A stretch of 50,130 nucleotides of DNA, from contig SIBU01000004.1 of assembly GCA_009695005.1 (NCBI GenBank), positions 1-50,130 of the forward strand. The letters are read 5' to 3'. How positions within the stretch are numbered: the first letter of the stretch is position 1; each line of letters opens with the position of its first letter. A program made the translations under genes and the position numbers. Shown here one piece after another: positions 1-50,130 of this stretch. The DNA comes from Candidatus Tayloriibacteriota bacterium (GTDB lineage: Bacteria > Patescibacteriota > Minisyncoccia > Phycocordibacterales > SIBU01). The notes under the pieces are model-generated. The model did no database searches. It saw only the letters and a program-made list of their open reading frames with translations, and had not been told where the DNA came from.

Positions 1-297
1 TTTGGACTAGTGCAAAATACGGGTTATTTTTTTGCCAACAGATTTTTCTACCCCGGTGATGCCTTTTACAATCCCGGTAAACCTATTGAAATTCTCGCTT
101 TACCAGTTGCTGGTCCGTGGATGAAAATTTCCGAGGCGATTGATTATGCTAAAGAGGTAAAACCAAAGGTTTGTTTCCCCGTTCACGATGGTGGTTTGAA
201 AGGACCAGGTATTGCACATAGAGCACCAAAAACAATTTTGCCTCCCGCAGGTATCGAATTTATCGAGATGGTAGAGGGTTCAACTCAGGAATTTTAA
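1..297 (+). CDS. MBL-fold metallo-hydrolase (UlaG/DUF-like), 5' end truncated by the window edge
   Basis: Frame is open from base 1 (FGLVQNTGY...). FFYPGDA, ALPVAGPW and PVHDG match the C-terminal half of beta-lactamase-fold proteins. Confidence 0.7.
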   Translation, partial: FGLVQNTGYFFANRFFYPGDAFYNPGKPIEILALPVAGPWMKISEAIDYAKEVKPKVCFPVHDGGLKGPGIAHRAPKTILPPAGIEFIEMVEGSTQEF

Positions 298-384
298 TTT
301 TCATAAAAGTTTCATTTCGTTATCTCAGGAACTTTGCTTGAGTAAAATTATTAAAAACAATTGGTCATTTTCAGCTACCAGCTA

Positions 385-404
385 CTCTTTACTTAAGTAA
401 AGTT
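385..404. promoter_or_regulatory. Putative operator 1 (CTCTTTA-CTTAAG-TAAAGTT) of the TrpR/HisR-like regulator
   Basis: Palindromic core CTTTAC-N4-GTAAAG at 387-402, just upstream of the -35 box; two more copies at 438 and 831. Confidence 0.75.
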
Positions 405-411
405 ATCAACA

Positions 412-439
412 TTGACATTTTTCTGCCATTTGTTACACT
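412..439 (+). promoter_or_regulatory. Sigma70 promoter of the TrpR-like gene
   Basis: TTGACA at 412-417, 16-bp spacer, extended -10 TGtTACACT at 431-439. Confidence 0.7.
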
Positions 440-455
440 TTACCCAAGTAAAGAA
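436..455. promoter_or_regulatory. Putative operator 2 (CACTTTA-CCCAAG-TAAAGAA) overlapping -10/+1
   Basis: Core CTTTACCCAAGTAAAG at 438-453 overlaps the -10 box and predicted transcription start. Confidence 0.75.
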
Positions 456-468
456 TGGCAGATTGAAT

Positions 469-780
469 ATGTCAAAAAAACAACGAAAAACAAAGGAGAA
501 ATGGACGATCACCGATAACAATGCTTCGGCGTTAGTTCGGGCGTTTCTCTCTATGAAGAGCAGTGCCGAGATGAAGGCCTTTATGCGCGATTTACTTACA
601 GAGTCTGAAATCATTGAGTTTTCCAAGCGTTTTTACACAGCTCAAGCAATTGCAGAAAATACTCACTATGTCGGTATCGAGAGAGTAACCGGATTGAGTT
701 CCCGTACTATTGCTCGAATAAAGAAATGGTATTGGAACGGTACAGGAGGTTACAAGCTCGCGATTAAACGACGAAAATAG
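469..780 (+). CDS. TrpR-like (YerC/YecD, HisR-like) transcriptional regulator
   Basis: FMRDLLTESEIIEFSKRF...Y..IERVTGLSSRTIARIKKW...GTGGY is the YerC/YecD signature. Start placed at ATG 469, downstream of the promoter. Confidence 0.9.
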   Translation: MSKKQRKTKEKWTITDNNASALVRAFLSMKSSAEMKAFMRDLLTESEIIEFSKRFYTAQAIAENTHYVGIERVTGLSSRTIARIKKWYWNGTGGYKLAIKRRK

Positions 781-824
781 AGTATCCTAAAATCGAAGAG
801 TGTCAGTACCATATTTTTTTACCT

Positions 825-852
825 GCTACTCTTTACCCAAGTAAAGAGTAGC
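825..852. promoter_or_regulatory. Putative operator 3, perfect 28-bp palindrome GCTACTCTTTAC-CCAA-GTAAAGAGTAGC
   Basis: 12-bp arms are exact reverse complements; same core as sites 1 and 2; upstream of the leader and the racemase-like operon. Confidence 0.8.
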
Positions 853-895
853 GGATATCACACCTGTTTATAAAACAATAAATGAAATTTGAATT

Positions 896-967
896 ATGAA
901 AAAAATATTAAAAATAAATAGTAAATCTCATCACAATATTCCCTCTGCCGAGAAAGGGTTGTATTGA
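896..967 (+). CDS. Putative attenuator leader peptide MKKILKINSKSHHNIPSAEKGLY (23 aa)
   Basis: ATG 896 to TGA 967, tandem His codons CAT CAC at 929-934, ends 16 nt before a strong terminator. Too short for the ORF track. Confidence 0.5.
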   Translation: MKKILKINSKSHHNIPSAEKGLY

Positions 968-983
968 ATGTTTTTTTCAATTT

Positions 984-1015
984 AACCCCTTCCCGGTAGC
1001 CGGGAAGGGGTTTTT
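984..1015 (+). terminator. Intrinsic terminator (attenuator-type) upstream of the racemase-like gene
   Basis: Perfect 13-bp stem AACCCCTTCCCGG/CCGGGAAGGGGTT with a TAG loop, followed by a T run. Confidence 0.85.
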
Positions 1016-1122
1016 GTTTGTCCACCTTTGAAGTGACAAATGTGTTCTTTTTGGTGTAAGAAAAACCTTTAGCGACTTGCGCCAAAGATAAAAAGGTCGA
1101 ATCAACAAGAAAATATCAAATT

Positions 1123-1890
1123 ATGCAAAATAGTAAAAAATACTTGGTAACAGCAGCTGGCGGTAACGGTACGATAGTCGAACTCTTGAAAGAGGGTTTG
1201 AGCCGTGCAGAATACGCCAAGCAAGGAAAAATTCTAGGCAGGGATTTTGAACCACAAGAGGCGGAACAAGCAGGCTTTCTTATCCCTATAGAAAACCGGT
1301 TTGAGATGGCCGGTGGGGAGTTTTGTGGTAATGCCGCGCGGTCAACTGCCGTCTTACTCTCTATAATTAAAGGATTGACCGAGGTGGAGTTCACTGTGTC
1401 AGGATTTATCGGCACAGTTAAAGCCACTGTGATAAAAATAGGTGGCTCACGATACACCGCGAGGTGTACGTTTGGTGGTTTGCCGGTTATTAGAAAAGAC
1501 GTTTGTCTTAAAAGTGGCCAGGAGGTGTCGGTAGTCGATCTCGGAGGAATCGTACATGTTGTGTTTGAGGCTCCCTTTCCTGTTGATAAAACTTTTTATC
1601 AGAATGCGCACCTTGCTATGATGCGTGAACTTGAACTAGAAAACCGTGAAGCGGTCGGTGTAGTTTGGTTTAAACGCCAGGACAGGTCTGTATTCCTATA
1701 CCCAGTGGTTTGGGTGAAGGAGGTTGACACCTTTTTCTTCGAGCAATCTTGTGGTTCAGGAACAATCGCTGTTGCTCTTGTAACAGGGGCTAAATCAGTT
1801 GTTCAGCCCACTGGAAAAACAATCGAGGTTGAAATCATGAAAAATGGAGTTGTGTTGGAAAGTGAGATGGAGGTTACATATGAAAGTTAA
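1123..1890 (+). CDS. DapF-fold racemase/epimerase, closest in motif pattern to CntK-type histidine racemases
   Basis: AAGGNGT, EQAGF, FEMAGGEFCGNAAR, LYPVVWVKEVDTFFFEQSCGSGT and VVQPTG; both catalytic Cys present (CGN, SCGSG). Confidence 0.8.
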   Translation: MQNSKKYLVTAAGGNGTIVELLKEGLSRAEYAKQGKILGRDFEPQEAEQAGFLIPIENRFEMAGGEFCGNAARSTAVLLSIIKGLTEVEFTVSGFIGTVKATVIKIGGSRYTARCTFGGLPVIRKDVCLKSGQEVSVVDLGGIVHVVFEAPFPVDKTFYQNAHLAMMRELELENREAVGVVWFKRQDRSVFLYPVVWVKEVDTFFFEQSCGSGTIAVALVTGAKSVVQPTGKTIEVEIMKNGVVLESEMEVTYES

Positions 1891-2482
1891 AAAAGTTTGT
1901 GCCGATCTTCCAAGTCTTCGTTCAGGGTTTGTGTCTGTTTACAAAGAAGCTTTTGGTGGTCCGCCATACTATGAAAAGTATGAGGACACCGAGGTTGTAA
2001 ACGACATATGGTTGCCCCACGTAAAAAAAGGACTTGTGGTGCTGGCTTCTGAGGGTGAAAAAACGATAGGGTTTTCTTGCTCTATGCCTTTTTCGGAATC
2101 TCCGGTAGATGTACAAACGTACCTGCTGGGGAAAAAGGAAAATAACTCACTTTCACTTGATGTGCGAGCGATCTGGTACAACTCTGAGCTTGGTGTTGAA
2201 ACACCATATCGAAAAAAAGGCGTAGGGTATGCGCTTATGAGAGTTCGTTTGGCGGAGATCGTGGCGTCGGGCGGGGAATATTATGTAGCTCGTACGGCGT
2301 CAGTAGGTTCAAACTCTCTTCATCTCTATGAGAGGATCGGATCGGTGAAATTGCCAGGCAGTCATAATGTTTCCATTTCCGACCAAGTGATCGTGAATAA
2401 ATCACAGAGCACTGAACGAATCTATCTCTACGGTAGCTGTAAAGAAGCTATAAGAGAAATTGATGTCATCCTAACGGAATAA
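1880..2482 (+). CDS. GNAT family N-acetyltransferase
   Basis: Acetyl-CoA loop YRKKGVGYAL and C-terminal SLHLYERIG. ATG 1880 follows GGAGG and overlaps the upstream gene end. Confidence 0.8.
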   Translation: MKVKKVCADLPSLRSGFVSVYKEAFGGPPYYEKYEDTEVVNDIWLPHVKKGLVVLASEGEKTIGFSCSMPFSESPVDVQTYLLGKKENNSLSLDVRAIWYNSELGVETPYRKKGVGYALMRVRLAEIVASGGEYYVARTASVGSNSLHLYERIGSVKLPGSHNVSISDQVIVNKSQSTERIYLYGSCKEAIREIDVILTE

Positions 2483-2510
2483 TTTTTCGTCAAGACAGAG
2501 TAGATAATTG

Positions 2511-2538
2511 GGACCGTCTTAATTGGCGGTCCTTTTTT
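2511..2538 (+). terminator. Intrinsic terminator between convergent operons
   Basis: Stem GGACCGTC/GGCGGTCC (one G-U) followed by TTTTTT. Confidence 0.65.
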
Positions 2539-3244
2539 ATATTTTAAAATCTAGATGGGAATAGAGGGAACATTTTTTGTCGTAAAAGCATGCCCATTCT
2601 TTATCCCCGTACGAAAAGTGCCACCACTCTCCGTAAAATGGAGCAAATCCTTCTTTCGTGAGGGCGTCATGGAGTATAAGTCGGTTTTTTGTTTGAATCG
2701 AAGAAACCCCTTTGTCAAAAGTTTTTATTTTTTCGGGTTCTGTAAAGTCGGCAATGCGTGTTCCCATATCTAAAGCCTCTCGTTTTTTATCGACGATTGT
2801 AATATCTACAGCACCGCCCGTAGGATGGCCAGCAACGGAAGGTACAGCGCAAAAGTTGTGTGTGAGCGAGTCAAGTTCTTGAGATGAAAAGTGAGGATGA
2901 AGTTCTGAAAGTTTTGTCCGCTGGGCATCGAAATATTTTTTTTGAATTTCCGGGTACCGATATCCGTATACTACTCGAAGACAAAGTCCCATTTGTTTAA
3001 GCTCGTTGTTTGCGGCTGCAAGCTTCCTTGCAACGGCATCTCGGACAAAAATTTTATCGCCTGTATACGGTAACATGTCCTTTTTTTCGTATTCGGCAAT
3101 AATCGTATCGTCATATGTATTGACAAGAGTCATCGATTCTCCATTTTCCGATGATGGCGTTTCTCGTAGCTCCTCGTAAGTGATTATTCTTTCTTTTTTT
3201 GAATTCATGTCTATGGTTAGCTTGATTTTATCATGATCATTCAT
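2537..3244 (-). CDS. D-Ala-D-Ala dipeptidase (VanX/DdpX, peptidase M15 family)
   Basis: YGYR, HPTGGAVDIT, MGT and EWWHFSYGD zinc-peptidase motifs. Start overlaps the permease stop (ATGAATGA). Confidence 0.85.
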   Translation of the reverse strand: MNDHDKIKLTIDMNSKKERIITYEELRETPSSENGESMTLVNTYDDTIIAEYEKKDMLPYTGDKIFVRDAVARKLAAANNELKQMGLCLRVVYGYRYPEIQKKYFDAQRTKLSELHPHFSSQELDSLTHNFCAVPSVAGHPTGGAVDITIVDKKREALDMGTRIADFTEPEKIKTFDKGVSSIQTKNRLILHDALTKEGFAPFYGEWWHFSYGDKEWACFYDKKCSLYSHLDFKI

Positions 3245-4475
3245 ACCGTAAAGCCTCCATCGGGCTTTTGGAGGCTGCGTGCTTGGCAGGGTAGATACCG
3301 AATACTAGGCCGATAGTGGCGGAGACGAAAAGGCCTAAGATGGCGCCGGTCCAAGGAAAGTTAAACGGCCACGAAATGGCTGCGAAATTAATGAGGATTT
3401 GGCCTATGAGGAAAGCCAATCCTGTACCGATTATTATGCCTACTATGCCGCCTATGCTGGTCAGCACCACAGCTTCAATTAGAAACTGCGTCAGAATATC
3501 TTGATTGGTCGCGCCGATTGATTTGCGTAGGCCGATTTCCTTGGTGCGCTCGGTGACGGATACCAGCATGATATTCATGATGCCGACACCTCCCACGAAG
3601 AGTGAAATAGAGGCCATGGCGACGAGAAATAATGTTAAAGCAGTTGTAATTGTACCTAGTCGATTGGCCAAATCTGCTTGAGTTTGAACGAAAAAATCAT
3701 CTTTGTCCGGGTCGGTAATATCATGCGAGTTGCGCAAAGTGATGCGAACATCTTCAGCGACCTGATCAATGTTTTTATCAGTGTCCGCTTCAACGATCAT
3801 GCGGTGGAAATATTTAATGCCGAAAATATATTCCTGTGCGGTGGTGTAGGGGATGATGGCGATTTCATCAAAGTTGAAAAACGACACTTGACCTTTTTTT
3901 GGAAGAACACCAACAACTCTAAGGTTAAGATTTTTAATTCTAATTTTTTGGCCAACAGCGTCACTTGCGCCAAACAATTCATCTTTAACTTTTGAACCGA
4001 TGACTACTACATTGGCTCTGCTTCTCGTGTCATCTTCTGTAAAAAACTGTCCAGCTTCCGGCACAAGATCAAAAATACTTGAAATAAGCTCTGTGCCTCC
4101 AAAAACTGTTAGTCTGTATGTGTTATTTTCATAAAGACCTGTCTCACCGCCAAAAACAATCGGCATAACTTTGCTAAGATTTGGAACGTTAGATTTTCTC
4201 TGGAGTGCCACCAAGTCTTTTTCTCTAAGTGAGTCACTGAATAACTGAGCAGAATCAGATGGACCTTTTGGTTGGCGTCCCGGAACAACGGCCACAGTTT
4301 TCGAACCTAATCCTTGCACTTGTGAAAGAATAAAATTTTGAGCGCCCGCACCGAGAGACATTACTAAAATAATAGAGGTGATACCGATGACAATTCCAAA
4401 AATTGTAAGAAACGATCGGGTTTTGTTTGTCTTAAGTCCCGTAACGGCGTTTTTAAAATGGTGGGTAAGTTTCAT
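3237..4475 (-). CDS. ABC transporter permease, MacB/FtsX-like
   Basis: NKTRSFLTIFGIVIGI, GGVGIMNIMLVSVTERTKEIGLRKSIGA and SPMEALRYE. Confidence 0.92.
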   Translation of the reverse strand: MKLTHHFKNAVTGLKTNKTRSFLTIFGIVIGITSIILVMSLGAGAQNFILSQVQGLGSKTVAVVPGRQPKGPSDSAQLFSDSLREKDLVALQRKSNVPNLSKVMPIVFGGETGLYENNTYRLTVFGGTELISSIFDLVPEAGQFFTEDDTRSRANVVVIGSKVKDELFGASDAVGQKIRIKNLNLRVVGVLPKKGQVSFFNFDEIAIIPYTTAQEYIFGIKYFHRMIVEADTDKNIDQVAEDVRITLRNSHDITDPDKDDFFVQTQADLANRLGTITTALTLFLVAMASISLFVGGVGIMNIMLVSVTERTKEIGLRKSIGATNQDILTQFLIEAVVLTSIGGIVGIIIGTGLAFLIGQILINFAAISWPFNFPWTGAILGLFVSATIGLVFGIYPAKHAASKSPMEALRYE

Positions 4476-4966
4476 ATGTTTTCTAGAACCACTCTTTCTA
4501 TCCCCGACCTTTCAATTTCCAATTCGATTTGGGTTTTCATGTTAAAAACATCACTTTCGTTTGATTTCCTACTCCTGATTCTTTCTCTCAAGATATTATC
4601 TGGAACAGTAATTTCAATAACCAAATCAGACGGAAAAACAATTGTACCGAAAACCGGGCGACCAGCTTCTATTTTTATTAGTTCATGAGCTTTTCGTGTC
4701 ATAAATTGACCGACTTCCGGTGTCCAGGGCCCACAGACATAATCAATTTCCTGTTGAGTAAGTAGTGGGGCAATCCCTTTTTTATTGTTACCGAAAAGTA
4801 GATCATCCATATCCACCGCTTCAGGTAAATAACTAAGCAATGTTGATTTTCCAACGCAGCTAGCACCAACGACACAAATTCTTTTTTCGATATTGTCTGA
4901 AAAAAGTTTTCTCATTTTATCGATAGTGGGCGGTAGTTGTTCAATTTGTGGGGTCGTATTTTCCAT
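4472..4966 (-). CDS. Small P-loop NTPase/kinase-like protein of unknown specificity
   Basis: Walker A GASCVGKST, DMDD motif and LRERIRSRK lid-like segment. Stop overlaps the permease start (ATGA). Confidence 0.65.
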   Translation of the reverse strand: MENTTPQIEQLPPTIDKMRKLFSDNIEKRICVVGASCVGKSTLLSYLPEAVDMDDLLFGNNKKGIAPLLTQQEIDYVCGPWTPEVGQFMTRKAHELIKIEAGRPVFGTIVFPSDLVIEITVPDNILRERIRSRKSNESDVFNMKTQIELEIERSGIERVVLENI

Positions 4967-4972
4967 GACATT

Positions 4973-5689
4973 TTATTTCACAAATTTTTCAAATGCGTTG
5001 CGTCGATTAGAAACTTTTTCATCAGATTCAATCATACCGTCTCGTAGGTGAATGATTCTTTTGGCGCTTTCGGCTGTATAGGTTTCGTGTGTGATGAGAA
5101 TAACCGTATGCCCCGAATCATTTAATTTTTGAATGATCTCCATCACCGTCTGTCCCGATTTTGAATCAAGATTTCCAGTTGGCTCGTCAGCAAAAATAAT
5201 TGATGGTTTTTGAATTAGAGCTCGGGCGATAGCAACGCGTTGACGTTCACCACCTGAAAGTTCAGATGGCCCGTGCTCTAAACGGTGAGAAAGACCAACT
5301 GATTTGAGTGCTTCTTTGGCCAGTCCGTCCCATTCTCGCTCCGGAACCTTTGAGTAGAGAAGTGGAAGCTTTACGTTTTCCAGCACTGTTGTTCTGGCTA
5401 AAAGATTAAAGGTTTGAAAAATAAATCCAACTTTTTCATTTCGGATTTTTGCCAGTTCTTCGTCGCTGTAAAGTGATACATTTTTACTTTCAAAAAAATA
5501 ATCACCGGAGGTGTGCTTATCGAGAAGCCCGAGAATATGAAGTAAAGTAGATTTTCCAGAGCCTGATGGACCCATGATGGCAACAAAATCACCAGGTTCG
5601 ATTGCAAAGGAGACATCTTTTAGTGCTGTAGTAGCCAAACCATCATCTTCGTAGGTTTTGTTGATATTTTTTATCTCAATGAGAGCCAT
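4973..5689 (-). CDS. ABC transporter ATP-binding protein (MacB/LolD-like)
   Basis: GPSGSGKST, LSGGERQRVAIARAL, ADEPTGNLD and ITH. Confidence 0.95.
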   Translation of the reverse strand: MALIEIKNINKTYEDDGLATTALKDVSFAIEPGDFVAIMGPSGSGKSTLLHILGLLDKHTSGDYFFESKNVSLYSDEELAKIRNEKVGFIFQTFNLLARTTVLENVKLPLLYSKVPEREWDGLAKEALKSVGLSHRLEHGPSELSGGERQRVAIARALIQKPSIIFADEPTGNLDSKSGQTVMEIIQKLNDSGHTVILITHETYTAESAKRIIHLRDGMIESDEKVSNRRNAFEKFVK

Positions 5690-5690
5690 G

Positions 5691-7220
5691 TTATTTTGCT
5701 TGGCCAGATGTGACGATGACGGCCTTGGCGTTTAGGCCTGACAGAATCTCAACTTCTCCGTTTGAACCCCTGATTCCTGTCGTTATCTCGTGTTCAGAAA
5801 TGATTTTTCCTTCCATGACTCCAACAAATTTTTTATTATTTTTTTCATAAACAGATCTCTGTGGCACGGACAGAACGTTCGTTTTGGATGCCGTTACGAT
5901 GGTTGTGTTTGCGGTCATTCCTGAGCGAATTCTTTCGTCAACAACATCAAATTCCAATGTTGTTTTGTAGGTAGAAACGCCGTCAATTGTAGTTTCGGCA
6001 GGATCTATTTTTACGACATGGGCTTGAAATGAAACTCCATTGCCGTAAGCGTCTAGAGTTATCGTTGCCTTGTTACCTATCGTGATTTTTGCTATGTCGA
6101 CTTCTGGAATGAATGCCTCCACTTTAAAATTTCCACTTGCTACGGAAATGATTACTGTGTTTGCTGGGGCGATTTCTCCAACTTTGGCTTCTTGTTTTGT
6201 CACTATTCCTGAAATGGGGGAGACAATATATGTTTTTGCTAATACTGCTTCGGCATTTTTAACATTCGCTAAAGCACTTGCAATGTCAGCAAGAGCTCCT
6301 GCAAGTACTTCGGATGTTGCGCCAACTTTTGTAAGTTGAAGTTCTTTTTCAGCTGCTTCTACTGTAATTTTTTGGGTGGTAATTGTTTGAATCTGGTCTG
6401 TAACACTAGTTATGGCGGTGTTGATGTTTGTTCTTGCGGTATTCAATGCGTCTTTGTTTGTTGTAAGTGTCGCTTCCGAAAGATTGAGCGCCGAGTTTAG
6501 TGCACGGTTTGCCGTTGTTATGAAATCATTAATCGAAAGGAGGTATTTTTTTGTTTGGATTAAGGATTCTTCATTTCCGGCGGTGGTTAGGGAAGAGTTT
6601 TGTGATAATTTTTTTAAATTATTTAGTGTTGTTTCAGCATCTCTACGGCCATTTTGGGAATCTACAACGGTCTGTTGATCGCTCGAATAGAAGGAAATTT
6701 GTGGGTTTGCGGTGGCAGCGTTTCCAAAAAGAGTGTCTGCCTGTCTCCTGACGGCGTTATCAGCTTTGTTGAATGCATCTAAAACTATGTTTGGCACCGC
6801 AATATAAGCAGTGGCTAGATCCGATTTAGCTTTTGCAAGTTCAGTTTCCTTTAAGCTTATCTCTTCTGGACGTCCACCAGCCCTGAGGTCGTTGTAGTGT
6901 GCCTTCTTTGAATCATGTTTTGCTTTCGCATCTTCTACGGCAGAAGCCTCAACTCCGTTATCTAGAATTACTAAAACATCGCTTTCATTTATTTTGTCCC
7001 CGACTTCAGATTTGATTTTTCTGACACGACCAGCTCTTTCAAATCCAAGTTCAACCGCGGCCTTGTCTTTGACTGTGCCAGAAACAGCCACCTCTTGTGA
7101 AAGGTCACCAAGCTTCACAATCGCAGTTGTGTATTTTTGACCCCCATTATTTGACTTGTAATAAATCAATACGGCAATAATGACAACAAAACCAAGAATC
7201 GTATAAATGATTTTTTTCAT
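5691..7220 (-). CDS. Membrane fusion/periplasmic adaptor protein (MacA/HlyD-like) with long coiled coil
   Basis: N-terminal TM, GRVRKIKSEVGDKI and SPISGIV lipoyl-like halves, long helical hairpin, RIRSGMTA. Confidence 0.88.
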   Translation of the reverse strand: MKKIIYTILGFVVIIAVLIYYKSNNGGQKYTTAIVKLGDLSQEVAVSGTVKDKAAVELGFERAGRVRKIKSEVGDKINESDVLVILDNGVEASAVEDAKAKHDSKKAHYNDLRAGGRPEEISLKETELAKAKSDLATAYIAVPNIVLDAFNKADNAVRRQADTLFGNAATANPQISFYSSDQQTVVDSQNGRRDAETTLNNLKKLSQNSSLTTAGNEESLIQTKKYLLSINDFITTANRALNSALNLSEATLTTNKDALNTARTNINTAITSVTDQIQTITTQKITVEAAEKELQLTKVGATSEVLAGALADIASALANVKNAEAVLAKTYIVSPISGIVTKQEAKVGEIAPANTVIISVASGNFKVEAFIPEVDIAKITIGNKATITLDAYGNGVSFQAHVVKIDPAETTIDGVSTYKTTLEFDVVDERIRSGMTANTTIVTASKTNVLSVPQRSVYEKNNKKFVGVMEGKIISEHEITTGIRGSNGEVEILSGLNAKAVIVTSGQAK

Positions 7221-7310
7221 AATGAGTTAATTTAAGCGTTATTTTTCGTACTATATCACATAAATTAGCACCCGACTAACTTAAATTCTTTATGATATAC
7301 TCAAATTGAA

Positions 7311-8219
7311 ATGATGATGGATAAGTCTGCAATAGACAAAAAAAAGCTTTTAAATGGCCATATATTAGATGGTAAGGTTCTTCGTGACCTCGGTGTTCAG
7401 AGACTTAAGCTGGCTTTTTCTAAATTTGTTGGAAAGCCGACTCTGGCAGTTATTCAGGTTGGTGACTTGGCTGAGTCTAGTGCTTACATTGAACAAAAAA
7501 GAAAATTTGCCGAAAAAATTGGTGCCGGCTTTATACATGAAAAATTTTCGGCAGATGTTTCTGAAGAAGATTTGTCTAGTGCGATAAATAGGTTAAACAG
7601 TAATTCAAAAATTAACGGTATTATTGTTCAGCTGCCTATCCCTGTTGCTTTAAATAAGAGGAAAATTATCGATACTATTCTTCCAAAGAAAGATGTCGAT
7701 GGTTTGACGACAACAAATAAGAAACTTTTTGAGACGGAAAATTCTAGTGCGATTGTGCCTGCAACTGCGCGAGGAGTTCTTTCTCTTCTTGAGGGTTATG
7801 GAATTGATGTAAATAAAAAGAAGGTTACGGTGGTAGGTAGGAGTGAATTGGTTGGAGGACCGATCGCTACACTTTTTGCTCATAAGGGATCTTTGGTGAC
7901 CGTTTGTCATCGTGGAACACCAGATATGACGACTAAATGCAGAAATGCGGATATTCTTATAGTTGCCACAGGTGTCCCTCGTCTTGTTGATAGGAATTAT
8001 GTAACTGAGAATCAGGTCGTTGTTGATGTCGGAATAAGTTCGGTCCTGGGAGATAAATTGGAGGAGGAAATCCCTCGTAAAGTTTTGGTAGGGGATGTAG
8101 ATTTTAATGATGTTAAGGATATTGTTAGTGCTATTTCACCTGTTCCTGGAGGAGTAGGGCCCATGACCGTACTTTCTTTGTTTGAAAATTTGTTTGACGC
8201 TTCAAAAAATGTAATTTAA
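7311..8219 (+). CDS. folD: Bifunctional methylenetetrahydrofolate dehydrogenase/cyclohydrolase
   Basis: GIIVQLP, KDVDG, VVGRSELVG, VVDVG and SPVPGGVGPMTV. Confidence 0.95.
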   Translation: MMMDKSAIDKKKLLNGHILDGKVLRDLGVQRLKLAFSKFVGKPTLAVIQVGDLAESSAYIEQKRKFAEKIGAGFIHEKFSADVSEEDLSSAINRLNSNSKINGIIVQLPIPVALNKRKIIDTILPKKDVDGLTTTNKKLFETENSSAIVPATARGVLSLLEGYGIDVNKKKVTVVGRSELVGGPIATLFAHKGSLVTVCHRGTPDMTTKCRNADILIVATGVPRLVDRNYVTENQVVVDVGISSVLGDKLEEEIPRKVLVGDVDFNDVKDIVSAISPVPGGVGPMTVLSLFENLFDASKNVI

Positions 8220-8263
8220 TATTTAGGAGAAGAGTTTTGGTTTATTAACTAATTTACAAATTT

Positions 8264-9055
8264 ATGGTACAAGAAGATAATAACTCTCGTCACTACAGTA
8301 ATCTATTAAGGTCAGGAGCAATTGCTTTTTTGATTCTATCTATTTTTTTGTTTGCCGTTACTGTTTCCGAAATAAAAAAATGGGGTATGATCGGTAAAGA
8401 AGTTGCAGTTCAAACTACCATTACAGTTTCTGGTAAAGGTGAAGAAGTTGTGAAGCCTGATATTGCAACGTTTAATTTCGGTATTCAGCAAGAGTCACTC
8501 GTGGTTGGGGAAGCACAGAATAAGGTTTCAAAAACTGAGAATGAGATTTTGGCATTTCTAAAGAATGGGGGTGTGTCTACTGATGATGTGAAAGTTTCTG
8601 GATACAATATTTATCCTCGTTATGATTATGTTAAAACAAACGATGTTGGTGGTGGAAAGCAGGTTTTGGCTACATATGTAGTTAGTGAGACGGTAGAGGT
8701 GAAGGTTCGTAAATTGAGTGATGCCGGCAAACTTATCGGTAGTTTAGGCACACAGGGAGCTACAAATCTTAGCGGATTGTCGTTTAGCATAGATAAACAG
8801 GAAGTTGTAATGAAAGTGGCGCAAGGTAAGGCTATACAAGATGCTAAAGGTAAGGCTGAAAAATTGGCAAAGGATTTGGGAGTATCCCTCGTTCGCATTG
8901 TAAGTTTTTCTGAGAATGGCGGTGGATATACACCACAGGTTTATTATACAAAGACCATGGGAGCTTCTTCACCTCGAGACTCCGCAAGTCCTGAACTTCC
9001 GAGTGGTACAAGTAAAATAACCTCCGAAGTCAGTTTGACCTACGAGATTAGATAG
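8264..9055 (+). CDS. SIMPL (DUF541) domain membrane-anchored protein
   Basis: N-terminal TM, ITVSGKGEEVVKPDIA and AIQDAKGKAEKLAKDLGVSLVRIVSFSE. Confidence 0.85.
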   Translation: MVQEDNNSRHYSNLLRSGAIAFLILSIFLFAVTVSEIKKWGMIGKEVAVQTTITVSGKGEEVVKPDIATFNFGIQQESLVVGEAQNKVSKTENEILAFLKNGGVSTDDVKVSGYNIYPRYDYVKTNDVGGGKQVLATYVVSETVEVKVRKLSDAGKLIGSLGTQGATNLSGLSFSIDKQEVVMKVAQGKAIQDAKGKAEKLAKDLGVSLVRIVSFSENGGGYTPQVYYTKTMGASSPRDSASPELPSGTSKITSEVSLTYEIR

Positions 9056-9093
9056 AGCCCACTTCTTGTTTAAAGTAATAAAGTAAGGAAAGG

Positions 9094-9125
9094 AACCCAG
9101 CCCCGACAAAAGTCGGGACTGGGTT
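9094..9125 (+). terminator. Stem-loop after the SIMPL gene, overlapping a likely secE -35 (TTGACT 9124-9129)
   Basis: AACCCAG-c-CCCGAC aaaa GTCGGG-a-CTGGGTT hairpin. Confidence 0.55.
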
Positions 9126-9191
9126 GACTTTTCCTGTGGAAAGAGTACTCTATTGGGGTAACGGCCGAAAGGCCTTTTTTAATAGAATACT

Positions 9192-9368
9192 ATGAATCTC
9201 AAAACATATTTACAGGAAACTAAGGCGGAATTAGCTCATGTTAGCTGGCCAACTAGAAAGCAGGCGCTTATTTATACAGTTGTGGTTATTGTGGTCTCTG
9301 TGGTTACGGCCTTTTACCTCGGTGCATTCGATTATCTATTTCAGACGATTTTGGGAAAAATTATATAA
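9192..9368 (+). CDS. secE: Preprotein translocase subunit SecE (58 aa, not in the ORF track)
   Basis: Hand translation MNLKTYLQETKAELAHVSWPTRKQALIYTVVVIV...; the ELxxVSWPT motif plus one TM, immediately upstream of nusG. Confidence 0.93.
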   Translation: MNLKTYLQETKAELAHVSWPTRKQALIYTVVVIVVSVVTAFYLGAFDYLFQTILGKII

Positions 9369-9391
9369 CTCTAATTATTAATTGACACGAA

Positions 9392-9937
9392 ATGAGTAAA
9401 CAAAAAATAGAAGAGGGTAGAAATTGGTATGCGATCCACACATACGCTGGATACGAGAATGCCGTTGCCCGCAATTTAAAACAACGTATCGAGTCTCTGG
9501 GAATGGAGGATCGAATCTTTAACGTGCTTGTTCCAACTGAAAAGAAAATTAAAATCAAAGGCAATAAACGTGTTGAGGAGGAAGAGAAGATTTACCCAGG
9601 ATACGTTTTGGTTGATATGGTGGTAACGGACGATTCTTGGTATGTCGTTCGAAACACCCCGCGAGTTACCGGTTTCGTTGGGTCAGGAGTTTTTCCGGTC
9701 CCTCTAGATAAAAAGGAAGTGGAAGTTTTGTTCGGTCGCATGAATTCCGGTACAGTGAAGCACAATATTGATCTTGAACTCGATGATGCAGTGACGATTG
9801 TAGACGGACCTTTTAAAGACTTGGAAGGAAAGGTGGGAGAAGTGGACAGTGAGCGAGGTAAAATCAAGGTGCTTGTTAGTATGTTCGGTCGCGAGACACC
9901 AGTCGAACTAGATTTTCTTCAGGTCAAAAAAATCTAG
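9392..9937 (+). CDS. nusG: Transcription termination/antitermination factor NusG
   Basis: WYAIHTYAGYE, PGYVLVDM, VRNTPRVTGFVG and KOW domain with FGRETPVEL. Confidence 0.97.
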   Translation: MSKQKIEEGRNWYAIHTYAGYENAVARNLKQRIESLGMEDRIFNVLVPTEKKIKIKGNKRVEEEEKIYPGYVLVDMVVTDDSWYVVRNTPRVTGFVGSGVFPVPLDKKEVEVLFGRMNSGTVKHNIDLELDDAVTIVDGPFKDLEGKVGEVDSERGKIKVLVSMFGRETPVELDFLQVKKI

Positions 9938-9950
9938 TTCGACAGTTGTC

Positions 9951-10033
9951 AGATTTAAGATTATAGATTAAAGTACTGACTCCAAGATATGTTTTACTTA
10001 AATCTTAAATCTTTAATTTTTAATCTTTAATCA
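9951..10033. repeat. Inverted pair of 7-bp-period arrays (AGATTTA x3 ... TAAATCT x5) in the rplK leader
   Basis: AGATTTA AGATTAT AGATTAA at 9951-9971; TAAATCT TAAATCT TTAATTT TTAATCT TTAATCA at 9999-10033; 9951-9962 is the exact reverse complement of 10001-10012. Confidence 0.8.
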
Positions 10034-10039
10034 AATTTT

Positions 10040-10465
10040 ATGGCAAAAAAAGTAGTAAAAAAATTAAAATTGTTGATTGAAGGAGGAAAGGCTAATCCGG
10101 CCCCGCCGATTGGTCCTGCTCTCGGTCAAGCTAAAGTGAACATTGGTGAATTTGTCACCCGTTTTAATGCAGGCACCAAGGATATGAAAGGAGATTTGGT
10201 TCCAGTTGAAATTTCAGTTTACGAAGACCGAACTTTTGATTTAGTTTTTAAAACTTCTCCTGCCACCTCTCTTATTCTTAAGGCTATCGGTAAGGAAAAG
10301 GGTTCGGGGAAGAATGTGGTCAGTAAGGCAGGTACTATCACCAAGGCTAAAGTTCGTGAAATTGCAGAAAAGAAGCTCAAAGATTTGAATGCTAACGACG
10401 TCGAGGCTGCTATGAAAATTATCGAAGGTTCGTGCCGATCGATGGGGGTAGAAGTTAAGGGTTAA
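10040..10465 (+). CDS. rplK: 50S ribosomal protein L11 (uL11)
   Basis: [15 protein letters not shown] and [10 protein letters not shown]. Confidence 0.97.
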
Positions 10466-10499
10466 AAATTGGATTTAATTTTATTATTTTAGTTTTTAG

Positions 10500-10532
10500 A
10501 AAACCCGTCGCAACTTTGTAGCGACGGGTTTT
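10500..10532. terminator. Bidirectional intrinsic terminator after rplK
   Basis: 12-bp stem AAAACCCGTCGC/GCGACGGGTTTT between convergent genes. Confidence 0.85.
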
Positions 10533-10547
10533 CATATGCTTACGCTA

Positions 10548-11270
10548 TTAATTTTTTAATACTTCCAAAACGTAGTTTCGTTCCTGTAATAATTGACTGA
10601 GATCCATCTGGCTTTCGATGATGATGGGGATATTCTTATCTCGGATGGATTTGATAATGAGTTCTTGTTTTGTTTCAAACAGGGGATCGTGCAACTTCGC
10701 GAAGCCACTTAGATGAATTTCCGCGATGCGATCACCGAGGGTGCTATAAAAATCATGAGCCAGTTGCATGCTTGGGTCGTTCACAAAACAGTGATTGACG
10801 TCGAGTACCAATTTCCATGAGGAATTTTGTGCTAGAAGCTTTTCCATTTCCGCTACTGTACGATGAGATTTTTTATTCTTGTCCATATTTTCGAATCCGA
10901 TAGGGAAAGGTAGATCATTGAAGATTGACGAGTCCTGTATGCTGTCGGGGTGGACGATAAGGAGGTCGAGAGGACGCAGTTTGTGAAGGAGCATGATTTC
11001 GGAAAAGAATTTTTCGGTTTCTTTGTTCTTTCCGTACGGCAGTACCGGCGCGTGATAGCTGAGAAATGAAAAACCCTCAAGGTCTTCTTTGCGATACATG
11101 GCTAGGTCATCCTCGACCTGATCGATGGGGGTGATCTTTTTCAACTCAACAATTTTGATACCCTTTTCTTGAAGAAATTTTAGGATTTCATTTGGCTTGC
11201 TCTTTTGCCAGAAGCATCCAAGCGAAAATCCAATTTGGGAATTTGATAAGTTGAGGTTGTCATGTAACAT
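10548..11270 (-). CDS. TIM-barrel metalloenzyme, AP-endonuclease-2/xylose-isomerase-like fold
   Basis: SYHAP, IVHPD, GFENMD, LVLDVNH, EIHLSG, HDPL and IIIES metal-ligand pattern; last gene of the thyA-folA-dcd run. Confidence 0.7.
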   Translation of the reverse strand: MLHDNLNLSNSQIGFSLGCFWQKSKPNEILKFLQEKGIKIVELKKITPIDQVEDDLAMYRKEDLEGFSFLSYHAPVLPYGKNKETEKFFSEIMLLHKLRPLDLLIVHPDSIQDSSIFNDLPFPIGFENMDKNKKSHRTVAEMEKLLAQNSSWKLVLDVNHCFVNDPSMQLAHDFYSTLGDRIAEIHLSGFAKLHDPLFETKQELIIKSIRDKNIPIIIESQMDLSQLLQERNYVLEVLKN

Positions 11271-11275
11271 AGACG

Positions 11276-11926
11276 CTATTTATTGTCCTGCCCTTTTGTT
11301 ACTGAAAAGTCACTTTTAAGTTTTCGGATTTCACCACTCATGATGAGGCCAGCCTCTTTGCGTTTTTCACGGGCAACACCGTCGGCGATATCTTTTTTGT
11401 GATACTTACTCTTGCGGGCGTTCACTGGTTCAGAAAGTTCTTCAAATACTACCTGGCAGATGCGTTCTCCTGGGTAAAGGCGGACAACCTGGGACTCGGT
11501 ATTGTTTCTGATGGGAAGAGTGAGTTGGCCCTCATAGCCCGAGTCGATGATGCCGGTGAGGTCTAAGGACAATCCCTTGCGGTTTGTAGATGAGCGAGGA
11601 TATAACACTGCCATCAGGTCATTCGGCACTTTGATAGTTTCAAGAGTGCTCACTAATACATACTCGTGAGGGAGGAGTTCAAAATACTGAGCTTCTTCAA
11701 GTTCTACAACGTCAAAATATTCGGCGTTGTTTTTGTCGAAGTGAGTAATGTCTAGAGCTTCACGTCCTTTTGCGGTTAAATGCCAGACCTTCGGCACAAG
11801 AAAAGTAAAACCAAGGCGGAGATCAACAGCGTGTTCTTGAAGTTGGAAAGTGTCGAGGGATGGAGAAAAACCGATTTCTCCTTTTTGCAGACGCTCAATA
11901 ATTTGTTTTTTTGTAATTACGCTCAT
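11276..11926 (-). CDS. dcd: dCTP deaminase
   Basis: AVDLRLG, PRSSTNRKGL, GIIDSGYEGQLTL and ERICQVVFE. Confidence 0.92.
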   Translation of the reverse strand: MSVITKKQIIERLQKGEIGFSPSLDTFQLQEHAVDLRLGFTFLVPKVWHLTAKGREALDITHFDKNNAEYFDVVELEEAQYFELLPHEYVLVSTLETIKVPNDLMAVLYPRSSTNRKGLSLDLTGIIDSGYEGQLTLPIRNNTESQVVRLYPGERICQVVFEELSEPVNARKSKYHKKDIADGVAREKRKEAGLIMSGEIRKLKSDFSVTKGQDNK

Positions 11927-11961
11927 GGGAAGGGTTTAGTTAAGACGGATTCAATTTTATA

Positions 11962-12459
11962 CTAACTCTTGCGAATGTAAACTTGATATGTGGCGTCAAA
12001 TGGGTTTTTGTCGTCTTTAGTTTCCAACTTGGAAGTTGCCAGTAGCCAGTCACTAGCGGTAAAGTCGGGGAAGAAAGCGTCGCCTTCAAGAGTAGTGTGA
12101 ATTAGAGTGCGGTAAATTTTGTCGGCTTTTGGCATGCTTTCGACGTAGAGTTGCGAGCCACCAATAATAAAAACTTCCTCAATTTTAGGAGAAATTTTAA
12201 TGGCTTCCTCTAAGGAATGAACTATTGTGCAGCCCAAAGCTTTGAATGAGGGATTTCGGGTTACTACAATGTTTGTTCGATCGGGGAGAGGTTTTCCAAG
12301 CCTGGCAAAAATAGATTCATATGTATTTCTACCCATGATAACAGTATGACCTTTTGTGACAGTGGAAAAATGTTTTAGATCCCGTGGCATATACCAAGGG
12401 ATTTTATTCAAATGTCCGATGACGTTATTTTCTGATGTGGCGACGATAATGGATAACAT
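11962..12459 (-). CDS. folA: Dihydrofolate reductase
   Basis: IPWYMPRDLKHF, VIMGRNTYES, LPDRTNIVVTR and IIGGSQLY. Start placed at ATG 12459, right after the thyA stop. Confidence 0.95.
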   Translation of the reverse strand: MLSIIVATSENNVIGHLNKIPWYMPRDLKHFSTVTKGHTVIMGRNTYESIFARLGKPLPDRTNIVVTRNPSFKALGCTIVHSLEEAIKISPKIEEVFIIGGSQLYVESMPKADKIYRTLIHTTLEGDAFFPDFTASDWLLATSKLETKDDKNPFDATYQVYIRKS

Positions 12460-12460
12460 T

Positions 12461-13297
12461 TTATAAAACAATTTTTAAACCCTTGATGGGCTCTAGCGGT
12501 TGGTACTGGTTCGTGAGATTTTCCACGATTTCCTGTACAAGTTTTACATCCTGTTTTTCAGCGCGGTCGAAAGCATTTTTGGGAAGTGTTAGTGTAATTT
12601 TCTTGTGATTATTTGTGCGCTTCATCAATTCTTCAGCGGCAAAATAATGAGTATCGTAGACGTGAGCATTGGAAATAGAGTGAGAGTAGAAACCGGGACG
12701 TACACCGAGCTTTTGGGCAAGGATGTAGGCGAGAAGGGCAAACCCTGCTACGTCGGAAGGAAAGCCAAGGATAACATCATTAGAACGGACAATGTTGTGG
12801 AGATTAAGACGTCCACCGATGATGTTTACTGTAAAGGTGAAAGGGCAAGGAACATTTTTTTTGATAGCGCCACCTAGACCGTCTTGTGCGGGGTCCCAAG
12901 TGATGATCACACCGTGCCGTGAGCTCGGATCTTCTTTTAGAAGTTTTATTAAAAGTCCGAGTTGGTCGCGACCAAAATGTTTCCTCCAACGGTAACCGTA
13001 GGCAACTGTTACGACATCACCAGGATTGGTAAACATATCCCAAATTTTGGTGAATTGTCGTAAAAATATTTCTGGCTTTCTGGCACCGGTAATAAACCAT
13101 ATCTGCTCGGCCACGAACATAGGGATGGGAATTTTTCGCAATGTTAGAAGAGGGAAGCCGTCTTTTTCTAGATCGGTTGTGAAATGTACACCAGGCAGAG
13201 CCTTGGTTTCGTGTTTGGTACGGCAATTTACCTCCGCTATCCCTCGGGTCATAATATCGCGGAGTATTCCTTGATATATTTCATCGAATTTAAGCAT
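12461..13297 (-). CDS. thyA: Thymidylate synthase
   Basis: YGYRWR, PSSRHGVIITWDP, catalytic VPCP, RSND and NAHVYDTH. Confidence 0.95.
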   Translation of the reverse strand: MLKFDEIYQGILRDIMTRGIAEVNCRTKHETKALPGVHFTTDLEKDGFPLLTLRKIPIPMFVAEQIWFITGARKPEIFLRQFTKIWDMFTNPGDVVTVAYGYRWRKHFGRDQLGLLIKLLKEDPSSRHGVIITWDPAQDGLGGAIKKNVPCPFTFTVNIIGGRLNLHNIVRSNDVILGFPSDVAGFALLAYILAQKLGVRPGFYSHSISNAHVYDTHYFAAEELMKRTNNHKKITLTLPKNAFDRAEKQDVKLVQEIVENLTNQYQPLEPIKGLKIVL

Positions 13298-13372
13298 CGT
13301 ATACCGAATTGTAGTACATTTTTATATTTCCGCCAGTATCGTTAACTGGGGGAGTTTTGTTACAATACCTAT

Positions 13373-13888
13373 ATGAGTATTTCTTACCCATATTTGCCGG
13401 AGGGCCGGACAATAAAATATGTTCCAGCCCACGATCGATTCATGCGTGCCGCCGAAGACGCGTGCCGTGAACTTTCGACTGATCGACAGCACCCGACGAG
13501 TGCAGTGTTGGTAAAAGATGGCGTCGTGGTCTCCTCTGCGGCTAATCGTGCGGTACTTAAAAACTCCAAACTTCTCGCATTTCATCGGAAAGGTTGGTGT
13601 GTGCGGAAATTGCTCAAGACACCTTCGGGTCAAAAATATTGGCTTTGTCCCGGCTGCGCGTCGTCAAAGAACCACGCCGAAACTTCGGTGATGCGACTCG
13701 CGATAAAACAGGGCATTGATACCGAAGGTGCGGATATCTATCACTGGGGGCACTGGTGGTGTTGCAAGCCGTGCTGGGACTCAATGATCGCTGGTGGTAT
13801 CAGAAATGTATATCTTCTTGAAGAAAGCGACAAACTGTTTAATCCCAAATACCAGCAAAATATTATCGGTAAGCAGTTTAAGTTCTAG
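13373..13888 (+). CDS. Zn-dependent cytidine/dCMP deaminase family protein (ComEB/dCMP-deaminase-like)
   Basis: HAE...CCKPC zinc motif plus a CVR...PSGQKYWLC insert like dCMP deaminases; divergent from thyA. Confidence 0.8.
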   Translation: MSISYPYLPEGRTIKYVPAHDRFMRAAEDACRELSTDRQHPTSAVLVKDGVVVSSAANRAVLKNSKLLAFHRKGWCVRKLLKTPSGQKYWLCPGCASSKNHAETSVMRLAIKQGIDTEGADIYHWGHWWCCKPCWDSMIAGGIRNVYLLEESDKLFNPKYQQNIIGKQFKF

Positions 13889-13928
13889 CTTGTGCTAGAA
13901 TGCGATTACCATGGTGTAAGCTCCGAAA

Positions 13929-14012
13929 AGTTGTAAGTTGTAAGGTTTCAGATTTAATTAAGTCTGAATCTTTCCTGTATTGATGATAATTTTAATCTTA
14001 AATCTTTAATCT
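13929..14012. repeat. 7-bp-period arrays in the glyA 5' leader
   Basis: AGTTGTA AGTTGTA AGGTTTC AGATTTA at 13929-13956; TTAATCT TAAATCT TTAATCT at 13992-14012, ending 2 nt before the ATG. Confidence 0.7.
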
Positions 14013-14014
14013 TT

Positions 14015-15202
14015 ATGCAAGACAAACAAATAGAAAAATTGATAAAAGATGAGACGGCTCGTCAGAAAAAAGTAATTAATCTTATACCATCGGAGAATTA
14101 TGCCTCTGCGGATGTGTTGAAAGCTCTGGGCTCTATTTTTGATAACAAATACGCTGAGGGCTATCCACATAAAAGATACTATGGTGGTCAAACCTATACA
14201 GATCAGCTTGAAGATTTGGCAAAAGAAAGAGCGTTGAAACTTTTCAAACTTTCTTCGGAAAAGTGGCATGCTAATGTTCAGCCGCATTCAGGCTCACCAG
14301 CAAACCTTGCTGTTTATCTTGCTTTGGTTCCTTTAGGCGGAAAAATTATGGGAATGACACTCACAGCTGGAGGGCACCTCACTCATGGACAGAAGGTTTC
14401 GATGACAGGTAAGGCTTGGCAACAAGTTCCATATGGTGTTGATCCGAAAACTGAAGTGTTGAATTATGACTCATTGAAGGATTTGGCCGTTAAGGAAAAA
14501 CCAAATCTTATTATTGCGGGGTTTACGGCATACCCTCGGATGATAGATTTCAAAAAGTTTCGCGAAATTGCTGATGTCTCGAACGCTTTGCTTATGGTGG
14601 ACATGTCCCACTTTGCCGGATTGGTGGCGGGAGAAGTTTACAATTCACCGTTTGAATATGCGGATGTTGTGACGACTACAACCCATAAAACTTTGCGTGG
14701 TCCAAGAAGCGCTATAATTTTTTCCCGTAAAGATAAAATGTTGGGAGAGAAAGATATCTCAACACTAATCGACAAAGCGATTTTTCCCGGCCTTCAAGGT
14801 GGCCCACATTTAAGTCAGATTGCCGGAGTGGCTGTTGCTTTGAAAGAGGCTTCAACTCCCGCGTTCAGAAAATACGCTTCTCAGGTAGTAAAAAATGCTA
14901 AGGTTTTTGCCGATGAACTTATAAAGCTCGGCTGGCGTGTGATTTCTGGAGGTACCGATTCTCATTTGTTGCTCGTGGACACTTGGATGGGAGGCAAAGG
15001 AATTCCAGGTAAGGAGGCTGCCATAAAGCTCGAAGAGGAGGGGATTATTTGTAATTTCAATACTATTCCAGGAGAAACCCGCAGTGCTTTCGACCCGTCA
15101 GGAATCCGGATGGGAACGCCAGCGGAAACAACTCGTGGCAAGAAAGAGAAGGACTTCCGTGTTATCGCTCAGAAAATTAATTCAATTTTGCGAACCAAAT
15201 AG
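14015..15202 (+). CDS. glyA: Serine hydroxymethyltransferase
   Basis: YAEGYPHKRYYGG, NVQPHSGSPAN, PLP lysine in TTTHKTLRGPR and FPGLQGGPH. Confidence 0.97.
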   Translation: MQDKQIEKLIKDETARQKKVINLIPSENYASADVLKALGSIFDNKYAEGYPHKRYYGGQTYTDQLEDLAKERALKLFKLSSEKWHANVQPHSGSPANLAVYLALVPLGGKIMGMTLTAGGHLTHGQKVSMTGKAWQQVPYGVDPKTEVLNYDSLKDLAVKEKPNLIIAGFTAYPRMIDFKKFREIADVSNALLMVDMSHFAGLVAGEVYNSPFEYADVVTTTTHKTLRGPRSAIIFSRKDKMLGEKDISTLIDKAIFPGLQGGPHLSQIAGVAVALKEASTPAFRKYASQVVKNAKVFADELIKLGWRVISGGTDSHLLLVDTWMGGKGIPGKEAAIKLEEEGIICNFNTIPGETRSAFDPSGIRMGTPAETTRGKKEKDFRVIAQKINSILRTK

Positions 15203-15203
15203 T

Positions 15204-15884
15204 ATGAGTAAACAAGGTAAGTTTATAGTAATCGAAGGTACTGATGGTTCCGGCAAGGCGACGCAGACAAAGTTTTTGGCTGAGAAATTAAAATCACTCG
15301 CCGTGCCTTTTGAGTTGGCGGATTTTCCGCAATACGGAAAACCGTCCAGTTATTTCGCTGAAAAATATCTACGGGGTGAGTACGGTACGGCTGATGAAGT
15401 TGGTCCATATAAGGGCTCGCTTTTTTATGCTGTAGACCGATATGATAAATCTTTTGAAATTCGTAAATGGCTTACGGAAGGGAAAGTGGTGGTAAGTAAC
15501 CGCTATGTTTCGGCAAATATGGGACATCAGGCTGGGAAGATTAAAAATAAAGTAAAACGTGAAAAGTTTCTGAAGTGGTTAGAAGAATTAGAATTCAGTA
15601 TTTTTGGCATTCCAAAACCAGACCTCACGATATTGCTTTATGTTCCGCCGGAAATAGGCCAGAAATTTGTTGATCAGAAAGGCGAGCGTGCTTATACCAA
15701 GGGTGCTAAGCGAGATATTCACGAGGCGGACCTTGGTCATCTTCAGGATGCTGCGAAGGCATATTTGAATGTTGCTAAAAAATATAAATGGGCGGTTATT
15801 GATTACAGGACGAAAAACGGAATCTTGTCACTTCAGGAGGTCCAAGATCGTATTTGGGAAAGAGTCGCAAAATTGTTGAAATAA
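15204..15884 (+). CDS. tmk: Thymidylate kinase
   Basis: FIVIEGTDGSGKATQ, DRY and SNRYVSAN. Start placed at ATG 15204, just after the glyA stop. Confidence 0.92.
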   Translation: MSKQGKFIVIEGTDGSGKATQTKFLAEKLKSLAVPFELADFPQYGKPSSYFAEKYLRGEYGTADEVGPYKGSLFYAVDRYDKSFEIRKWLTEGKVVVSNRYVSANMGHQAGKIKNKVKREKFLKWLEELEFSIFGIPKPDLTILLYVPPEIGQKFVDQKGERAYTKGAKRDIHEADLGHLQDAAKAYLNVAKKYKWAVIDYRTKNGILSLQEVQDRIWERVAKLLK

Positions 15885-15978
15885 ATCTCATATCACTTTA
15901 GTAGATATCTTTGTAACAACTGGTCAAGAATCAGTGTTTTCTAATACGTGGAGTACTCACACACAAATAGTCGAAATT

Positions 15979-16944
15979 ATGAATAATAAAAATGAATCGG
16001 TAGTTTTAATTGGTGGAGGCGGTGGTGTTTATCGGGTCGCTAGATTTTTAAAGCATCTTCGATCAAACATTACTACTATCCAAACTGTATTTGACCACGG
16101 ACGACATTCAGGTGAACTTCGTGACGAAAGAGGAATGCTTCCTCCGGGAGATATTCGTCAGGCCATATTGGCTTTAGCTGATGATCAGAGTGAACCCATG
16201 CTTCGACAGTTGATGGCCTTTAGATTTGCTCCAAAAAACGGCTCATCTCTAGATGATGCAACTGTAGGAAACATACTTCTTACTGCGCTTACTGAAATTA
16301 CTGGAAATATAAATGATGCAATCAGTATTTTGAGCAGGTGGTGCGGTGTCAAAGGAAAAGTTTTGCCTGTCAGTCTTGATGACGCTGATTTATGTGTCAA
16401 ATTGAATGATGGTGAAATTTTGTGCGGGGAAGATAAGATTGACGCACGTTCTATATCTGATGACAGAACGATCATTTCTGCGCATTTGAAACCGAGTGCC
16501 AGGATTTATGAAGAGGCCAGAGAGGCAATTCTTCGTGCAGGTAAGATTGTTTTCTGTCCCGGTGATTTATACACCTCACTTATCCCGAATACCCTTGTTT
16601 CCGGTTTTAAGGAAGCGGTGAATGAATCAAAAGCGAAATTGATATTTGCTGTAAATATCATGACAAAAAAGGCGGAGACTCCCAATTTCTCTGCGTCACA
16701 ATTCGCAAAAATTGTTTTGTCACATATAGGGAAAGAGAAGTTTGATTATGTGATTGTAAACAATGCGCCAATCAGACCCTATCTTCTAGAACGATACAGA
16801 AAAGAGAAATCCGAGCCGGTTAGGATCGACCGTGAAGAGTTAAGTAGGGTCGCCAAAAAGGTAATTCTGGAAAATGTGGTCGATCAAACTTCTGAAATCG
16901 TTCGACACAACGAGAGTATTGCTCATATCATTGCACGCATATGA
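15979..16944 (+). CDS. YvcK/UPF0052 (CofD-related) family protein, divergent
   Basis: GGGGG loop, SGELR...LPPGDIRQA, GEDKID and PGDLYTSLIPN. Start placed at ATG 15979. Confidence 0.85.
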   Translation: MNNKNESVVLIGGGGGVYRVARFLKHLRSNITTIQTVFDHGRHSGELRDERGMLPPGDIRQAILALADDQSEPMLRQLMAFRFAPKNGSSLDDATVGNILLTALTEITGNINDAISILSRWCGVKGKVLPVSLDDADLCVKLNDGEILCGEDKIDARSISDDRTIISAHLKPSARIYEEAREAILRAGKIVFCPGDLYTSLIPNTLVSGFKEAVNESKAKLIFAVNIMTKKAETPNFSASQFAKIVLSHIGKEKFDYVIVNNAPIRPYLLERYRKEKSEPVRIDREELSRVAKKVILENVVDQTSEIVRHNESIAHIIARI

Positions 16945-17417
16945 GAACTTTTATATTCGATCTCGATGACACACTTCTCGACACGACAGGTACGATTCTA
17001 GCCCCGGATTTTACGCTTGAGAAAATGGGACTTCTTCCCGGGGCTAAAGAAGTCCTTGCCTTAGAGGGTGTTAGAAAAATTCTTGTTAGTGCTGGCAACG
17101 AAGAAAGGCAAAAAGAAAAAATTAGGCTTCTTGAAATCCTTTCTTTTTTTGAAGAAATACATATCACTCCGAATGACGCAGGAAAGCTTGGTGTGTTTCG
17201 ATCTGTCGCCAGTAGGTTTCATGCTTCGTCTGAAAAAATAGTTGTCGTTGGTAATCGTGTCGATTCTGAAATTCGTTACGGTAATATTTGTGGATTTATT
17301 ACTGTGCTTCTGAGACATGGAAAGCACCAGTCAATATTGCCGAAAGACAGATGGGAGCGCCCAAATTTCACGATTATTTCACTTATGGATCTATCTAAAG
17401 TAGTTCTTTCTAAGTAA
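16941..17417 (+). CDS. HAD-superfamily hydrolase
   Basis: FDLDDTL motif I and VVGNRVDSEIRYG motif IV; ATGA overlap with the upstream gene. Confidence 0.85.
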   Translation: MRTFIFDLDDTLLDTTGTILAPDFTLEKMGLLPGAKEVLALEGVRKILVSAGNEERQKEKIRLLEILSFFEEIHITPNDAGKLGVFRSVASRFHASSEKIVVVGNRVDSEIRYGNICGFITVLLRHGKHQSILPKDRWERPNFTIISLMDLSKVVLSK

Positions 17418-17420
17418 TCA

Positions 17421-17448
17421 AAAGGGCATGCCTGTCATGCCCTTTTTT
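17421..17448 (+). terminator. Intrinsic terminator after the HAD gene
   Basis: AAAGGGCATG/CATGCCCTTT stem followed by a T run. Confidence 0.8.
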
Positions 17449-17487
17449 ATATATAGGCAACAAGATTGCTTGTGTTAGAATGTTTCC

Positions 17488-17913
17488 ATGTTTGAGGTGA
17501 AGATAAAAAGGCTTAAACCTGATGCAAAATTACCTAGTTACGCACACCCAGGGGATGTTGGACTTGATTTGTATTCGCTAGAGGAAGTTACTGTGCCGCC
17601 AGGCGGGCATTACAGGTTTTACAACGGTTTTGCATTGGAATTTCCAGAAGGATACGCAGCGATTGTGAAGGACAAAGGAAGTATTTCAAAAGCGGGATTA
17701 CATACGATGGGAGGTGTCTATGACGCTGGATTTCGCGGCGAGTATAATGTACATTTGGTAAACTTAAGTGATAAGTCCTACACGTTTGAAAAGGGAGACA
17801 AGGTGGCTCAGTTAGTTATAATTCCAATTGCGCATGCAAAAATGGTTGAGGTGGAAGAGTTGAATGATTCAAGTCGAGGAACAGGACAGTTTGGGAGCAC
17901 TGGAAAAAAATGA
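17488..17913 (+). CDS. dut: dUTP diphosphatase
   Basis: HPGDVGLDL, GGVYDAGFRGE, KVAQLVI and RGTGQFGSTG. Confidence 0.95.
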   Translation: MFEVKIKRLKPDAKLPSYAHPGDVGLDLYSLEEVTVPPGGHYRFYNGFALEFPEGYAAIVKDKGSISKAGLHTMGGVYDAGFRGEYNVHLVNLSDKSYTFEKGDKVAQLVIIPIAHAKMVEVEELNDSSRGTGQFGSTGKK

Positions 17914-19625
17914 TTGAAGAAAAAATAAGAAATTTAATAAAAGAAAGCTTAAAAAACCTTGAAATTGAAATCAGGGAAATTTCACTAGAGCATCCAGATG
18001 AGATCTCTCACGGAGATTATTCGACAAACGTGGCCCTCGTTCATGCAAAAGCACAAGGTGCGAACCCTCGGAAGCTAGCGGAGGAGATTGTACGATATAT
18101 CGAACAAAATAAATCGAAGGAAATTTTAAAGGTGGAGATTGCTGGTCCAGGGTTTATCAATTTTTATTTGTCGAGGGAATTTTTTACAGGCGAAGTTTTG
18201 GCTATATTGAAGGAGGGAGAAGATTTCGGTAAAAACTCTAAACTCGAAGGGAAAAAAGTAATGGTGGAGTACACAGATCCGAATCCCTTCAAGGAATTTC
18301 ATATTGGGCATTTGATGTCGAATGCTGTTGGGGAATCCATTTCCCGGCTTGTGCAGTTTCAGGCAGCAGAGGTAAAGCGAGCTTGTTATCAAGGGGATGT
18401 TGGGCTTCATGTGGCAAAGGCGGTGTGGGGCATGAAGGAGCAAATTAAGAACTCGAAACTCAAAATTCAAGAAATTACCGCCAAGAATTTGGGTGAGGTG
18501 TACGCCCTAGGGTCCGAGAAATATGAAACGGACGAAGCTGTCAAAGCGGAAATCATCAGTCTCAACAAGGCGATTTTTGATAAGTCTGACGCAGAGATGC
18601 AGGTGCTGTATGAAAAGGGTAGGAAAGTAAGTCTGGACTATTTCGAAACTATCTACAGAAGACTTGGTACTAATTTTGACTACAAGTTTTTTGAAAGCGA
18701 GACTGGACCGTTCGGCAAAAAGATCGTGGAAGAATTTCTTGGCCACGGAATATTTGAAAAAAGCCAAGGAGCTGTTGTTTTTCCTGGGGAAAAGCATGGC
18801 CTTCACACTAGGGTGTTTATTAATTCTCAAGGGCTTCCGACATATGAGGCAAAAGAATTAGGTCTGGCGAAGATTAAGTATGATATATACAAGTACGATC
18901 AGTCTATTGTTGTCACCGCCAACGAGGTCAATGAATATTTTAAAGTGCTTTTGTGTGTTATGAATCTCACTTTTCCGGAACTGGCCAAGAAAACAAAACA
19001 TCTATCTCATGGAATGTTGCGGTTACCAACGGGTAAAATGTCTTCACGAACCGGAAATATAATTACGGGAGAGTCGCTTATTTCTGCAGTTGAGGCAATG
19101 GTACATAAAAAATTGGAGGAGAGGGAACTAGAGATACATGAGAAAAGTAAAATTGCTGAGATTGTAGCGATTGGCGCCATCAAGTATTCAATTCTAAAAC
19201 AGGCAATAGGGAGTGACATTATTTATGATTTTGAAAAATCTATTTCGTTTGAGGGTGATTCTGGTCCTTACCTTCAGTACGCTTGTGTCAGGGCAACTTC
19301 AGTTTTGGAGAAAGCAAAAAAAGAAAATATTAAAGCTGCTCCGCCTGGAGACGGCGGAGCAGAAGAAGATGTTTCTTTGCTTGAGAAAATGCTTTCACGT
19401 TTTCCCGAGATTGTTGAAAGAGCTTCGTCTGAGTATTCGCCTCACTTTGTTGCGACATATTTAACCGAACTTGCGGGATCGTTTAATAACTATTACGCAC
19501 ATAATCAAATTGTTAATTCTTCTGACCCGCAATCTCCATACAAGGTTGCGATTACTGAATCTTTTGTCACTGTTATGAAAAACGGTTTATGGCTTCTTGG
19601 CATTAAAGTGCCAGAACACATGTAA
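17910..19625 (+). CDS. argS: Arginine--tRNA ligase
   Basis: GDYSTN, EYTDPNPFKEFHIGH, KMSSRTG and FEGDSGPYLQYA. Confidence 0.97.
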   Translation: MIEEKIRNLIKESLKNLEIEIREISLEHPDEISHGDYSTNVALVHAKAQGANPRKLAEEIVRYIEQNKSKEILKVEIAGPGFINFYLSREFFTGEVLAILKEGEDFGKNSKLEGKKVMVEYTDPNPFKEFHIGHLMSNAVGESISRLVQFQAAEVKRACYQGDVGLHVAKAVWGMKEQIKNSKLKIQEITAKNLGEVYALGSEKYETDEAVKAEIISLNKAIFDKSDAEMQVLYEKGRKVSLDYFETIYRRLGTNFDYKFFESETGPFGKKIVEEFLGHGIFEKSQGAVVFPGEKHGLHTRVFINSQGLPTYEAKELGLAKIKYDIYKYDQSIVVTANEVNEYFKVLLCVMNLTFPELAKKTKHLSHGMLRLPTGKMSSRTGNIITGESLISAVEAMVHKKLEERELEIHEKSKIAEIVAIGAIKYSILKQAIGSDIIYDFEKSISFEGDSGPYLQYACVRATSVLEKAKKENIKAAPPGDGGAEEDVSLLEKMLSRFPEIVERASSEYSPHFVATYLTELAGSFNNYYAHNQIVNSSDPQSPYKVAITESFVTVMKNGLWLLGIKVPEHM

Positions 19626-19626
19626 T

Positions 19627-19746
19627 AAACCTCTGTGTTTGGCGCATTTCTTTGTTGCTTCGCTCTTTTGCTTTCGCAATATAGAAAACTACATTTTGGT
19701 CGCAAGCCTCGCTAGCGCCTCGAACTGCATCCAAACACGGAGGTTT
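19627..19746. repeat. 120-bp element bounded by 16-bp inverted repeats (MITE/REP-like or structured RNA)
   Basis: AAACCTCTGTGTTTGG at 19627-19642 and CCAAACACGGAGGTTT at 19731-19746 (15/16 complementary); internal GCTTCGCTC and CTCGCTAGCG motifs. Confidence 0.55.
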
Positions 19747-19788
19747 GTGATTTAAAATTGTCATAATAAATGCTAAAATAGTTACACA

Positions 19789-21258
19789 ATGGTAACTAAC
19801 GAGCTCTTAAAATTTATTCGCGAACAACTTTATGTTGGTGTTCCGGAAGATCAAATTGCTGAAGCCTTGAAACCGGGAGGGTGGTCCGATTTGGATTTAG
19901 AAGAAGCATTTCAAGTTTTAAAAACCATTCAAGCTCCACCCGTTTCTACGCCTCCAAAATTTGAGCATCACACTGTTGCGGTTGCTGAACCTGTTTCTGC
20001 TTCAGTCGAGACAGTCGAGGAAATCCCTTTAACTCCAATTGTAGGTGTCATTAATCCTATTGAAATAAAACCCGAACCACTTTCGGCGTTTCGTTTTCAA
20101 ACTATGCCAACCTCTTCTCCTGGCAAAAAATGGCCAATAATATTGGCCATTGCGATACTTTTATTATTGCTAGTTGGGGTCGGAACATGGTTTTTTGTAT
20201 ACAAATATCGAAAAGCAGAAGTCGTGGTGGTTGTTAATAAGCCAGTTTTGACACCTAAGAAAGTTGTTCCCGTTGTTCCTCCTGTTGTGCCCGAGGTTCC
20301 TTTCGATGTTGACTTAATTGTGAAGTGGGAAAAAATTCCCGATGAGCAAAACATGGCGTCTTCAACTATGTTGGCCGGTAAAATGATTTCAAAATCCGAT
20401 ATTGATTTTTTGAAAAAGTATTTTGAAAAAGGATATGATGTTAAAAACCTTCCGGATGTTGCTGCGGCCAATGCTGTGGTCGTCCGAAACTTGAAAGTTT
20501 TACAAGCTTTTTCGGCCGCCTCAACAACATCTTCGTATCAATGTTCATTTGTGATGACGCTTGGGTCGTGTACAGGTTCATATTTACGAGTTAGTGGACG
20601 TCTCCTTTTGCTTCGTTCGTATATATTGGAACGTGCCGGTAAAGTACCAGAAGCGCTTTCTGTGGCGGAGGGGCTTGTTGACTTGGGACGTAAGGTGACG
20701 GCGCAAGCGGATGATGTTTTGCCGTTACTAATTGGATGGATTTTACAAAAGGATGGTTATCAGAGAATCAGTTTGCTCAAGCCAAAACTTTCGACCTCCT
20801 TTCAAATTTCTCCGGATGAAAAGACTGGCCGTATAAATACTTTGCGCGATGAAAATAAGGCCGTTTTTAAATTCCTTTACACCCGCGAGGCCGAGGGTCT
20901 GGAATATTTGGCGGATAAAACCAAGGTTCCGTCTTTCCCGCAAACCAAGGAGGATGTTGCTACCGCAGATGAATATAGAAAGTCGATCTTACTCGGTTCA
21001 TTCAACTTGAAAGAAACCAAAAAATATTTTTACGACTCGTATAAAACCGAAATAACCAATATTGACGCGGCCTGTGGTAGCACTCTGGCAAAGTCCCCGT
21101 ATGATTTCAGTGGGGAAGTAAAAACTGCGACGACTATGAGCAACCAATCTTCCGTTGAGAATTATATTGGTAAAATTTTATATGATATGACTTTTTTTCA
21201 CTTCGGCAATTTGAATGTAAAGCGTTGCGAGGTGGAGGACCTTATAAACAAGCTCTAG
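19789..21258 (+). CDS. Single-pass membrane protein with CPR-type N-terminal helical domain, Pro-rich linkers and an external helical domain
   Basis: N-terminal ELLKFIREQL...LKPGGWSDLDLEEAF, Pro/Val-rich spacers and TM WPIILAIAILLLLLVGVGTWFFV. Confidence 0.75.
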   Translation: MVTNELLKFIREQLYVGVPEDQIAEALKPGGWSDLDLEEAFQVLKTIQAPPVSTPPKFEHHTVAVAEPVSASVETVEEIPLTPIVGVINPIEIKPEPLSAFRFQTMPTSSPGKKWPIILAIAILLLLLVGVGTWFFVYKYRKAEVVVVVNKPVLTPKKVVPVVPPVVPEVPFDVDLIVKWEKIPDEQNMASSTMLAGKMISKSDIDFLKKYFEKGYDVKNLPDVAAANAVVVRNLKVLQAFSAASTTSSYQCSFVMTLGSCTGSYLRVSGRLLLLRSYILERAGKVPEALSVAEGLVDLGRKVTAQADDVLPLLIGWILQKDGYQRISLLKPKLSTSFQISPDEKTGRINTLRDENKAVFKFLYTREAEGLEYLADKTKVPSFPQTKEDVATADEYRKSILLGSFNLKETKKYFYDSYKTEITNIDAACGSTLAKSPYDFSGEVKTATTMSNQSSVENYIGKILYDMTFFHFGNLNVKRCEVEDLINKL

Positions 21259-21280
21259 TTTTGGTAATAATAAACTGTAT

Positions 21281-21307
21281 AAAACCCTTTTAAAATAAGG
21301 GTTTTTT
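21281..21307. terminator. Intrinsic terminator
   Basis: AAAACCCTT/AAGGGTTTT stem with T run. Confidence 0.7.
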
Positions 21308-21353
21308 GTCGCAGAGTCAATGTTGGGGCGGGTAGGAAAATTTAGATATACAC

Positions 21354-21383
21354 TTGACATAAAGTCAAAGATATGAATATAAT
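21354..21383 (+). promoter_or_regulatory. Consensus sigma70 promoter with overlapping TTGAC-N5-GTCAA palindrome
   Basis: TTGACA at 21354-21359, 18-bp spacer, TATAAT at 21378-21383. Confidence 0.65.
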
Positions 21384-21397
21384 GTTGACAACAACGA

Positions 21398-21715
21398 TTG
21401 GTAATGTTGCCAATAATTGTTAGTGAACTTTCAAAAAAAGGCCTCAAGTTGAAAAAAATACTGTTTTGGTTCTGTGTGGTGTTGACTGTTGTGATTATAG
21501 TGACGTGTCCTTGGGCAAAGAAGACCAAGGGTCGACTGATCATGAAGACAACAGTCAAGGATCTCCCCAAGGTAGTGGGAGATAAAATGGCCTACAATTT
21601 CAGGAACAATGTTTCGGCATTGGGAGATAAGATGGGCGAGCTTTGGGCTCAAAATTGGCCGAAGGTCCAAAAGGGGACATCCACCAAGTTGGTATCAATG
21701 TGGAAGGGAGAATGA
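21398..21715 (+). CDS. Small hypothetical protein with N-terminal hydrophobic segment (start uncertain)
   Basis: ORF lies between a consensus promoter and a terminator; KKILFWFCVVLTVVIIVTC hydrophobic stretch. Confidence 0.55.
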   Translation: MVMLPIIVSELSKKGLKLKKILFWFCVVLTVVIIVTCPWAKKTKGRLIMKTTVKDLPKVVGDKMAYNFRNNVSALGDKMGELWAQNWPKVQKGTSTKLVSMWKGE

Positions 21716-21719
21716 TGTG

Positions 21720-21759
21720 CCGTGTCTGAACAATAGGTTCGACGCGGTTTTCTTTTTTT
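21720..21759 (+). terminator. Terminator for the 21398 gene
   Basis: Bulged stem CCGTGTCTGAAC/GTTCGACGCGG followed by TTTTCTTTTTTT. Confidence 0.6.
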
Positions 21760-21765
21760 ACAAAT

Positions 21766-21791
21766 AAAAAAAGCGACCAATTGAGGTCGCT
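21766..21791 (-). terminator. Terminator for the 22140-21817 gene
   Basis: A run followed by an AGCGACC/GGTCGCT stem, giving a U tail on the minus strand. Confidence 0.6.
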
Positions 21792-21816
21792 CTATAGAAA
21801 ACTCTTTTTGCTCGAG

Positions 21817-22140
21817 TTATTTGTGAGGTTTTTCCTTGTCGCCGCCTCCGCCCATTTTGGTCATAATCCAACCAATGATCGTCCCGACCATAACCACCGC
21901 AACAACCAACGTCATGAATCCCGGGGTCCAAATTATATAAAAATGACCCTGAGCTTCACTTTTTGGCAACTTTGGCGCAGAGCTCGCAACGATTCGAATG
22001 CCAAGGAGGCAATCGACTGGATGTTCAATCAAATTCTTGCAAGCCGACTCGAGGCTGTATTTCAGAAGATTGAATCCAATCAGGGCCCAGATGACCACAC
22101 CCACAAGCGAAGCCTGACATGCGTGATAGTATTTTTTCAT
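21817..22140 (-). CDS. Small hypothetical membrane protein (2 predicted TMs)
   Basis: Two hydrophobic segments; minus-strand promoter TTGACA (22240-22245) -17- TAACCT (22217-22222); terminator downstream. Confidence 0.6.
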   Translation of the reverse strand: MKKYYHACQASLVGVVIWALIGFNLLKYSLESACKNLIEHPVDCLLGIRIVASSAPKLPKSEAQGHFYIIWTPGFMTLVVAVVMVGTIIGWIMTKMGGGGDKEKPHK

Positions 22141-22353
22141 AGTTTACAGGAAGAGCTGTATTGATGGCTTGAGCGGATGCCCAAATTTCATTTTCCATCA
22201 TTTTCGGACTAAAAAGAGGTTAACCTTTATTTTGAGTAGTGTCAACAGAGATAAACGAGAAGATTTTGTTGTGGGATCTTTAGCCCCGATTGTTGACATT
22301 CACAAATTTTTGTAATTGAATGATATTGGAAAAGTAGAAAGTCATCATAAATT

Positions 22354-22539
22354 ATGAGCCATTTTCATGGCGACTCGGTTGATTGGGAAGAGGTGGAAAG
22401 AAAAAGAAAACGCATTGAGGAAAAAGTCGTCGTGCATGAAAAGACTTGCGCGGTGTGTGGGGATAAATTTTACGGTACAAGCGTGATTTGCACTTCTAAA
22501 AAATGTGAAACGGCATCCGACTTTGATGGTGGTTGGTAG
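22354..22539 (+). CDS. Small Cys-rich, putative zinc-ribbon protein
   Basis: CAVC...CTSKKC in 61 aa, with a charged N-terminal helix. Confidence 0.55.
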   Translation: MSHFHGDSVDWEEVERKRKRIEEKVVVHEKTCAVCGDKFYGTSVICTSKKCETASDFDGGW

Positions 22540-22631
22540 TGTTTGGGCTCAAGAACGAACAATGCTAGAATGACAATATTCTAGCTTTTTTATTGGGAGG
22601 GTAATTTTGGTTTCAGTAGTAAGAATTATTT

Positions 22632-25600
22632 ATGTCAGAAGAAAAAACTAAAAATCCTATAGCAGAAAGGGAAAAGAAAATTTTAAAATTTTGGCAGGAA
22701 AACAAAATTTTCGAAAAATCTGTGGCCAAGGCGGGGCCTAAAGGAGATTTTGTCTTTTATGAAGGTCCTCCAACTGCTAATGGCAAACCAGGCATTCATC
22801 ATCTTGAAGCTCGCGCATTTAAAGATGCTATTCCACGATATAAAACTATGCAGGGCTTTCGTGTGCGGAGAAAAGGTGGGTGGGATACCCATGGTTTGGC
22901 AGTGGAAATTCAAACTGAAAAAGAATTAGGTTTAAAATCAAAAAAAGAGATTGAGGCATATGGAGTTGATGCATTTAATAAGAAATGTCGGGAGAGTGTT
23001 TGGAGGTACGTTAAAGAGTGGGAGGAGTTTACGGAGCGAACAGGTTACTGGATTGATTTGAAACGGCCTTACGTTACATATAAACCTTACTATATTGAAT
23101 CAGTTTGGAATATTATTTCAAAAATAAATGAGCAGGGACTTTTGTACAAAGATTATAAGGTGGTTCCGTGGTGTCCGAGGTGTGGAACAGGACTTTCGAG
23201 TCATGAACTAGCTCAGGGGTATGAGGATGTGAAGGACTTGTCGGTTACAGTAAAATTCAAACTAACAAATAACAATCAACAACTTGCAACTGAAGGTGGA
23301 GAGACTTACTTGCTTGCGTGGACTACGACGCCGTGGACATTGCCGGGGAATGTGGGATTGGCGGTTGGGAATAAAGTAAAATACGTAAAAGTTAAAGTTG
23401 GTGAGGAATTTTATATTTTAGCCAAAGAAAGACTGACCTCGGTCATGAAAGATAAGGAACATGGGGTTATTGAGGAGTTGTTGGGGGAAAAACTTGTGGG
23501 TCTAGAATACGAACCTCTTTATCCATTTCTCAAAGACAATCTTTCGGAAACTGAAAAACTGAAACTAAAGAATGCGTTTAAGGTCTACGTGGCGGATTTT
23601 GTGACCACAACGGATGGCACAGGTATCGTGCACACCGCAGTGATGTACGGTACGGATGACTTTGATCTTGGCACAAAAGTTGGCTTGCCAAAGCATCATT
23701 TGGTTAACGATGACGGTACTTTCAAAAAAGAAACTGCTTTTTTAGCAGGTAAATTCGTAAAAGACGAAGCGACCGATGTGGAAATTATAAAAGATTTAGC
23801 GCACCGAGGATTGCTTTTTTCGAAAGAAAAATACTCACACAGTTATCCGCACTGCTGGCGTTGTCACACCCCGCTTATCTATTTTGCACGCGACTCGTGG
23901 TATATCAAAATGTCCGCTCTCCGAGACAAGCTTGTCGCTGGAAACCAATCAATTAATTGGGAGCCTTCATATATTAAAGAAGGGCGGTTTGGCGAGTGGC
24001 TTAAGGATATAAAAGATTGGGCAATTTCTCGAGAGCGTTATTGGGGTACACCACTCCCGGTATGGGAGTGCACTTCGTGTGATAAGCGTAAAATGATCGG
24101 ATCTTTTGATGAATTGTTTTTGAACGGACAGGGTAAAAAACTTACTCGACTTGTTTTGGTTCGCCACGGAGAAAGCGAAAAAAATATTCTAGAGTTGTAC
24201 GATATTTCTCGTGACGGTTATCCCTTAACAACCGCTGGCAGAAAATCAGCTGAAGAGGCTGGAGAAAAATTAAAAAAACTTGGAAAGATTGATGCGATTT
24301 ACACATCTCCAGTTATTCGCGCTTGTCAAACCTCAGAAATTATTGGAAAGGTGTTTGGTGTGGAGCCAGTTTTGTCTGATGAGTTGTGGGAGGTTAAAAG
24401 CGGTGAGTGGGAAGGATTGAATGACAGTTCTATTGATAAAAGGGAAGACAAGAAATTTTATGATAAACTTTCACATGAAGATTACTATCAAACTTCACGA
24501 GGTAAGACGGGTGAGAGTTGGCAGGATGTTGAAAACAGAATGACTTCTTTTGTTAAGGGAATTTTAAAAAAACATCAAGGAGAAACTGTCGTTGTTGTTT
24601 CTCACGAAGGTCCACTTATGGTTTTGCTTCGTTATTTGAAGGAGTTATCTCTTGATGAAATTATTAATCTTTGGGAAGAACGTAGGGCATTTCATAGAGG
24701 ACTTTTGGGTGAATACGCTGAACCGACAAATGTTTATATCAGTAATCAGACTGGTAATGAGATTGACCCTCACCGTCCTTTCATCGACGATTTTGTTTTG
24801 AAATGCGACTGCGGAAAGGAAATGAAGAGGGTCAAGGAGGTGATGGATGTTTGGCTTGATTCTGGTGCGATGCCGTTTGCGCAAGAACATTATCCGTTCA
24901 AAAACAAAGAAGAAATTGATTCGGGTAAAGGATACCCGGCGGATTATATTTCCGAGGCAATTGACCAAACTCGTGGTTGGTTTTACACACTTCATGCTGT
25001 CGGTACGCTTCTGGGGAAGGGCAATGCATATAAGAACGTTATTTGTCTTGGGCACATTCTTGATGGAGAGGGAAAGAAAATGTCTAAATCGCTGGGGAAC
25101 GTTGTTGATCCGAATTTGATGATGGAAAAATATGGCGCGGATGCTTTAAGGTTTTGGATGTACAGTATAAATCAACCAGGTGAGCCGAAAAACTTCGATG
25201 AAAAAACCGTTGATGAGATTGTTAAAAAAGTTTTTAATCTCGCTGGGAATGTCCTCGCCTTTTATCATTTGTATGCTTCTTCGCTAAACCCTAAACCCTC
25301 TATCTTAAATCCTGTTCACGTTTTGGATGTTTGGATTGTTGCACGACTCAATCAACTTGTTGGAGAAGTTACAACTTCGCTCAACGCGTACCAATTGCTC
25401 GAACCAACGCGCGCCATTCGGGATTTCATTGCCGACTTGTCGCAGTGGTATTTGCGCCGTTCACGCGAGCGGATTAAAAATGGTGGGGAAGATGCGCAGG
25501 CCGCTTTGAGCACTTTGAAATTTGTGCTTTGTGAATTGTCTAAACTGATGGCTCCGTTCACGCCATTTTTTGCTGAATTTTTGTACAAAGAAGTTGGAGG

Positions 25601-26159
25601 AGAAAATGAGAGTGTACATTTAGAATCCTGGCCGACAATAGATTCAAAATTTAAGATTGAAGATTCAAGAAAAATTCTTGAGGAAATGGAGGAAATTAGA
25701 AGGATTGTGTCACTGGCACTTGAGCAGCGCGCAAAGGCTAACATAAAAGTTCGTCAACCTCTTTCTTCTCTTAAGCTCAAATCTAAAATCTTGAATCTTG
25801 AATCTGGAGTGTCTAATTTGATACAAGAAGAAGTGAATGTTAAAAAAGTTGTGTTTGACGCTAACATTTTAAGTGACGTGGAATTAGACACGACTATTAC
25901 TCTCGAACTTAAGGAAGAAGGCAATGTCAGAGAGTTTGTTAGGGCGATTCAGGATTTACGCAAAACAACTGGTTTGAGTGCCAGTGACGTAGCTTCGCTT
26001 ACTGTTGATACCGATGAGAAAGGTGTGCGATTTGTAAAAAAGTTCGAAAGTGAACTTATGAAGATGACTCAGCTCAGAGAAATAAAATTTGTTTCTATTG
26101 ATGAAGGTTTTATGATTTTAATTGATGATTTTTCAATGAAAATTTCGGTTCAAAAATAG
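22632..26159 (+). CDS. ileS: Isoleucine--tRNA ligase, type 2, with GIHH signature and an inserted histidine-phosphatase domain
   Basis: EGPPTANGKPGIHH, WTTTPWTL, DGTGIVHTA, WAISRERYWGTP, KMSKS and QDLRK; extra RHGE...SHEG domain at about 24130-24750. Confidence 0.96.
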   Translation: MSEEKTKNPIAEREKKILKFWQENKIFEKSVAKAGPKGDFVFYEGPPTANGKPGIHHLEARAFKDAIPRYKTMQGFRVRRKGGWDTHGLAVEIQTEKELGLKSKKEIEAYGVDAFNKKCRESVWRYVKEWEEFTERTGYWIDLKRPYVTYKPYYIESVWNIISKINEQGLLYKDYKVVPWCPRCGTGLSSHELAQGYEDVKDLSVTVKFKLTNNNQQLATEGGETYLLAWTTTPWTLPGNVGLAVGNKVKYVKVKVGEEFYILAKERLTSVMKDKEHGVIEELLGEKLVGLEYEPLYPFLKDNLSETEKLKLKNAFKVYVADFVTTTDGTGIVHTAVMYGTDDFDLGTKVGLPKHHLVNDDGTFKKETAFLAGKFVKDEATDVEIIKDLAHRGLLFSKEKYSHSYPHCWRCHTPLIYFARDSWYIKMSALRDKLVAGNQSINWEPSYIKEGRFGEWLKDIKDWAISRERYWGTPLPVWECTSCDKRKMIGSFDELFLNGQGKKLTRLVLVRHGESEKNILELYDISRDGYPLTTAGRKSAEEAGEKLKKLGKIDAIYTSPVIRACQTSEIIGKVFGVEPVLSDELWEVKSGEWEGLNDSSIDKREDKKFYDKLSHEDYYQTSRGKTGESWQDVENRMTSFVKGILKKHQGETVVVVSHEGPLMVLLRYLKELSLDEIINLWEERRAFHRGLLGEYAEPTNVYISNQTGNEIDPHRPFIDDFVLKCDCGKEMKRVKEVMDVWLDSGAMPFAQEHYPFKNKEEIDSGKGYPADYISEAIDQTRGWFYTLHAVGTLLGKGNAYKNVICLGHILDGEGKKMSKSLGNVVDPNLMMEKYGADALRFWMYSINQPGEPKNFDEKTVDEIVKKVFNLAGNVLAFYHLYASSLNPKPSILNPVHVLDVWIVARLNQLVGEVTTSLNAYQLLEPTRAIRDFIADLSQWYLRRSRERIKNGGEDAQAALSTLKFVLCELSKLMAPFTPFFAEFLYKEVGGENESVHLESWPTIDSKFKIEDSRKILEEMEEIRRIVSLALEQRAKANIKVRQPLSSLKLKSKILNLESGVSNLIQEEVNVKKVVFDANILSDVELDTTITLELKEEGNVREFVRAIQDLRKTTGLSASDVASLTVDTDEKGVRFVKKFESELMKMTQLREIKFVSIDEGFMILIDDFSMKISVQK

Positions 26160-26161
26160 AT

Positions 26162-26719
26162 ATGGAAAAGCGGGTTTTTTTAATACACGGCTGGGAAGGG
26201 AAACCCGATAATCATTGGTTTCCTTGGTTATCCTGGGAGCTTAAGGCGCGGGGATTTGAGGTGCATTCATTAACGATGCCACATGCTGATAACCCAAAAG
26301 TTTCAGAATGGTTGGCGGAGATGAAGTCTGTCATCGGGCGTCCAAACAAAGACACGTTCTTTGTGGGCCATTCTTTGGGTTGTATTGCGATTGTTCGATA
26401 TATCGCACAATTACCTAAAACGGCTCGAGTCGGAGGTTGTGTATTTGTCGCGGGCTTTTCCAGTGATTTGAATATCCAGGAGATTTCTGAGTTCACCTCA
26501 TTACCTCTTGATATTGAAAAAACAAAGAAGCATTGTGTAAGGTTAGTAAATATTTTTTCCGATAATGACGAATATGTCTCAATGGCCAAAAGCTTGGAGT
26601 TTCAAAAAACGCTCGGAGCCAAAGGTGTTCTGGAAAGGGGCAGGGGGCATTTTACAAAACGTGAAGGTGTGGACGCTTTGCCTTCAGTTTTCAAGGCTCT
26701 TCTGGACATGAGTATTTAG
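26162..26719 (+). CDS. RBBP9/YdeN family alpha/beta hydrolase
   Basis: IHGWEG...HWFPW, nucleophile GHSLG, SDND and GHF triad elements. Confidence 0.9.
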   Translation: MEKRVFLIHGWEGKPDNHWFPWLSWELKARGFEVHSLTMPHADNPKVSEWLAEMKSVIGRPNKDTFFVGHSLGCIAIVRYIAQLPKTARVGGCVFVAGFSSDLNIQEISEFTSLPLDIEKTKKHCVRLVNIFSDNDEYVSMAKSLEFQKTLGAKGVLERGRGHFTKREGVDALPSVFKALLDMSI

Positions 26720-26743
26720 CCTTGTATAGGAATTGCCCATGCA

Positions 26744-26899
26744 GTGAAGTTTCTGTGTCTAAAGGTTAATTTTGAACCAACAAAGCCTGTTGATGAAGAG
26801 TTTCTCAAAGTATTTTCTGGCGCGTTTGCTCACGGCCAAGAATTCGAGAAAGAACTGAGAAGGGAGATTGCAACGGCATCTTGCCCAATACTTCGCTAG
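26744..26899 (+). CDS. Possible 51-aa small protein, in frame with the upstream hydrolase
   Basis: GTG-start frame VKFLCLKVNFEPTKPVDEEFLKVFSGAFAHGQEFEKELRREIATASCPILR looks protein-like and fills the gap; below the ORF-track cutoff. Confidence 0.35.
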   Translation: MKFLCLKVNFEPTKPVDEEFLKVFSGAFAHGQEFEKELRREIATASCPILR

Positions 26900-26993
26900 C
26901 ACGTTCTGGTGGTTTTCTATGATAAAATATCCTTGTACTTTTCTCATTTTTTGTCATCAATTTTAGGTTTTGCGTTTTAATTTCTAAACTTTC

Positions 26994-27587
26994 ATGTCCC
27001 ATCACCTCTACCACACCCCCGGATTTATCCTCGGAAGCCATGTTTCAGGTGAGGCAAACAGGGTTTTTCGTATTTTCACTAAGGATCTTGGTTTGGTGCG
27101 TGCCACTGCTCAAGGGGTGAGGTATTTGAAGTCTAAACTTCGTTATAGTCTTCAGGATTTTTCATACGTCGATTTGTCCCTTGTTCGCGGTCAAGAGGTT
27201 TGGCGAATCACTGGGGCGGTAAAAAAAGATGATTTGTTCACTGTGTTTCGGGAGGACTCGTACACGCTAGCTGTTTTTGGTCGTGTATTTTCCTTGCTTG
27301 AACGTTTGTTATCTGGAGAAGACAAGAACGAACGCTTGTGGCAATATCTCGAGGAAGCCGTTTTGTTTGCTGTTTCTAAAAAACGTTCCGCTGAGCTTGT
27401 CCGTAATTTTGAGTATATTTTGGTATTGAGGATTCTTGGTAGTTTGGGATATTTAGGACAGTCTCCGGAGACCTTCACCTTTGTAGAGTCACCCTATTGG
27501 AGCGAGGAACTTTTGTTAGGTCTGAATGATTCTATTCCTCTGGTGGTGGGTGAAATAAACAAATCACTAAGAGAAACCCAATTGTAA
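26994..27587 (+). CDS. recO: DNA repair protein RecO
   Basis: GEANRVFRIFTKDLGLVRATAQGVR..KSKLR OB-fold N-terminus; no C-terminal Zn finger. Confidence 0.85.
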   Translation: MSHHLYHTPGFILGSHVSGEANRVFRIFTKDLGLVRATAQGVRYLKSKLRYSLQDFSYVDLSLVRGQEVWRITGAVKKDDLFTVFREDSYTLAVFGRVFSLLERLLSGEDKNERLWQYLEEAVLFAVSKKRSAELVRNFEYILVLRILGSLGYLGQSPETFTFVESPYWSEELLLGLNDSIPLVVGEINKSLRETQL

Positions 27588-27643
27588 GCGTGTTATAATA
27601 TTTTCACGATTTACTTCAGTTTAGCCCAGTAAGTTTATATAAG

Positions 27644-29602
27644 ATGAATCAAGACGAACAGCCGAATTTTAACAAACCGCAAAAGCGTGACGACAGTCTT
27701 GAGGAGCTCAAGAAGGATCTTTATTCGAGGCGAGATTATTTTTCAACACGGAGCAGAAGTCAGGACATGTTGAAAAAGCACGATAGCGATGTTTCTAAAG
27801 ATTGGGGAGATAAAGAGCTTGTGATCAAAGGGAGATCTTTACCTGATCCAGTAAAACGTATGGCGCTTCTTAAAAAGACATTTGTTATTTCGGTAATATT
27901 TTTCTTGGTTTCGGTGGGTGTTGCCCTGTACGTTTTTTTTGGTGGCGGAAATATTGTTTCTTCAAATAACGTGGACATTACTGTAGTAGGTCCTGTTTCG
28001 ATTGCGGGTGGAGAAATTTTACCACTTGAAATTCAGGTGTCTAATCAAAATAATATAGATTTAGATAATGTTGATTTGGTTATTGATTATCCAGACGGTA
28101 CAAGGCAGGCTGAGGATACAACAGTTTCATTGAGACGATACCGTGAATCTTTGGGCACTATTGCTAAGGGAGAAAGTTTGGTTAAAAAAATTCAAGCTGT
28201 GCTTTTTGGGGAAGCGGGTAATACCAAGGAAATTAGTATTTCAATTGAGTATCATGTGAAAGGTTCGAACAATATATTTTCCAAGGAGAAAAAATATAAT
28301 ACAGCAATTAATTCCTCCCCAGTAACAATAACGGTTACTTCAGTAAAAGAAATTAACGCCAATCAAGAAACAGAATTTGTGGTAAATGTGGTTTCCAATG
28401 CCACTGCAGTTATTCAAAATTTGGCGCTTTCAGCTGATTACCCATTTGGATTTACATTTCAAAGTTCTGATCCAACTCCCACTTGGAGCAATAGCCTTTG
28501 GTCACTTGGTGATTTGAAACCTGGAGTTAAGAGGGTAGTTAAAATAAGAGGTACAATTGCGGGTCAGGACGGTGAGGACAGAAATTTTCGATTTTCAGTC
28601 GGTACGGAAAATCCTGCCAATGAAAACGTTATAGGTACGAATTTTCTAACCTCAGTCCAAAAAATTACAATTAAGAAACCCTTTATTGGTGTAAACTTGG
28701 CTCTTGATGGGGACACTTCCGATACTTATACAGCTAAGGCGGGAAAGTCTATCCGAGCAGACCTAACTTTGACAAACAATGTCGGTGCTAAAATTACGGA
28801 TATTAAAGTTTCCGTCAAGCCTTTTGGAAATATTTTTAATCCTGAATCTGTAACTGTCGGTCAAGGTTTTTACCGCTCGTCTGACAATGTGATTCTTTGG
28901 GATCAGACTTTGGAGCCAAGTCTTTCCGTCCTTAATCCCGATGACACAGCTTCAATTAGTTTTTCTTTGAGTACGTTTATGGAGGAACAGATCAGGAAGA
29001 TGAAGAGTCCAGAAATGAATGTTGAGGTTGTGATAACCGGTAAACGACTGAACGAGTTAGGAGTTTCTCAAGATGTAACCTCGAGAGCCACTAGGGTAAT
29101 TCGAGTAGCCACAACACTTGGTCTTTCCACTAGAGCAATTTATTATTCTGGGCCTTTTACAAACAGCGGTCCTATACCACCAAAAGCCAATAGTGAAACA
29201 ACATATACGATAGTTTGGTCTTTAACCAATGGTTCAAATGATCTCTCTGGCGTAAAAGTTACCGCAGTACTGCCTTCGTATGTGAAATGGTTATACGCTT
29301 CAGTTCCTGCGGGAGAAAAAATTACTTACAATCCTATCGGTGGTCAGATTTTGTGGGAAGTCGGCGATCTAAAGGCTGGGACTGGTTTTTCTGGCAGTCC
29401 ACGTCAGATGAGTTTTCAGGTTTCTTTCACTCCGAGTGTGACACAGGTTAGCACTGTCCCTCCGATTGTGAATGATGTCGTGGCGTCTGGCAGCGATGAT
29501 TTTGTCGGTCAAATGCTTGAGACGAGCAATCGCTCACCAATAACAACCGATCTCTCGACCGATATAAGTTTTAAGCCTGGACAGGAGGTTGTGACGAAGT
29601 AG
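27644..29602 (+). CDS. Large membrane-anchored protein with tandem beta-rich (Ig/DUF11-like) domains
   Basis: One TM at about aa 80-100, then repeated beta-strand modules (LWSLGDL, LWEVGDL, TYTIVWSLTN). Confidence 0.75.
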   Translation: MNQDEQPNFNKPQKRDDSLEELKKDLYSRRDYFSTRSRSQDMLKKHDSDVSKDWGDKELVIKGRSLPDPVKRMALLKKTFVISVIFFLVSVGVALYVFFGGGNIVSSNNVDITVVGPVSIAGGEILPLEIQVSNQNNIDLDNVDLVIDYPDGTRQAEDTTVSLRRYRESLGTIAKGESLVKKIQAVLFGEAGNTKEISISIEYHVKGSNNIFSKEKKYNTAINSSPVTITVTSVKEINANQETEFVVNVVSNATAVIQNLALSADYPFGFTFQSSDPTPTWSNSLWSLGDLKPGVKRVVKIRGTIAGQDGEDRNFRFSVGTENPANENVIGTNFLTSVQKITIKKPFIGVNLALDGDTSDTYTAKAGKSIRADLTLTNNVGAKITDIKVSVKPFGNIFNPESVTVGQGFYRSSDNVILWDQTLEPSLSVLNPDDTASISFSLSTFMEEQIRKMKSPEMNVEVVITGKRLNELGVSQDVTSRATRVIRVATTLGLSTRAIYYSGPFTNSGPIPPKANSETTYTIVWSLTNGSNDLSGVKVTAVLPSYVKWLYASVPAGEKITYNPIGGQILWEVGDLKAGTGFSGSPRQMSFQVSFTPSVTQVSTVPPIVNDVVASGSDDFVGQMLETSNRSPITTDLSTDISFKPGQEVVTK

Positions 29603-29685
29603 TTCGTGAGTCGAAGTGTGGTTGTCGCTCAAAATTGAAGTTTAAAGGTATTTGCGTTTTTTATTATTTCATTTAAAGTTACAGA

Positions 29686-31077
29686 ATGTCTAAACTCAAG
29701 GAAGAGAAAAATGATGTTATGGAAAAGGTGGTAGCGCTCTGCAAGAGACGTGGATTTGTCTATCCTGGTTCTGAAATTTACGGAGGGCTTGCTGGCACGT
29801 GGGATTACGGTCCTTACGGAGTGGCGTTGAAGAAAAATATTGAAAATCTCTGGTGGAAGTTTTTTGTCGATTCTCGAGAAGACATGTACGGTATCGACTC
29901 CGCGATTCTGATGAACTCGAAAGTCTGGGAGGCCAGCGGTCATGTCGGAGGTTTCAGTGATCCTCTTGTTTCCGACAAGAAAACAAAAAAACGTTTTCGC
30001 GCTGACCACCTCCTTGAGGAGGCCGGAGTCAATCCGTCAGGTATGACCCTAGAACAGATGGGGCAGAAGATTTCTGAATTGAAAATTAAAAGTCCGGACG
30101 GTAATGAGCTCTCCACTCCTCAGCAATTCAATATGATGTTTAAAACATCGATTGGTTCCGTGGATGGTTCTGACACAACAGTTTACCTTCGTCCCGAAAC
30201 AGCTCAAGGAATGTTTGTGAATTTTAAAAATATCATTGATTCTTTTCATCCAAAGTTACCTTTTGGTATTGCTCAGATTGGCCGTAACTTTCGCAATGAA
30301 ATTGCTCCACGCGATTTTATTTTCCGTGTCCGTGAGCTTGAGATAATGGAGTTTGAGTATTTCATTAAGGAAGCCGAATGGAAGGAAAAATTTGAATATT
30401 GGCAGGAGCAAATGAAAGCTTGGTTTACAGCGCTTGGGTTTGCGAAAGATGATATTCGTGAAATTGAGATTCCTGACGGAGAGCGTGCTCACTATTCAAA
30501 GCGTACGATTGATTTTCATTTTAAGTATCCACATAAGTTTGATGAGATTGGCGGACTAGCATATCGTACAGATTTTGATTTGAATAATCACATTAAGAGT
30601 AGCGGTGTTGATTTAAGTTACCTTGATCCGTCGGATAATACGAAGTCTGTACCTCATGTACTTGAACCAACTTTTGGTTTAGGAAGACATGTTCTCGCAG
30701 TCCTTACTAAGGCGTACACGGAGGATGAACTCGGTGGAGAACCTCGGGTGTTTTTAAAGATTCCTGCAAATCTTGCACCGATTAAGATTGCTGTGTTTCC
30801 GCTTCTTAAGAATAAACCGGAGCTAGTTGCGAAAGCTAGAGAAGTTTTTGTAACCATTAAGAAAGAATTTGGAGCAGTTTTGTTTGATGATAACGGTAAT
30901 ATCGGAAAAAGATATCGCAGACAGGATGAAATTGGTACGCCATTTTGCGTGACTGTTGATTTTGATACTATTGAGAAAGATCAAGCGGTTACTGTTCGTG
31001 ATAGGGATGCCGGTAAGCAAGAGCGCGTGGGCATTGCCGAGTTGTCGCAGTTTCTAGAAAACAAACTGAATGTGTAA
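29686..31077 (+). CDS. glyS: Glycine--tRNA ligase (alpha2, eukaryote/archaea-type)
   Basis: CKRRGFVYPGSEIYGG, YLRPETAQG, FRNEI.PR.FIFRVRE and RYRRQDEIGTP. Confidence 0.96.
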   Translation: MSKLKEEKNDVMEKVVALCKRRGFVYPGSEIYGGLAGTWDYGPYGVALKKNIENLWWKFFVDSREDMYGIDSAILMNSKVWEASGHVGGFSDPLVSDKKTKKRFRADHLLEEAGVNPSGMTLEQMGQKISELKIKSPDGNELSTPQQFNMMFKTSIGSVDGSDTTVYLRPETAQGMFVNFKNIIDSFHPKLPFGIAQIGRNFRNEIAPRDFIFRVRELEIMEFEYFIKEAEWKEKFEYWQEQMKAWFTALGFAKDDIREIEIPDGERAHYSKRTIDFHFKYPHKFDEIGGLAYRTDFDLNNHIKSSGVDLSYLDPSDNTKSVPHVLEPTFGLGRHVLAVLTKAYTEDELGGEPRVFLKIPANLAPIKIAVFPLLKNKPELVAKAREVFVTIKKEFGAVLFDDNGNIGKRYRRQDEIGTPFCVTVDFDTIEKDQAVTVRDRDAGKQERVGIAELSQFLENKLNV

Positions 31078-31100
31078 TTTTGAATTAATGCCATTTATCT

Positions 31101-32492
31101 ATGAATATGCACGAATCGTTTGAAGTACCACCACTTTCAGATGAAATCGACAGGTATGAGGACGAGGTGGCGGAGAAAACCAAAGAGAAGAAAATTGGCG
31201 AACCTTTGCCAAATCACACACATGTCAAACAAGGGAATTCCCATATTGAAGGGGAGTTTGATCCTGTTGTTGAACTTGAAAAGGTTAAAGCACTCACGGG
31301 AGTAAAGAAGCAGAATGCCTTGGATATCTTTAAGGAAAAACTTTCGTTTCAAAAAAAAGGGATAGCGTTAATGCAAGAGCAAATAATTTCTGAGATTAGA
31401 AATAACCCAGATCTTTCCGAAGAGGTTATGATGACTTTCGTCGGGCCGTTTGAGAGACAGTATGGACTAACCCACGAGCAGATATTAGCCACTAAAAATG
31501 TTGTGTGCGCATTTTACTTGAAGCATAATGCCGTAAAAGCAATGCGGGAGTCGCATCCCGATGACGTAGATTTGTTCGCAGCCCTCTTTGGCAGAAGGCC
31601 GATTGGTAAAGTCGAGTGCATTGAAGGGCCTGTGACGCTTTACTTCCGCTGTTATGATGAGAGAGATTATGCGTATATTTACGGTGAGAAATTTTTAACG
31701 AGAGGCGAGGTTACTCAGGAGGACATCCTTTTGGGCAATAAAACTAGTGGCGTTAGTTTGGGGGTAGCCAGACAATCAGACTTGAGAGGATGCCTTATTG
31801 CTGAAAACGTAAATGGTGTGCCAGACGAGGCAACGCATATACATGAGGAGCAACATGCCATAAAACGTATCTTTCAAAGTTCGCTCCTCGACGATGCTCC
31901 AGAAGTTTCTGCGCTTGAAAGATGGCAGCGTGGGGAACCGTTGTCTGACAGTGAAGATACCGAAAGATATTCTTTCAAAAGAAGTTCAAAGGAAGTCACT
32001 CTTTTTTCTGTATTGGAAGCGAAAGACGATACCGAGCGAGCTCTTTCACTTGTCAGATGGTTGCGTTACAAAAGGGAATTAATTGAAGAAAGTGCTAAAG
32101 ACGAGATTTTCGCGTATCTTAAAACCATTCCACTGAGGACATTCGAAAATCCTGTGCTCAGGGAAGATCCCGCTGAATCTGCATGGAACGAGGCCGATGT
32201 GTATAGGGCCCTCTCTCGATCGAAAAAAGATGGAGGTTTGTATGATTACTTTGCAGATGAAAAATCAGAGCTTCTGAAAGCGATTCTTTCCGAGTTGGGG
32301 CCGAAAAAGGCAGAGTTGATAAACAGGTCTATGGAAAAGGTGTTTGTCACCGAGTATCACACACTTATACGTGATGGAATAGATGCTTTTTTGACCTTGC
32401 GAAGAAGGGGGAATTCAGTTGAAAAAACTATCGGCTTACTTACTGCTGAGCCTTTGCGTAAATGGCCAAAAGTTGTTGGCCGACTAAGCTAA
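31101..32492 (+). CDS. Hypothetical protein with HExxH motif (possible zinc metallopeptidase)
   Basis: 463-aa ORF; HEEQH encoded at 31842-31856. Confidence 0.65.
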   Translation: MNMHESFEVPPLSDEIDRYEDEVAEKTKEKKIGEPLPNHTHVKQGNSHIEGEFDPVVELEKVKALTGVKKQNALDIFKEKLSFQKKGIALMQEQIISEIRNNPDLSEEVMMTFVGPFERQYGLTHEQILATKNVVCAFYLKHNAVKAMRESHPDDVDLFAALFGRRPIGKVECIEGPVTLYFRCYDERDYAYIYGEKFLTRGEVTQEDILLGNKTSGVSLGVARQSDLRGCLIAENVNGVPDEATHIHEEQHAIKRIFQSSLLDDAPEVSALERWQRGEPLSDSEDTERYSFKRSSKEVTLFSVLEAKDDTERALSLVRWLRYKRELIEESAKDEIFAYLKTIPLRTFENPVLREDPAESAWNEADVYRALSRSKKDGGLYDYFADEKSELLKAILSELGPKKAELINRSMEKVFVTEYHTLIRDGIDAFLTLRRRGNSVEKTIGLLTAEPLRKWPKVVGRLS

Positions 32493-32604
32493 AAGTTCAC
32501 TGTTTGTATGCAGAAAGGCAAAGGTGAGATAGATAAGTCTGCCAGTATTGTGTTGGCATATAAAGATTTGACTTTCCATATAGAAAAGTTATTATTGAAA
32601 GGCA

Positions 32605-32682
32605 ATGAGTAATCAAGCAATAAACCTCGTCGTCGTCACCCTAATCAACTCCGAAGTTGGTTTTTGTGATGTTGTTGCTTAA
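32605..32682 (+). CDS. Possible 25-aa Val-rich peptide/leader
   Basis: MSNQAINLVVVTLINSEVGFCDVVA lies between TTGACT-16-TATTAT (32568-32595) and a strong hairpin. Confidence 0.3.
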   Translation: MSNQAINLVVVTLINSEVGFCDVVA

Positions 32683-32706
32683 AATTTCTTTCTAACAAAA
32701 TCTTAA

Positions 32707-32747
32707 AAACAAGCTCCGGAGTATTTCTCTGGAGCTTGTTTCTTTTC
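32707..32747 (+). terminator. Terminator-like hairpin upstream of the 32817 ORF
   Basis: About 15-bp stem AAACAAGCTCCGGAG/CTCTGGAGCTTGTTT followed by CTTTT. Confidence 0.65.
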
Positions 32748-32816
32748 CCGCGTGTGCGGTGGAATCTCTAGGTGTTCTTTCGGTAAACAATAACGTAGTT
32801 CATTGACAACATACTT

Positions 32817-33308
32817 ATGCAAACAATGCTCGCAATATCGGTGGCACTTACATTCAAGGTGCCGGAAAATCCATATCCACGCATGAGTCTCTCGGGAGAT
32901 GGCGTCGTCATTCCGGCTCAACTGACCTCTCCGGCGGGGATCTTTGAATCCCTTGTGTATATCAACCATTTCCTTTCCCGCAAGTATTTTCCGGAAAATT
33001 CGGAACTTGGCGATTTTGAAAATGAACTGGTGTTTTTCCCCGTTCGAAGAATGAATAGAGTTCCGAAAATTCTGGAAAAGTTGGGATTGCGTGCACCGAC
33101 TTATCATCACGCAGCCGCATTCGGGCTTCGGATTGAAGACGCTCCGGTATCCGGTATGATAATTTTCCCTCACACTCCCGTTTTCATTAAGGGGGTAGGG
33201 AATTGTCAAATAAGTTTTCAATCCCGTTTGAATTTTGAACGTCGCTACGTTTGCATTTCTAATCTGTCCGCGTATAAGCGTCCGGTGTGGGCGGTCGGGA
33301 TAAGATAA
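32817..33308 (+). CDS. Hypothetical protein
   Basis: LEKLGLRAPTYHHAAAFG resembles a GLRPATLxxLLAFG-like segment I associate with CPR hypotheticals; more protein-like than the antisense ORF. Confidence 0.55.
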   Translation: MQTMLAISVALTFKVPENPYPRMSLSGDGVVIPAQLTSPAGIFESLVYINHFLSRKYFPENSELGDFENELVFFPVRRMNRVPKILEKLGLRAPTYHHAAAFGLRIEDAPVSGMIIFPHTPVFIKGVGNCQISFQSRLNFERRYVCISNLSAYKRPVWAVGIR

Positions 33309-33385
33309 CATGTGAATGTTTTACACAGCCGTCTTGAAATACAGGCGGCTTTTTCTTTGCACGTTCATCTGCTATAGTTTCTTTC

Positions 33386-34654
33386 ATGAATTTCAAAAAA
33401 AAGGTTTTTAAGAACGGCGTACGATTTATTACCATTCCTATGAAAGAAAGTCCAACGGCTACGGTCATGGTGCTTGTTGAAGCTGGCTCGAAATATGAAA
33501 CAAAGAAAAATTCCGGAGTATCGCATTTTCTTGAGCATTTTTTGTTTAAGGGAACGTCCAAAAGGCCTAATCCCGTTGATATCTCGCGAGAGATGGATGC
33601 TTTGGGTGCTCAGTACAATGCCTTTACGGGTCAAGAGTATACCGGTTATTACGCCAAGGCTCATAAGGATAAGATTGAAAAAATTCTTGATGTGATTACC
33701 GATATGTACCTTAATCCTCTTCTTCCAGAGAAAGAATTTGAAAAAGAGCGAGGGGTTATCATTCAAGAAATTAATATGTATGAAGATGAGCCTATGCGTC
33801 ATGTTCAGGATTTGTTTATGGAACTTCTGTATGGTAATCAGCCAGCTGGATGGAATATTGCGGGTACCAAGGAAACCTTGGCAGGGATGACACAAAAAGA
33901 TATCGCGATTTATCGCAAGAAACATTATGTGGCGGAGGCTACAACGGTTGTGATTTCAGGTTCCTTTGATGAAAAGAAAATGGAAAATTTAGTTTCTAAA
34001 TTATTTTCTAAAATTCCAGGTGATCCTAAGCCTAAGAAATTGTCGGTAGTTGAAATTCAAAAAAAACCCAAAACTCTTGTTTCCCATAAAGAAACAGATC
34101 AAACACACATTGTGCTTGGTGTGAGAGCAATAAATACTTATGATGAAAAAGTTCCCGTTCTGAGGGTTTTAGGCACAGTTATGGGCGGAGGTATGAGTTC
34201 TCGATTGTTTGTTAGGTTGCGAGACGAGTTGGGGCTTTGTTATTACGTTTCAGCCAGTTCAGATTTGTATACCGATCACGGTGTGTTTCAAGTTTCGGCT
34301 GGTGTCGACACTTCTAAAGTATCGACTGCGATAGAAGCGATTATGGAAGAACTTCGACGTTTTGTTGCTGAACCTGTGCCGGAAGCGGAACTTCGCAAGG
34401 CCAAGGATTTTCTTATAGGTAATTTGTATTTAAGTCTGGAGACTTCCGATGAACTAGCTCAGTTTTATGGTATGCAGGAAGTTTTACGCAAAACTTTAAA
34501 AAACAGGGAACAGGTTGCGAAAAAAATTGAAAACGTAACTGTTGAGGATATCCGTGATATGGCAATAAAAATTTTTGTAGATTCCGGTTTAAATTTGGCG
34601 ATTGTCGGTCCGTTTAATGGTGAAAAACAATTCCTGCCCCTCCTTCATTTCTAA
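33386..34654 (+). CDS. M16 family zinc peptidase (pitrilysin/insulinase)
   Basis: Inverted zinc motif HFLEH, NAFTGQE, ERGVIIQE and MSSRLF..LR..LGLCY. Confidence 0.95.
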   Translation: MNFKKKVFKNGVRFITIPMKESPTATVMVLVEAGSKYETKKNSGVSHFLEHFLFKGTSKRPNPVDISREMDALGAQYNAFTGQEYTGYYAKAHKDKIEKILDVITDMYLNPLLPEKEFEKERGVIIQEINMYEDEPMRHVQDLFMELLYGNQPAGWNIAGTKETLAGMTQKDIAIYRKKHYVAEATTVVISGSFDEKKMENLVSKLFSKIPGDPKPKKLSVVEIQKKPKTLVSHKETDQTHIVLGVRAINTYDEKVPVLRVLGTVMGGGMSSRLFVRLRDELGLCYYVSASSDLYTDHGVFQVSAGVDTSKVSTAIEAIMEELRRFVAEPVPEAELRKAKDFLIGNLYLSLETSDELAQFYGMQEVLRKTLKNREQVAKKIENVTVEDIRDMAIKIFVDSGLNLAIVGPFNGEKQFLPLLHF

Positions 34655-34701
34655 TCGGAAACAGCTTCACTAGTCCTTGGTTTGGTGTTAACATACAAAA
34701 T

Positions 34702-35820
34702 ATGGACGGCTCCAATAAAGAAATACATCTGACTATTAAAACGGGCACTGTTGTTCAGGTATTGTTTATAGTAGTTCTTTGTTTTCTTTTTTATTACATT
34801 AGGGATTTGGTGATGGTGGTTTTGGCCTCAGTTATAATCGCTTCATCTATGGAACCTTTTACGGTTTGGTTTAGTAAGAGGCATGTTTCCAGACTTCCAG
34901 CTGTTATTTTGATATATCTTTTGTTGACCGGAATAATTTTTGGCATTTTCTATTTTTTCCTCCCTCCTTTGCTGAATGACACTTCCAATTTCCTTGCTTC
35001 TGCCCCAAAATATCTTGACTCGGTTGCCATTTGGGATCCACTCCAGAAAGATTCTTTGACTCAGTCAAAGGTGGCAGTTTTGAGTTTGTCGGAAAATATT
35101 ACGCAGTCCCGACAAGCGGTATCAGGTTTTTCATCCGGCCAGTCTCTTTCGGAAGTTGTTTCCAATGTCAGAACAGCGATCTCCAGTGTTTCTCAGGGTT
35201 TTATTGAGGCGTTAAGTCTAGTTTTCGGAGGAATTCTTAGTTCAATTTTAATTGTAGTTTTGTCGTTTTATTTAGCTGTTCAAGAGGATGGAGTTGGGGC
35301 TTTTCTAAATTTTGTTACGCCCGCGCGGCATGAAAAATATATAATCGGTTTATGGAAAAGGGTACAGCATAAAATAGGTCTTTGGATGCAAGGCCAATTG
35401 GTTCTCGCGCTTGTAGTCGGTCTTTTAGTTTATTTGGTTTTGGCTATTTTTGGACCAGCACTTCATGTCGGTAATCCTTTGGTTTTGGCCTTTCTAGCTG
35501 CGGCTCTTGAAACGATTCCTTTGTTCGGACCAATTTTAGCGTCGATTCCTGCTGTTACGGCCTCATACACAGAGGGGAGTTTGGCAACCGCTACCGTTGT
35601 TATTCTTATTTACCTCGTGATTCATCAACTGGAGAATAATTTAATTTATCCACTGGTGGTAAAAAAAATTGTTGGTGTACCGCCTATTCTTGTAATTCTC
35701 GCGCTTATCATAGGTTTCAAATTGGCAGGCTTTTTGGGTTTGGTTCTTTCTGTTCCGTTGGCTACGACCCTTATGGAATACTTAAACGATTTGCAAAAGA
35801 GTAAGCAAGTTGCAGGTTAA
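34702..35820 (+). CDS. AI-2E family transporter
   Basis: Multiple TMs, WMQGQL, IPLFGP, IHQLENNLIYP and GFLGLVLSVP. Confidence 0.92.
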   Translation: MDGSNKEIHLTIKTGTVVQVLFIVVLCFLFYYIRDLVMVVLASVIIASSMEPFTVWFSKRHVSRLPAVILIYLLLTGIIFGIFYFFLPPLLNDTSNFLASAPKYLDSVAIWDPLQKDSLTQSKVAVLSLSENITQSRQAVSGFSSGQSLSEVVSNVRTAISSVSQGFIEALSLVFGGILSSILIVVLSFYLAVQEDGVGAFLNFVTPARHEKYIIGLWKRVQHKIGLWMQGQLVLALVVGLLVYLVLAIFGPALHVGNPLVLAFLAAALETIPLFGPILASIPAVTASYTEGSLATATVVILIYLVIHQLENNLIYPLVVKKIVGVPPILVILALIIGFKLAGFLGLVLSVPLATTLMEYLNDLQKSKQVAG

Positions 35821-35899
35821 TTGCTAAACTGGGAACTAAATATTTTTTGATTTAAATTTCTTGTCTTGAGTTTGAACATCAGAAAATCGGAATTATTTT

Positions 35900-37327
35900 A
35901 TGAAAAAAAATTACTATATTACAACAACGATTCCATACGTTAACGCCGACCCTCATATAGGTTTTGCTTTAGAGGTTGTGCAAGCAGACATTATTGCTCG
36001 ATATAAAAAGCTGGCAGGTTTCGATGTGTTTTTTAATACAGGTACCGATGAACACGGTGTGAAAGTGTATCGAAAAGCGATGGAGCAAGGTGTTACTCCA
36101 CAGGCTTATGCCGACGAGTACGCGGAGAAGTACAAAAAGCTTTTACCAAAGTTAGGCATTTGCGAAGATGTTAATTTTATTCGCACTACCGATAAGCATC
36201 ACGTGCATTCGGCTCAGGAGTTTTGGAAGAAATGTTTTGATGCCGGTGATATTTACAAAAAGAATTATAAGATAAAGTATTGTATCGGTTGTGAGTTGGA
36301 AAAGACCGATTCGGAATTGTCGGAAGGGAAGTGCACTATTCATCCTAATTTGGAATTGGAAATTATTGAAGAAGAGAATTATTTCTTCAAGCTGTCAAAG
36401 TATACTGAAAAACTCTCGAAGCTTTTTGAGTCTGGAACATTTGTAGTTCCGGATTTTCGTTTGAATGAAATGCGTTCTCTTATTAAGGAAAAAGGACTTG
36501 AGGATTTTAGTGTCTCACGATTGAAGGATAAAATGCCTTGGGGTGTTCCAGTGCCAAATGACGATAAACACGTGATGTATGTGTGGTTTGACGCGTTTGT
36601 GAACTATATTTCGGCTATCGGCTGGCCCTCCGATATGGAGAAGTTTAATAAGTGGTGGCCCGTGGTGCAGTTTGCCGGTAAAGACCAAGTAAGACAGCAA
36701 GCGGTGATGTGGCAGGCGATGCTCATGTCTGTCGATATCGAGCCCTCAAAGCAGATTGTAATCCACGGTTTTATCACAAGCGGAGGAGAAAAAATGTCCA
36801 AGTCTTTGGGTAATGTTATCGATCCACTTTCCATAGTAGAAGAGTACGGAACCGACGCGCTCCGTTATTATCTGGCTCGGCACGTTCATCCTTTTGAGGA
36901 TAGTGATTTCACAATGGAGAGATTTAAGGAGGTTTATAATGCTAACCTCGCGAATGGATTGGGGAACCTGGTAAGCCGTGTCATGAAAATGGCGGAGACT
37001 AATTTGTCTGAACCAGTCAAAATTCCAAAAAGTGATTTTCCTGAAAATTTTAATGACGCTATGAGTCAATATGACATTCAGAAATCTGCGGACATTGTTT
37101 GGGCGCTCATCACTTCACTAGATGAAAAAATTCAAAAAACTGAGCCGTTTAAGTTGGTAAAAAACGACAAGAAAAAAGCGGAGGAAATTATTCGCGAATT
37201 GGTTATTGGTATATATAGCATTGCGTGTATCCTCGAGCCACTACTGTTTGAAACGTCAAAGAAAATTAAAAAATCAGTTAAGGAAAATAAAATGCCAACG
37301 GAGTCTTTATTTCCTAGAAAGGAATAG
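35900..37327 (+). CDS. metG: Methionine--tRNA ligase (short monomeric form)
   Basis: YVNADPHIG, TGTDEHG, YVWFDA and KMSKSLGN. Confidence 0.96.
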   Translation: MKKNYYITTTIPYVNADPHIGFALEVVQADIIARYKKLAGFDVFFNTGTDEHGVKVYRKAMEQGVTPQAYADEYAEKYKKLLPKLGICEDVNFIRTTDKHHVHSAQEFWKKCFDAGDIYKKNYKIKYCIGCELEKTDSELSEGKCTIHPNLELEIIEEENYFFKLSKYTEKLSKLFESGTFVVPDFRLNEMRSLIKEKGLEDFSVSRLKDKMPWGVPVPNDDKHVMYVWFDAFVNYISAIGWPSDMEKFNKWWPVVQFAGKDQVRQQAVMWQAMLMSVDIEPSKQIVIHGFITSGGEKMSKSLGNVIDPLSIVEEYGTDALRYYLARHVHPFEDSDFTMERFKEVYNANLANGLGNLVSRVMKMAETNLSEPVKIPKSDFPENFNDAMSQYDIQKSADIVWALITSLDEKIQKTEPFKLVKNDKKKAEEIIRELVIGIYSIACILEPLLFETSKKIKKSVKENKMPTESLFPRKE

Positions 37328-37412
37328 CAATTATAAACCCATCGAGTGGCGGAACGAAGAGTGAGAGTGTGCTTTTAACGGTGGTTTTTCTATGCTACTC
37401 TTTCCGCACTAT

Positions 37413-38693
37413 ATGGACAAAAGTTTTCTACGTTTCAGGACAGCCGTTGAGTATATAGACAGTCTTTCTAACCTGCCTTTGTTTGACGACTATATGTCTG
37501 GCACTGCCAAGCCTCATCCGGAGATTTTTATTAAGCGTATGAAATATTTTTTGGATTTACTTGGAAATCCTGAGCGAGGTTTTAAGTTCATACACATTAC
37601 AGGCACTTCAGGGAAGGGAACTGTGGCGACCATGGTTCACAACGGTTTGGTTGCTTCCGGAAAAACTTGTGGGCTTTTCACTTCGCCTTACGTTGTAAGT
37701 CCTATTGAAAAAATTCAGATCAATGATTTGTATATTTCTCCAGACGAATTCGCTGATATTTTCGAAGAGATAAAACCTTATATCGATAGGGCATATATTT
37801 CCGGCGAGTTTGGCCAGCCTTCATATTTTGAAATTTACTTGGCGATGGCATTTGTGTACTTCAAGCAAAAAAAATGCGAGTGGGTAGTGCTTGAAGTTGG
37901 TTGTGGTGGAAGATATGACGCTACCAATATCATCCCGGCTCCTGTGGCGAGTGCTATCACATGTATTGATTACGATCACACAGAAGTGTTGGGAAAAACT
38001 CTTAAAAAAATTACGTTAGACAAGGCAGGTATCATCAAAAAAGGTTCAAAGTTTTTTACTGCCGAAACTCGCCCTTCTTTAAGAAAAATATTTAGGGAAG
38101 TTTGTTTGAATGACGGCGCTTCATTTGCTGAGGTTTCTCCGAAGGCCGGCGATGATTCTAATTCAGTACTCGCGGAAACTCTTCTGCGCTCAATCGGTGT
38201 TTTGGATATTTTTATTAAAAAAGGAATAGAGTCTACAAAATTACCTGCCAGGTTTGAAATTATGGAACGAAAACCCCTTGTAATAATCGACGGAGCACAC
38301 AATCGTTCAAAAGTGGCGCATACCGTTGAGTTGCTCAAAAAGCAAAAGTATCAAAAACTAATTTTGATTTTAGCTATTGCTCATGATAAAGACAGTAAAG
38401 ATACTTTCTCTCAAATTGTGCCTTTGGCCGATAAGATCTTCCTAACAAGATTTTTGGCTATGGGTAGAAAGCCCTCTCCACCCGTGCGCTTGATGAAAGA
38501 ATTAAAACCTTACCTTAAATCTGGAGCCTCAGTTGAAATTTTTCTCGACTCGCAAGATGCTTATCGTAAAGCACAAGGTTTGTCGACCGATGATGATTGT
38601 ATTTTGGTCACCGGGTCATTTTATCTTGCCGGGGAACTTCGCAAGAGATGGTTTCAGGAAGAGGTGGTTGCTCGGACACGCAGAAGCTTTTAA
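37413..38693 (+). CDS. folC: Folylpolyglutamate/dihydrofolate synthase
   Basis: HITGTSGKGT, FTSPY, EVGCGGRYDATN, DGAHN and VTGSFYLAG. Start moved to ATG 37413 because an extended -10 (TGcTACTCT, 37393-37401) overlaps the upstream ATG 37392. Confidence 0.9.
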   Translation: MDKSFLRFRTAVEYIDSLSNLPLFDDYMSGTAKPHPEIFIKRMKYFLDLLGNPERGFKFIHITGTSGKGTVATMVHNGLVASGKTCGLFTSPYVVSPIEKIQINDLYISPDEFADIFEEIKPYIDRAYISGEFGQPSYFEIYLAMAFVYFKQKKCEWVVLEVGCGGRYDATNIIPAPVASAITCIDYDHTEVLGKTLKKITLDKAGIIKKGSKFFTAETRPSLRKIFREVCLNDGASFAEVSPKAGDDSNSVLAETLLRSIGVLDIFIKKGIESTKLPARFEIMERKPLVIIDGAHNRSKVAHTVELLKKQKYQKLILILAIAHDKDSKDTFSQIVPLADKIFLTRFLAMGRKPSPPVRLMKELKPYLKSGASVEIFLDSQDAYRKAQGLSTDDDCILVTGSFYLAGELRKRWFQEEVVARTRRSF

Positions 38694-38713
38694 GGCCGTG
38701 ATATAATTTTATT

Positions 38714-39577
38714 ATGTTTGATTATATCGATGTACACTCCCACGTTAATTTTAACGCTTTTGATGTTGATCGGGATGAGACTATTAAACGTGCACTCGAT
38801 GCTGGTGTTTATGTTATTAATGTTGGTACTCAACAAGATACCTCAAAGAAGGCGGTTGAAATGGCCGAAAAATATGAACGGGGAGTGTATGCCATTGTCG
38901 GTCTTCATCCGGTTCACACAGGAAAATCTTTTCACGATGTTAAAGAGTTGGGAGAAGGGAATCGCGAGTTCACTTCTCGCGGAGAGGTTTTTGATAAAAA
39001 TTATTATTTAGAATTGGCTAGGCATCCGAAAGTTGTCGGAATAGGGGAATGCGGACTGGATTATTACAGATTTAAGATTGAAGATTTAAGTTGGAAGAAA
39101 GAATTGGAGAAGCAGGAGGAAACATTTCGAAAGCACATTGAATTGGCGATTGAGGTAGGCAAGCCACTTATGCTCCATGTTCGTAACGGGGGAGGCCGCT
39201 CGGCTTATCGTGACTCTCTTTCTATTCTTAAATCTTACAACTTTAATCTTAAATCTTCCCCAGGAGACTTCCATTTTTTTGCCGGCTCGTGGGAGGAAGC
39301 CAAAGAGATTCTTGATGCCGGTTTTAATCTCTCGTTCACCGGGGTCATCACTTTTGCTCGCGATTATGATGAGGTAATTAAAAACACTCCACTCGACCGA
39401 ATAATGACCGAAACAGACAGTCCTTACGTGTCACCAGTTCCTTATAGGGGTAAGCGTAACGAACCTCTGTATGTTCAGGAAGTCGTAAAGGCTATTGCCA
39501 ACATTAGAAATGAGAACTTTGAAATAGTCAAAAAACAGCTAGTTGCAAATGCAATAAGATTTTTCAGTCTTTTTTAA
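38714..39577 (+). CDS. tatD: TatD family hydrolase/DNase
   Basis: DVHSH, GLHP, GIGECGLDYY, LMLHVR and ETDSPY. Confidence 0.93.
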   Translation: MFDYIDVHSHVNFNAFDVDRDETIKRALDAGVYVINVGTQQDTSKKAVEMAEKYERGVYAIVGLHPVHTGKSFHDVKELGEGNREFTSRGEVFDKNYYLELARHPKVVGIGECGLDYYRFKIEDLSWKKELEKQEETFRKHIELAIEVGKPLMLHVRNGGGRSAYRDSLSILKSYNFNLKSSPGDFHFFAGSWEEAKEILDAGFNLSFTGVITFARDYDEVIKNTPLDRIMTETDSPYVSPVPYRGKRNEPLYVQEVVKAIANIRNENFEIVKKQLVANAIRFFSLF

Positions 39578-39663
39578 GCGTGTTTCTGGTTGCTTGTGGC
39601 TATTTTGTTGGCTATTTACGCTTGCTCTTGCGCGAGTAGGACGGCTGTGCTAGTCTGTAACGC

Positions 39664-40161
39664 ATGACCGAAAAGATTCAAGTAGAGCAAGCAGAAAACC
39701 GAATTTACGAGTTGGGCTATCTTGTCGTCTCGTCAATTCCTGAGGAAAAACTTCCTGCTGAAGTTACTATAATTAAAGATTTGTTGGAAACTAATGGAGC
39801 AGTTTTTGTTTCCGAAGAGTCGCCAAGGCTTAAGCCTTTGGCCTACCAGATGACTAAAATTGTAGGACCTAAGCATCTCAAATTTGATACCGCTTACTTT
39901 GGTTGGGTAAAGTTTGAAATGAATCCAGTTTCCGTTGAAGTCGTTAAGAAGACCTTAGAGCGCAATGATAGTGTAATTCGATTTATTCTTGTGAAAACTG
40001 TTCGAGAAAATACTATGTCTGTTATTAAGGCTCCAAATTATCGCTCTGAAGAGAAGTCGATTCCTGGAATTGGCACGGATGCAAAAAAGGAAGTTGTCGT
40101 TAAGTCACCAATGACAGAAGCCGAACTTGATAAGACAATTGAACAGCTTATCGTTGAATAA
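39664..40161 (+). CDS. rpsF: 30S ribosomal protein S6 with C-terminal extension
   Basis: YELGYL, LAYQM and VIRFILVK; first gene of rpsF-ssb-rpsR. Confidence 0.9.
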   Translation: MTEKIQVEQAENRIYELGYLVVSSIPEEKLPAEVTIIKDLLETNGAVFVSEESPRLKPLAYQMTKIVGPKHLKFDTAYFGWVKFEMNPVSVEVVKKTLERNDSVIRFILVKTVRENTMSVIKAPNYRSEEKSIPGIGTDAKKEVVVKSPMTEAELDKTIEQLIVE

Positions 40162-40163
40162 AA

Positions 40164-40628
40164 ATGTATTTAAATAAAGCAATAATTATTGGTAATTTAA
40201 CACGAGAGCCTGAGATGAGGGCGTTGCCAAGTGGAATTCAGGTTTGCAGTTTCAGTGTTGCTACCAACCGAGTTTGGAAAGATAAAGAGGGTAACAAGAA
40301 GGAGCAAGCAGATTTTCATAACATTGTGGTATTTGGGAGACAAGCTGAGACAGCCGGACAGTATTTAAAGAAAGGTCAATCAGTACTTGTTGAAGGAAGA
40401 ATTCAGACCCGAAGTTGGGATGACAAGGAGGGTTCAAAGAAATATCGAACAGAGATTGTAGCTGATAGGGTCCAGTTTGGACCAAAGGCTGGAGCAGCTC
40501 CTTCGGGCGGTGGAGGAAGTTATGGAGGTTCTAAGTCGGACGCAGGAGGTTCTTCCGGTCCAGCAGAACCGGCAGGAGGTATTGAATACCCAACAGACGA
40601 GATTAACCCAGAAGACATTCCATTTTAA
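40164..40628 (+). CDS. ssb: Single-stranded DNA-binding protein
   Basis: [33 protein letters not shown] and acidic tail EDIPF. Confidence 0.97.
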
Positions 40629-40638
40629 TTACAAAAAT

Positions 40639-40839
40639 ATGAAACAGTGTTACTTTTCACAAAATAATATCAAGTACATAGACTACAAGGATGTGGAGCT
40701 TTTGAAAAAGTTTCTTAATCCTCATGCTCGTATGTTGTCCCGTAAGAAGACCGGTGTTACCGCTAAGAACCAGCGAAAGCTCGCCGAAGCTGTTAAGCGC
40801 GCACGTGTTATGGGACTTTTGCCTTTCGTTTCTAGATAG
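40639..40839 (+). CDS. rpsR: 30S ribosomal protein S18
   Basis: [18 protein letters not shown] and AVKRAR..GLLPF. True start is ATG 40639. Confidence 0.95.
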
Positions 40840-40873
40840 TTTCGGTATTATTTCTGAGTTATTTTATATTTTT

Positions 40874-41149
40874 ATGGCTGAGAATTTAGATGGAAATAAT
40901 AGAGAAGCAGCCTATTTGGAAGCTGTGGGGAGCGAAGATTTTGATAAATTCAGTGCTTTTCTCGCCACTTTACCTGATGATGCTTCAAGAATCAAGGTTG
41001 TAGGGGATGCTATTATCCGGATGGATAAAAAAGCTGTAAAACCTTTGAACCCTTTTCTAACTCCCCATGAAGCATCACGTAGGAATGAGGGAGCCTTTGT
41101 TGTCAGGTTGGATCAGCTGGAGCGTGATTTAAAATACGGTCCTAAATAA
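40874..41149 (+). CDS. Small hypothetical protein (91 aa)
   Basis: Start ATG 40874 after rpsR; helical, charged sequence ending before a terminator. Confidence 0.55.
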   Translation: MAENLDGNNREAAYLEAVGSEDFDKFSAFLATLPDDASRIKVVGDAIIRMDKKAVKPLNPFLTPHEASRRNEGAFVVRLDQLERDLKYGPK

Positions 41150-41181
41150 TTAAGGTACTACAGGTCGAGGTATTGGTATTT

Positions 41182-41215
41182 AAAAACTCCCGAGGACAAT
41201 CCTCGAGAGTTTTTT
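41182..41215. terminator. Bidirectional terminator between the 40874 ORF and efp
   Basis: AAAAACTCCCGAGG/CCTCGAGAGTTTTT stem, immediately followed by a heptamer array at 41222-41242. Confidence 0.8.
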
Positions 41216-41247
41216 GTTACTTAAATCTTTAATCTTTAATCTGACAA

Positions 41248-41817
41248 CTAGTTCACTCTTTCCACATAATCTCCTGTTTCTGTGTTCACTCGGATGATTT
41301 CTCCTTGATTGATGAACATCGGGACGTTTACAGTTGCGCCGGTTTCGAGTGTGACGGTCTTTGTACCACCCTGGACGGTGTTTCCCTTCACTGCATCAGC
41401 AGCTTCGGTAACTTTAAGCTCTACCTTTATAGGGAGCTTGAAACCGACATGTCTGTCTTGAAATGAAAGTATTTGTAATATAGTGTTTGGTTTGAGAAAT
41501 TTTCCTTGAGGTCCGACAAGCTCTTCTTTCATGGCATAGCGTTTTGTGGGGTCAGCAGGATCTGAGAACCAGAATTCGCCACGATTACTGTAAAGAAATT
41601 TCGCATCTCGTGAATCAATTTCCGCTTCTTCCACCTTTTCAGAGACGTGAAAAGAAATTTCCTTGACCGATCCAGAGATAAGATTTTTCAACTTAGTCGC
41701 GTTAACCGGTTTTCGCTGTTGCTTGCGGAAAACATGCGACGTCAAAACTTCATACGGTTCTTTTTCGTAAATGATGTACTTTCGCTCTTTGATCTCGTTG
41801 TATTCCAAAAGACTCAT
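41248..41817 (-). CDS. efp: Elongation factor P
   Basis: KLKNLISG, TLETGATVNVPMFINQGEIIRVNTETGDYVER. Start placed at ATG 41817. Confidence 0.93.
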   Translation of the reverse strand: MSLLEYNEIKERKYIIYEKEPYEVLTSHVFRKQQRKPVNATKLKNLISGSVKEISFHVSEKVEEAEIDSRDAKFLYSNRGEFWFSDPADPTKRYAMKEELVGPQGKFLKPNTILQILSFQDRHVGFKLPIKVELKVTEAADAVKGNTVQGGTKTVTLETGATVNVPMFINQGEIIRVNTETGDYVERVN

Positions 41818-41967
41818 GGTATTCCTGCGTTTAATCAATAATAGAGGGCATTCTAACCAATAGGAGTAAAAAAGTCCAGACTGCTATTGACGTTCTTATA
41901 TTTTTATATATAATACAAAACGGTTAAAATAAACTTTTCGATTAGAGAAAAGAGAAAGACAAAAAAT

Positions 41968-42213
41968 ATGGACATCAGAAGTCAGTTGCTTCAGGGCGCG
42001 TCCGCTACGGACCTTGCTCGAAGATACGGGTTAGAGGTTGTACGCGATGAGATTGAAGAAATGATTAGCCACGATCTGGCTGATCGAGCGCTTAACGCTG
42101 CCATCAGTCTCCGTAACGACGTTCTCATTCAGATGGCAGCTCGCGTCATATTATGTAGTGGAAGCTACGGGGAAGGGGCAAATACGCTTGCCAAACAACA
42201 CTCCCGTGCTTAG
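41968..42213 (+). CDS. Small hypothetical protein (81 aa)
   Basis: Own promoter TTGACG (41887-41892) -16- TATAAT (41909-41914) and a GTAGC/GCTAC hairpin with T run downstream. Confidence 0.55.
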   Translation: MDIRSQLLQGASATDLARRYGLEVVRDEIEEMISHDLADRALNAAISLRNDVLIQMAARVILCSGSYGEGANTLAKQHSRA

Positions 42214-42391
42214 TGTATCCGTACCAAAATGGTAGCTCTTCATTGGCTACTGTTTTTTTTGAAAAGAATTGGTCCGATAGGAACCATATTAATTTGCAAA
42301 AGATTTTATTACATCGCCATTACAACATCGGGAACGTCTTTCCATGTTAAGCAAATCACGCACCTACCGTCCAAATTACACAAAGGGTGTT

Positions 42392-43495
42392 TTATTCTCC
42401 TGTTTCTTCGCCTCCGTTTCCACCTGTGCCGGTAAAGTCACCGTCTTTGAGACGCTTTTTAATTTCCTTTAGGATTTCATCAGCTACCTTTTTATTTTCC
42501 TTGAGGAATTGGCGGGTGGCGTCATAACCACGGCCAAGTTTAAGATTTTCAACTTTTTCTCCCTTTTTGTCAGATTTTTGTACAGGTGTATATTCATATG
42601 ACTGCCCAACCTTTTTTATGAGAAGCATCTTCTCACCGAGTGCGATGATTTCTCCTTCACGAGAAATACCTTCGTTGTACATGAGGTCAAACTCCGTTTG
42701 TTTAAAAGGAGCGGCCACTTTGTTCTTCACTACTTTCACGCGAATGCGGCCTCCCATAATTTCTTCACCCTTTTTGATTTGAGCTATTCGTCTGATGTCT
42801 AGACGTACGGATGTGTAGAACTTAAGCGCCTTGCCTCCTGGGGTTGTCTCTGGATTGCCGAACATCACGCCGATTTGCATGCGGATTTGGTTGATGAAGA
42901 TGACGATAGTTTTCGACTTGGCGACAATGGCTGTCAGCTTTCGAAGGGCTTGTGACATAAGGCGAGCTTGCTTGCCGACATGAGATTGTCCCATATCACC
43001 TTCGATTTCGTCTTTGGGGGTCAGGGCTGCCACCGAGTCGATAACTATTACGTCGAGTTTGCCAGAACGCACAAGTGATTCCACAATCTCGAGCGCTTGC
43101 TCGCCTGTGTCCGGTTGGGAAATGAGAAGTTCGTCTATTTTTACACCGAGACGTTTGGAGTATTCAGGGTCCATAGCGTGTTCGGCATCAATGAAAGCGC
43201 AGATGCCACCTTTTTTTTGAGCTTCAGCAATGACATGAAGGCAGAGTGTTGTTTTACCTGAAGATTCAGGGCCGAATATTTCAATGATACGTCCACGAGG
43301 GAGGCCACCAACACCTAGCGCTGAGTCCAGACCGATTGAGCCGGTGGAAACGGCATTGATGTCCACACGGGGCTTCTCTCCAAGTTTCATGATGGAATCC
43401 TCACCGAATTTTGTCTTTATAGCGTTAAGAGTGTCCTCAATACTTGAGCTTGTGGTTTTTAACTCCTTTTCTTTTTTTGGTTTTCCGAATGCCAT
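42392..43495 (-). CDS. recA: Recombinase A
   Basis: [25 protein letters not shown] and [12 protein letters not shown]. Confidence 0.98.
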
Positions 43496-43500
43496 ATGAA

Positions 43501-43535
43501 TAGTAATTAGTTAGTAGTAGATAGTTTATAGTATA
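43501..43535. repeat. Five-unit 7-bp-period array directly upstream of recA
   Basis: TAGTAAT TAGTTAG TAGTAGA TAGTTTA TAGTATA, ending 5 nt before the recA ATG on the minus strand. Confidence 0.7.
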
Positions 43536-43541
43536 GAAGAT

Positions 43542-43895
43542 TTAAGAAAGATTTCTATTGACAGGTGGCTTATTGCGATTCTTTAATTTGCCGTATAGCC
43601 AGCCTAATAAAGCGCCAATTAAAAAATATGCGAGTGCCGTTATTAAAATTAGGGATATTCCCTCACGGAAGATTTCTGAAAAACTTGGCACAGAACCTCT
43701 CATTCCCAAAAAGGCTGTTAGTGGAGAGAACGCTATAATCATCAAACTAAACAAGTTGTTACCAAAGAGGTAACGAAAGTGGGGATCTTTAACAACCTCA
43801 CTCAACATCAAGAGAATAAGGGTACTCGCAAGCAAACTCAATCCTGAAAATAGTACAGCTCCCTTCATCCAATATGGCCACAATTCTTTGTTCAT
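43542..43895 (-). CDS. Hypothetical integral membrane protein (about 3 TMs)
   Basis: Three hydrophobic segments; co-oriented in the ftsK-recA run. Confidence 0.65.
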   Translation of the reverse strand: MNKELWPYWMKGAVLFSGLSLLASTLILLMLSEVVKDPHFRYLFGNNLFSLMIIAFSPLTAFLGMRGSVPSFSEIFREGISLILITALAYFLIGALLGWLYGKLKNRNKPPVNRNLS

Positions 43896-43902
43896 TTTTT
43901 TA

Positions 43903-44295
43903 TTAATTTGTTAGTGAGGTGGAGCTTGCCTGCGTTTTTTCTGCTTGTTCTTTGTATACCAGCTCCAATGTTTTTTGAACTTTCTTGCCGAAGCGATCCT
44001 CCGCGTTTACAGTGAGTATGTTATAGCCAGGAAGGAGGAGTAGTTTTTGATTGAAATGACCTTCTGAATCTACAAATATCGTGGCGTTGTTTAGATTGAT
44101 CGATGAAACATTTTCTGCAATACCTGATACATGGATAACTGGGTTGTTAAAGGCTGTGCCGTTAGCTGGTTCCTGTATGGTTATCTGGGGCCCACGGCGA
44201 AACTCCTTGGATTGAATATATGCATAACCACTAATGCTGACAGCGGCTAGGAGGAAGATTATGAGTCCAAGGGTAAATTTAACGTTTCTTCCCAT
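43903..44295 (-). CDS. Membrane-anchored protein with a single Ig-like domain
   Basis: N-terminal TM, then GPQITIQEPANG...VSGIAEN...LLPGYNILTVNAEDRFG. Confidence 0.75.
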   Translation of the reverse strand: MGRNVKFTLGLIIFLLAAVSISGYAYIQSKEFRRGPQITIQEPANGTAFNNPVIHVSGIAENVSSINLNNATIFVDSEGHFNQKLLLLPGYNILTVNAEDRFGKKVQKTLELVYKEQAEKTQASSTSLTN

Positions 44296-44311
44296 TTAAA
44301 TTTAAGGTTAA

Positions 44312-46597
44312 TTACAGAATTTGCTCTTCCTTTGGAGGGGTTTCAGATATGGTTTTTTGTGTGGCCTCTCCAGAGTTGATTACTTCGCGTGGTTTTGCTC
44401 CATCTGCTGCGCCAATTACCCCTCTTTCTTGTAAAAGGTCTACCAATCTTGCGGCTCTAGCGTAACCAACTCGGAGTTTCCTCTGAAGATAGGAGGTAGA
44501 AGCCTTTCCGGCTCTCACCACTTCTTCCTTTGCTTGCTCATAGAGGTCATCGTCAACGTCTTCGTCTCCACTGTTAAAGCTTGATTCAAAAATTGAATTC
44601 TTATCTGCAACTGCTTCGGGGGTAAGGTTAAGTTCTGTTGGTATGCCGCTGTCGTAATTTTCTTTAAGATAATTAACAACTCCTTTTAACTCGGCTTCGG
44701 TGATGTATGCGGATTGAATACGTTGTGGTTTAGACATTTCACTACCCAAGAAGAGCATGTCCCCAGCGCCTAGAAGTTTCTCTGCACCTCCTGTGTCTAG
44801 AATAGTTCGTGAATCGATTTGCGATGATACTTGAAGAGCGATACGGCCAGGAATGTTTGCCTTAATAAGACCTGTGATGACATTGACTGAAGGTCTTTGT
44901 GTGGAGAGGATGAGGTGGATACCGATGGCACGACTCATTTGAGCCAATCTTACAATGGCAGACTCCAGTTCTCTTGGGTAGGTAGACATTATATCCGCCA
45001 ATTCATCGATTACGATGACAATGTACGGCATCAATTCCGGCATTTTACCTTCCAAAGCTTGTTCTTCCGGAGATTTTTTTTCAAACTTTTTGAGTTCTGG
45101 TTCAAGGATGTTTTTGTGGTAGGACTCAATGTCTCGCACCGATTCTGATTCTAAAATGTCGTAACGCCGATCCATTTCTTTGGCAGCCCACTTAAGTGCA
45201 AGGATGGCTTTTTTTGCTTCAGTAATGACTGGGGTTAAGAGGTGGGGGATCTTGTTGTAAAGGGTCAATTCAACACGTTTTGGGTCGATCATGATGAATT
45301 TTAAATTTTCTACAGGATTTCTGAAGAGAAGCGAGGTAATGATTGTGTGAATTGTTACTGACTTTCCCGATCCTGTTGTTCCAGCGATAAGGAGATGTGG
45401 CATTTTCGCAAGATTAGCGAAATGAGATTTTCCAGATATGCCTTTGCCTAAAGATACTAAAAGAGGCTTTTCAGATTTTTGATACTCTTCTTGCGCAAGA
45501 AGGGTTGCAAGACCGACCGTAGATTTTGTGGAATTGGGAATTTCGATACCGACAAGTGATTTGCCAGGAATAGGGGCCTCGATTCTTAATGGGTGAGCCG
45601 CAAGTGCTAATGATAAATCGTTTTGAAGCGCTACGATCTTAGATAGTTTGACTCCTTCAGCAGGCTTAAGAGCGTATCGAGTAACCGACGGTCCGATTGA
45701 AATTTCATCCATTTCGACATTGATGCCGAAGTTTTGAAGTGTTCTCTTGATTATATTTTTGTTTGCATTTATATCGCCGACAATCGCCTTGCCTTTGTCT
45801 TTTTCTAATAGGGATAGCGGGGGAGGGGTAAACACTTTGCCAAGATTTCTAAAAAGTGATGAGGAGTTCTTTTTGTCTAAAGAGAAAGATTCTTCGGACC
45901 CGGTATTCGGTGTCTCGACAGTCTTTTGTTTTTCAGTCTTTTTTGCCTCAATTTTTTCCTTAAAATTTTTTGAGTCATTTTCCGATTCCTTCTCCTCCTC
46001 GTTTTCTGGTATCACTGCGACCGAAGGAGTGTCGTCATCTTGTTTGGAATCGTTATTTGTTTTTTTGAGGGCATTTCTTTTTCTCAGCCATTTCCAAAAA
46101 GTGATCAGGGGTTCGGTTGTGATTTCTGTTTCGAAGATTATAAGTGTCGAAACAATAAAGAGTGCACCTAAAAGAATGGCGCTTGCGTAGACGTCAAAAA
46201 GTTTAATTAAAGGGGTAGAAACAAAATGTCCTAGAATTCCACCTTGGTTTACGGCAACAATATCTATCATTCCAAGACCTGCCAGCACAAACAGGAAAGA
46301 TCCGCCAATTTTTATTAAAGGAAAACTTTGCTTGATAGATTTTAAGAAGGCGAACCCCAGCAAGATAAGCAGTGTCGGTATAAGAAAATAACCAAGAAAA
46401 CCTAGTAAATATTTAAACCACTCATACATAAAAACACCAACAGGACCAGCTTTGCCAAAAGAAGCAAGAACGAAAAGAATGGCTAAGACGAAAAAAACAA
46501 TACCAAGTATTCCTTGCAAGGTCTCTCTCTTCATTTCACCCAAGATTGCACCCCCCTTTTTGTCAGAATTCTTTGTGGTTACCTGTTGTTTTGCCAT
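44312..46597 (-). CDS. ftsK: DNA translocase FtsK/SpoIIIE
   Basis: N-terminal TMs, RIEAPIPGK, AGTTGSGKS, IDELAD, STQRPS and gamma domain LQRKLRVGYARAARL. Confidence 0.96.
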   Translation of the reverse strand: MAKQQVTTKNSDKKGGAILGEMKRETLQGILGIVFFVLAILFVLASFGKAGPVGVFMYEWFKYLLGFLGYFLIPTLLILLGFAFLKSIKQSFPLIKIGGSFLFVLAGLGMIDIVAVNQGGILGHFVSTPLIKLFDVYASAILLGALFIVSTLIIFETEITTEPLITFWKWLRKRNALKKTNNDSKQDDDTPSVAVIPENEEEKESENDSKNFKEKIEAKKTEKQKTVETPNTGSEESFSLDKKNSSSLFRNLGKVFTPPPLSLLEKDKGKAIVGDINANKNIIKRTLQNFGINVEMDEISIGPSVTRYALKPAEGVKLSKIVALQNDLSLALAAHPLRIEAPIPGKSLVGIEIPNSTKSTVGLATLLAQEEYQKSEKPLLVSLGKGISGKSHFANLAKMPHLLIAGTTGSGKSVTIHTIITSLLFRNPVENLKFIMIDPKRVELTLYNKIPHLLTPVITEAKKAILALKWAAKEMDRRYDILESESVRDIESYHKNILEPELKKFEKKSPEEQALEGKMPELMPYIVIVIDELADIMSTYPRELESAIVRLAQMSRAIGIHLILSTQRPSVNVITGLIKANIPGRIALQVSSQIDSRTILDTGGAEKLLGAGDMLFLGSEMSKPQRIQSAYITEAELKGVVNYLKENYDSGIPTELNLTPEAVADKNSIFESSFNSGDEDVDDDLYEQAKEEVVRAGKASTSYLQRKLRVGYARAARLVDLLQERGVIGAADGAKPREVINSGEATQKTISETPPKEEQIL

Positions 46598-46740
46598 ATT
46601 TGAAGCATCATCGGAGACATAAATATCATATCATAATTTGACGACCCGGCACGTCAGAGGAGAGAAAAATCTTGGTGGGGATCTTCAAAACTTTACAATT
46701 TATAGGACTACCGCTATAGTTGAGTGTAACAGACATTTAA

Positions 46741-47503
46741 GTCCTTAAAGATGGCTAGGATGCCCACAACTGGCCATAAAGGACAACAATAAGACAATGG
46801 ATGACAAAAAGGACAAAGATGTGCTTCCGACAGAAACGAGAGATCCTAAAAACCTCTTTATTTTCGAGCTATTTGAAAAGGACAACTACTTTTTGTTCAT
46901 ATACAAAAAGACAGAGAAGATTGTCTCCGCTCTATATTTGGTAAGTAATTTGTTTCCTGATGAGGAGCCAATTCGTTGGCAACTTCGTAAGTGTGGCGTT
47001 TCGATTATTTCTGAAATATTGTCGGTCATTTCAGGGCCGAGTCCTTTATCTAGGATGGAAATTGTTTCAAAAGTTGCACCTCAATTGTTGCGAATTATTT
47101 CACTGATCGACATCTCCTCAACGGCCGGACTTATTTCCGAAATGAATTACCTGATTTTAAAAAGAGAGCTTGAAGATTTGCTCTCTACTTTGAATTATAA
47201 AGAAAAAGGGGGAGGAGATTTTGTAAATAAATTAGTCACTTTAGACAAGGATTTTTTTGCCGTACCTCGTACAAATTTAGGCCCGAGTTCATCCGAGTCT
47301 GTTGATAAAAATTCATCAGTTAAAATCGACGGACACGCAAGAGAAAATGTCACAGACAACGGAGTGCATTCCTGGTCTGATATAAGACAAGGCATGAGTA
47401 ATTTTAAAGGACAGTCAGTTGGTGGCGAGACAGGTTTACTTAAAAATTCGACCTATCACGGTTCCCAGATCGGTGCTTCTAGGACACCTCAATTTAAAGG
47501 CCA
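46741..47503. repeat. Dispersed (T/A)AAGGACA / AAGACA direct repeats around and within the 46797 gene
   Basis: GGACA at 46781, 46811, 46880, 47331, 47409 and 47482; AAGACA at 46791, 46908 and 47384; TAAAGGCCA at 47495; inverted GTCCTTA at 46741. Confidence 0.55.
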
Positions 47504-47732
47504 GGGTACCTCTACTCACGTCTCGGGGGGAGCTCGAGAGTTTGAAATACTTAGGTTGGTTGGGTTGAAAAATAACCTTACAATTAGGGATTTTTCTCTA
47601 GTTATTAAGGGTTGTAGTGAGAAGACTATTCAGCGTGAATTGTCGCGACTGGTTAAGGTTGGTGTCCTTAATAAGATCGGGGAGAGAAGGTGGAGCAGGT
47701 ACTCACTGGCTTCAGAGCAACTAGCAAGTTAA
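46797..47732 (+). CDS. Protein with N-terminal four-helix-bundle-like domain, disordered linker and C-terminal winged HTH (DeoR-like)
   Basis: YKKTEKIVSALYLVSNLFPDEEPIRWQLRK N-terminus; LTIRDFSLVIKGCSEKTIQRELSRLVKVGVLNKIGERRWSRYSL wHTH. Confidence 0.75.
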   Translation: MDDKKDKDVLPTETRDPKNLFIFELFEKDNYFLFIYKKTEKIVSALYLVSNLFPDEEPIRWQLRKCGVSIISEILSVISGPSPLSRMEIVSKVAPQLLRIISLIDISSTAGLISEMNYLILKRELEDLLSTLNYKEKGGGDFVNKLVTLDKDFFAVPRTNLGPSSSESVDKNSSVKIDGHARENVTDNGVHSWSDIRQGMSNFKGQSVGGETGLLKNSTYHGSQIGASRTPQFKGQGTSTHVSGGAREFEILRLVGLKNNLTIRDFSLVIKGCSEKTIQRELSRLVKVGVLNKIGERRWSRYSLASEQLAS

Positions 47733-48006
47733 TTTGTAAGAGTTTAGATTAATTCTCGCTATTATTTGTTTTTTAAAATATATATACACGTTCATTTTGT
47801 CCTAACTTGATGCACTTTTTTTGTTCCGAAATGATCTATTATCATAGATTTTAATGTAATTTTGTTTTTCTTTACACTCAACTATTGGTGTTTATTTAGG
47901 CCCTGCAAATGTTGACTTTTTAGGGTAAATCGTGCAATAATGCCTCAGTCGGATACTCTGGAGCGAGGGCTCAAAATATGCCGAAATACAGAGGCAAATA
48001 TCAGAG

Positions 48007-48015
48007 TTATCCACA
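48007..48015 (+). promoter_or_regulatory. Single perfect DnaA box
   Basis: TTATCCACA inside a 713-bp non-coding AT-rich interval. Confidence 0.45.
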
Positions 48016-48445
48016 TTTACTTTTTGCAGGCTGTTTCCATCAGAGATATAATTGCTCTAGGTACAGAAATGTTACCAAGTTGTGGTTTTTCACAGCTTGG
48101 AATAATTCGTTTACTCGAGCTACCCTATTATTGATTCTGCTTGGAGATTTCTGAAAGAATACGTTTTTTGAAAACAAAATAGAGACAATAGTTTCCGAAT
48201 TTCCTTATTCTGTAATTTGTCTGTAGTGCCGAAATTTCAGTCCAAACTCATCTACTAACCCACGAGCTTTGTGTCGATGTATAAAGTTTGTGGGGTAGTG
48301 AAATGCAGTAATTAAGGTAGAGAAATATTTTGGTTTTACGTCGAAACCAAATTTTAATCTACGTCCGTAATTTCTCTGTAATCGAAATTATTAGCTTTAT
48401 TCGTTATAAATCGAGTAGAGAAATTTAATTATTAAGTACAATATT

Positions 48446-50130
48446 ATGTATCAATCGAAAAAATCTAAAACAAAGCAATTTGTGACAGGTTTGATCGGTG
48501 CCTCATTGGCATTAAGTCTCGCTTTTGCGGTAACCGTAAAAGCAGACACCGTTTCTGACCTTACAGCACAAATCAATAGTTTACTCGCAACTGTTAGTGG
48601 ACTTCAATCAAAACTCTCTACTGTACAAGGTGGAGCGCCAGCTTCAAGTTCAAGTACCGGATACTCCTTTTCAAAGGACTTATCTATGGGCAGTTCAGGT
48701 GCTGATGTTATGAATCTTCAAAAGGTTCTAAACATGAGTGCTGATACTCAAGTATCAAGCACAGGAGCAGGTTCAAAAGGAAACGAAACTTCAAAGTTTG
48801 GTCCAGCCACGAAAGCGGCTGTAATCAAATGGCAGAAGAAAGCAGGTCTTCCTTCTACTGGCTACGTAGGCTCACTCTCACGAGGAAAGCTTAATGCCAT
48901 GTCAGCTCCAGTTGTTGTCGTCCCTTCTCTTCCGGGCGTAATAACTACAGCTCCAGTCGTTCAGTCTGGCACAGGTTTGACAGTTTCAAGTCCTGTTCAA
49001 CCAGCAGCTACGATTGCTCCAAAGGCCACCTCACGAGTACCTTTCACAAAAGTTACTTTGACAGCTGGTTCTGACGGAGATGTAACAGTCAACTCGCTAA
49101 CTGTTCAGCGAACAGGTCTAGCGAATGACTCTGCCTTCGGAAGTATTGTTCTCTTGGATGAGAATGGTCTTCAGATCGGCACGTCAAAGACTTTCAATTC
49201 AAATCACCAGACAACTGTTGGCGACCCATTTGTAATTTCACGAGGAACTTCAAAGACGTTGACAATTGCTGGAAACATGGCTGCTGACCAGACTGAATAC
49301 TCTGGACAGGTTGCAAGCTTGACTGTTGTCGGAGTTAACACTTCAGCAACTGTTACAGGCTCGCTTCCAATCGTTGGTGCTGGTCAAACTGTAAACAACA
49401 GCTTGACTATCGGTACCGCGGTTCTCTATGTGTCTCAGTATGACCCAGCTTCAGCCTTGTCAAAAAATATCGGAGACACTGCTACAAAGTTCTCAGGTAT
49501 CAAGGTTTCAGCCGGTTCAAGTGAGGATGTCACTCTTTGGTCAGTTCGTTGGAATCAAACCGGTTCAGCTGGTACCACCGATCTCGCCAATGTTGTAACA
49601 GTTCTTGACGGTACTTCTTATCCTACAACTGTGTCTACAGATGGTAAGTACTACACGACACTCTTCCCAAATGGCATTGTCATTCAGAAGGGTTTCTCAA
49701 AGGAATTCTTTATCCAGGGAGATATTGTAGGTTCAGGTGCGGCTAGCCGTACTGTAGAGTTCGATCTCTACAATGCCTCAGACCTTTATGTCTCAGGTAA
49801 TACCTACAACTTCGGAATCTTGTCTACAGCAAACAGTAGTGTCGCCCCATCTTCTCTTTCCGCCACTTCTCGCTCAAGATTTACCACTGGAAGTCCTTTC
49901 TACGCAGGTTCAATTGTGACTATTTCTGCAGGTACAGCAACAACAATCGGTAAGGCACCGACAGCTGCACCAGCTACAAATATCGCAGTTAATGTTCCAA
50001 ACCAAATTCTTGGTGCATACGAAACTAACATTAAGGGTGAGCCGATTTCGGTTCAGTCAACTGTATTCCATCTAAACAGTAGTGCTGCTTACGCATCTAA
50101 CCTTATCCCAACAAGCATTTCGCTTATCGA
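48446..50130 (+). CDS. Large secreted surface (S-layer-like) protein with peptidoglycan-binding domain; truncated by the window end, not in the ORF track
   Basis: Hand translation from ATG 48446: signal peptide (...LALSLAFAVTVKA), QINSLLATVSGLQ coil, PG-binding DLSMGSSGADVMNLQKVLN...FGPATKAAVIKWQ, then Ser/Thr/Val-rich beta domains. Confidence 0.85.
   Translation, partial: MYQSKKSKTKQFVTGLIGASLALSLAFAVTVKADTVSDLTAQINSLLATVSGLQSKLSTVQGGAPASSSSTGYSFSKDLSMGSSGADVMNLQKVLNMSADTQVSSTGAGSKGNETSKFGPATKAAVIKWQKKAGLPSTGYVGSLSRGKLNAMSAPVVVVPSLPGVITTAPVVQSGTGLTVSSPVQPAATIAPKATSRVPFTKVTLTAGSDGDVTVNSLTVQRTGLANDSAFGSIVLLDENGLQIGTSKTFNSNHQTTVGDPFVISRGTSKTLTIAGNMAADQTEYSGQVASLTVVGVNTSATVTGSLPIVGAGQTVNNSLTIGTAVLYVSQYDPASALSKNIGDTATKFSGIKVSAGSSEDVTLWSVRWNQTGSAGTTDLANVVTVLDGTSYPTTVSTDGKYYTTLFPNGIVIQKGFSKEFFIQGDIVGSGAASRTVEFDLYNASDLYVSGNTYNFGILSTANSSVAPSSLSATSRSRFTTGSPFYAGSIVTISAGTATTIGKAPTAAPATNIAVNVPNQILGAYETNIKGEPISVQSTVFHLNSSAAYASNLIPTSISLI

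Follow-up and report, generated by a model that had tools for sequence, protein, structure and literature searches.

What does a histidine-type repressor control in a cell that does not make histidine? HisR, that is, YerC of Bacillus subtilis and its orthologues, is a histidine repressor of the TrpR family, known from Firmicutes, Actinobacteria and Synergistetes (Ashniev et al. 2022, PMC9413887). The question is raised by a stretch of 50,130 nucleotides from Candidatus Tayloriibacteriota (contig SIBU01000004.1; hereafter the window), an ultra-small, uncultured member of the Candidate Phyla Radiation (CPR), in which an earlier inspection of the letters alone (hereafter the sequence-only reading) had found three palindromes around a gene for a YerC-like regulator. 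Hardly any regulator-operator pair has been described for the CPR, whose members are not growable alone, and the locus provides a testable pair, made up of a 103-residue protein and two short DNA fragments. The words Patescibacteria and Parcubacteria are absent from the HisR study (PMC9413887), and our literature search for HisR in CPR or Patescibacteria found no paper.

A pattern search places the core CTTTAC-N4-GTAAAG at positions 387-402 (CTTTACTTAAGTAAAG; box 1), 438-453 (CTTTACCCAAGTAAAG; box 2) and 831-846 (CTTTACCCAAGTAAAG; box 3), exactly where the sequence-only reading had located it. With their flanks, the boxes read ctCTTTAc-ttaa-gTAAAGtt, caCTTTAc-ccaa-gTAAAGaa and ctCTTTAc-ccaa-gTAAAGag, respectively. 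All three fit the common HisR consensus cacTTTA-N6-TAAAgtg (cacTTTAnnnnnnTAAAgtg), a 20-bp palindromic operator (PMC9413887), and the published motif also agrees with the one given for the family in the sequence-only reading. They carry the TTTA-N6-TAAA core, not the TrpR operator TGTACTnGTnnACnAGTACA. Box 3 is part of a 28-bp inverted repeat (825-852) whose 12-bp arms, GCTACTCTTTAC and GTAAAGAGTAGC, surround a 4-base centre, CCAA. The centre is not symmetric, so that the earlier description of the whole as a perfect palindrome was slightly overstated.

The boxes are specific to this locus. With up to one mismatch allowed they are the sole matches in the 50-kb window (0.16 expected), and they are the sole exact matches in the 794-kb, 24-contig genome (approximately 0.08 expected from base composition). 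The looser form CTTTA-N6-TAAAG occurs in 4-18 copies in yerC-bearing genomes of the genus, with seven copies in this one, where the strict form is limited to the three local sites. The matrix scan that had been proposed as a check was run with a weight matrix trained on the relatives' sites alone, the window's own boxes being left out. Boxes 1, 2 and 3 scored 27.1, 28.8 and 29.4 bits, for a training median of 28, and the search of the genome for further regulon members returned none, the next matches, at 16.2 and 12.4 bits, being located within coding sequences. Of note, 55 bp ahead of box 1, positions 329-350 show a degenerate resemblance to the boxes (GAACTTTGCTTGAGTAAAATTA, 8.5 bits) and may represent a fourth one that has decayed.

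The gene at 469-780 on the forward strand, hereafter hisR, codes for a 103-residue protein that exceeds the cut-offs of both relevant families, with 39.3 bits for Trp_repressor (PF01371; curated cut-off 27) and 48.3 bits for YerC/YecD (NCBIfam TIGR02531; cut-off 42.2). Among solved structures it is closest to 3FRW, 3G1C and 3KOR, all of the HisR type, which it matches over the full length with E values from 3e-9 to 8e-7; Ashniev et al. 2022 (PMC9413887) took 3G1C as their structure of HisR. The assignment to TrpR/YerC regulators can therefore be retained. This genome (G000) also encodes a distant TrpR-like protein outside the window (contig C20, 21651-21872; 161-aa open frame, 32% identity over 74 residues). 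We considered this second paralogue as the protein binding the boxes and rejected it, as it occurs also in genomes devoid of boxes.

A consensus scan called one strong promoter in the region, with its -35 hexamer TTGACA at 412-417 and its extended -10 element TGtTACACT at 431-439 (10/12 matches, 16-nt spacer), upstream of the hisR ATG at 469. Box 1 is separated from the -35 hexamer by 9 nt, and box 2 takes in the final two bases of TACACT (434-439) as well as the site where transcription probably starts. The two boxes had been described as flanking the -35 and -10 of the regulator; this is accurate for box 1, whereas box 2 overlaps the -10 rather than merely flanking it. The spacing of the two boxes is 51 bp here and 50-52 bp in relatives. 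Alignment of 20 related loci revealed an invariant succession of a first box, N9-10, TTGAC(A/T), a spacer of variable length, TTTG-n-TAC(A/T)CT and a second box: the box 1 position is occupied in all 20 promoters, the -35 is found at the same place in 20/20, and the conserved extended -10, TGnTAC(A/T)CT, runs into box 2. The autorepression layout seen in the sequence-only reading is thus a conserved promoter-operator module, and autoregulation is predicted for nearly half of the genomes studied for HisR (PMC9413887). Given that the -35 of the hisR promoter is enclosed by boxes 1 and 2, and that its -10 and start site are covered, we propose that hisR represses itself. A HisR dimer, probably loaded with L-histidine, would bind the two boxes, which are separated by approximately five helical turns.

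The association of boxes with yerC extends well beyond this genome. Among 100 relatives, 15 have a protein match (E <= 0.001), seven of which are close orthologues, and in the orthologues of the same genus the gene is preceded by two boxes, 51-52 bp apart, and closely followed by one more. A wider search yielded 507 relatives, and almost all of their records bear the name of a CPR or Patescibacteria lineage in the title. The motif expected upstream of orthologous yerC genes is indeed present: TTTA-N6-TAAA was found at most 220 bp upstream of yerC in 71 of the best 80 loci of this set, and in at least two copies in 36 of these 80, with a box density near yerC 35 times that of the remaining sequence in the same loci. 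Sixteen genomes without yerC, two of them from the same genus, have the box pattern at control level only (0-3 copies).

One might instead take the palindromes for structural repeats, such as REP-like elements, terminator hairpins or cruciforms, which the YerC protein does not bind. Box 3 and many copies in sister genomes do lie inside long perfect palindromes, often between gene ends, and their outer arms vary while remaining complementary, with one compensated change in the outer arm of the box 3 palindrome of a close relative (L047). However, boxes 1 and 2 have arms of just 6 bp and stand at fixed distances from the -35 and -10, no T-run is present 3' of position 852, and the boxes have no other copies in the genome. 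The control-level counts in yerC-less genomes also argue against structural repeats, as does the core of the boxes, which is identical to the motif bound by a family member that has been tested (PMC9413887).

The recognition helix of the protein adds to this argument, since one of its residues tracks a base of the boxes. CPR half-sites (246 in total) follow the profile y-A-CTTTA-c/g/t. Where the helix reads SS-R-TIAR, the base after CTTTA is C in 100/106 half-sites, and where it reads SS-T-T, that base is mixed (G, T or C). Helix residue and box base are concordant in 69 of 73 loci; the tree, built on 85 residues of a short protein, is too weakly supported to give power to a phylogeny-corrected test, and the association finds no confirmation on its well-supported branches. 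Taken together, we regard unbound structural repeats as highly improbable, and operators of the hisR product as the reading to pursue.

In sister genomes (G006, G003, G001 and G009; L027-L046), additional boxes outside the hisR locus form the centres of long perfect palindromes with arms of up to 23 bp, the outer parts of which vary and yet stay complementary. They are found in short gaps at gene ends, beside genes unrelated to one another (purD, msrA/msrB, NUDIX and pyrF-like). Unlike these sisters, the present genome has no palindromic boxes outside the locus. Relatives also often have another box where the cargo operon ends on its 3' side, in a gap between convergent genes in which a promoter is not expected (L022:5929, L021:695, L047:6660, L063:7446, L067:6326, L069:6146 and L070:6294). 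The window has no box at the corresponding place.

To see what the regulator is associated with across its clade, we classified the same-strand gene immediately downstream of yerC in 67 loci. The most frequent family is HisG (15 loci), followed by SLOG cluster4 (8), HisD (5), HisRS (4), PRA-CH (HisI; 4) and AstE/AspA (3), other families making up the remainder. In 28 of the 67 loci, yerC is thus directly followed by hisG, hisD, hisI or hisS, which links the clade to histidine. In the closest syntenic sisters the locus has the same neighbours as in the window, an MBL-fold gene on the upstream side and the MacB/FtsX operon on the downstream side, and behind their boxes these sisters carry hisG-hisC-hisD, hisD-hisB-hisI, hisG-hisI or SLOG-hisG. 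In three of the sister loci (L051, L059 and L067), the his genes are driven by the two-box promoter module itself.

The present genome differs from this picture. Family searches found no HisG (PF01634), HisA/F (PF00977) or HisD (PF00815) in it, nor in most relatives, and there are no boxes outside the locus that could precede genes for histidine biosynthesis or uptake. In the sister genome G001, which has its own hisG, no box is found near that gene. The sequence-only reading had taken the host lineage to be usually without histidine biosynthesis; this is borne out for the genome at hand, but the clade as a whole remains tied to classical his genes. From these links we consider this genome as a derived state, in which the control region has been kept and the cargo exchanged.

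Other cargos occupy the same slot in relatives, a position that we propose to be controlled by histidine. They include SLOG cluster4 (TIGR00725) together with a 250-330-aa protein showing faint PRTase signals, a pair of proteins of 244 and 282 residues without family matches, and a 300-aa protein with an AstE/AspA enzyme (L019:4405-6014, L023, L026, L053:5554-7181 and L024:4049-5915). Pfam and NCBIfam searches with the relatives' cargo proteins of no known function gave no usable matches.

What, then, lies behind box 3 in the window? The box is found 50 bp downstream of the hisR stop codon. The 28-bp repeat is identical in G001, and the 32 bases around the box show one difference, in an outer flank, while the proteins are 75% identical. 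Homology between the two loci runs to approximately position 910, beyond which the cargo has been replaced. The consensus scan called no promoter at box 3. The sequence TGcTACTCT at 824-832 is nevertheless a possible extended -10 of an internal promoter.

The third site had been said to precede the downstream operon. It does so, with the refinement that a leader with His codons and a terminator are found in between. A short open reading frame of 23 codons (MKKILKINSKSHHNIPSAEKGLY; 896-967, forward strand) harbours two adjacent His codons, CAT CAC, at 929-934. It is followed, before the downstream genes, by an intrinsic terminator (984-1019, forward strand), identified by terminator scan and folding, with a 13-bp stem containing 9 G-C pairs (984-1012) and then a U tract. 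This arrangement is that of a leader attenuator. A candidate antiterminator strand at 949-962 could pair with 983-996 (constrained fold of -17.4 kcal/mol); the duplex, at -12.2 versus -7.0 +/- 2.8 for shuffled sequences, was reached by 20/500 shuffles and is thus marginal. An Rfam search of positions 1-3000 gave nothing significant, the weak matches to PyrR, L10 and rnk leaders being due to the terminator only.

Comparison with relatives reinforces the description of 896-967 as a leader. The order box 3, His leader, terminator is shared by the four closest relatives with a single box 3 (L047, L053, L145 and L147), in front of three different cargos. Their leader frames contain HHH and lie within approximately 50 nt of the box; they have three His codons and, where the frame could be delimited, are 24-29 codons long (e.g. 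MKIKNIIINIVHHHADETQESVCV). We had envisaged the 896-967 frame as the decayed start of a SLOG gene such as that of G001, and dropped this reading in view of the intact His leaders after box 3 in close relatives and of the His-run tails found clade-wide.

These tails are C-terminal extensions of the repressor itself, present in 46 of 94 CPR HisR frames (3' ends of hisR in L024, L025 and L071-L136). They range from HH to HHHH or read HTHTH, with the first His 5-20, and mostly 9-16, codons before the stop. A terminator is found downstream of hisR in 34 of the 46 loci with a His tail, at a distance of 16-50 nt, versus 6 of the 48 without. The end of the leader in the window (HHNIPSAEKGLY) and its terminator resemble such fused tails, e.g. 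NHHNPAPKGRGLS in L086, and the 984-1019 terminator is closely similar to those that follow His-tailed hisR genes, including that of L086. In His-tailed loci the end of the repressor gene itself seems to act as an attenuation leader, a role that in the window would fall to a separate frame.

Beyond the terminator, the first gene of the operon (1123-1890, forward strand) codes for a candidate racemase of the CntK-like DapF fold. It belongs to CntK_N (PF26317) according to the precomputed Pfam assignment, and matches the NCBIfam histidine racemase models with 66 and 48 bits, for cut-offs of 400 and 300 bits, respectively. It overlaps a gene for a GNAT acetyltransferase (1844-2482, forward strand; PF00583, 23.4 bits), the real start of which is probably an ATG near 1880. 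A convergent gene (2537-3244, reverse strand) encodes an M15, VanX-like peptidase (PF01427, 64 bits), and shares 8 nt with the end of the FtsX gene, including its stop. The expectation that the targets would differ from the classical his operon is thus in line with the genes found downstream of box 3.

The racemase was found in just 2 of 401 phylum-wide genomes, and metagenome contigs were sampled instead, yielding 69 loci. The GNAT gene accompanies the racemase in L139, L141, L144 and 40 of the 69 metagenome loci, and the M15 gene is found beside it in L139-L144 and in 50 of the 69, which suggests that the M15 gene belongs to the racemase module and travels with it. Racemase, GNAT and convergent M15 genes make up a conserved three-gene CPR module (1123-3244 in the window; L139-L144 and L150-L228). 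In L141 and L144, this module adjoins genes for HisRS, SLOG cluster4 and AstE/AspA, with an aromatic-lyase gene in L141 as well. A hisR gene is located directly upstream of the module in at least five other loci (L139, L166, L187, L192 and L195). Four of these (L166, L187, L192 and L195) have boxes at the hisR promoter, and a His-run tail is present on HisR in L139, L166 and L187. In the metagenome set, hisR is found nearby in only 7-9 of the 69 racemase-module loci.

Does box 3 still serve the operon, or is it a leftover in a locus where hisR regulates only itself and the racemase operon has an unregulated promoter behind the terminator? The his genes have been lost, another cargo has taken the place of that found in G001 (homology stops near 910), and a strong terminator stands between box 3 and the operon. 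In addition, L139 has no box between hisR and the racemase gene, but a terminator and a TTGACA-like element. A relic would nonetheless hardly be expected to keep the 28-bp repeat identical to that of G001 while the proteins have diverged to 75% identity, or to score as high as boxes 1 and 2 with the matrix. Box 3, His leader and terminator have also been kept together in four close relatives with three cargos, and no consensus promoter was found in the approximately 100 nt between terminator and racemase gene (1013-1122). We therefore consider a leftover box 3 as rather unlikely, and favour box 3 as an operator of the downstream slot.

The nature of the signal must also be weighed. The boxes could be true operators of this protein and yet respond to a signal other than L-histidine, such as D-histidine, histidinol, a phosphoribosyl nucleotide or a non-histidine compound. 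[quoted passage not shown] Alignment with 3FRW and 3G1C shows that E33, D41 and E47 are kept in the hisR product, that the three other positions are replaced (by A, R40 and Y), and that helix 2 has two additional acidic residues, E45 and E50. With three of the six acidic positions changed, one of them to Arg, the ligand could differ from that of Firmicutes HisR. A frequent cargo of the genus, SLOG cluster4 (TIGR00725) with a PRTase-like protein, is suggestive of nucleotide chemistry, and this genome has no his genes for feedback. Set against this are the hisG, hisD, hisI or hisS genes that adjoin in 28 of the 67 clade loci, the His-codon leaders or tails with terminators in the same loci, which would read His-tRNA, and the behaviour of the tested family member: DNA binding by HisR of R. 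gnavus in vitro requires L-histidine (PMC9413887). A different signal thus appears improbable to us, and L-histidine is retained as the probable ligand.

Taking these elements together, we find it quite likely that the HisR-type repressor encoded at 469-780 uses the three palindromes as its operators, by the mechanism that follows. The boxes probably control the repressor's own gene and the candidate histidine-racemase operon. Besides repression of hisR at boxes 1 and 2, box 3 would act as the operator of the downstream slot, where it would either control a weak internal promoter or, as a roadblock, stop transcription that had started at the hisR promoter. Transcripts passing box 3 would meet the 23-codon leader, with its two His codons, and the strong terminator. 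In a shortage of His-tRNA, the ribosome would stall in the leader; with the ribosome held at the His codons, the 949-962 strand would be free to pair with 983-996, and transcription would read through into the racemase-GNAT operon. Box 3 would thus limit entry into the leader, while leader and terminator would admit transcription only when His-tRNA is scarce. By combining HisR repression with His-leader attenuation, we propose, the cell would read its histidine twice, as tryptophan is read in the trp operon of Escherichia coli.

A broader and clearly more tentative proposal, which we put forward as a serious possibility, is that hisR, box 3 and His leader constitute a conserved slot gated twice by histidine, into which exchangeable cassettes for histidine supply are inserted, with His-tail leaders in half of the clade. 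Such cassettes would include his genes, SLOG with PRTase-like pairs, AstE/AspA sets and hisS. In the window, the slot holds the CntK-like racemase, the GNAT enzyme and the M15 dipeptidase, with which a cell devoid of his genes would salvage D-histidine and D-peptides. If so, histidine shortage would be answered by salvage of D-histidine or histidine-containing D-peptides from a host or the surroundings. A histidine sensor in a cell that does not make histidine appears to gate a candidate histidine racemase, an acetyltransferase and a D-peptidase, and these enzymes may be part of how CPR symbionts obtain histidine. A fixed control region, made up of operator and His leader, with exchangeable cargo, also offers a route to a histidine-related role for several enzyme families without assigned function.

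How does this system compare with known ones? The regulator and the type of operator are already known from other phyla. Compared with the literature searched, three features are new: the occurrence in CPR, a control region that was kept when the his pathway was lost, and its combination with a His leader and a non-biosynthetic cargo. The system resembles HisR (PMC9413887) in protein family, in the TTTA-N6-TAAA core of a 20-bp palindrome with c/g flanks, in the autoregulatory sites before hisR and in the association of the clade with his genes. It differs by its CPR host without his pathway, its racemase-GNAT cargo, the two boxes 51 bp apart that bracket the promoter, the joining of an operator to a His-codon leader, and the change of half of the acidic helix-2 positions.

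As for the cargo, we compared it with the histidine racemases CntK of Staphylococcus aureus and HisR of Fusobacterium nucleatum (PMC11602996). All fall into one fold group, DapF-like with two Cys (PF26317 and NCBIfam matches), but the scores of the cargo gene are far below the equivalog cut-offs and there are no staphylopine genes here; histidine is a candidate substrate. That the F. nucleatum racemase and the repressor share the name HisR is a coincidence.

The trp operon of E. coli has the same general logic: a TrpR-fold repressor acts on the promoter, a leader peptide with codons for the amino acid concerned and then a terminator come next, as deduced here from sequence, and the repressor gene is autoregulated, as predicted here. 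Here, however, the amino acid would be histidine rather than tryptophan, the operator differs from that of TrpR, the repressor is encoded in the locus itself, ahead of the leader, and the cargo is not biosynthetic.

The enterobacterial hisL attenuator likewise has a short open reading frame with adjacent His codons before a gating terminator. The hisL leader has seven His codons and that of the window has two, a DNA-binding repressor being added in the latter. In many CPR relatives, by contrast with hisL, the repressor itself carries the His run, as a tail at its C-terminus.

Follow-up and report, generated by a model that had tools for sequence, protein, structure and literature searches.

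The question raised by this locus is what a short open reading frame (ORF) with two adjacent histidine codons, followed by a hairpin and a run of T and lying between a gene for a HisR-like repressor and a gene for a histidine-racemase-like enzyme, is doing in a bacterium of the candidate phyla radiation (CPR). The comparative evidence set out below argues, with a probability that we put at about 0.78, for positions 896–1020 being a ribosome-mediated (leader-peptide) transcription attenuator, which would read the supply of charged tRNA-His; the histidine-sensing attenuation proposed by an earlier, sequence-only reading of the locus is supported by an ORF, His codons and competing helices that are found family-wide. 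The window, that is, the whole stretch of DNA that was analysed, has a length of 50,130 nucleotides; the host genome of the contig (0.79 Mb in 24 contigs, 89% complete), of a size typical of CPR/Patescibacteria, is referred to as G000.

Leader, hairpins and ribosome geometry

The leader ORF, recognised from the sequence and from the list of open reading frames, occupies positions 896–967 of the forward strand (ATG at 896–898, TGA at 965–967) and would encode, in 23 codons, the peptide MKKILKINSKSHHNIPSAEKGLY; its regulatory His codons, CAT CAC, read from the sequence and identified as such by family comparison, lie at 929–934. Four segments follow on the same strand: segment 1 (935–946), which pairs with 951–965 to give the 1:2 hairpin; segment 2 (948–967), the 5' arm of the antiterminator, which contains GAAAGGGTT (952–960) and the stop codon (965–967); segment 3 (977–996), the 3' arm of the antiterminator, of which 984–996 doubles as the 5' arm of the terminator; and segment 4 (1000–1020), composed of the 3' arm of the terminator (1000–1012) and the T-tract TTTTTGTTTG, as delimited by sequence, terminator scan and folding. 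The main elements of the sequence-only reading, namely the 23-aa ORF with tandem His codons, the pairing of 952–960 with 984–992 and a 13-bp terminator with a U tail some 110 nt before the next gene, are all present where that reading had put them. Indeed, GAAAGGGTT is complementary to AACCCCTTC (984–992) at 8 of 9 positions, and the terminator scan returns a perfect 13-bp stem at 984–1012, with 9 G-C pairs and the loop TAG, followed by TTTGTTTGTC, so placed that 110 nt separate the end of the stem from the start of the regulated gene (ATG 1123). The predicted fold of the leader region is much more stable than that of shuffled sequence: z is −5.0, and none of 200 shuffled versions equals it. 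No Shine-Dalgarno sequence was found before the leader ATG at 896; several real genes of this region are likewise without one. A terminator-like hairpin is also seen on the minus strand at 1065–1089 (10 pairs, then TTTTTCTTACA), past the attenuator and ahead of the racemase-like gene, where no minus-strand gene obviously needs it.

According to the proposed mechanism, transcripts from the HisR-controlled promoter behind operator 3 (see below), and probably also those reading through from hisR, would carry the 23-codon leader. When His-tRNA is plentiful, the ribosome would reach the stop at 965–967 and mask segment 2; segment 3 would then pair with segment 4, the 13-bp terminator would form and transcription would end at about 1015–1020. 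When His-tRNA is scarce, the ribosome would stall at 929–934 and cover segment 1, leaving segment 2 free to pair with 977–996 as these nucleotides are made and thereby to sequester the 5' arm of the terminator; with the terminator blocked, RNA polymerase would continue into the histidine-racemase-like and GNAT genes. The HisR-type repressor and the attenuator would together provide a two-level histidine control, like that exerted by TrpR and trpL in E. coli. Translation of the leader, stalling of the ribosome and kinetic competition between the folds are steps that we infer.

The positions of the codons and segments are compatible with these steps. The footprint of a bacterial ribosome extends about 11 nt 3' of the first base of the A site. 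The distance from the start of the second His codon (932) to that of segment 2 (948) is 16 nt in G000, and 17 nt in the family. With this footprint, the geometry put forward by the sequence-only reading, in which a stall frees segment 2 and arrival at the stop masks it, holds: a ribosome with the second His codon in its A site reaches about 943, disrupts segment 1 and frees 948 onward, while a ribosome at the stop (965–967) reaches about 976 and hides all of segment 2.

The energetics of the G000 copy are less straightforward. The antiterminator exceeds the segment first proposed, since on folding 948–967 pairs with 977–996 in an 18-bp interrupted hairpin of −19.2 kcal/mol, which includes CCG (948–950) with CGG (994–996) and ATTGAA (962–967) with TTCAAT (977–982); because of these extra pairs it covers the entire 5' arm of the terminator, and it appears to have been lengthened along with the terminator, leaving that arm no free toehold. 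The terminator hairpin (984–1012) is nevertheless the more stable of the two, at −24.8 kcal/mol. In a folding comparison of the kind suggested along with the original proposal, the equilibrium fold with segment 2 unmasked still keeps the terminator (−30.1 versus −23.8). Since the terminator beats the antiterminator at equilibrium, any read-through must be kinetic and co-transcriptional. In addition, the 1:2 hairpin of G000 is weak (−6.4 kcal/mol, against a family mean of −16) and contains, when aligned to the covariance model of the family, 6 non-canonical pairs out of 16. The weak 1:2 helix and the excess of terminator over antiterminator, together with the missing Shine-Dalgarno sequence, the presence of just two His codons and the existence of racemase orthologues without a leader, are the points that stand against the attenuator reading.

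Several of these features would also suit an evolutionary leftover, that is, an element whose SLOG and PRTase targets have been lost, whose hairpin is merely the terminator of hisR and behind which the racemase cassette is transcribed from a promoter of its own. A degraded 1:2 helix, a terminator stronger than the family norm, the 110-nt gap ahead of the racemase-like gene and the occurrence of the racemase-GNAT-VanX cassette elsewhere without the leader would all be expected from such a history, which we nonetheless judge improbable: the ORF, the His codons and the position of the stop are intact, operator 3 has been kept ahead of the leader, a promoter scan flagged nothing between 1016 and 1122, and an antiterminator that grew with the terminator (948–950/994–996) argues for continued selection.

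A family of histidine-codon leaders in the CPR

The element belongs to a family of 25 loci, made up of 19 loci retrieved with a sequence pattern that had been derived from relatives (in Wolfe-, Staskawicz-, Taylor-, Doudna- and Berkelbacteria, in Paceibacterota and in the RAAC4 OD1 genome), the locus of genome G003, four divergent members (L042, L043, L044 and L048) found in a 400-genome sample of the phylum by the covariance model R1, and G000 itself; a fused variant, in genome G009, was kept outside the frame test described below. R1 was built from 20 sequences excluding G000. Run against the 50-kb window, it matches positions 926–1015 of the forward strand over its full length (1–99) with 29.1 bits and E = 3.8e-5, the sole match below E = 0.05; the G000 copy is considered a divergent member because this score is well below the 55–69 bits of the core members. 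Weak R1 matches at L045, L046, L049, L050 and L052 look like false positives; another weak match, L047, encodes H-N-Q-H-N-H but has no start codon. Among relatives of G000, the element is present in all those with a strong hisR-like gene (6–7 genomes), and in G001, G003, G004, G006 and G033 it consists, near hisR, of a short ATG-initiated ORF encoding HH or HHH and, behind this, a hairpin and a T-tract. Leader ORF, HH codons and antiterminator, whose conservation at homologous loci the sequence-only reading had named as the check on its proposal, are thus all three kept, in 24 further CPR loci.

Rfam searches of the G000 region and of related loci returned nothing above threshold, the best scores being those of rli38 (30.9 bits versus 49) and of the PyrR site (27 versus 54). 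The His_leader family RF00514 gave no match at E ≤ 10 over 250–1300 and none at gathering score in six related loci, the T-box model of Rfam matched neither the G000 region nor related loci, and a full-text literature search for attenuation together with Patescibacteria or CPR retrieved no description of the family. Comparison supports placing the element, as a new and divergent member, in a CPR family that has not been published and whose mechanism would otherwise be a textbook one.

The short ORFs with clustered His codons are predicted to be translated. In 25 of the 25 loci an ATG precedes the His codons in their own frame and no stop comes between, an arrangement that neither of the other two frames shows in any locus (0/25 and 0/25). 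The leader invariably ends near segment 2: its stop codon is found at −6 to +21 nt relative to the core of that segment and, in three members, ahead of segment 2. Leaders carry two or three His codons, two in the case of G000. The middle one (17 CAT, 3 CAC, 1 CGC) varies almost solely at its third position and is outside the 1:2 helix save for its last base, with a second His codon on at least one side in nearly every member; the third His codon of the family sits in the 1:2 helix, so that part of its conservation is structural. In L043, L044, L048 and G009 the helices are wholly different in sequence, and HH, HHxH or HHH is retained. The suggestion that lysine might be sensed instead, made earlier on account of the Lys codons of the leader, finds no backing in the family: these codons fall within the A-rich 5' portion of the ORF, with neither number nor position conserved.

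Downstream of the His codons the encoded peptide behaves differently. It reads WKEIGCV in some lineages and MKRDWV in G003 and G006, and consists of unrelated residues in G000 (AEKGLY), L044 and L048; in particular, the same conserved nucleotides are read in different frames, as TGG AAA GAG ATT GGT (WKEIG) in G001 and as AAA AGA GAT TGG (KRDW) in G003, and the entropy by codon position is flat (0.53, 0.52 and 0.61 bits), with no third-position periodicity. Since the frame differs between lineages and periodicity is absent, it is the act of translation, and not the peptide, that has been selected. These observations bear directly on the idea of an arrest peptide of the TnaC or SpeFL kind, in which the nascent chain (consensus HHHNQLFLEEIGCG) would stall the ribosome on sensing a small molecule, be it free histidine or some other. 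Such a peptide would account for the similar C-terminal sequence of most members and for a few synonymous changes, three from GGT to GGC at Gly and one from TGT to TGC at Cys; it is hard to reconcile with the frame change in G003 and G006, with the unrelated residues of G000, L044 and L048, with the flat entropy, with a stop placed before segment 2 in three members and with the fact that the His codons are the sole feature common to all members, and we hold it to be very unlikely.

The relation of the leader to the gene before it is also informative. Measured from the stop codon of the upstream gene (SLOG or hisR), the leader ATG is found at −7 to +14 nt in 14 of 20 members, a proximity that is the usual signature of translational coupling and would indicate it here; at L022:6835–6932 (minus strand; genome G009) and at L048:1459–1545 the hisR frame itself continues through HHH or HHNH into segment 2, so that the repressor gene would itself serve as leader peptide. 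Such fusions are difficult to accommodate if the ORF encoded a functional small protein or peptide precursor, provided with its own terminator and devoid of any regulatory role. A conserved small ORF beside enzymes of modifying type (the epimerase-fold protein and the GNAT) and an ABC exporter might recall such a precursor; its sequence, though, is not conserved except for HH, and conserved, mutually exclusive helices overlap its 3' end, which makes this the least credible of the explanations considered.

The structural side of the family was assessed on a 21-sequence alignment (A1) with 500 shuffles. The "off" fold, composed of a 16-bp 1:2 hairpin and a 9-bp 3:4 terminator, is 90.8% paired and has 7 pairs in which both partners have changed; the 2:3 antiterminator fold is 92.0% paired, columns 46/116 and 47/115 exchanging GC for AU and columns 63/99 accommodating several pair types. 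For either fold, the observed percentage of paired cells and the covariation score are reached by none of the 500 shuffles, and the number of pairs changed on both sides by 4 (1:2 plus 3:4) and 41 (2:3) of them; when the partner columns are slid, pairing falls to 39–57%. The 1:2, 2:3 and 3:4 helices are mutually exclusive in the way that characterises ribosome-mediated attenuators, 1:2 being weak in G000. The mean energies of the family (−16, −20 and −10.4 kcal/mol for 1:2, 2:3 and 3:4, respectively) represent the classical balance, in which 2:3 wins unless segment 1 or the ribosome holds segment 2.

Competing helices alone could also be flipped by an RNA-binding protein or a small ligand, in the manner of a riboswitch or of PyrR, the ORF being translated incidentally where it abuts the upstream gene. 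The sequences of segment 2 and of the terminator are unusually conserved across distant CPR lineages, more conserved boxes are found beyond the terminator, and weak sub-threshold Rfam matches include the PyrR site; all this would be in keeping with such a switch. If translation were irrelevant, however, the result of the frame test (25/25 versus 0/50) and the constant placing of the stop at segment 2 would go unexplained, and the members L043, L044, L048 and G009, which have altered their helix sequences entirely, would have had no reason to keep their His codons; nor does any Rfam family reach threshold. We consider a switch operated by a protein or a ligand unlikely, and the attenuator remains our preferred explanation of the family.

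As to the boxes beyond the terminator, a fifth conserved segment, TTCTGGGAAGG, is present in most family loci (e.g. L024, L026 and L031) right after the T-tract, and is complementary to the 5' arm and loop of the terminator; about 10 nt past it lies a box, GTTCTTTAACAA, of which G000 retains GTTCTTT (1047–1053). Segment and box may shape the read-through transcript or mask the ribosome-binding site downstream.

Repressor, operators and regulated genes

Upstream of the leader, positions 469–780 of the forward strand encode a 103-aa hisR-like repressor of the TrpR / YerC-YecD family (Pfam PF01371, E = 7e-10; NCBIfam TIGR02531, YerC/YecD, 48.3 bits, above the cut-off of 42.2). An exact-site scan for the palindrome CTTTACnnnnGTAAAG locates it at 387, 438 and 831, the sole three occurrences in the 0.79-Mb genome. 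Operator 1 (CTTTACTTAAGTAAAG; 387–402) lies upstream of the −35 element of the hisR promoter, and operator 2 (438–453) overlaps the −10/start region of the same promoter (TTGACA 412–417, TACACT 434–439); operator 3 (core 831–846) is contained, as sequence and site scan agree, in a perfect palindrome with 12-bp arms at 824–853. This last palindrome was also considered as a terminator, and rejected since no T-run follows it. All three putative sites match the HisR core TTTAnnnnnnTAAA, which would place the locus in a HisR (YerC/YecD) regulon; for HisR, a histidine repressor of the TrpR family, the published operator consensus is cacTTTAnnnnnnTAAAgtg (PMC9413887). The sequence-only reading had described attenuation as layered on the repressor, and a regulator that passes the YerC/YecD model, with operators that fit the published consensus, bears this out. 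A second, distant TrpR-like paralogue is encoded on another contig of G000 (C20:21651–21872; L015; 32% identity, open frame of 161 aa) and occurs also in G001; no CTTTACnnnnGTAAAG operator is associated with the copy on C20.

The interval between operator 3 and the leader retains what is probably the trace of a deletion. A candidate −10 box, TATAAA, is read from the sequence at 869–874 of the forward strand, 7 nt upstream of an ATG at 882 which opens a five-codon mini-ORF (MKFEL, then stop; 882–899) whose TGA overlaps the leader ATG (ATGA, 896–899). In genome G001 the same operator site precedes the SLOG gene, with TATAAA at the homologous position, 4 nt before the SLOG start, and the SLOG start codon aligns with the ATG at 882; the mini-ORF is thus probably the remnant of the start of a deleted SLOG gene. 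The alignment of the deletion junction between G000 and G001 is ambiguous, as both flanks hold ...AAATG..ATGAAA. A promoter consensus scan did not flag the box at 869–874; possibly, a short or leaderless transcript starts near it.

The genes behind the leader differ among lineages. In relatives the order is hisR, a SLOG cluster-4/TIGR00725 gene, the leader and a PRTase-like gene, and other genes behind the leader are those for a GNAT, an AstE/AspA-type deacylase, a PfkB kinase, DUF6282 and proteins of no assigned function. The commonest PRTase-like target has no sequence match in the PDB, and its AlphaFold model (pLDDT 86) matches generic type I PRTases alone (OPRT, APRT), with TM scores of 0.3–0.45. 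In one Berkelbacteria contig (L037:2775–3755), the gene directly behind the PRTase-like gene of the leader is, we presume from its PRGTKDILP motif, histidyl-tRNA-synthetase-like.

G000 has neither the SLOG nor the PRTase gene, and its leader precedes two genes of the forward strand: one for a 255-aa histidine-racemase-like enzyme of DapF fold (1123–1890), characterised by NCBIfam and PDB searches, and, overlapping its end, one assigned by domain search to a GNAT acetyltransferase (1877–2482), which has just a short N-terminal motif in common with the leader-associated GNATs of L032 and L034. The first has no Pfam match; its best NCBIfam models are histidine racemase NF052224 (E = 3e-18) and CntK (E = 1e-12), and its best PDB match is histidine racemase 9cr6 (E = 1e-10), ahead of diaminopimelate epimerase, DapF (5e-7), with the GGEFCGNA active-site motif aligned. 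Both NCBIfam scores are far below the equivalog cut-offs, which is why the enzyme is called "histidine-racemase-like". A gene for a VanX-like dipeptidase converges on the pair.

This cassette of racemase-like, GNAT and convergent VanX-like genes (1123–3244) is kept in about 28 of 38 loci (L053–L090), mostly from Saccharibacteria, including oral TM7; racemase homologues without the GNAT and VanX partners occur in Clostridium argentinense, Cardiobacterium and Microbacterium. The racemase-like gene was found in none of 60 relatives of G000. Conversely, none of the 38 fetched loci of racemase orthologues has an upstream match to model R1, so that the leader family tracks hisR and not the racemase; at four of them (L060, L078, L085 and L090) the cassette adjoins a HisR-like gene, but without this leader. 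Judged from these loci, the pairing of the leader with a racemase-like target appears unique to G000.

One of the four holds the sole look-alike of the leader among the 38 loci. At L060:2490–2960, a perfect HisR consensus operator (CACTTTACTTTACTAAAGTG) and hisR are followed by hairpins like segments 2, 3 and 4 and then by the racemase orthologue; a single His codon precedes a TGA stop, and the arrangement is apparently a decayed leader.

Histidine supply and comparison with known systems

Histidinol dehydrogenase was found in none of 11 element-bearing genomes, the same search being positive in 14 of 14 control genomes, and no HisA/HisF was found in G000; from the absence of histidinol dehydrogenase, the element-bearing genomes are probably those of histidine auxotrophs. 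If so, the switch would turn on the acquisition of histidine and not its synthesis; in G000, we would guess, its output is the conversion of D-His to usable L-His. A contig of G033 (C24:43887–44576) holds one strong match to the HisA/HisF family (229 bits) in a genome without histidinol dehydrogenase, that is, an orphan TIM barrel of the His-pathway type.

A broader interpretation, which we advance tentatively and at somewhat less than even odds, is that a regulon for histidine starvation exists across the CPR, marked by HisR operators together with the His-codon attenuator, and that its cargo would be an undescribed route to obtain or spare histidine: a SLOG/LOG-like protein along with type I PRTase-like proteins that are lineage-specific and, in some lineages, a GNAT, an AstE/AspA-type deacylase, a PfkB kinase and DUF6282 as well, all this having been swapped for the racemase-GNAT cassette in G000. 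Were it correct, the attenuator would also be direct evidence of transcription-translation coupling in CPR bacteria, and several widespread genes of unknown function (SLOG cluster-4, PRTase-like and, here, histidine-racemase-like) would acquire the label "induced by histidine shortage". Whatever its cargo, the element would exemplify amino-acid-sensing attenuation in the candidate phyla radiation, whose organisms cannot yet be grown alone; it would imply a two-level regulation of histidine acquisition in these apparent auxotrophs and, being compact (about 120 nt), could be tested in a laboratory host. Its unusual traits are a histidine-racemase-like target in an apparent auxotroph and, across the family, an intra-operon leader coupled or fused to the upstream gene.

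Among known systems, the hisL attenuator of the enterobacterial his operon (RF00514) is alike in having a short ORF with adjacent His codons, alternative hairpins and read-through when His-tRNA is scarce. The CPR element differs from it in carrying two or three His codons where hisL has seven, in showing no sequence or structure match to RF00514, in controlling no his biosynthetic genes, in residing in hosts apparently unable to make histidine, and in being combined with a repressor.

The trp system of E. coli, in which the TrpR repressor with its palindromic operators is layered on trpL, a leader with two regulatory codons, three competing helices and a stop beside segment 2, offers a parallel. 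The CPR locus likewise combines a TrpR-family repressor and palindromic operators with a leader that has two regulatory codons, competing helices and a stop next to segment 2; here, however, histidine takes the place of tryptophan and a repressor of the HisR/YerC type that of TrpR, and most leaders of the family lie inside an operon, translationally coupled or even fused to the upstream gene.

Candidate His-leader attenuators with 3–5 His codons and terminator/antiterminator hairpins have been described by comparative genomics in Firmicutes, namely in the Bacillus cereus group, Peptostreptococcaceae and Erysipelotrichales (Ashniev et al. 2022, PMC9413887); they precede operons for his biosynthesis or transport, in lineages without HisR (PMC9413887). 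The CPR element, by contrast, is found in another phylum and before other genes, and there a single operon would come under both HisR and the attenuator. The likeness to HisR (YerC) regulons is that the regulator passes the YerC/YecD model, that the operators fit cacTTTAnnnnnnTAAAgtg and that hisR would be autoregulated. The HisR regulons of that study contain his, hisXYZ and yuiF genes, with no racemase, SLOG or PRTase gene mentioned, and its text contains no occurrence of Patescibacteria or of candidate phyla radiation (PMC9413887).

A different arrangement is seen in two Saccharibacteria (L085:2190–2290 and L090:2225–2320). Here the HisR-like proteins encoded beside the VanX-racemase genes end in NNHHDHIPPARD and ESHHAHLSPARD, respectively, each followed by the stop codon and then by a terminator; the last codons of the ORF, GCCAGCTCG, repeat the 5' arm of this terminator and pair with its 3' arm in the minimum free energy fold, an arrangement that may represent a different His-sensing design.

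Follow-up and report, generated by a model that had tools for sequence, protein, structure and literature searches.

A candidate D-histidine cassette of racemase, acetyltransferase and VanX-like peptidase genes next to a YerC/HisR-type regulator in a patescibacterial genome

The window analyzed here is a 50,130-nucleotide stretch of contig SIBU01000004.1 from the 794-kb genome of a Candidatus Tayloriibacteriota bacterium (Patescibacteriota). Close to the left end of the window, a gene for a TrpR-family regulator is followed by a compact block of three enzyme genes, those for a racemase, a GNAT N-acyltransferase and an M15 family peptidase. The features of this region are as follows (no strand is given for elements that are not assigned to one):
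387-402: HisR-type operator box 1 (CTTTACTTAAGTAAAG), immediately upstream of the yerC promoter
412-439, plus strand: sigma-70-like yerC promoter, TTGACA-16-TACACT with TG, 10 of 12 consensus matches
438-453: HisR-type operator box 2 (cACTTTACCCAAGTAAAGaa), overlapping the -10 element of the yerC promoter
469-780, plus strand: yerC/hisR-like TrpR-family regulator, 103 aa from the ATG at 469, in agreement with independent gene calls
825-852: perfect 28-bp palindrome GCTACTCTTTACCCAAGTAAAGAGTAGC with box 3 (831-846), the last conserved element before the cassette
858-3217: exchangeable cassette that holds the leader and the racemase, GNAT and M15 genes, delimited by the homology break against congeners
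896-967, plus strand: 23-codon ORF MKKILKINSKSHHNIPSAEKGLY, a doubtful putative leader with no homologue
984-1012, plus strand: intrinsic-terminator-like hairpin (13 bp, 9 GC) with a T tract, downstream of box 3 and upstream of the racemase gene
1123-1890, plus strand: CntK/HisR-family cofactor-independent racemase, 255 aa, assigned by profiles, tree, AF2 and Foldseek
1880-2482, plus strand: dedicated GNAT N-acyltransferase, translationally coupled (Pfam, AF2, conserved partner of the racemase)
2510-2533: terminator-like hairpin that separates the GNAT gene from the convergent M15 gene
2537-3244, minus strand: VanX-like zinc peptidase (Peptidase_M15, PF01427), with an alternative start at Met13 (3208)

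The ORF at 1123-1890 carries every motif that the original prediction had ascribed to it, namely, AAGGNGT (residues 12-17), AEQAGF (47-52), EMAGGEFCGNA (61-71), PVVWVKEVDTFFFEQSCGSGT (194-214) and QPTG (228-231). Its product scores 66.3 bits with the NCBIfam profile of the Fusobacterium HisR racemase (NF052224; cutoff 400 bits), 48.2 bits with that of CntK (NF033599; cutoff 300 bits) and 13.9 bits with that of DapF (TIGR00652; cutoff 114.65 bits); the equivalog cutoffs of the first two are missed by a wide margin, and the protein belongs to a distinct clade, an equivalog of neither HisR nor CntK. The precomputed Pfam match is to CntK_N (PF26317), and a sequence search of the PDB retrieves HisR first (9CR1/9CR6, 1e-10), followed by CntK (5e-7). 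In the maximum likelihood tree, HisR and CntK are nested within the racemase family, with DapF beyond a long branch that has 100% support. The AF2 model (pLDDT 97) shows a DapF-like two-domain fold, for which Foldseek ranks HisR 9CR1 (TM 0.80, E 3e-20) above CntK 6JIW (TM 0.72) and DapF (TM 0.62-0.70). Thus, profile scores, phylogeny, predicted fold and active-site residues jointly back the earlier assignment of the protein to the CntK/HisR type rather than to DapF, the true representatives of which form a distant outgroup to the family.

The active site is conserved in considerable detail. The two catalytic cysteines, C68 and C210, which are each conserved in at least 90% of 40 relatives, align with C67 and C209 of HisR within the GGEFCGN and SCxSGT motifs. 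The residues proposed to bind histidine in HisR (N18, E49, E65, G68, N69, E206 and S211) are all retained, as N15, E48, E66, G69-N70, E207 and S212, and are invariant or nearly so across the family; the position of HisR A210 is occupied by G211, as it is in CntK. The protein is probably a histidine racemase of the thiol type, with two cysteines and no cofactor, which would interconvert L-His and D-His.

The best sequence, profile and structural match of this protein, HisR (FN1732) of Fusobacterium nucleatum, is a cofactor-independent histidine racemase of known structure (PMC11602996). The two proteins have the catalytic cysteines in common, but they are only about 22-24% identical and fall into different clades of the family tree. 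As is the case for the gene described here, there are no staphylopine genes near HisR, the physiological role of which is not known; however, HisR stands alone beside folate (pab) genes, whereas in the window the racemase is accompanied by the GNAT, M15 and a HisR/YerC-type regulator. The Staphylococcus aureus enzyme CntK (PDB 6JIS/6JIW/6L4L) belongs to the same Pfam family (CntK_N) and shares the fold and the catalytic residues; it catalyzes the initial step of a D-His-consuming pathway, supplying D-His for staphylopine. Its partners are cntL, cntM and the cnt transporters, in place of which a GNAT and a VanX-like peptidase are found at this locus.

The lack of a staphylopine or diaminopimelate context, part of the original prediction, extends from the locus to the genome. 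The ORFs inspected in the vicinity of the racemase gene include no cntL, cntM or cnt transporter genes, and in the genome-wide search, which covered cntM (Staph_opine_DH profile), this gene was absent from the 794-kb genome as well as from every triad genome, on which ground we reject a staphylopine-type pathway. Likewise, no gene in the 794-kb genome scores as a bona fide DapF, and only 3 of the 18 carrier genomes encode one; together with the profile score, the outgroup position and the Foldseek order, this leads us to reject DapF identity. In Clostridium sp. UBA2485, a CntM cluster and a racemase gene are located on different contigs, with no racemase beside the CntM cluster.

The end of the racemase gene and the start of the GNAT gene overlap by 11 nt, with a GGAGG sequence at 1868-1872, 7 nt upstream of the ATG at 1880. 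The longest GNAT ORF begins at 1844, for an overlap of 47 nt; the start at 1880 (200 aa) is preferred on the strength of homologue alignment and independent gene calls. The protein matches Pfam Acetyltransf_1 (23.6 bits versus a cutoff of 20.7) and contains the acyl-CoA motif RKKGVG, which is conserved among homologues (R111-KKGVG). The AF2 model (pLDDT 95) has the GNAT fold, with hundreds of GNAT structural matches, and NCBIfam, PDB and Foldseek searches all yielded generic GNAT matches, with no named subfamily reached.

The peptidase matches PF01427 with 64 bits (cutoff 27), and the profile of its family matches VanX (1R44) with an E value of 2e-14. It stays below equivalog level, with 43.9 bits against NF033115 (VanX; cutoff 320) and 59 bits against NF007557 (cutoff 176). 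Residues R96, H140, D147, D166, E206 and H209 align with R71, H116, D123, D142, E181 and H184 of VanX, which we take to be, respectively, the transition-state arginine, two zinc ligands, the aspartate that holds the free N-terminal ammonium of the substrate, the catalytic glutamate and the third zinc ligand. Across 33 module M15 proteins, H140, D147, H209, E206 and R96 are invariant, and D166 is conserved in the family as well. By contrast, S114/S115 of VanX are replaced by A138/G139. The motif HFSYGDxEW is specific to the family. In this genome, the M15 gene may share transcription with a MacAB-type exporter operon rather than with the racemase.

The regulator at 469-780 matches Pfam Trp_repressor (39 bits) and TIGR02531, YerC/YecD (48.3 bits versus a cutoff of 42.2). 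The window contains 3 copies of the exact box core CTTTAC-N4-GTAAAG, compared with 0 expected (100 shuffles), and exact boxes occur nowhere else in the 794-kb genome. The description of these boxes as HisR-like stands, as all three agree with the experimentally validated consensus of the HisR repressor, cacTTTAnnnnnnTAAAgtg, in palindrome form cacTTTA-N6-TAAAgtg (20 bp); histidine stimulates DNA binding by this repressor (PMC9413887). The Firmicutes HisR (YerC) repressors are, as here, TrpR-family proteins with matching operators and autoregulatory sites, but their regulons consist of histidine biosynthesis and transport genes (PMC9413887), whereas here only yerC and the racemase cassette are associated with the boxes. 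The location of box 2 over the -10 element has the geometry of autorepression, and like boxes precede yerC-racemase operons in three related loci (L027, L052 and L060).

The area between the regulator and the racemase is less informative. The His-His leader, previously listed as an independent histidine cue, lost this status: the ORF at 896-967 contains only two His codons, has no homologue in 85 related loci or the rest of its own genome, and no comparable His-rich upstream ORF was found in loci L001-L036. There was also no T-box or His leader beside the module in 20 related loci, and Rfam searches of the window yielded no family at gathering score, with only chance-level matches in 300-1200. 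The region 860-1125 folds with z = -5.2; the hairpin at 984-1012, a strong one, could be either the yerC terminator or an attenuator. We detected no sigma-70-like promoter in the neighborhood of box 3.

Comparison with congeners delineates the cassette. Homology ends at 857 and resumes at 3218-3239; over positions 1-857 of the window, including yerC, the DNA is about 68% identical to that of a congener. None of the 6 congeners and none of the 54 genomes of the same order that were sampled encodes the racemase; the lineage thus probably gained the cassette recently rather than having it as a shared trait. Two other sequencing runs yielded contigs that match the window with 100% identity over positions 1-5000 and 1-3329, junctions included, and the locus is therefore not an assembly artefact. 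Composition is weak evidence of transfer (GC 0.42 in the cassette versus 0.40 in the genome). The palindrome at 825-852 is 100% conserved in congener G418, where the flanking DNA is only about 68% identical, and in that genome copies of the palindrome are found at four or five other loci, partly between convergent gene ends. In G418, G420 and G423, the slot holds a SLOG (LDcluster4) gene and a gene for a PRT-like or unknown protein of 250-282 aa. Since YerC and the boxes govern genes of another kind in these three congeners, the histidine specificity of YerC can only be inferred and, with the SLOG/PRT-like targets and the dispersed palindrome of G418, the box is perhaps not purely a histidine operator.

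Beyond this order, the racemase recurs in a characteristic company. Of 86 related loci, about 40 combine the racemase, GNAT and M15, with the GNAT found in 37 and M15 in 42; the loci with these partners include nearly all relatives with at least 40% identity. The original prediction had put forward a racemase-GNAT pair and had made its co-occurrence elsewhere the test; the pair does recur widely, but the module is a triad that includes M15. All 20 multi-domain representatives tested are fusions of the racemase either to the GNAT (12) or to M15, in either order (8). Seven genomes encode the racemase and M15 without any GNAT of the module's subfamily, so M15 is the more constant partner of the racemase. 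One genome (G485) has the racemase and GNAT alone. The overlapping ORFs, the conserved partnership and the fusions support the coupling of the racemase to a dedicated GNAT. The proposed YerC-racemase-GNAT synteny was found again in several candidate phyla: YerC adjoins racemase operons in 10 loci besides the one described here, and in Levy-, Gottesman- and related loci, YerC, racemase-GNAT, M15 and HisS are encoded co-directionally in this order. We found no description in the searchable literature of the triad or of a histidine racemase in Patescibacteria. A Saccharibacteria genetics paper (PMC10633639) names none of the module's genes.

The genes around the racemase point to histidine. Enrichment in the related loci is seen for hisS, for hisG/hisE, for the histidine ammonia-lyase (HAL) gene and for the YerC/HisR-type regulator: hisS is located in the flanks of 30 loci, hisG of 11 (with hisE in 4), HAL of 7 and yerC of 11. 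Histidinol dehydrogenase (HisD) is missing in 17 of the 18 carrier genomes, which are therefore unable to make histidine, and no histidine biosynthesis genes were found in the genome analyzed here. D-aminoacyl-tRNA deacylase (Dtd) is absent from all CPR (Patescibacteria) genomes tested; as a discriminator, this absence is uninformative because module-free congeners lack Dtd as well.

We give an even chance to the interpretation of the block 858-3217 as a three-enzyme D-histidine cassette, that is, a kit for histidine supply and D-histidine management. Under this scheme, M15 would hydrolyze an amide with a C-terminal D-His, either an X-D-His dipeptide or N-acyl-D-His; the released D-His would be converted by the racemase to L-His, which would then feed HisRS, this peptidase-to-racemase step being the putative core of the module. 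The GNAT would cap the alpha-amine of the D-product of the racemase via acyl-CoA, serving either as an overflow or neutralizing sink for D-His or as the source of N-acyl-D-His that M15 reopens. By analogy with the characterized HisR repressor, the cassette would be derepressed at low histidine. This reading is motivated by the observations that the carriers are almost all histidine auxotrophs and that the CPR genomes tested lack Dtd. Pure salvage would leave the GNAT needless, since acetylating histidine during shortage is wasteful, and yet racemase-GNAT is the commonest fusion. The L020 operon includes the catabolic HAL, which suits histidine disposal better than starvation rescue. We know of no natural source of D-His-terminated peptides. 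Further points that weigh against the scheme are the profile scores far below the equivalog cutoffs, the non-histidine targets of YerC in three congeners, the missing promoter at box 3 with the hairpin that follows it, and the possible transcription of M15 together with the MacAB-type exporter operon.

Known systems offer partial analogies. N-acetylation neutralizes D-amino acids, and yeast Hpa3 is a D-amino-acid N-acetyltransferase. Geobacillus kaustophilus reportedly carries out D-to-L inversion through a GNAT succinyltransferase, an N-succinylamino-acid racemase and an L-desuccinylase, as is said to have been described by Sakai and colleagues in 2006. The logical trio is the same as in the module, with an acyl-CoA-dependent N-acyltransferase, a racemase and an amidohydrolase all acting on the stereochemistry of one amino acid; however, the Geobacillus racemase is a member of the enolase superfamily with the N-acylated amino acid as its substrate, whereas the one here has the DapF fold and would act on free amino acids, and the Geobacillus hydrolase is L-specific, whereas the hydrolase family of the module is D-specific. 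VanC-type clusters similarly couple a racemase, the serine racemase VanT, to a VanX-family zinc peptidase, the M15 D,D-peptidase VanXY_C, but VanT is PLP-dependent, and these clusters include a D-Ala-D-X ligase, with no GNAT and no linkage to histidine genes.

The alternative that fares best, albeit a fairly unlikely one, is biosynthetic: L-His would be converted via D-His to N-acyl-D-His as a deliberate product, an inert histidine store, compatible solute, chelator or signal, that M15 reopens. The prevalence of racemase-GNAT among the fusions (12 of 20) suggests consecutive steps, with acylation pulling racemization, and all three states of the module exist, so that the seven racemase-M15 genomes would be consumers and G485 a producer. 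Furthermore, AstE/AspA-type N-acyl-amino-acid deacylases are encoded in 6 racemase loci, and racemase-GNAT and M15 form separate, convergent transcription units both here and in Saccharibacteria loci. Conversely, under HisR-type control the genes would be expected to be expressed at low histidine, when diverting it would make little sense; the conserved D166, if it plays the part that we assume for D142 of VanX, favors a dipeptide over an N-acetyl substrate; and the related loci show no exporter or receptor that is conserved together with the module. The metal-chelator, signal and cell-wall ideas of the original prediction gained no specific support.

A speculative extension, which we consider improbable, is that D-histidine is a real physiological currency among ultra-small histidine auxotrophs, in which N-acyl-D-His or X-D-His would be synthesized deliberately by genomes with the racemase and GNAT, and reopened by those with the racemase and M15. 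Such a compound could be an inert histidine store or a shared good or, alternatively, an antimetabolite directed at HisRS that makes the host derepress histidine synthesis, in which case a linked second HisRS could be the protected copy of the producer. This possibility is in keeping with the three module states, with the exclusivity of the fusions and with the duplication of HisRS genes.

We hold it to be quite improbable that the module is a generic system for recycling D-amino acids or peptidoglycan fragments, in which M15 splits D-Ala-D-Ala or a similar compound, the racemase converts D- to L-forms and the GNAT detoxifies the rest. M15 retains every catalytic residue of VanX, 9 of the 18 carrier genomes have no recognizable alanine racemase, and the lack of Dtd also fits. 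The genome analyzed here does have an alanine racemase (C22), which rules out replacement of that enzyme, and the racemase keeps the residues, among them three glutamates, that are proposed to bind the imidazole in HisR and CntK; HisR is reported to be highly histidine-specific. Moreover, the neighbors are hisS, hisG, hisE, HAL and HisR/YerC rather than mur, ddl or alr.

Quality control at the entrance to translation appears very unlikely. The trio would then act on activated histidine or histidyl-adenylate mimics; its target for deacylation or acetylation could be, for instance, D-His-tRNA or an antimetabolite directed at an aminoacyl-tRNA synthetase, with the linked second HisRS being resistant or specialized. 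Indeed, hisS is the commonest neighbor, many small carrier genomes have two or three HisRS genes, with the module-linked copies forming their own clade, Dtd is missing, and among the Foldseek neighbors of the GNAT are N-alpha-acetyltransferases as well as acetyltransferases of amino-acid analogues. However, DapF-fold racemases act on free amino acids, the linked HisRS of the Microgenomates-type genomes G011-G014 is the only copy and hence an ordinary housekeeping enzyme, the genome studied here keeps the triad despite a single, unlinked HisRS of a different clade, and congeners that do without the module lack Dtd as well.

A diaminopimelate epimerase, or a CntK that feeds D-His to a staphylopine-like metallophore pathway, is extremely unlikely in view of the DapF and cntM results above, notwithstanding the DapF fold and two-Cys motifs, the JGI annotation of many homologues as 'diaminopimelate epimerase' and the relationship to CntK.

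To our knowledge, only two cofactor-independent histidine racemases have been characterized, one that feeds a metallophore pathway and the F. nucleatum enzyme, which has no known role. The locus described here is part of a much larger branch of this family that we did not find described in the literature. In this branch, gene order, translational coupling and repeated fusion tie the racemase to two partners, an acetyltransferase and a D-specific peptidase, and linkage to hisS and to a repressor of the histidine type is found in organisms unable to make histidine. The genome analyzed here is a clean natural experiment, in which the cassette took the place of other cargo in a conserved slot guarded by operators. 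If the D-histidine cassette reading is correct, D-histidine would gain a defined metabolic context, and a simple three-enzyme system, open to testing, would show by what means bacteria that are reduced and depend on a host obtain or handle an amino acid essential to them.

The 255-aa product of the ORF at 1123–1890 quite probably belongs to the histidine-racemase type, away from DapF, judging from sequence comparison and a structural model; this assignment is the firmest part of our overall reading. The gene is part of a triad that adjoins a transporter operon:

1123–1890, +, racemase
1880–2482, +, GNAT
2537–3244, −, VanX-like M15 peptidase
2537–7220, −, gene series in which the M15 gene follows those for a MacA-like adaptor, an ABC ATPase, a 164-aa P-loop protein and the MacB permease

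The motifs that led the original prediction to a histidine racemase are all present in the ORF, and four lines of evidence (profiles, phylogeny, structure and the active site) group the protein with histidine racemases, not with DapF. It scores 66 bits against the NCBIfam profile of the Fusobacterium HisR, 48 bits against CntK and 14 bits against DapF; the best PDB sequence matches are HisR (9CR1/9CR6, 1e-10) and CntK (5e-7), and the precomputed Pfam family is PF26317 (CntK_N). Both histidine-racemase scores are much lower than the equivalog thresholds of 400 and 300 bits; the protein is therefore a new clade of the family, orthologous to neither characterized enzyme. A maximum likelihood tree was computed from 84 members of the family, three true DapF proteins, and the parts of HisR and CntK covered by the PDB alignments. 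In it, a long branch with 100% support sets DapF apart from the entire family, HisR and CntK included, which groups together; the window's racemase lies inside a 95%-supported clade that consists mostly of Saccharibacteria. The best structural match of the AF2 model (pLDDT 97) is HisR (TM 0.80, E 3e-20), followed by CntK (TM 0.72) and then by DapF structures (TM 0.62–0.70). The catalytic and histidine-binding residues proposed in the HisR and CntK papers (C67, C209, N18, E49, E65, G68, N69, E206 and S211) correspond to C68, C210, N15, E48, E66, G69, N70, E207 and S212, and all nine are invariant or nearly so among 40 diverse relatives. Neither a DapF-scoring gene nor cntM was found in the window's genome. 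Clostridium sp. UBA2485 encodes a cntM/cntL-like opine-metallophore cluster with ABC transporters and no adjoining racemase (locus L117, G016:C4, 4749–6850); its racemase stands alone on another contig (L023) and groups with the Saccharibacteria clade in the family tree.

The overlap already noted between the racemase and GNAT genes amounts to 11 nt (GNAT ATG at 1880, racemase stop at 1888–1890); this ATG, with GGAGG 7 nt upstream and backed by homologues and independent gene calls (200 aa), is the likeliest GNAT start. Read from Met1, the M15 gene overlaps the macB stop by 8 nt; read from Met13 (3208), which better fits the lengths of the homologues, it lies 29 nt from macB. The locus is not an assembly artefact because window positions 1–5000 and 1–3329 are 100% identical to contigs from two other sequencing runs, which span every cassette junction. 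The window is all of C11, one of the 24 contigs of a Patescibacteria-type genome of 794 kb; since contig C24 ends (25393–25541) with a sequence identical to positions 1–149, the two contigs probably join at these 149 nt, completing the MBL-fold gene.

Upstream of the racemase, yerC (469–780, +) encodes a protein scoring above the TIGR02531 cut-off. The core CTTTAC-N4-GTAAAG stands at 387, 438 and 831 (0 expected from 100 shuffles) and has no other exact copy in the genome. The three boxes fit the HisR operator consensus cacTTTAnnnnnnTAAAgtg, which was validated in vitro for the Ruminococcus gnavus HisR, a repressor that histidine stimulates to bind DNA (PMC9413887). A good predicted yerC promoter is flanked by boxes 1 and 2. 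Box 3, at which no sigma-70-like promoter was found, is the center of a perfect 28-bp palindrome (825–852) just before the cassette (858–3217); ACTTTA-N6-TAAAGT-like sites precede yerC-racemase operons in three related loci (L027, L052 and L060). A strong terminator-like hairpin (984–1012) lies between box 3 and the racemase; a second hairpin (1065–1089, ACCUUUAGCGACUUGCGCCAAAGAU on the + strand), terminator-like on the − strand, separates the first from the racemase start codon. The His-His leader, originally taken as a further histidine cue, corresponds to a 23-codon ORF (896–967) with two His codons; we do not count it as such because related loci have no equivalent of it, the search gave no homologue anywhere, and no Rfam leader or T-box is present in this upstream region. 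In G418, a congener, the extended palindrome occurs at four or five other loci in a 28–32-bp form, CCGCTACTCTTTAC(CCAA/TTGG)GTAAAGAGTAGCGG (positions 2528 in L111, 797 in L112, and 2303 and 3643 in L113, beside 1533/1584/1997 in L110), some copies placed as in promoters (one precedes a DoxX gene) and others between convergent gene ends; the copies could mark a YerC regulon of wider extent, or else a hairpin element of the REP type.

Few genomes carry this rare racemase family: a sample of 401 from across the phylum contained 6 that do, and none of 6 congeners or 54 genomes sampled from the same order does. DNA homology to the congeners covers 1–857 (the MBL-fold gene, yerC and box 3) and resumes from 3218 with the macB permease and the rest of the MacAB-type operon, with none detected between in the DNA comparison; M15 is missing at this position in the congeners. 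The stretch 858–3217, from the leader through the racemase and GNAT to M15, is therefore exchanged as a whole, and this independently supports grouping the three enzymes. Between yerC and the macB operon, three congeners (G418, G420 and G423) have instead genes for a SLOG (LDcluster4) protein and a 250–282-aa protein with a weak phosphoribosyltransferase match:

L110 (G418:C1), 2043–3652, SLOG and 250–282-aa protein genes
L114, 1755–3301, the same pair
L115, 1483–3008, the same pair

G418 retains the three boxes, so that YerC would control different cargo in sister species. This change of cargo, the missing promoter at box 3, the hairpin at 984–1012 and the scattered palindrome of G418 are all reservations about the regulatory picture. 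With a GC content of 0.42, against 0.40 for the genome, the cassette does not clearly look foreign; its distribution is explained more parsimoniously if this lineage acquired it.

Public contigs carry the racemase followed by GNAT, with a Peptidase_M15 (VanX-like) gene facing them. In a domain map of 86 loci (the window and 85 related ones) from iterated profile searches of six-frame ORFs, GNAT was present in 37 and M15 in 42, and both in nearly all relatives with at least 40% identity. Racemase-GNAT fusions occur in Woese-, Levy-, Gottesman-, Roizman- and Peribacteria-type loci; 19 of the 150 best matches from a search of 1.8 billion cluster representatives exceed 430 aa, and all 20 multi-domain matches scanned are fusions, with GNAT (12) or M15 (8; both orders) and with no other partner. 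Genome-wide searches identified seven genomes with the racemase and M15 and no GNAT of this subfamily anywhere, and one with the racemase and GNAT without M15; 25 of 28 racemase-alone genomes lack M15. These three states identify the racemase as the hub to which M15 and GNAT are independently coupled, and demonstrate that M15, rather than GNAT, is its more constant partner.

The GNAT is predicted with confidence to take the GNAT fold (pLDDT 95), with the acyl-CoA motif R111-KKGVG and generic structural and profile neighbors only, including N-alpha-acetyltransferases and amino-acid-analogue acetyltransferases; the residues conserved across its family (Y21, F25, P29, Y30, E32, Y100, R138, T139, Q162 and R180) would be compatible with an amino acid acceptor. 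M15 retains the catalytic set of VanX, with R96, H140, D147, E206 and H209 equivalent to R71, H116, D123, E181 and H184, along with D166 (VanX D142); A138/G139 replace VanX S114/S115, and an invariant HFSYGDxEW motif is its own. Inspection by eye revealed no N-terminal signal-like segment in either protein, and both are therefore taken as cytoplasmic.

In the fetched flanks of the loci, hisS is found in 30, yerC in 11, hisG in 11 (4 of which have hisE between it and the racemase), histidine ammonia-lyase (HAL) in 7 and an AstE/AspA-type deacylase in 6. The hisS gene is divergent and upstream in Saccharibacteria, co-directional in the order YerC-racemase-GNAT-M15-HisS in Microgenomates-type loci and upstream in Clostridia; given this variation among lineages, its association with the racemase is not simply inherited synteny. 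Histidinol dehydrogenase is absent in 17 of 18 carrier genomes and present in all 14 control genomes. Many small carriers have two or three HisRS genes; in the HisRS tree, the module-linked copies form one clade and are the sole HisRS in four Microgenomates-type genomes (G011–G014), and the single HisRS of the window's genome (contig C21) belongs to another clade and is unlinked to the module. Seven carriers (G001, G003, G004, G007, G008, G009 and G015) have two or three HisRS genes of full length, which belong to three distinct clades; most carriers with several copies are below 1.3 Mb, and duplicate aminoacyl-tRNA synthetases are unusual in genomes so reduced. A long hisG (with hisE) or a short one adjoins the racemase in loci L013, L014, L016, L018 (about 7000–8000), L001, L003 and L009; these Saccharibacteria have no detected hisD but retain one or two steps at the head of histidine biosynthesis. 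The 5′ regions of divergent hisS genes in Saccharibacteria (L001 5732–5830, L003, L005, L009, L012 and L017) share a conserved leader with no Rfam match, in which a TATAAT-like box is followed by a GC-rich hairpin with ATGG...CCAT on its two sides and then, ahead of the start codon, by AGCAGATTGAGAGG; this leader may be a hisS-specific regulatory RNA. The deacylases (succinylglutamate desuccinylase/aspartoacylase family) lie beside the module in L006 (3152–3898), L019, L020, L021, L022 and L028 (717–1538, directly upstream of the racemase), company that hints at N-acyl-amino-acid chemistry.

We favor, at about even odds, the reading that the module serves histidine supply and D-histidine management. 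M15 would liberate D-His from an X-D-His dipeptide or acyl-D-His, the racemase would convert it into L-His for HisRS, and GNAT would acylate D-His, the unusual enantiomer. VanX-family enzymes cleave before a C-terminal D-residue; given this specificity, and because coupling a hydrolase to a racemase is sensible only for substrate release, M15, by analogy, probably frees D-His. The fusion of GNAT after the racemase makes D-His most plausibly its substrate, and this is the weakest part of the reading. HisR-type control, co-transcription with the sole hisS in some lineages and histidine auxotrophy suggest a response to histidine shortage. Histidine supply fits poorly with the waste incurred by acetylation during shortage and with the co-operonic HAL in L020, and D-His peptides have no natural source that we know of. 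In the main rival reading, N-acyl-D-His is made on purpose and M15 then reopens it; this accounts better for the three states of the module and for how often racemase and GNAT are fused, but fits the regulation less well than histidine supply does.

The known enzymes closest to the racemase are HisR and CntK, and the regulator closest to YerC is the Firmicutes HisR. In its logic, the triad resembles VanT with VanXY_C, likewise a racemase with an M15 peptidase, and may be likened to the Geobacillus pathway, which consists of an acyltransferase, a racemase and an amidohydrolase. Neither the triad nor a histidine racemase in Patescibacteria is described in any searchable paper. What the window contributes is the evidence of cassette swapping, operators unique in the genome, and the demonstration that M15, rather than GNAT, is the steadier partner of the racemase.

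Follow-up and report, generated by a model that had tools for sequence, protein, structure and literature searches.

Rickettsia palindromic elements (RPE) and REP/BIME sequences are small palindromic repeats in operon spacers. RPEs insert as one unit, and genes also tolerate them in frame where the position is on the protein surface; REPs depend on a RAYT transposase and are not built of tandem heptamers. Heptanucleotide units form the STRR repeats of Cyanobacteria, reportedly described by Mazel in 1990. Other heptanucleotide repeats, the LSSRs, were treated by Mrazek (2007, as cited in PMC4679880). Xanthomonas genomes have 70–75 convergent heptamer pairs each, beside stop and start codons (PMC4692102). 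[quoted passage not shown] It carries tandem heptamers, (GACAGAT)3-4, directly before the start codon of S23p, a protein whose origin and function are unexplained (PMC4990558). The Xanthomonas S23p is a homopentamer (PMC4990558), and solved relatives of PF05635, the family of S23p, also called the 23S rRNA IVS protein, are pentameric rings of four-helix bundles.

Here, we describe heptamer arrays in a window of 50,130 nt (the whole stretch of DNA analysed) from the 794-kb genome of an ultra-small bacterium of the Paceibacteria (CPR), labelled G000 among the compared genomes and represented by an 89%-complete assembly. Genes were named by Pfam (NusG, L11, SHMT, ArgRS, RecO, RecA, TatD), and IleS by alignment with relatives. 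The arrays are probably arms of small hairpin elements located between and sometimes inside genes.

Heptamer arrays and the elements between genes

The first-pass annotation listed 14 period-7 arrays in the window and ascribed them to one genome-wide family; we have confirmed the observation, while its interpretation is partly supported. All 14 sites have lag-7 self-identity of 0.55–0.88, compared to 0.14–0.50 at lags 5, 6, 8, and 9, and equal-length windows scoring as high comprise from 6e-6 to 3.6e-3 of the genome. Ten sites are strong (9951, 9999, 13929, 13992, 25285, 25640, 25778, 39068, 39229, and 41222). The other four (18441, 23264, 26959, and 43501) are weak when taken singly, each being matched by a clear congener array in the orthologous place. 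Genome-wide, there are 22 lag-7 arrays against 2.0 ± 0.7 expected under a Markov-3 null, and 30 strong arrays of the AGATTWA/TWAATCT family against 4.6 ± 1.8. With the same null, period 7 is the only period in excess among those that are not multiples of 3; whole-genome counts at lags 4, 5, 8, 10, 11, and 13 match the expectation. Moreover, 14 of the 22 arrays are intergenic, though 87% of the genome is coding by our ORF calls. Chance or codon usage in an AT-rich genome could account for the weakness of some single sites (18441, 26959), but not for the confinement to lag 7 or the intergenic enrichment, and the two Markov-3 comparisons lead us to regard such an artefact as refuted.

The unit types, previously taken for variants of one consensus, partly form separate families: the array at 25285 belongs to an AGGGTWT family, and the one at 43501 shares a common AACT core with TACAACT units. 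The elements are built from a half-element, CTTTTTCTTACT(TAAATCT)n, which is placed 0–7 nt upstream of a start codon; its inverse is placed after the preceding stop codon, and the two halves fill the spacer as a hairpin. Elements of the host genome and of G046, a genome of another family, have the inner core AGTAAGA...TCTTACT in common, and an identical element is present in G046. The loops of separate copies are of unrelated sequence and 27–133 nt long. As the first-pass annotation claimed, the AGATT arm precedes the AATCT arm: this order holds for six of six strict pairs, and for eight of eight if glyA and ileS, whose 5' arms are weaker, are counted, with no opposite-order pair genome-wide.

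The window contains gene-less versions of the element at nusG-rplK and glyA. Half-elements occupy three further places: the 3' end of efp, the recO leader, and the recA leader. Between nusG and rplK, the 5' arm (9943–9975, plus strand; CAGTTGTC AGATTTA AGATTAT AGATTAA AGT) begins 6 nt past the nusG stop codon (9935–9937), and the 3' arm (9996–10033, plus strand; ACT TAAATCT TAAATCT TTAATTT TTAATCT TTAATCA; lag-7 identity 0.84) stops 6 nt short of the rplK ATG (10040). By alignment and fold, the loop (9976–9995, plus strand) is divergent between G000 and G003. In the glyA leader, the 5' arm (13928–13958, plus strand; AAGTTGT AAGTTGT AAGGTTT CAGATTT AAT) mixes AGTTGTA and AGATTTA units, and the 3' arm (13990–14012, plus strand) consists of three perfect units, TTAATCT TAAATCT TTAATCT, ending 2 nt before the glyA ATG (14015). 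The recO leader array (26959–26993, plus strand) is weak and T-rich with period 7, and touches the recO ATG (26994), at a distance of 0–1 nt; the orthologous place in G001 carries an array as well. The efp half-element (41216–41247, minus strand; TAG TTGTC AGATTAA AGATTAA AGATTTA AGTAAC) lies directly 3' of the efp stop codon, a terminator-like hairpin taking the loop position. The recA leader array (43501–43535, minus strand; CTATACT ATAAACT ATCTACT ACTAACT AATTACT) is of the ACT-core unit type and stops 5 nt short of the recA ATG. The abutment on the rplK, glyA, recO, and recA start codons, reported earlier, is real.

Spacer copies are insertions relative to congeners. The nusG-rplK site is filled in G000 and G003, contains a remnant in G002, is occupied by different hairpins of the heptamer type in G001 and G009, and is empty in four relatives (G004, G006, G012, G013). 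The atpG-atpD spacer, 3–28 nt long in eight relatives, in G005 holds a cassette of ∼455 nt with AGATTTA/TAAATCT arms enclosing a PF05635 ORF (106.5 bits). The orthologous element copy is kept far better than silent codon sites: the nusG-rplK 5' arm is identical between G000 and G003 at 38 of 38 positions, compared to 35% identity at 787 four-fold degenerate sites. Unit number varies among orthologous copies. The distribution of arrays across genomes is patchy.

The first-pass annotation also proposed that the arms can base-pair. In minimum free energy folds they do so at rplK, ileS, tatD, atp1, and rplR, and in part at rplQ; at glyA and atpF, other folds form instead. The pairing is imperfect, with unit-sized bulges, and fold z-scores are -1.8 to -3.9 for most elements, the intergenic ones being modest (-1 to -2.7).

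Arrays in frame inside genes

The in-frame arrays of IleS, TatD, and ArgS are free of stop codons and located in surface loops. Pure heptamer units contain TAA in each of the three reading frames, and units inside ORFs differ exactly where TAA would be in frame; the frame neutrality of three units (21 nt), offered previously as the way into genes, is thus a partial account.

The degenerate argS array (18441–18476, plus strand) lies at about residue 177, the same residue position at which G005 argS has a clear (AGATTCA CGATTCA)n array. In ileS, all arrays are on the plus strand. A degenerate one at 23264–23292 (about residue 211) corresponds to clear heptamer arrays of G001, G002, and G003 at residues 205–246. 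Another, at 25285–25313 (TAAACCC TAAACCC TCTATCT TAAATCC), in a variable loop, is the reverse complement of the AGGGTTT family flanking a PF05635 pseudogene on contig C1. The AGATT-type arm (25640–25669; AGATTCA AAATTTA AGATTGA AGATTCA AG) is also in a variable loop. The AATCT-type arm (25771–25805; TTAAGCT CAAATCT AAAATCT TGAATCT TGAATCT) is preceded by CTCTTTCTTCTCT, similar to the inner core, and has homologous arrays at its site in G001 and G002. In tatD, the plus-strand AGATT-type arm (39068–39097; AGATTTA AGATTGA AGATTTA AGT TGG AAG) substitutes for a sequence of nearly the same length in the relatives, and the AATCT-type arm (39222–39256, plus strand; CTATTCT TAAATCT TACAACT TTAATCT TAAATCT) continues from conserved ILKS codons; G003 has TAAATCT TATAACT CACAACT TAAATCT at that site.

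More distant relatives lack the loops that hold the ileS, tatD, and argS arms. Together with the empty intergenic sites of congeners, this agrees with the earlier suggestion that the arrays are lineage-specific additions rather than ancient protein sequence. We reject the idea that in-ORF arm pairs are an inserted cassette, since variable loops hold the arms, the core sequence between them is native and conserved, and the tatD 5' arm replaces sequence. Excision is inapplicable to them, because essential coding sequence lies between the arms.

The presence and absence of elements at orthologous sites, their palindromic architecture, and their patchy occurrence would also fit a non-autonomous transposon of the REP/MITE type, mobilised by a conventional transposase (e.g., RAYT or IS200-type Y1), with PF05635 as passenger cargo. 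We consider this very improbable, as loops are unrelated between copies, no target-site duplication is visible in the comparison of filled and empty sites at nusG-rplK and atpG-atpD, in-ORF arms replace sequence rather than insert as a unit, and no transposase turned up beside the elements examined.

Arrays and PF05635 genes

Throughout the order, PF05635 genes lie between complementary arrays that are specific to each cassette. Lag-7 arrays adjoin the gene at ten of 12 loci, on both sides at seven, and in 19 of 28 cassettes of the order the gene's own flanks are mutually complementary above the 95th percentile of mismatched flank pairs (Mann–Whitney p = 6e-13). Among the genomes sampled from the order, those with PF05635 have abundant arrays, and those without it have about as many as chance would give. 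We found two arrays per 720 kb in nine PF05635-negative genomes and 67 per 770 kb in nine positive ones, the latter sampled away from the PF05635 genes (p = 1.9e-4, Mann–Whitney; Spearman rho = 0.90; 18 genomes, phylogenetically uncorrected). The elements are thus seen almost only in relatives carrying this small four-helix-bundle gene, and the association with such genes, which the first-pass annotation had suggested checking, is strongly positive. In G005, a PF05635 ORF with inverted arms sits inside the 16S rRNA gene, which is the classical IVS form, and the sole PDB sequence match of the G005 protein is 2GSC, the solved S23p pentamer of Xanthomonas.

Several observations go against this link. 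G002 has no PF05635 gene, yet retains period-7 arrays, mostly in ileS. Only in G005 is a PF05635 gene enclosed by AGATTTA-type arms; in G001, G003, and G046, which also have AGATTTA elements, no PF05635 gene is flanked by such units. The 89%-complete G000 assembly contains no intact PF05635 gene, only the decayed copy on C1, flanked by another unit family. Still, arrays accompany PF05635 genes, and neither translation lacking Shine–Dalgarno (SD) motifs in general nor reverse transcriptases. Array abundance does not track reverse transcriptase genes among the genomes compared, and SD use does not explain the array distribution, since SD motifs are equally scarce in PF05635-positive and PF05635-negative groups. 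The earlier choice between a mobile process and a protein or RNA site is narrowed accordingly.

The arrays might instead be a pure mutational by-product, that is, simple-sequence heptanucleotide repeats arising by polymerase slippage and tolerated in spacers and protein loops, with no element identity or trans-factor, along the lines of the LSSR idea of Mrazek (2007, as summarised in PMC4679880). Period 7 is indeed in excess across Paceibacteria with many unrelated unit sequences, orthologous copies differ in unit number, and between species in-ORF arrays keep their position while changing unit type. We find this reading improbable: slippage alone does not explain the conserved non-repeat inner core, the convergent pairing in eight of eight cases, or the PF05635 link, including the chance-level arrays in PF05635-negative genomes of the same order, and it fits poorly with the identical element in another family and the fully conserved arm beside saturated silent sites.

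Alternatively, the pyrimidine-rich, G-free heptad array could be a host cis-element at which translation starts independently of SD motifs, with ribosomal protein S1, a cold-shock protein, or the ribosome as its reader, and the inverted arm an "anti-leader" melted by the terminating ribosome to couple translation, with no link to a mobile cassette. The lineage lacks both SD motifs and the anti-SD sequence. Arrays finish 0–7 nt before starts, mostly in the TAAATCT sense orientation and upstream of highly expressed genes (rplK, rplQ, rplR, rpsI, atpF, glyA, dnaK). TAAAT and TTAAT are about 3.3–3.5-fold enriched upstream of starts generally, arm conservation is above the neutral level, and the same was proposed for TAACTGA repeats (MacGregor, 2015; PMC4679880). 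However, arrays are absent from PF05635-negative relatives that are just as poor in SD motifs, the corresponding spacers of congeners are empty, arrays also occur in ORFs and 3' of stop codons, and the PF05635 start codon is preceded by the AGATT orientation. We therefore regard a host leader as unlikely.

On balance, the arrays are probably arms of Paceibacteria hairpin elements built like rRNA IVSs and tied to PF05635. The full-length form would comprise the stop codon of gene A, a purine-rich heptamer array, the PF05635 gene from ATG to stop, a complementary pyrimidine-rich array, and the ATG of gene B. In the transcript, the arms may pair into an A/U-rich stem of 21–35 bp, bringing together the upstream stop and the downstream start. 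By analogy with rRNA IVSs, RNase III, whose gene is present in G000 and all eight relatives checked, probably cuts the stem; the downstream cistron would then start with a very short leader free of G, which may suit a lineage that lacks SD pairing and seems to use many leaderless mRNAs. The PF05635 ring is the likely trans-factor, and may bind, spread, or maintain the arrays. Such elements would link two long-unexplained features of bacterial genomes.

Comparison with known systems

Like RPE and REP/BIME, the Paceibacteria elements are small palindromic spacer repeats, and like RPE they also occur in frame in genes; unlike RPE, in-ORF arm pairs flank native conserved sequence. The analogy with cyanobacterial STRR, made by the first-pass annotation, is apt. 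STRR and LSSR are likewise lineage-specific families of tandem heptamers, dispersed, mostly intergenic, and of unexplained function; STRR form longer arrays and are not described as stop-to-start hairpins.

The TAACTGA repeats of Beggiatoaceae, some Cyanobacteria, and Bacteroidetes (MacGregor, 2015; PMC4679880) are similar in having two to six units a few nucleotides before starts of SD-less genes, including ribosomal-protein genes. Their forward unit also has stop codons in all three frames, with a few ORF copies, at tolerant positions, and their distribution is patchy and horizontal-looking. However, they have one unit sequence, inverted pairs are almost absent (one reported), and no associated gene has been identified (PMC4679880).

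The GGGAATC/GGGGAYT repeats that Rehm et al. (2015; PMC4692102) described in Xanthomonas and Nostoc are also dispersed genome-wide and enriched between co-oriented ORFs. Their purine-rich strand follows the stop codon at no more than 50 bp, and the complementary strand precedes the start codon at no more than 50 bp; arrays comprise a few units, preferentially four, and form convergent inverted pairs. Xanthomonas, too, encodes the solved S23p pentamer (PDB 2GSC), although Rehm et al. (2015; PMC4692102) draw no PF05635 link. Those repeats are G-rich and read as G-quadruplex formers, whereas the Paceibacteria units are A/T-rich without G-tracts.

The rRNA IVSs with S23p/PF05635 of Coxiella burnetii, and also of Leptospira, share terminal inverted repeats with a stem of ∼28 bp (the length of four heptamers), an ORF of the PF05635 family in the loop, gene-less versions, and tandem heptamers in strain-variable number abutting the ORF start; congener G005 even has a true rRNA copy, in 16S. 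The Paceibacteria elements differ in being located in mRNA spacers between protein genes and in frame in genes, not in rRNA helices, in having both arms built of tandem heptamers, and in occurring in dozens of copies per genome, with RNase III excision being putative.

Heptamer arrays and the hairpin element

The genome under study (G000, 794 kb in 24 contigs, the window being contig C11) was placed in the Paceibacteria (Patescibacteria/CPR), close to Candidatus Taylorbacteria and Nomurabacteria. The first-pass annotation had reported 14 sites with a 7-nt period in the window, and all of them were confirmed by Tandem Repeats Finder and direct reading, with lag-7 self-identity of 0.55–0.88, a score reached by only 6e-6 to 3.6e-3 of genome-wide windows. 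Ten sites (9951, 9999, 13929, 13992, 25285, 25640, 25778, 39068, 39229, and 41222) are strong; the other four (18441, 23264, 26959, and 43501) are weak taken singly, and each has a clear array as its orthologous counterpart in a congener.

Genome-wide autocorrelation at lag 7 yielded 22 arrays against 2.0 expected under a third-order Markov null model. Under the same null, lags 4, 5, 8, 10, 11, and 13 match the expectation; lags that are multiples of 3 are elevated, as should be the case in coding DNA. A scan with the AGATTWA unit produced 30 strong arrays, again compared to the third-order Markov expectation (4.6 ± 1.8), and chance is excluded as an explanation. Strict TRF-style thresholds overlooked most arrays; the counts rest on relaxed thresholds and the null model. 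Fourteen of the 22 arrays are intergenic, with intergenic DNA comprising only ∼13% of the genome (87% coding by our own ORF calls; simple ORF calls of our own were also used for the relatives). The claimed orientation bias was upheld on the genome scale, as all six strict pairs have the AGATT-type arm first and the AATCT-type arm second, with no pair in the reverse order; the number of convergent pairs rises to eight when those of glyA and ileS, with weaker 5′ arms, are counted. In addition, contig C13 opens with an AGGGTAT/AGGGTTT heptamer array (positions 9–43), and arrays of the AGGGTAT type may be partly responsible for assembly breaks in such genomes.

Copies across the genome share a common plan. 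In order, it comprises a stop codon, (AGTTGTA/AGATTWA)n, AGTAAGAAAA, a loop of 27–133 nt, TTTTCTTACT, (TWAATCT)n, 0–20 nt, and ATG. The start-proximal arm is pyrimidine-rich and contains no G. The downstream genes are rplK, glyA, rplQ, rpsI, rplR, atpF, a second atp-operon gene, mraZ, and a GTPase gene. The window also has arrays in the recO and recA leaders, and a half-element past the stop codon of efp (minus strand, 41216–41247); Pfam was used to check gene identities. The same element, including its non-repeat inner core, is present in G046, a member of a different family of the same order; an exact 14-mer of the element was not found in most other families, nor in two congeners.

It had been proposed that the arms of the rplK, glyA, ileS, and tatD pairs can form stems. 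In minimum free energy folds this was the case for rplK, ileS, and tatD, as well as atp1, rplR and, in part, rplQ, while the glyA arms, like those of atpF, remained unpaired; the fold z-scores span from +0.1 (rplQ) to −3.9. A known RNA family, such as the L1/L10 leaders, was rejected, as the Rfam scan of the window at the gathering score gave no match to rRNA or any other family.

Association with PF05635 genes

The suggestion that arrays might be associated with four-helix-bundle genes proved productive, the partner in relatives being PF05635, the family of S23p (23S-rRNA-IVS) proteins. Lag-7 arrays adjoin the PF05635 gene at 10 of 12 loci from the order, and at seven they do so on both sides. 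Unit sequences vary between cassettes. In 19 of 28 PF05635 cassettes, the two flanks are more complementary to each other than 95% of mismatched flank pairs are (own vs. mismatched, Mann–Whitney p = 6e-13), and the purine content is 0.60 in the 5′ flanks vs. 0.42 in the 3′ flanks.

The association extends to regions distant from PF05635 genes. We sampled 20–100 kb of such stretches from each of 18 genomes, all from different families except two. Arrays number 67 in the 770 kb from the nine PF05635-positive genomes, where about 2 are expected, and two in the 720 kb from the nine negative ones (1.3 expected); the densities differ with Mann–Whitney p = 1.9e-4. Across this sample, the PF05635 copy number and the array density are related with Spearman rho of 0.90, calculated without formal phylogenetic correction. 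The median same-strand intergenic spacer is 51–99 nt in seven of the nine positive genomes vs. 13–60 nt in the negative ones, which fits inflation by hairpin elements.

The two are physically linked in the congener G005. Its atpG–atpD spacer holds the units AGATTTA, AGATTAA, and AGATTTA, followed by AGTAAG and the ATG of a PF05635 ORF (121 aa, 106.5 bits), and, on the other side of the ORF, ACT, TAAATCT, TAAATCT, and TTAATCT, followed by the ATG of atpD. This spacer is only 3–28 nt long in eight relatives; the atpD site of G000 itself is unassembled. In G015, the same spacer is a hairpin of AAAATCA/TGATTTT units (locus L175). The sole PDB sequence match of the G005 PF05635 protein is 2GSC, Xanthomonas S23p. 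Moreover, the 16S rRNA gene of G005 harbours, in its 5′ region directly past the 27F primer site, a PF05635 ORF between inverted arms that are period-7-like (GCCAACA.../...TGTTGGT; L269, G005:C4:300-1700, positions 430–960). This insertion is a classical IVS arrangement, ORF-bearing, located in 16S instead of 23S. An additional ∼1.4-kb gap was seen in the same 16S gene between model positions 873 and 874.

In G000, the remains of a PF05635 gene, interrupted by stop codons, are found outside the window, at C1:∼750–1190, 5′ of a conserved gene whose product starts with MRFQVPQFIE. G003 has an intact orthologous cassette, and PF05635 cassettes of other unit types accompany the same conserved gene in G009, G015, G021, and G041. 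One window ORF (46797–47732, plus strand), with no flanking arrays, encodes a 311-aa protein whose residues 34–133 weakly match the whole PF05635 model (17.4 bits, sub-threshold); its family, a large one within the Patescibacteria, counts 1903 homologues (E ≤ 1e-5), some annotated as DeoR-family regulators.

An origin of the arrays from diversity-generating retroelements (DGRs), in which a PF05635/Avd gene stands beside a reverse transcriptase (RT), was rejected, as RT genes and arrays do not go together: no RT genes were found in array-rich G003, G052, G057, and G040, whereas G007 and G055 have RT genes but lack arrays. Seven of the 12 PF05635 hits under the family cut-off adjoin RT genes, as DGR Avd proteins would. 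Low PF05635 scores (17–37 bits, one barely above the cut-off) within less than ∼2 kb of RT genes were observed in G025, G033, G035, G041, G042, G045, and G053. PF05635 seems to comprise two sub-families with different partners, the strong scorers being stand-alone heptamer-armed cassettes.

The interpretation with the best support sees in the arrays the arms of hairpin elements that resemble IVSs and are tied to PF05635. A PF05635 ORF between the arms is present in relatives (the G005 atpG–atpD spacer and the 28 cassettes) and in no element copy of the window. Several observations count against this interpretation. The only G000 family member, in an assembly that lacks 11% of the genome, is the pseudogene, flanked by AGGGTAT-type arrays. 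A PF05635 gene within AGATTTA arms was found in G005 only, and not in G000, G001, G003, or G046; G002 retains in-gene arrays without a PF05635 gene; and pairing of the arms is imperfect.

Gene boundaries, surface loops, and translation starts

The element occupies the nusG–rplK spacer in G000 and G003, and G002 retains a remnant there; in G004, G006, G012, and G013 the spacer is empty (0–31 nt). In G001 (L033) it holds a hairpin of other units, ATACGAA/TTCGTAT, with a period of ∼7–8, and in G009 (L040), a hairpin of AACCAAA/TTTGGTT units. Differing units in the same spacers imply either repeated colonisation of the same gene boundaries or unit turnover at a fixed site. No target-site duplication was visible at filled vs. 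empty sites by inspection, and the element loops are unrelated in both sequence and length, which weakens the explanation by a conventional MITE.

Four-fold degenerate sites of G000 and G003 are saturated (35% identical, n = 787). At the same time, the two genomes agree at every one of the 38 nt that run from the nusG stop to the end of the 5′ arm, even in the non-consensus unit AGATTAT, and the 3′ arm is near 90% identical, the loop having diverged. As the arms are kept while silent sites are saturated, the nusG–rplK copies are constrained or actively homogenised rather than decaying relics. This conservation, along with the inner core, the strict orientation, and the PF05635 link, weakens the hypothesis that the arrays arose by pure slippage.

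The ileS and tatD pairs did not enter the genes as one inserted unit, as a native conserved protein core lies between the arms, the LMLHVR motif in TatD and the EEMEE...KVRQPL segment in IleS. The arms sit in variable surface loops. The tatD 5′ arm takes the place of a sequence of nearly equal length in relatives, and the 3′ arm is an outgrowth of the codons for the conserved ILKS (ATT CTT AAA TCT). Pure units contain TAA in all frames, and in-gene units depart from the consensus precisely at the would-be in-frame TAA (TGAATCT, CAAATCT, TACAACT, AGATTGA). In the congeners G001, G002, G003, and G005, the genes for IleS, TatD, and ArgS have period-7 arrays in these same loops, often with other unit sequences. 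An inserted cassette similar to the Rickettsia palindromic element (RPE) or a translational-bypass element was rejected, as the ORFs are uninterrupted and the enclosed sequence is native.

Shine–Dalgarno (SD) motifs are scarcely used in G000. Its own 16S gene is unassembled. In two relatives, the 16S 3′ tails read ...GGAACCUGCUCGUGGAGUAUUUCAAUUG (G005; L140, G005:C4, about 2299–2400) and ...GGAUUAUUUCAAAUUG (G009; L137, G009:C4, about 5074–5170); both lack the anti-SD CCUCC, in keeping with the rarity of SD motifs in G000. A replacement of the anti-SD was rejected, as neither the G005 tail (GGAGUAUUUCAAUUG) nor that of G009 is complementary to the TAAATCT arrays; UUGAAA showed no enrichment upstream of starts. 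SD motifs are equally scarce in PF05635-positive and -negative genomes, and the SD-poor PF05635-negative relatives carry no arrays; therefore, the possibility that the arrays are purely a host translation leader is weakened.

In 781 upstream regions of G000, TATAAT-like hexamers peak sharply at −12..−7 from the start codon (51 genes vs. a background of ∼10–15); this suggests that many mRNAs are leaderless. The arrays as −10 boxes of such mRNAs were rejected as a general role, as their distance to the start is variable (0–20 nt) and the register is unfixed. RNase III (rnc) is encoded in the genome, at C21:39611–40003.

Proposed role and comparison with known systems

By analogy with the Coxiella and Xanthomonas systems described below, we propose that the arms would pair within the mRNA, bringing the stop and start codons together, and that the stem would probably be cut by RNase III, leaving a short G-free leader; the PF05635 ring would be the trans-factor. 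On a broader scale, we raise as a tentative and rather unlikely possibility that PF05635 rings form one half, and heptanucleotide arrays the other, of a single widespread system, with the Paceibacteria hairpins co-opted as RNase III-cut separators. If so, the protein, a pentamer of four-helix bundles, would recognise some four or five heptamers in tandem, and would thereby propagate, maintain, or regulate hairpin elements punctuating gene boundaries. A single system would then cover cyanobacterial STRRs, the Xanthomonas GGGAATC pairs, TAACTGA repeats, rRNA IVSs, and the Paceibacteria hairpins, and in Paceibacteria, which have no SD pairing, the cut cistron separators would yield near-leaderless mRNAs.

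To our knowledge, STRR heptamers (1990) and rRNA-IVS S23p proteins (1990s) have both been without explanation for decades, and in the literature searched the two are handled separately. In this lineage they are coupled physically, by a gene between arrays, and statistically. This makes the question testable, as the coupling yields a small, readily expressed protein and a candidate defined ligand of 21–35 nt. It also bears on the expression of operon-internal genes in bacteria that have lost the anti-SD, and on the entry of new surface-loop sequence into the essential enzymes IleS, ArgS, and TatD.

Similar to LSSR/STRR sequences, the arrays are formed by tandem 7-nt units in at least 2–3 copies, dispersed, more frequent than by chance, and enriched in non-coding DNA. 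With the TAACTGA repeats (MacGregor, 2015) they share the position few nucleotides 5′ of the starts of SD-less genes, although the unit differs, being TWAATCT, TACAACT, and others here, and some units have only the AACT core in common. Whereas the Rickettsia palindromic element enters a frame with its whole palindrome as one unit, here the arms flank the native TatD or IleS core.

Xanthomonas has 70–75 convergent heptamer pairs adjoining stop and start codons (PMC4692102). Those pairs (Rehm, 2015) are likewise convergent and inverted, with the purine-rich strand past the stop and its complement ahead of the start, but the G-tracts of G-quadruplexes are missing here, the units being A/T-rich and the start-proximal arm G-free. 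The Xanthomonas S23p is a homopentamer, and the Coxiella IVS, excised by RNase III, has a 28-bp terminal stem and strain-variable tandem heptamers immediately ahead of the S23p start codon (PMC4990558). The elements described here share with rRNA IVSs the terminal inverted repeats making a long stem; unlike them, the window copies reside in mRNA spacers and ORFs rather than in an rRNA helix, the copy in 16S being that of G005.

Follow-up and report, generated by a model that had tools for sequence, protein, structure and literature searches.

Why does a gene lying divergent from ftsK in the genome of a Candidatus Tayloriibacteriota bacterium carry copies of a short AAGGACA-like word in its own promoter and coding DNA, and which protein reads them? 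From the stretch of DNA analysed here (the window; 50,130 nucleotides, contig SIBU01000004.1), the first-pass annotation had concluded that the gene encodes a DNA-binding protein recognizing repeats in its own locus, and had suggested that it might serve chromosome organization or replication control. We propose that the gene probably encodes an oligomeric, autorepressing regulator of Paceibacteria (CPR) that reads the word TAAAGGACA and that has not yet been described; no description of this protein family or of the word was found in the literature searched. The gene and its surroundings are as follows.

44312-46597, minus strand: ftsK, divergent from the regulator gene; next after it come recA and a gene for a small secreted protein, the latter nearer to ftsK
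46797-47732, plus strand: regulator gene, an open reading frame for a 311-aa protein
46884-47195, plus strand: four-helix bundle (aa 30-133)
47205-47522, plus strand: disordered linker of roughly 100 aa (aa 137-242)
47526-47708, plus strand: winged helix, DeoR-like (aa 244-304)
48007-48015, plus strand: conserved DnaA-box sequence TTATCCACA, in the element 48007-48052
48023-48052, plus strand: promoter TTTGCA-18-TATAAT, 7 nt downstream of TTATCCACA
48446-50128, plus strand: first part of a gene for a large secreted surface protein (PG_binding_1), truncated where the contig ends; the family-wide syntenic partner

All of the repeats counted in the first-pass annotation are present in the window sequence, with GGACA at 46781, 46811, 46880, 47331, 47409 and 47482, AAGACA at 46791, 46908 and 47384, TAAAGGCCA at 47495, and GTCCTTA at 46741 together with a second copy at 47664 that had been missed. 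Its background estimate of less than one GGACA per kb per strand was also about right (0.82 per kb on the plus strand of the window). The GGACA copies at 47331 and 47482 lie outside the extended motif and are probably due to chance. The heptamer AAGGACA occurs four times on the plus strand and once on the minus strand of the 992 bp, compared with 0.13 per kb on both strands of the 794-kb genome (Poisson probability 2.8e-7, or ∼2e-4 allowing for 794 windows), and only three places genome-wide, the regulator locus among them, have three or more copies per kb. At 4 per kb, AAAGGACA gives the top 8-mer count among all 1-kb stretches of the window. Of ten exact motif copies in the genome eight fall within three clusters, and in a complete relative the motif is under-represented overall (129 versus 224 for a control word). 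An FtsK KOPS-like or uptake-sequence-like word was rejected, as the word is rare and clustered, neither dispersed nor skewed. The heptamer arrays for which this protein had been suggested as a possible reader are built of AAGATTx/TAAATCT units unlike TAAAGGACA, and that idea was abandoned.

The motif was defined from 78 homologous loci, which represent different species of Paceibacteria and have 31-39% protein identity. The pattern T-A-A-[A/T]-[G/A]-G-A-C-[A/G/T] occurs at 4.27 per kb in the gene region and 0.049 per kb in the flanks, exact TAAAGGACA is found 112 times in the gene region and once in the flanks, and an unbiased k-mer search ranked TAAAGGAC first (192 observed versus 0.9 expected); enrichment over the flanks was 88- to 600-fold. 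Both G and A are tolerated at position 5 across the family, and the flanking T-A is seen only at gene-associated copies. The sites form two arrays ∼600 bp apart, one in the promoter, leader and first codons and the other in the DNA that codes for the linker. Phased copies on the gene's promoter and within its coding DNA recur in hundreds of species. In the homologues the linker heptamer is translated in all three frames, as KD. (32), KG[QH] (63) or.RT (12). Synonymous-codon shuffles of the 78 homologous genes contained 50 ± 6 copies versus 194 and 225 observed (z > 20); for the window gene the mean was 0.9 versus 4 observed, with 4 of 200 shuffles reaching 4 (p ∼0.02). Lys/Asp codon usage, which the first-pass annotation had raised against its own reading together with absence from homologous loci, thus does not by itself account for the repeats, which are enriched in the homologues, synonymous positions included, far above the shuffled genes.

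Distances between paired sites in the homologous loci peak at 21 bp and have a period of 10.25-10.5 bp, and the iteron-like arrangement claimed earlier is borne out in the form of phased direct repeats. Spacings within the linker arrays are multiples of three (15, 18, 21 and 24 bp), which means that an effect of helical phasing cannot be separated there from one of coding. Copies in the gene region favour the sense strand (205 versus 63 antisense), and clusters elsewhere mix both orientations. The ∼10.5-bp phasing and the mixed orientation of the distant clusters point to duplex DNA, rather than RNA, as what is recognized. In 42 of the 78 homologous loci a TTGNNN-N16-18-TANAAT promoter runs directly into [AG]GAC, which places a site across the -10 box and start point. 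The promoter and predicted sites in the window are listed below.

46692-46720, plus strand: sigma-70-like promoter, TTTACA-17 nt-TATAGT (10/12 match)
46701-46709, plus strand: weak predicted site TATAGGACT in the promoter spacer
46727-46735, plus strand: predicted site TAACAGACA at the expected transcription start (PWM 10.7 bits, medium)
46740-46748, minus strand: inverted predicted site TTAAGGACT, the GTCCTTA noted earlier (PWM 7.9 bits, weak)
46753-46794, plus strand: 13-codon uORF containing the leader consensus site
46777-46785, plus strand: consensus site TAAAGGACA in the 5' leader (PWM 16.5 bits)
46788-46796, plus strand: weak predicted site AATAAGACA, abutting the start codon (PWM 9.8 bits)
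46807-46815, plus strand: site AAAAGGACA, coding K-K-D of MDxKKD (PWM 16.9 bits)
46876-46884, plus strand: site AAAAGGACA, coding E-K-D-N (FEKDN) (PWM 13.5 bits)
46905-46913, plus strand: site AAAAAGACA, with A at position 5, 29 bp past the previous site (PWM 14.7 bits)
47040-47048, minus strand: inverted site TAAAGGACT in DNA for a bundle loop (PWM 10.1 bits)
47381-47389, plus strand: site TATAAGACA of the linker array (47381-47413; PWM 10.2 bits)
47405-47413, plus strand: consensus site TAAAGGACA of the linker array, coding F-K-G-Q, 24 bp from TATAAGACA (PWM 15.1 bits)
47495-47503, plus strand: degenerate copy TAAAGGCCA, coding a second F-K-G-Q (one mismatch)
47663-47671, minus strand: inverted site TTAAGGACA, coding G-V-L-N in the wing region (PWM 11.8 bits)

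The array in the window is a modest one, its five strong sites being spaced by 30, 69, 29 and 24 bp and not by a clean 21 bp. The copy TAAAGGCCA is probably a decayed site because its mismatch falls on a near-invariant position. In the homologues the KD of the N-terminal site (46807-46815) is followed by a codon beginning with A. The codon choice T GTC CTT at GVLK recurs in 24 homologues. Rfam gave nothing credible at 46.4-48.6 kb of the window or in the cca-xth spacer.

In the AF2 model of the 311-aa protein, pLDDT exceeds 90 in both domains and is below 50 in the linker. Foldseek matches the bundle (aa ∼30-133) to 2gsc (E 2.9e-4, TM 0.79), 2rld (TM 0.75) and Avd (4dwl; TM 0.77), the range being 0.74-0.79, and the C-terminal domain to ArsR/BlaI/AspA structures, the AspA match being weak. 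Model and matches thus support the IVP-like four-helix bundle and C-terminal wHTH that had been read from the sequence. The window protein does not reach the curated cut-offs of PF05635 (17.4 bits versus 33.8) or TIGR02436 (13.4 bits versus 24); the four-helix-bundle fold of this family, which includes Avd, was found by structure, using Foldseek on the AF2 model. The 2gsc and 2rld structures contain five chains each (A-E) and Avd is pentameric (PMC6182149); by analogy with such structural relatives alone, the N-terminal bundle would make the regulator an oligomer. HTH_DeoR (PF08220) matches 15 of 27 family members, weakly (E down to 2.8e-5), and some databases label homologues 'DeoR family'. 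The window protein itself has no HTH_DeoR match (best match PaaX, E 0.07) and no match to the DeoRC effector domain, its HTH being C-terminal (aa 244-304 of 311) and its bundle N-terminal, and a PDB sequence search with it returned just one marginal match, BlaI. The more than 1900 homologues are all from CPR. The recognition helix, CSEKTIQREL, is invariant, and the N-terminus, MDxKKD, is conserved. An Avd/IVP-like bundle fused to a wHTH is not described as a transcription-factor architecture in the literature searched.

The word is associated with this protein in two ways. Across the phylum, AAGGACA-N-AARGACA occurred at about control level and was too noisy, and a stricter pattern was used instead. 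Of the 26 genomes that encode the protein 9 have phased site pairs, compared with 2 of the 95 that do not encode it (p = 1e-5 for 121 genomes of the class, ignoring kinship), and the pairs found lie within the homologue's own gene. In addition, the preferred word differs with the sequence of the wing, being TAAARGAC in loci with wing RWS (91 of 103) and TA[AT][CT]GGAC in those with wing RWR (23 of 25), an association with a Fisher p of 1.4e-14 (9e-7 within one fetch set; kinship of loci ignored). In relatives with the wing KRWR in place of RRWS, the word becomes TATCGGACA. A wing-RWT sub-group has no array; the 8-mer GCAAGCCG, enriched there, occurs at about one upstream copy per locus and does not form an array. 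Within the first 78 loci the G/A position does not co-vary with the protein, because the recognition helix is invariant. Since the word shifts with its wing sequence, the protein itself is indicated as the reader. Conservation, synonymous-site selection, co-occurrence and wing co-variation, all properties of sequence, back the earlier central claim of a DNA-binding protein that recognizes repeats in its own locus, and we infer that the regulator would be the binder of the word.

The divergent position of ftsK noted in the first-pass annotation holds in 80 of 80 close loci. When ftsK synteny was checked as a mark of a conserved partner, it was lost in the wider family groups (3 of 26 and 1 of 13 loci), whereas the downstream surface-protein gene is kept in 26 of 26 and 13 of 13. 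The orthologue of this PG_binding_1 protein in a complete genome is longer than 1114 aa. Although it is the most conserved neighbour, the surface-protein gene has no sites at its own promoter. Of 64 loci, 58 have a DnaA box and promoter after the regulator stop codon, as do 26 of 26 wing-R loci, with 1 match in 266 kb of flanks; the DnaA box reported earlier is thus real and conserved, but it stands alone and closely precedes a promoter. Other clusters of the word flank large PKD/Ig/PG-binding surface-protein genes, and cca-xth. ftsK is a neighbour and a putative target at most.

The replication-control and chromosome-organization roles suggested earlier did not hold up. GC skew is positive all across the window with no switch, the best DnaA-box cluster adjoins dnaA on another contig (C1), and in a complete relative dnaA lies at 206 kb and the regulator locus at 298 kb, 92 kb apart; on these grounds a role at the origin was rejected. 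Replacement of ParB was rejected because a canonical ParB is encoded elsewhere (on C22 of G000, and at 483 kb in G001); no ParB N-terminal (CTPase) domain, PF02195, was found in the regulator. Two further candidates came from the neighbourhood and the fold. An SOS/LexA-like role, suggested by the recA neighbour, was rejected, LexA having no consistent pattern (absent in G000, present in G001); linkage to recA is lineage-specific. The Avd-like fold had raised the possibility of an accessory role in a DGR, which was rejected because only 5 of 11 relatives have a reverse transcriptase (RT); G000 and five further relatives with the protein and arrays lack RVT_1 (6 of 11 without RT), and the genomes that have it encode it at another place.

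Fold, motif, DNA-level selection, phasing, promoter overlap, co-occurrence and wing co-variation were computed here, and to these the mechanism that we propose would add repression by binding and communication between the two arrays. The C-terminal DeoR-like winged helix would read the asymmetric 9-bp TAAAGGACA, with the tolerance given by the extended motif, and the Avd/IVP-like N-terminal bundle would provide an oligomer. With flexible tethers of roughly 100 aa, such an oligomer could place several winged helices on several sites at once, the predicted sites being direct repeats spaced by whole helical turns. The promoter array covers the -10 box, start point, 5' leader and first codons, so its occupancy should stop the gene's own transcription, giving negative autoregulation through the promoter-proximal array. 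The array in the linker DNA, ∼600 bp downstream, would most likely co-operate with the first by looping or as a roadblock. The regulon is predicted to be small, the word clustering also around cca-xth and at either end (5' and 3') of a few large genes for PKD/Ig/PG-binding surface proteins.

A bolder version, which we hold only tentatively and think doubtful, is that an Avd-like ring, possibly pentameric, with ∼5 tethered winged helices clamps ∼5 phased TAAAGGACA sites, bridges distant arrays and acts as a master switch of episymbiont surface proteins. The ring would bridge the regulator's own promoter and linker DNA and, in giant surface-protein genes, the 5' end and the 3' end. DNA coding for the tether would double as operator, so that the YKGQ/KD peptide repeats of the linker, and even of cca, would be by-products. 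S-layer-like and adhesin proteins of episymbiotic Paceibacteria would be controlled, with a specificity reprogrammable by one wing residue.

Returning to the autorepressing regulator, other explanations of the word have to be weighed against it. It is unlikely that the word is the operator of another factor, with the wHTH gene as its most conserved target and the wHTH binding something else. The protein and the word are connected here through sequence, other clusters lie far from the regulator gene, and because co-occurrence and co-variation ignore kinship, another lineage-specific factor could drift in parallel. Against this, the array lies inside the gene in lineages that have it, including the distant families G085 and G156 (none in wing-RWT), phased pairs are confined to those two genomes among the 95 without it, the word shifts with a residue of the regulator's own wing, an invariant GGAC core always goes with an invariant recognition helix, and a dense site array on a regulator gene usually means autoregulation. 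Quite unlikely is an architectural or segregation factor (a ParB/parS-like centromere, iteron handcuffing or nucleoid bridging) for which the arrays would be loading or pairing sites. Few clustered sites per genome, including the own gene, recall parS in parB/spo0J, direct repeats ∼21 bp apart recall iterons, arrays lie at both ends of long genes, the wHTH has its weak structural match to the centromere binder AspA, and ftsK and recA adjoin. However, a canonical ParB is present, the locus is at neither ori nor ter (positive skew, dnaA on another contig or 92 kb off, one DnaA box), 42 of 78 loci have their first site overlapping the -10 box, other clusters are at surface-protein gene promoters, and synteny with ftsK is lost in the wider family.

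The repeats might also work in mRNA, as UAAAGGACA elements of the leader and coding sequence that serve translational autoregulation or as SD-like decoys, and the sense-strand bias, the many copies in the transcribed leader and the likeness of AAGGA to a Shine-Dalgarno core would fit. We consider this very improbable, since phasing at 10.5 bp belongs to duplex DNA, transcription starts downstream of the copy on the -10 box, other clusters mix orientations within 100 bp, the AAAAGACA variant lacks SD likeness and the protein's wHTH is DeoR-like and of the DNA type. That the repeats arose by chance, or followed from Lys/Asp/Gly codon usage together with conservation of a KGQ peptide, can be practically discounted. 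The genome is A-rich, K, D, G and Q abound in the linker, and the window gene by itself is just modestly significant, but the family-wide shuffles, the use of three reading frames and the enrichment over flanks have already refuted this explanation, and there are non-coding copies, with the same word in intergenic clusters elsewhere.

Almost nothing is known of gene regulation in CPR/Patescibacteria because they are uncultured. What is gained is a candidate regulator, a predicted word, a putative specificity residue and a predicted small, conserved regulon of large PG-binding and Ig/PKD surface proteins, which probably serve these episymbionts as envelope and attachment proteins. The overlap of codes is unusual, with a site array kept in three frames within the linker sequence of its own putative binder and imposing short peptide repeats on the regulator and on other proteins. 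The prediction is open to recombinant protein and synthetic DNA, with no culture required.

Among known systems, MraZ is a self-repressing oligomer that binds, at its own promoter, a run of short direct repeats spaced by about one helical turn. The regulator proposed here would likewise be oligomeric and self-repressing on direct repeats, and both belong to a cell-division/envelope gene context. MraZ is built of SpoVT/AbrB-like domains, in contrast to the four-helix bundle and wHTH found here, its word is TGGGN rather than TAAAGGACA, and it is not known to have a second array in its own coding sequence. DeoR binds several distant operators and forms loops. The likeness to DeoR lies in the weak HTH_DeoR matches of 15 of 27 members; in DeoR, however, the HTH is N-terminal and joined to a DeoRC sugar-phosphate domain, whereas here it is C-terminal and joined to a four-helix bundle. 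Rep/iteron systems (RepA, RepE, pi) resemble the proposed regulator in a winged helix that reads an asymmetric site, in autoregulation at the own promoter, in possible pairing of two arrays and in direct repeats about two helical turns apart (the peak here being at 21 bp). In Rep proteins there are two winged-helix domains and an Avd-like bundle is missing, unlike the one wHTH and bundle modelled here, and iterons are 17-22 bp long, compared with 9-bp sites. They also lie in an origin, with an AT-rich unwinding region, several DnaA boxes and a skew switch, whereas the present locus is chromosomal, syntenic in hundreds of species and without a skew switch, and has a single, promoter-linked DnaA box.

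Operators within genes (lacO2 in lacZ, galOI in galE, parS in parB/spo0J) are similar in having a second site several hundred bp into coding DNA, in the case of parS within the binder's own gene. They differ from the multi-copy array seen here in the linker DNA of the putative binder, in all three frames and with class-level conservation. The parS site is, moreover, a 16-bp palindrome near the origin, unlike these asymmetric 9-mers, mostly direct repeats, 92 kb from dnaA. Finally, Avd and the 23S-rRNA-IVS proteins (PF05635, TIGR02436; 4dwl, 2gsc, 2rld) have the same N-terminal fold and are pentameric (PMC6182149 for Avd). They are stand-alone proteins of ∼110 aa, and Avd partners a DGR reverse transcriptase, whereas the present bundle forms one protein with a wHTH, and 6 of 11 genomes have no RT.

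The sole long open reading frame of 46741-47732 is the forward-strand gene at 46797-47732, which encodes 311 residues. The repeats that the first-pass annotation described here are confirmed, and every one of its short words is found in the sequence. A longer word, AAGGACA, gives a sharper signal. It occurs on the forward strand at 46779, 46809, 46878 and 47407 and on the reverse strand at 47663, out of 104 copies on both strands of the whole genome (G000; 794 kb in 24 contigs, of which the window is C11). Five copies in 992 bp have a Poisson probability of 2.8e-7, or ~2e-4 after correction for all 1-kb windows of the genome, and at least three copies per kb are reached at only three places, this locus and two on contig C13. 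The 8-mer AAAGGACA, at 4 per kb, has the top 8-mer count among all 1-kb stretches of the window.

Enrichment was assessed in 80 homologous loci from different species, with 31-39% protein identity. Counted on both strands, AAGGACA reaches 2.84 per kb in the interval -300 to +100 of the gene, compared with 0.11 per kb over 530 kb of flanking sequence. In an unbiased comparison of all k-mers the word ranked first (TAAAGGAC was seen 192 times versus 0.9 expected), and the exact 9-mer TAAAGGACA occurs 112 times at gene regions versus once in the flanks. Single-base variants define a tolerated word, T-A-A-[A/T]-[G/A]-G-A-C-[A/G/T], and the AAGACA copies initially listed separately therefore belong to the same word. 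The leading T-A is exclusive to gene-associated copies and is missing from background AAGGACA. This degenerate word has a density of 4.27 per kb in the gene region versus 0.049 per kb in the flanks, with 5.2 sites per locus and at least three sites in 73 of 78 loci.

Sense-strand copies fall into two clusters with centres ~600 bp apart, one that starts ~140 nt 5′ of the initiation codon and reaches the first codons, and another within the linker-coding part of the gene. The alternative that codon usage alone produces the repeats fails, since the homologous loci carry them and shuffling synonymous codons within each gene, with protein and codon usage held constant, yielded 50.4 ± 6.1 AAGGACA versus 194 observed and 50.5 ± 6.3 degenerate words versus 225 observed. 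The linker heptamer is also read in all three frames (K-D-x 32, K-G-Q/H 63, x-R-T 12). Given this frame usage and the excess over shuffled genes, the N-terminal MDxKKD-[K/N/T/I] and the linker YKGQ/FKGQ repeats are best read as traces that a DNA word has left in the protein. Same-strand sites are most often 21 bp apart, and all pairs up to 130 bp have a strongest period of 10.25-10.5 bp (amplitude 0.22-0.32, 376-642 pairs), which is the helical repeat of B-DNA. Together with the overlap of sites and promoter, this period points to a word that acts as DNA rather than RNA.

The sequence T[AT]TAAT[AG]GAC lies 75-140 nt 5′ of the start codon in 52 of 78 loci, and in 42 of the 78 a full TTGNNN-N16-18-TANAAT promoter runs straight into [AG]GAC, so that the first site covers the latter half of the -10 box together with the start point. 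Corresponding features of the window are listed below.

Promoter and site features around the window gene
46657-46630: predicted ftsK promoter, further left and outside the site array
46692-46720: window gene promoter TTTACA-17-TATAGT, by sequence match
Between -35 and -10 of that promoter: weak site in the spacer
46727: medium site TAACAGACA, at the expected transcription start
46777, 46807, 46876 and 46905: strong sites of the window gene
48007, + strand: perfect DnaA-box 9-mer TTATCCACA, conserved 5′ of a promoter; box and promoter together span 48007-48052

Sites placed in this way over the promoter and leader of the window gene are the arrangement expected of an autorepressor. The 5′ leader also contains a 13-codon upstream open reading frame, MARMPTTGHKGQQ-stop (46753-46794), within which the strongest site lies and which stops 3 nt short of the main start codon.

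Three lines of comparison, universality, co-occurrence and co-variation, point towards the protein as the reader of the word. Distant families (genomes G085 and G156) contain true orthologues with the same arrays, likewise placed. Of 121 genomes sampled evenly from the class, 26 encode the protein; a phased pair under a strict definition (TAAAGGAC, 2-32 nt, TAAWRGAC) was found in 11 genomes, 9 of them with the protein, and these pairs are located within the gene of the homologue itself (Fisher p = 1.1e-5; 2e-8 for strong homologues). Looser pairs did not rise above control level in 150 genomes drawn from elsewhere in the phylum. Another 79 loci, a second set from Niyogi-, Giovannoni-, Sung- and Nomurabacteria, were grouped by the residue that follows the wing tryptophan. 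The 35 S-wing loci (RWS) contain TAAAGGAC 106 times versus 0.7 expected; in the 26 R-wing loci (RWR) it is nearly absent, and TATCGGAC is found 33 times versus 1.3 expected, along with TATTGGAC, TAATGGAC and TAACGGAC. R-wing linkers encode [N/I]-G-[H/Q] in contrast to K-G-[Q/H]. Per locus, TAAARGAC outnumbers TA[AT][CT]GGAC in 91 of 103 S-wing loci versus 2 of 25 R-wing loci (Fisher p = 1.4e-14; 9e-7 in the second set alone), a statistic that ignores shared ancestry, so that the co-variation supports the protein as reader of the word, short of proof. The original proposal of a DNA-binding protein that recognizes repeats of its own locus is well supported by this comparative evidence.

G000 has ten exact TAAAGGACA copies, of which eight fall in three clusters. 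These are the window gene itself; the 340-bp spacer of two divergent surface-protein genes on C13, one with PKD domains and the second with He_PIG, PKD and PG_binding_1, where there are six copies of ATGTCCTT[G/T]A; and the stop-codon region of that second gene, which reads TAAAGGACA, 6 nt, TAAAGGACA, 7 nt, TGTCCTTTA. The ninth copy belongs to a small site group 5′ of a gene for an 838-residue protein (C21). Clusters were found again in the complete genome of a relative, G001, and in 12 other relatives. They lie at the 5′ as well as the 3′ ends of very large PKD / Bact_surface_Ig-like / PG_binding_1 proteins, within cca (as a Y-K-G-Q..Y-K-G-Q duplication with a spacing of 24 bp) and in the spacer of cca, yraN and xth. 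The degenerate word is under-represented genome-wide in G001 (129 versus 224 for the reversed control), which would fit selection against stray sites; among the matches listed, it switches strand near dnaA.

In the cca genes of loci L092:3911-5521(-), L094:3967-5499(-), L095:7692-9203(+) and L097:2395-3909(-), a pair of sense-strand TATAAAGGACA copies at a spacing of 24 bp encodes a duplicated YKGQ..YKGQ at the conserved D-x-x-G-x-x-D-L motif of the CCA-adding enzyme, a predicted binding word apparently written into a housekeeping enzyme gene. No cca was found in the G000 assembly, which is 89% complete. The ~700 bp of non-coding DNA between convergent cca and xth (L084:3458-4172, about 177.5-178.2 kb in G001; equivalents in L086, L094, L095 and L097) comprise a terminator, ~500 bp of GC-richer, structured-looking sequence and, at the end next to xth, five sites of mixed orientation, and had no match in Rfam. 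A +,+,- trio or quartet of sites straddles giant surface-protein stop codons (L001, from C13 of G000, 5165-5204; L093, 5816-5856; L090, 8770-8801; L087, 1205-1242), the last two copies forming an 11-bp inverted repeat (predicted RNA fold, -21.7 kcal/mol, z = -4.1) with no U-tract after it.

The proximity of ftsK emphasized by the first-pass annotation holds only in part. Within the close set all 80 loci have a divergent ftsK upstream, followed by a small secreted-protein gene in 73, with recA in 65, but in the wider family the linkage is mostly lost (R-wing 3/26, T-wing 1/13). The downstream gene, encoding a secreted protein of >1100 residues with an N-terminal PG_binding_1 domain, is kept in 68/80, 28/35, 26/26 and 13/13 loci, and the constant partner of the wHTH gene is therefore this surface-protein gene, not ftsK. 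The DnaA box noticed earlier is real, its conservation excluding a chance occurrence: 58 of the 64 downstream spacers and all 26 R-wing loci have TTATCCACA in + orientation, versus one hit in 266 kb of flanks, as a single box per locus (window; L002-L081, L118-L196), always 5-9 nt 5′ of a TTTGCA/TTGCA-N17-TATAAT promoter and at median distances of 92-161 bp past the stop codon. The element is a conserved and probably strong promoter of the surface-protein gene, whose transcript has a structured leader, and it may be under DnaA control; no TAAAGGACA sites were found at this promoter. In one sub-group (alignment A3, for example L046:5026-5105) the transcript starts with a conserved 20-pair hairpin, 11 pairs of which have compensatory changes, followed 3′ by conserved CCCAGAGC and GAACTTTGACAA; this predicted structured 5′ leader or small RNA had no match in Rfam. 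The window leader (48053-48445, about 390 nt) has its own, different hairpin, located at about 48072-48100. In the T-wing group (13 loci within L118-L196, GEKRWT[IV]Y) the surface-protein gene is kept, no site array was seen and TTATCCACA is present in only 5 of 13 loci.

A role in replication or chromosome organization had been suggested from iteron-like repeats beside ftsK. GC skew is positive over all 50 kb of the window, which places no skew switch point there; the densest DnaA-box cluster of G000 directly follows dnaA on contig C1; dnaA and the locus lie at 206 and 298 kb of the 743-kb complete relative; and ParB is encoded elsewhere in the genome. Function as origin, terminus or ParB substitute is thus not supported. 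Nor would the protein read the heptamer arrays, as had also been considered, their AAGATTx/TAAATCT units having nothing in common with the word. A retroelement link, an idea arising from the Avd-like fold of the bundle, was rejected, since, of 11 relatives that all carry the system, only 5 have reverse transcriptase genes, and G000 has none. We propose instead that an oligomeric wHTH regulator would repress its own promoter via a phased site array, with which a second array in its linker-coding DNA would co-operate, and that surface-protein genes would form its small regulon, with no role in replication. As a joint mechanism we consider this reasonably likely, with binding, repression and oligomeric state predicted from comparison.

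A literature search found no description of the protein family or of the word. The family has >1900 members, all from Parcubacteria/Paceibacteria-type CPR bacteria and mostly without a name, a few being labelled 'DeoR family'; HTH_DeoR is weakly matched by 15 of 27 homologues, and the segment CSEKTIQREL..LV..GVLKK.GERRWSRYSL is nearly invariant. A more distant paralogue, L103 (G039 C2:3634-4293, -; recognition helix SPRTLRRDM), adjoins an ECF-type sigma factor gene and has the same two domains without a TAAAGGACA array, so that the domain combination may represent a broader regulator architecture of CPR bacteria. Pfam and NCBIfam gave only sub-threshold matches to the window protein, namely 23S_rRNA_IVP (E 0.005, residues 34-133) and a PaaX-like HTH (E 0.07). 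An AlphaFold2 model built from 27 homologues shows a four-helix bundle predicted with confidence (helices 30-50, 58-79, 86-109 and 115-133), disordered residues 137-242 and a winged helix at 244-304 with three helices and a beta hairpin, and with the Foldseek matches it bears out the domain organization first proposed from the sequence alone. The C-terminal domain resembles ArsR/SmtB, BlaI/MecI, DsrD and AspA. The bundle resembles Xcc0516 (2gsc) and BT_0352 (2rld), both listed with chains A-E, and the retroelement protein Avd (4dwl), with TM scores of 0.74-0.79; Avd is a pentameric barrel (PMC6182149).
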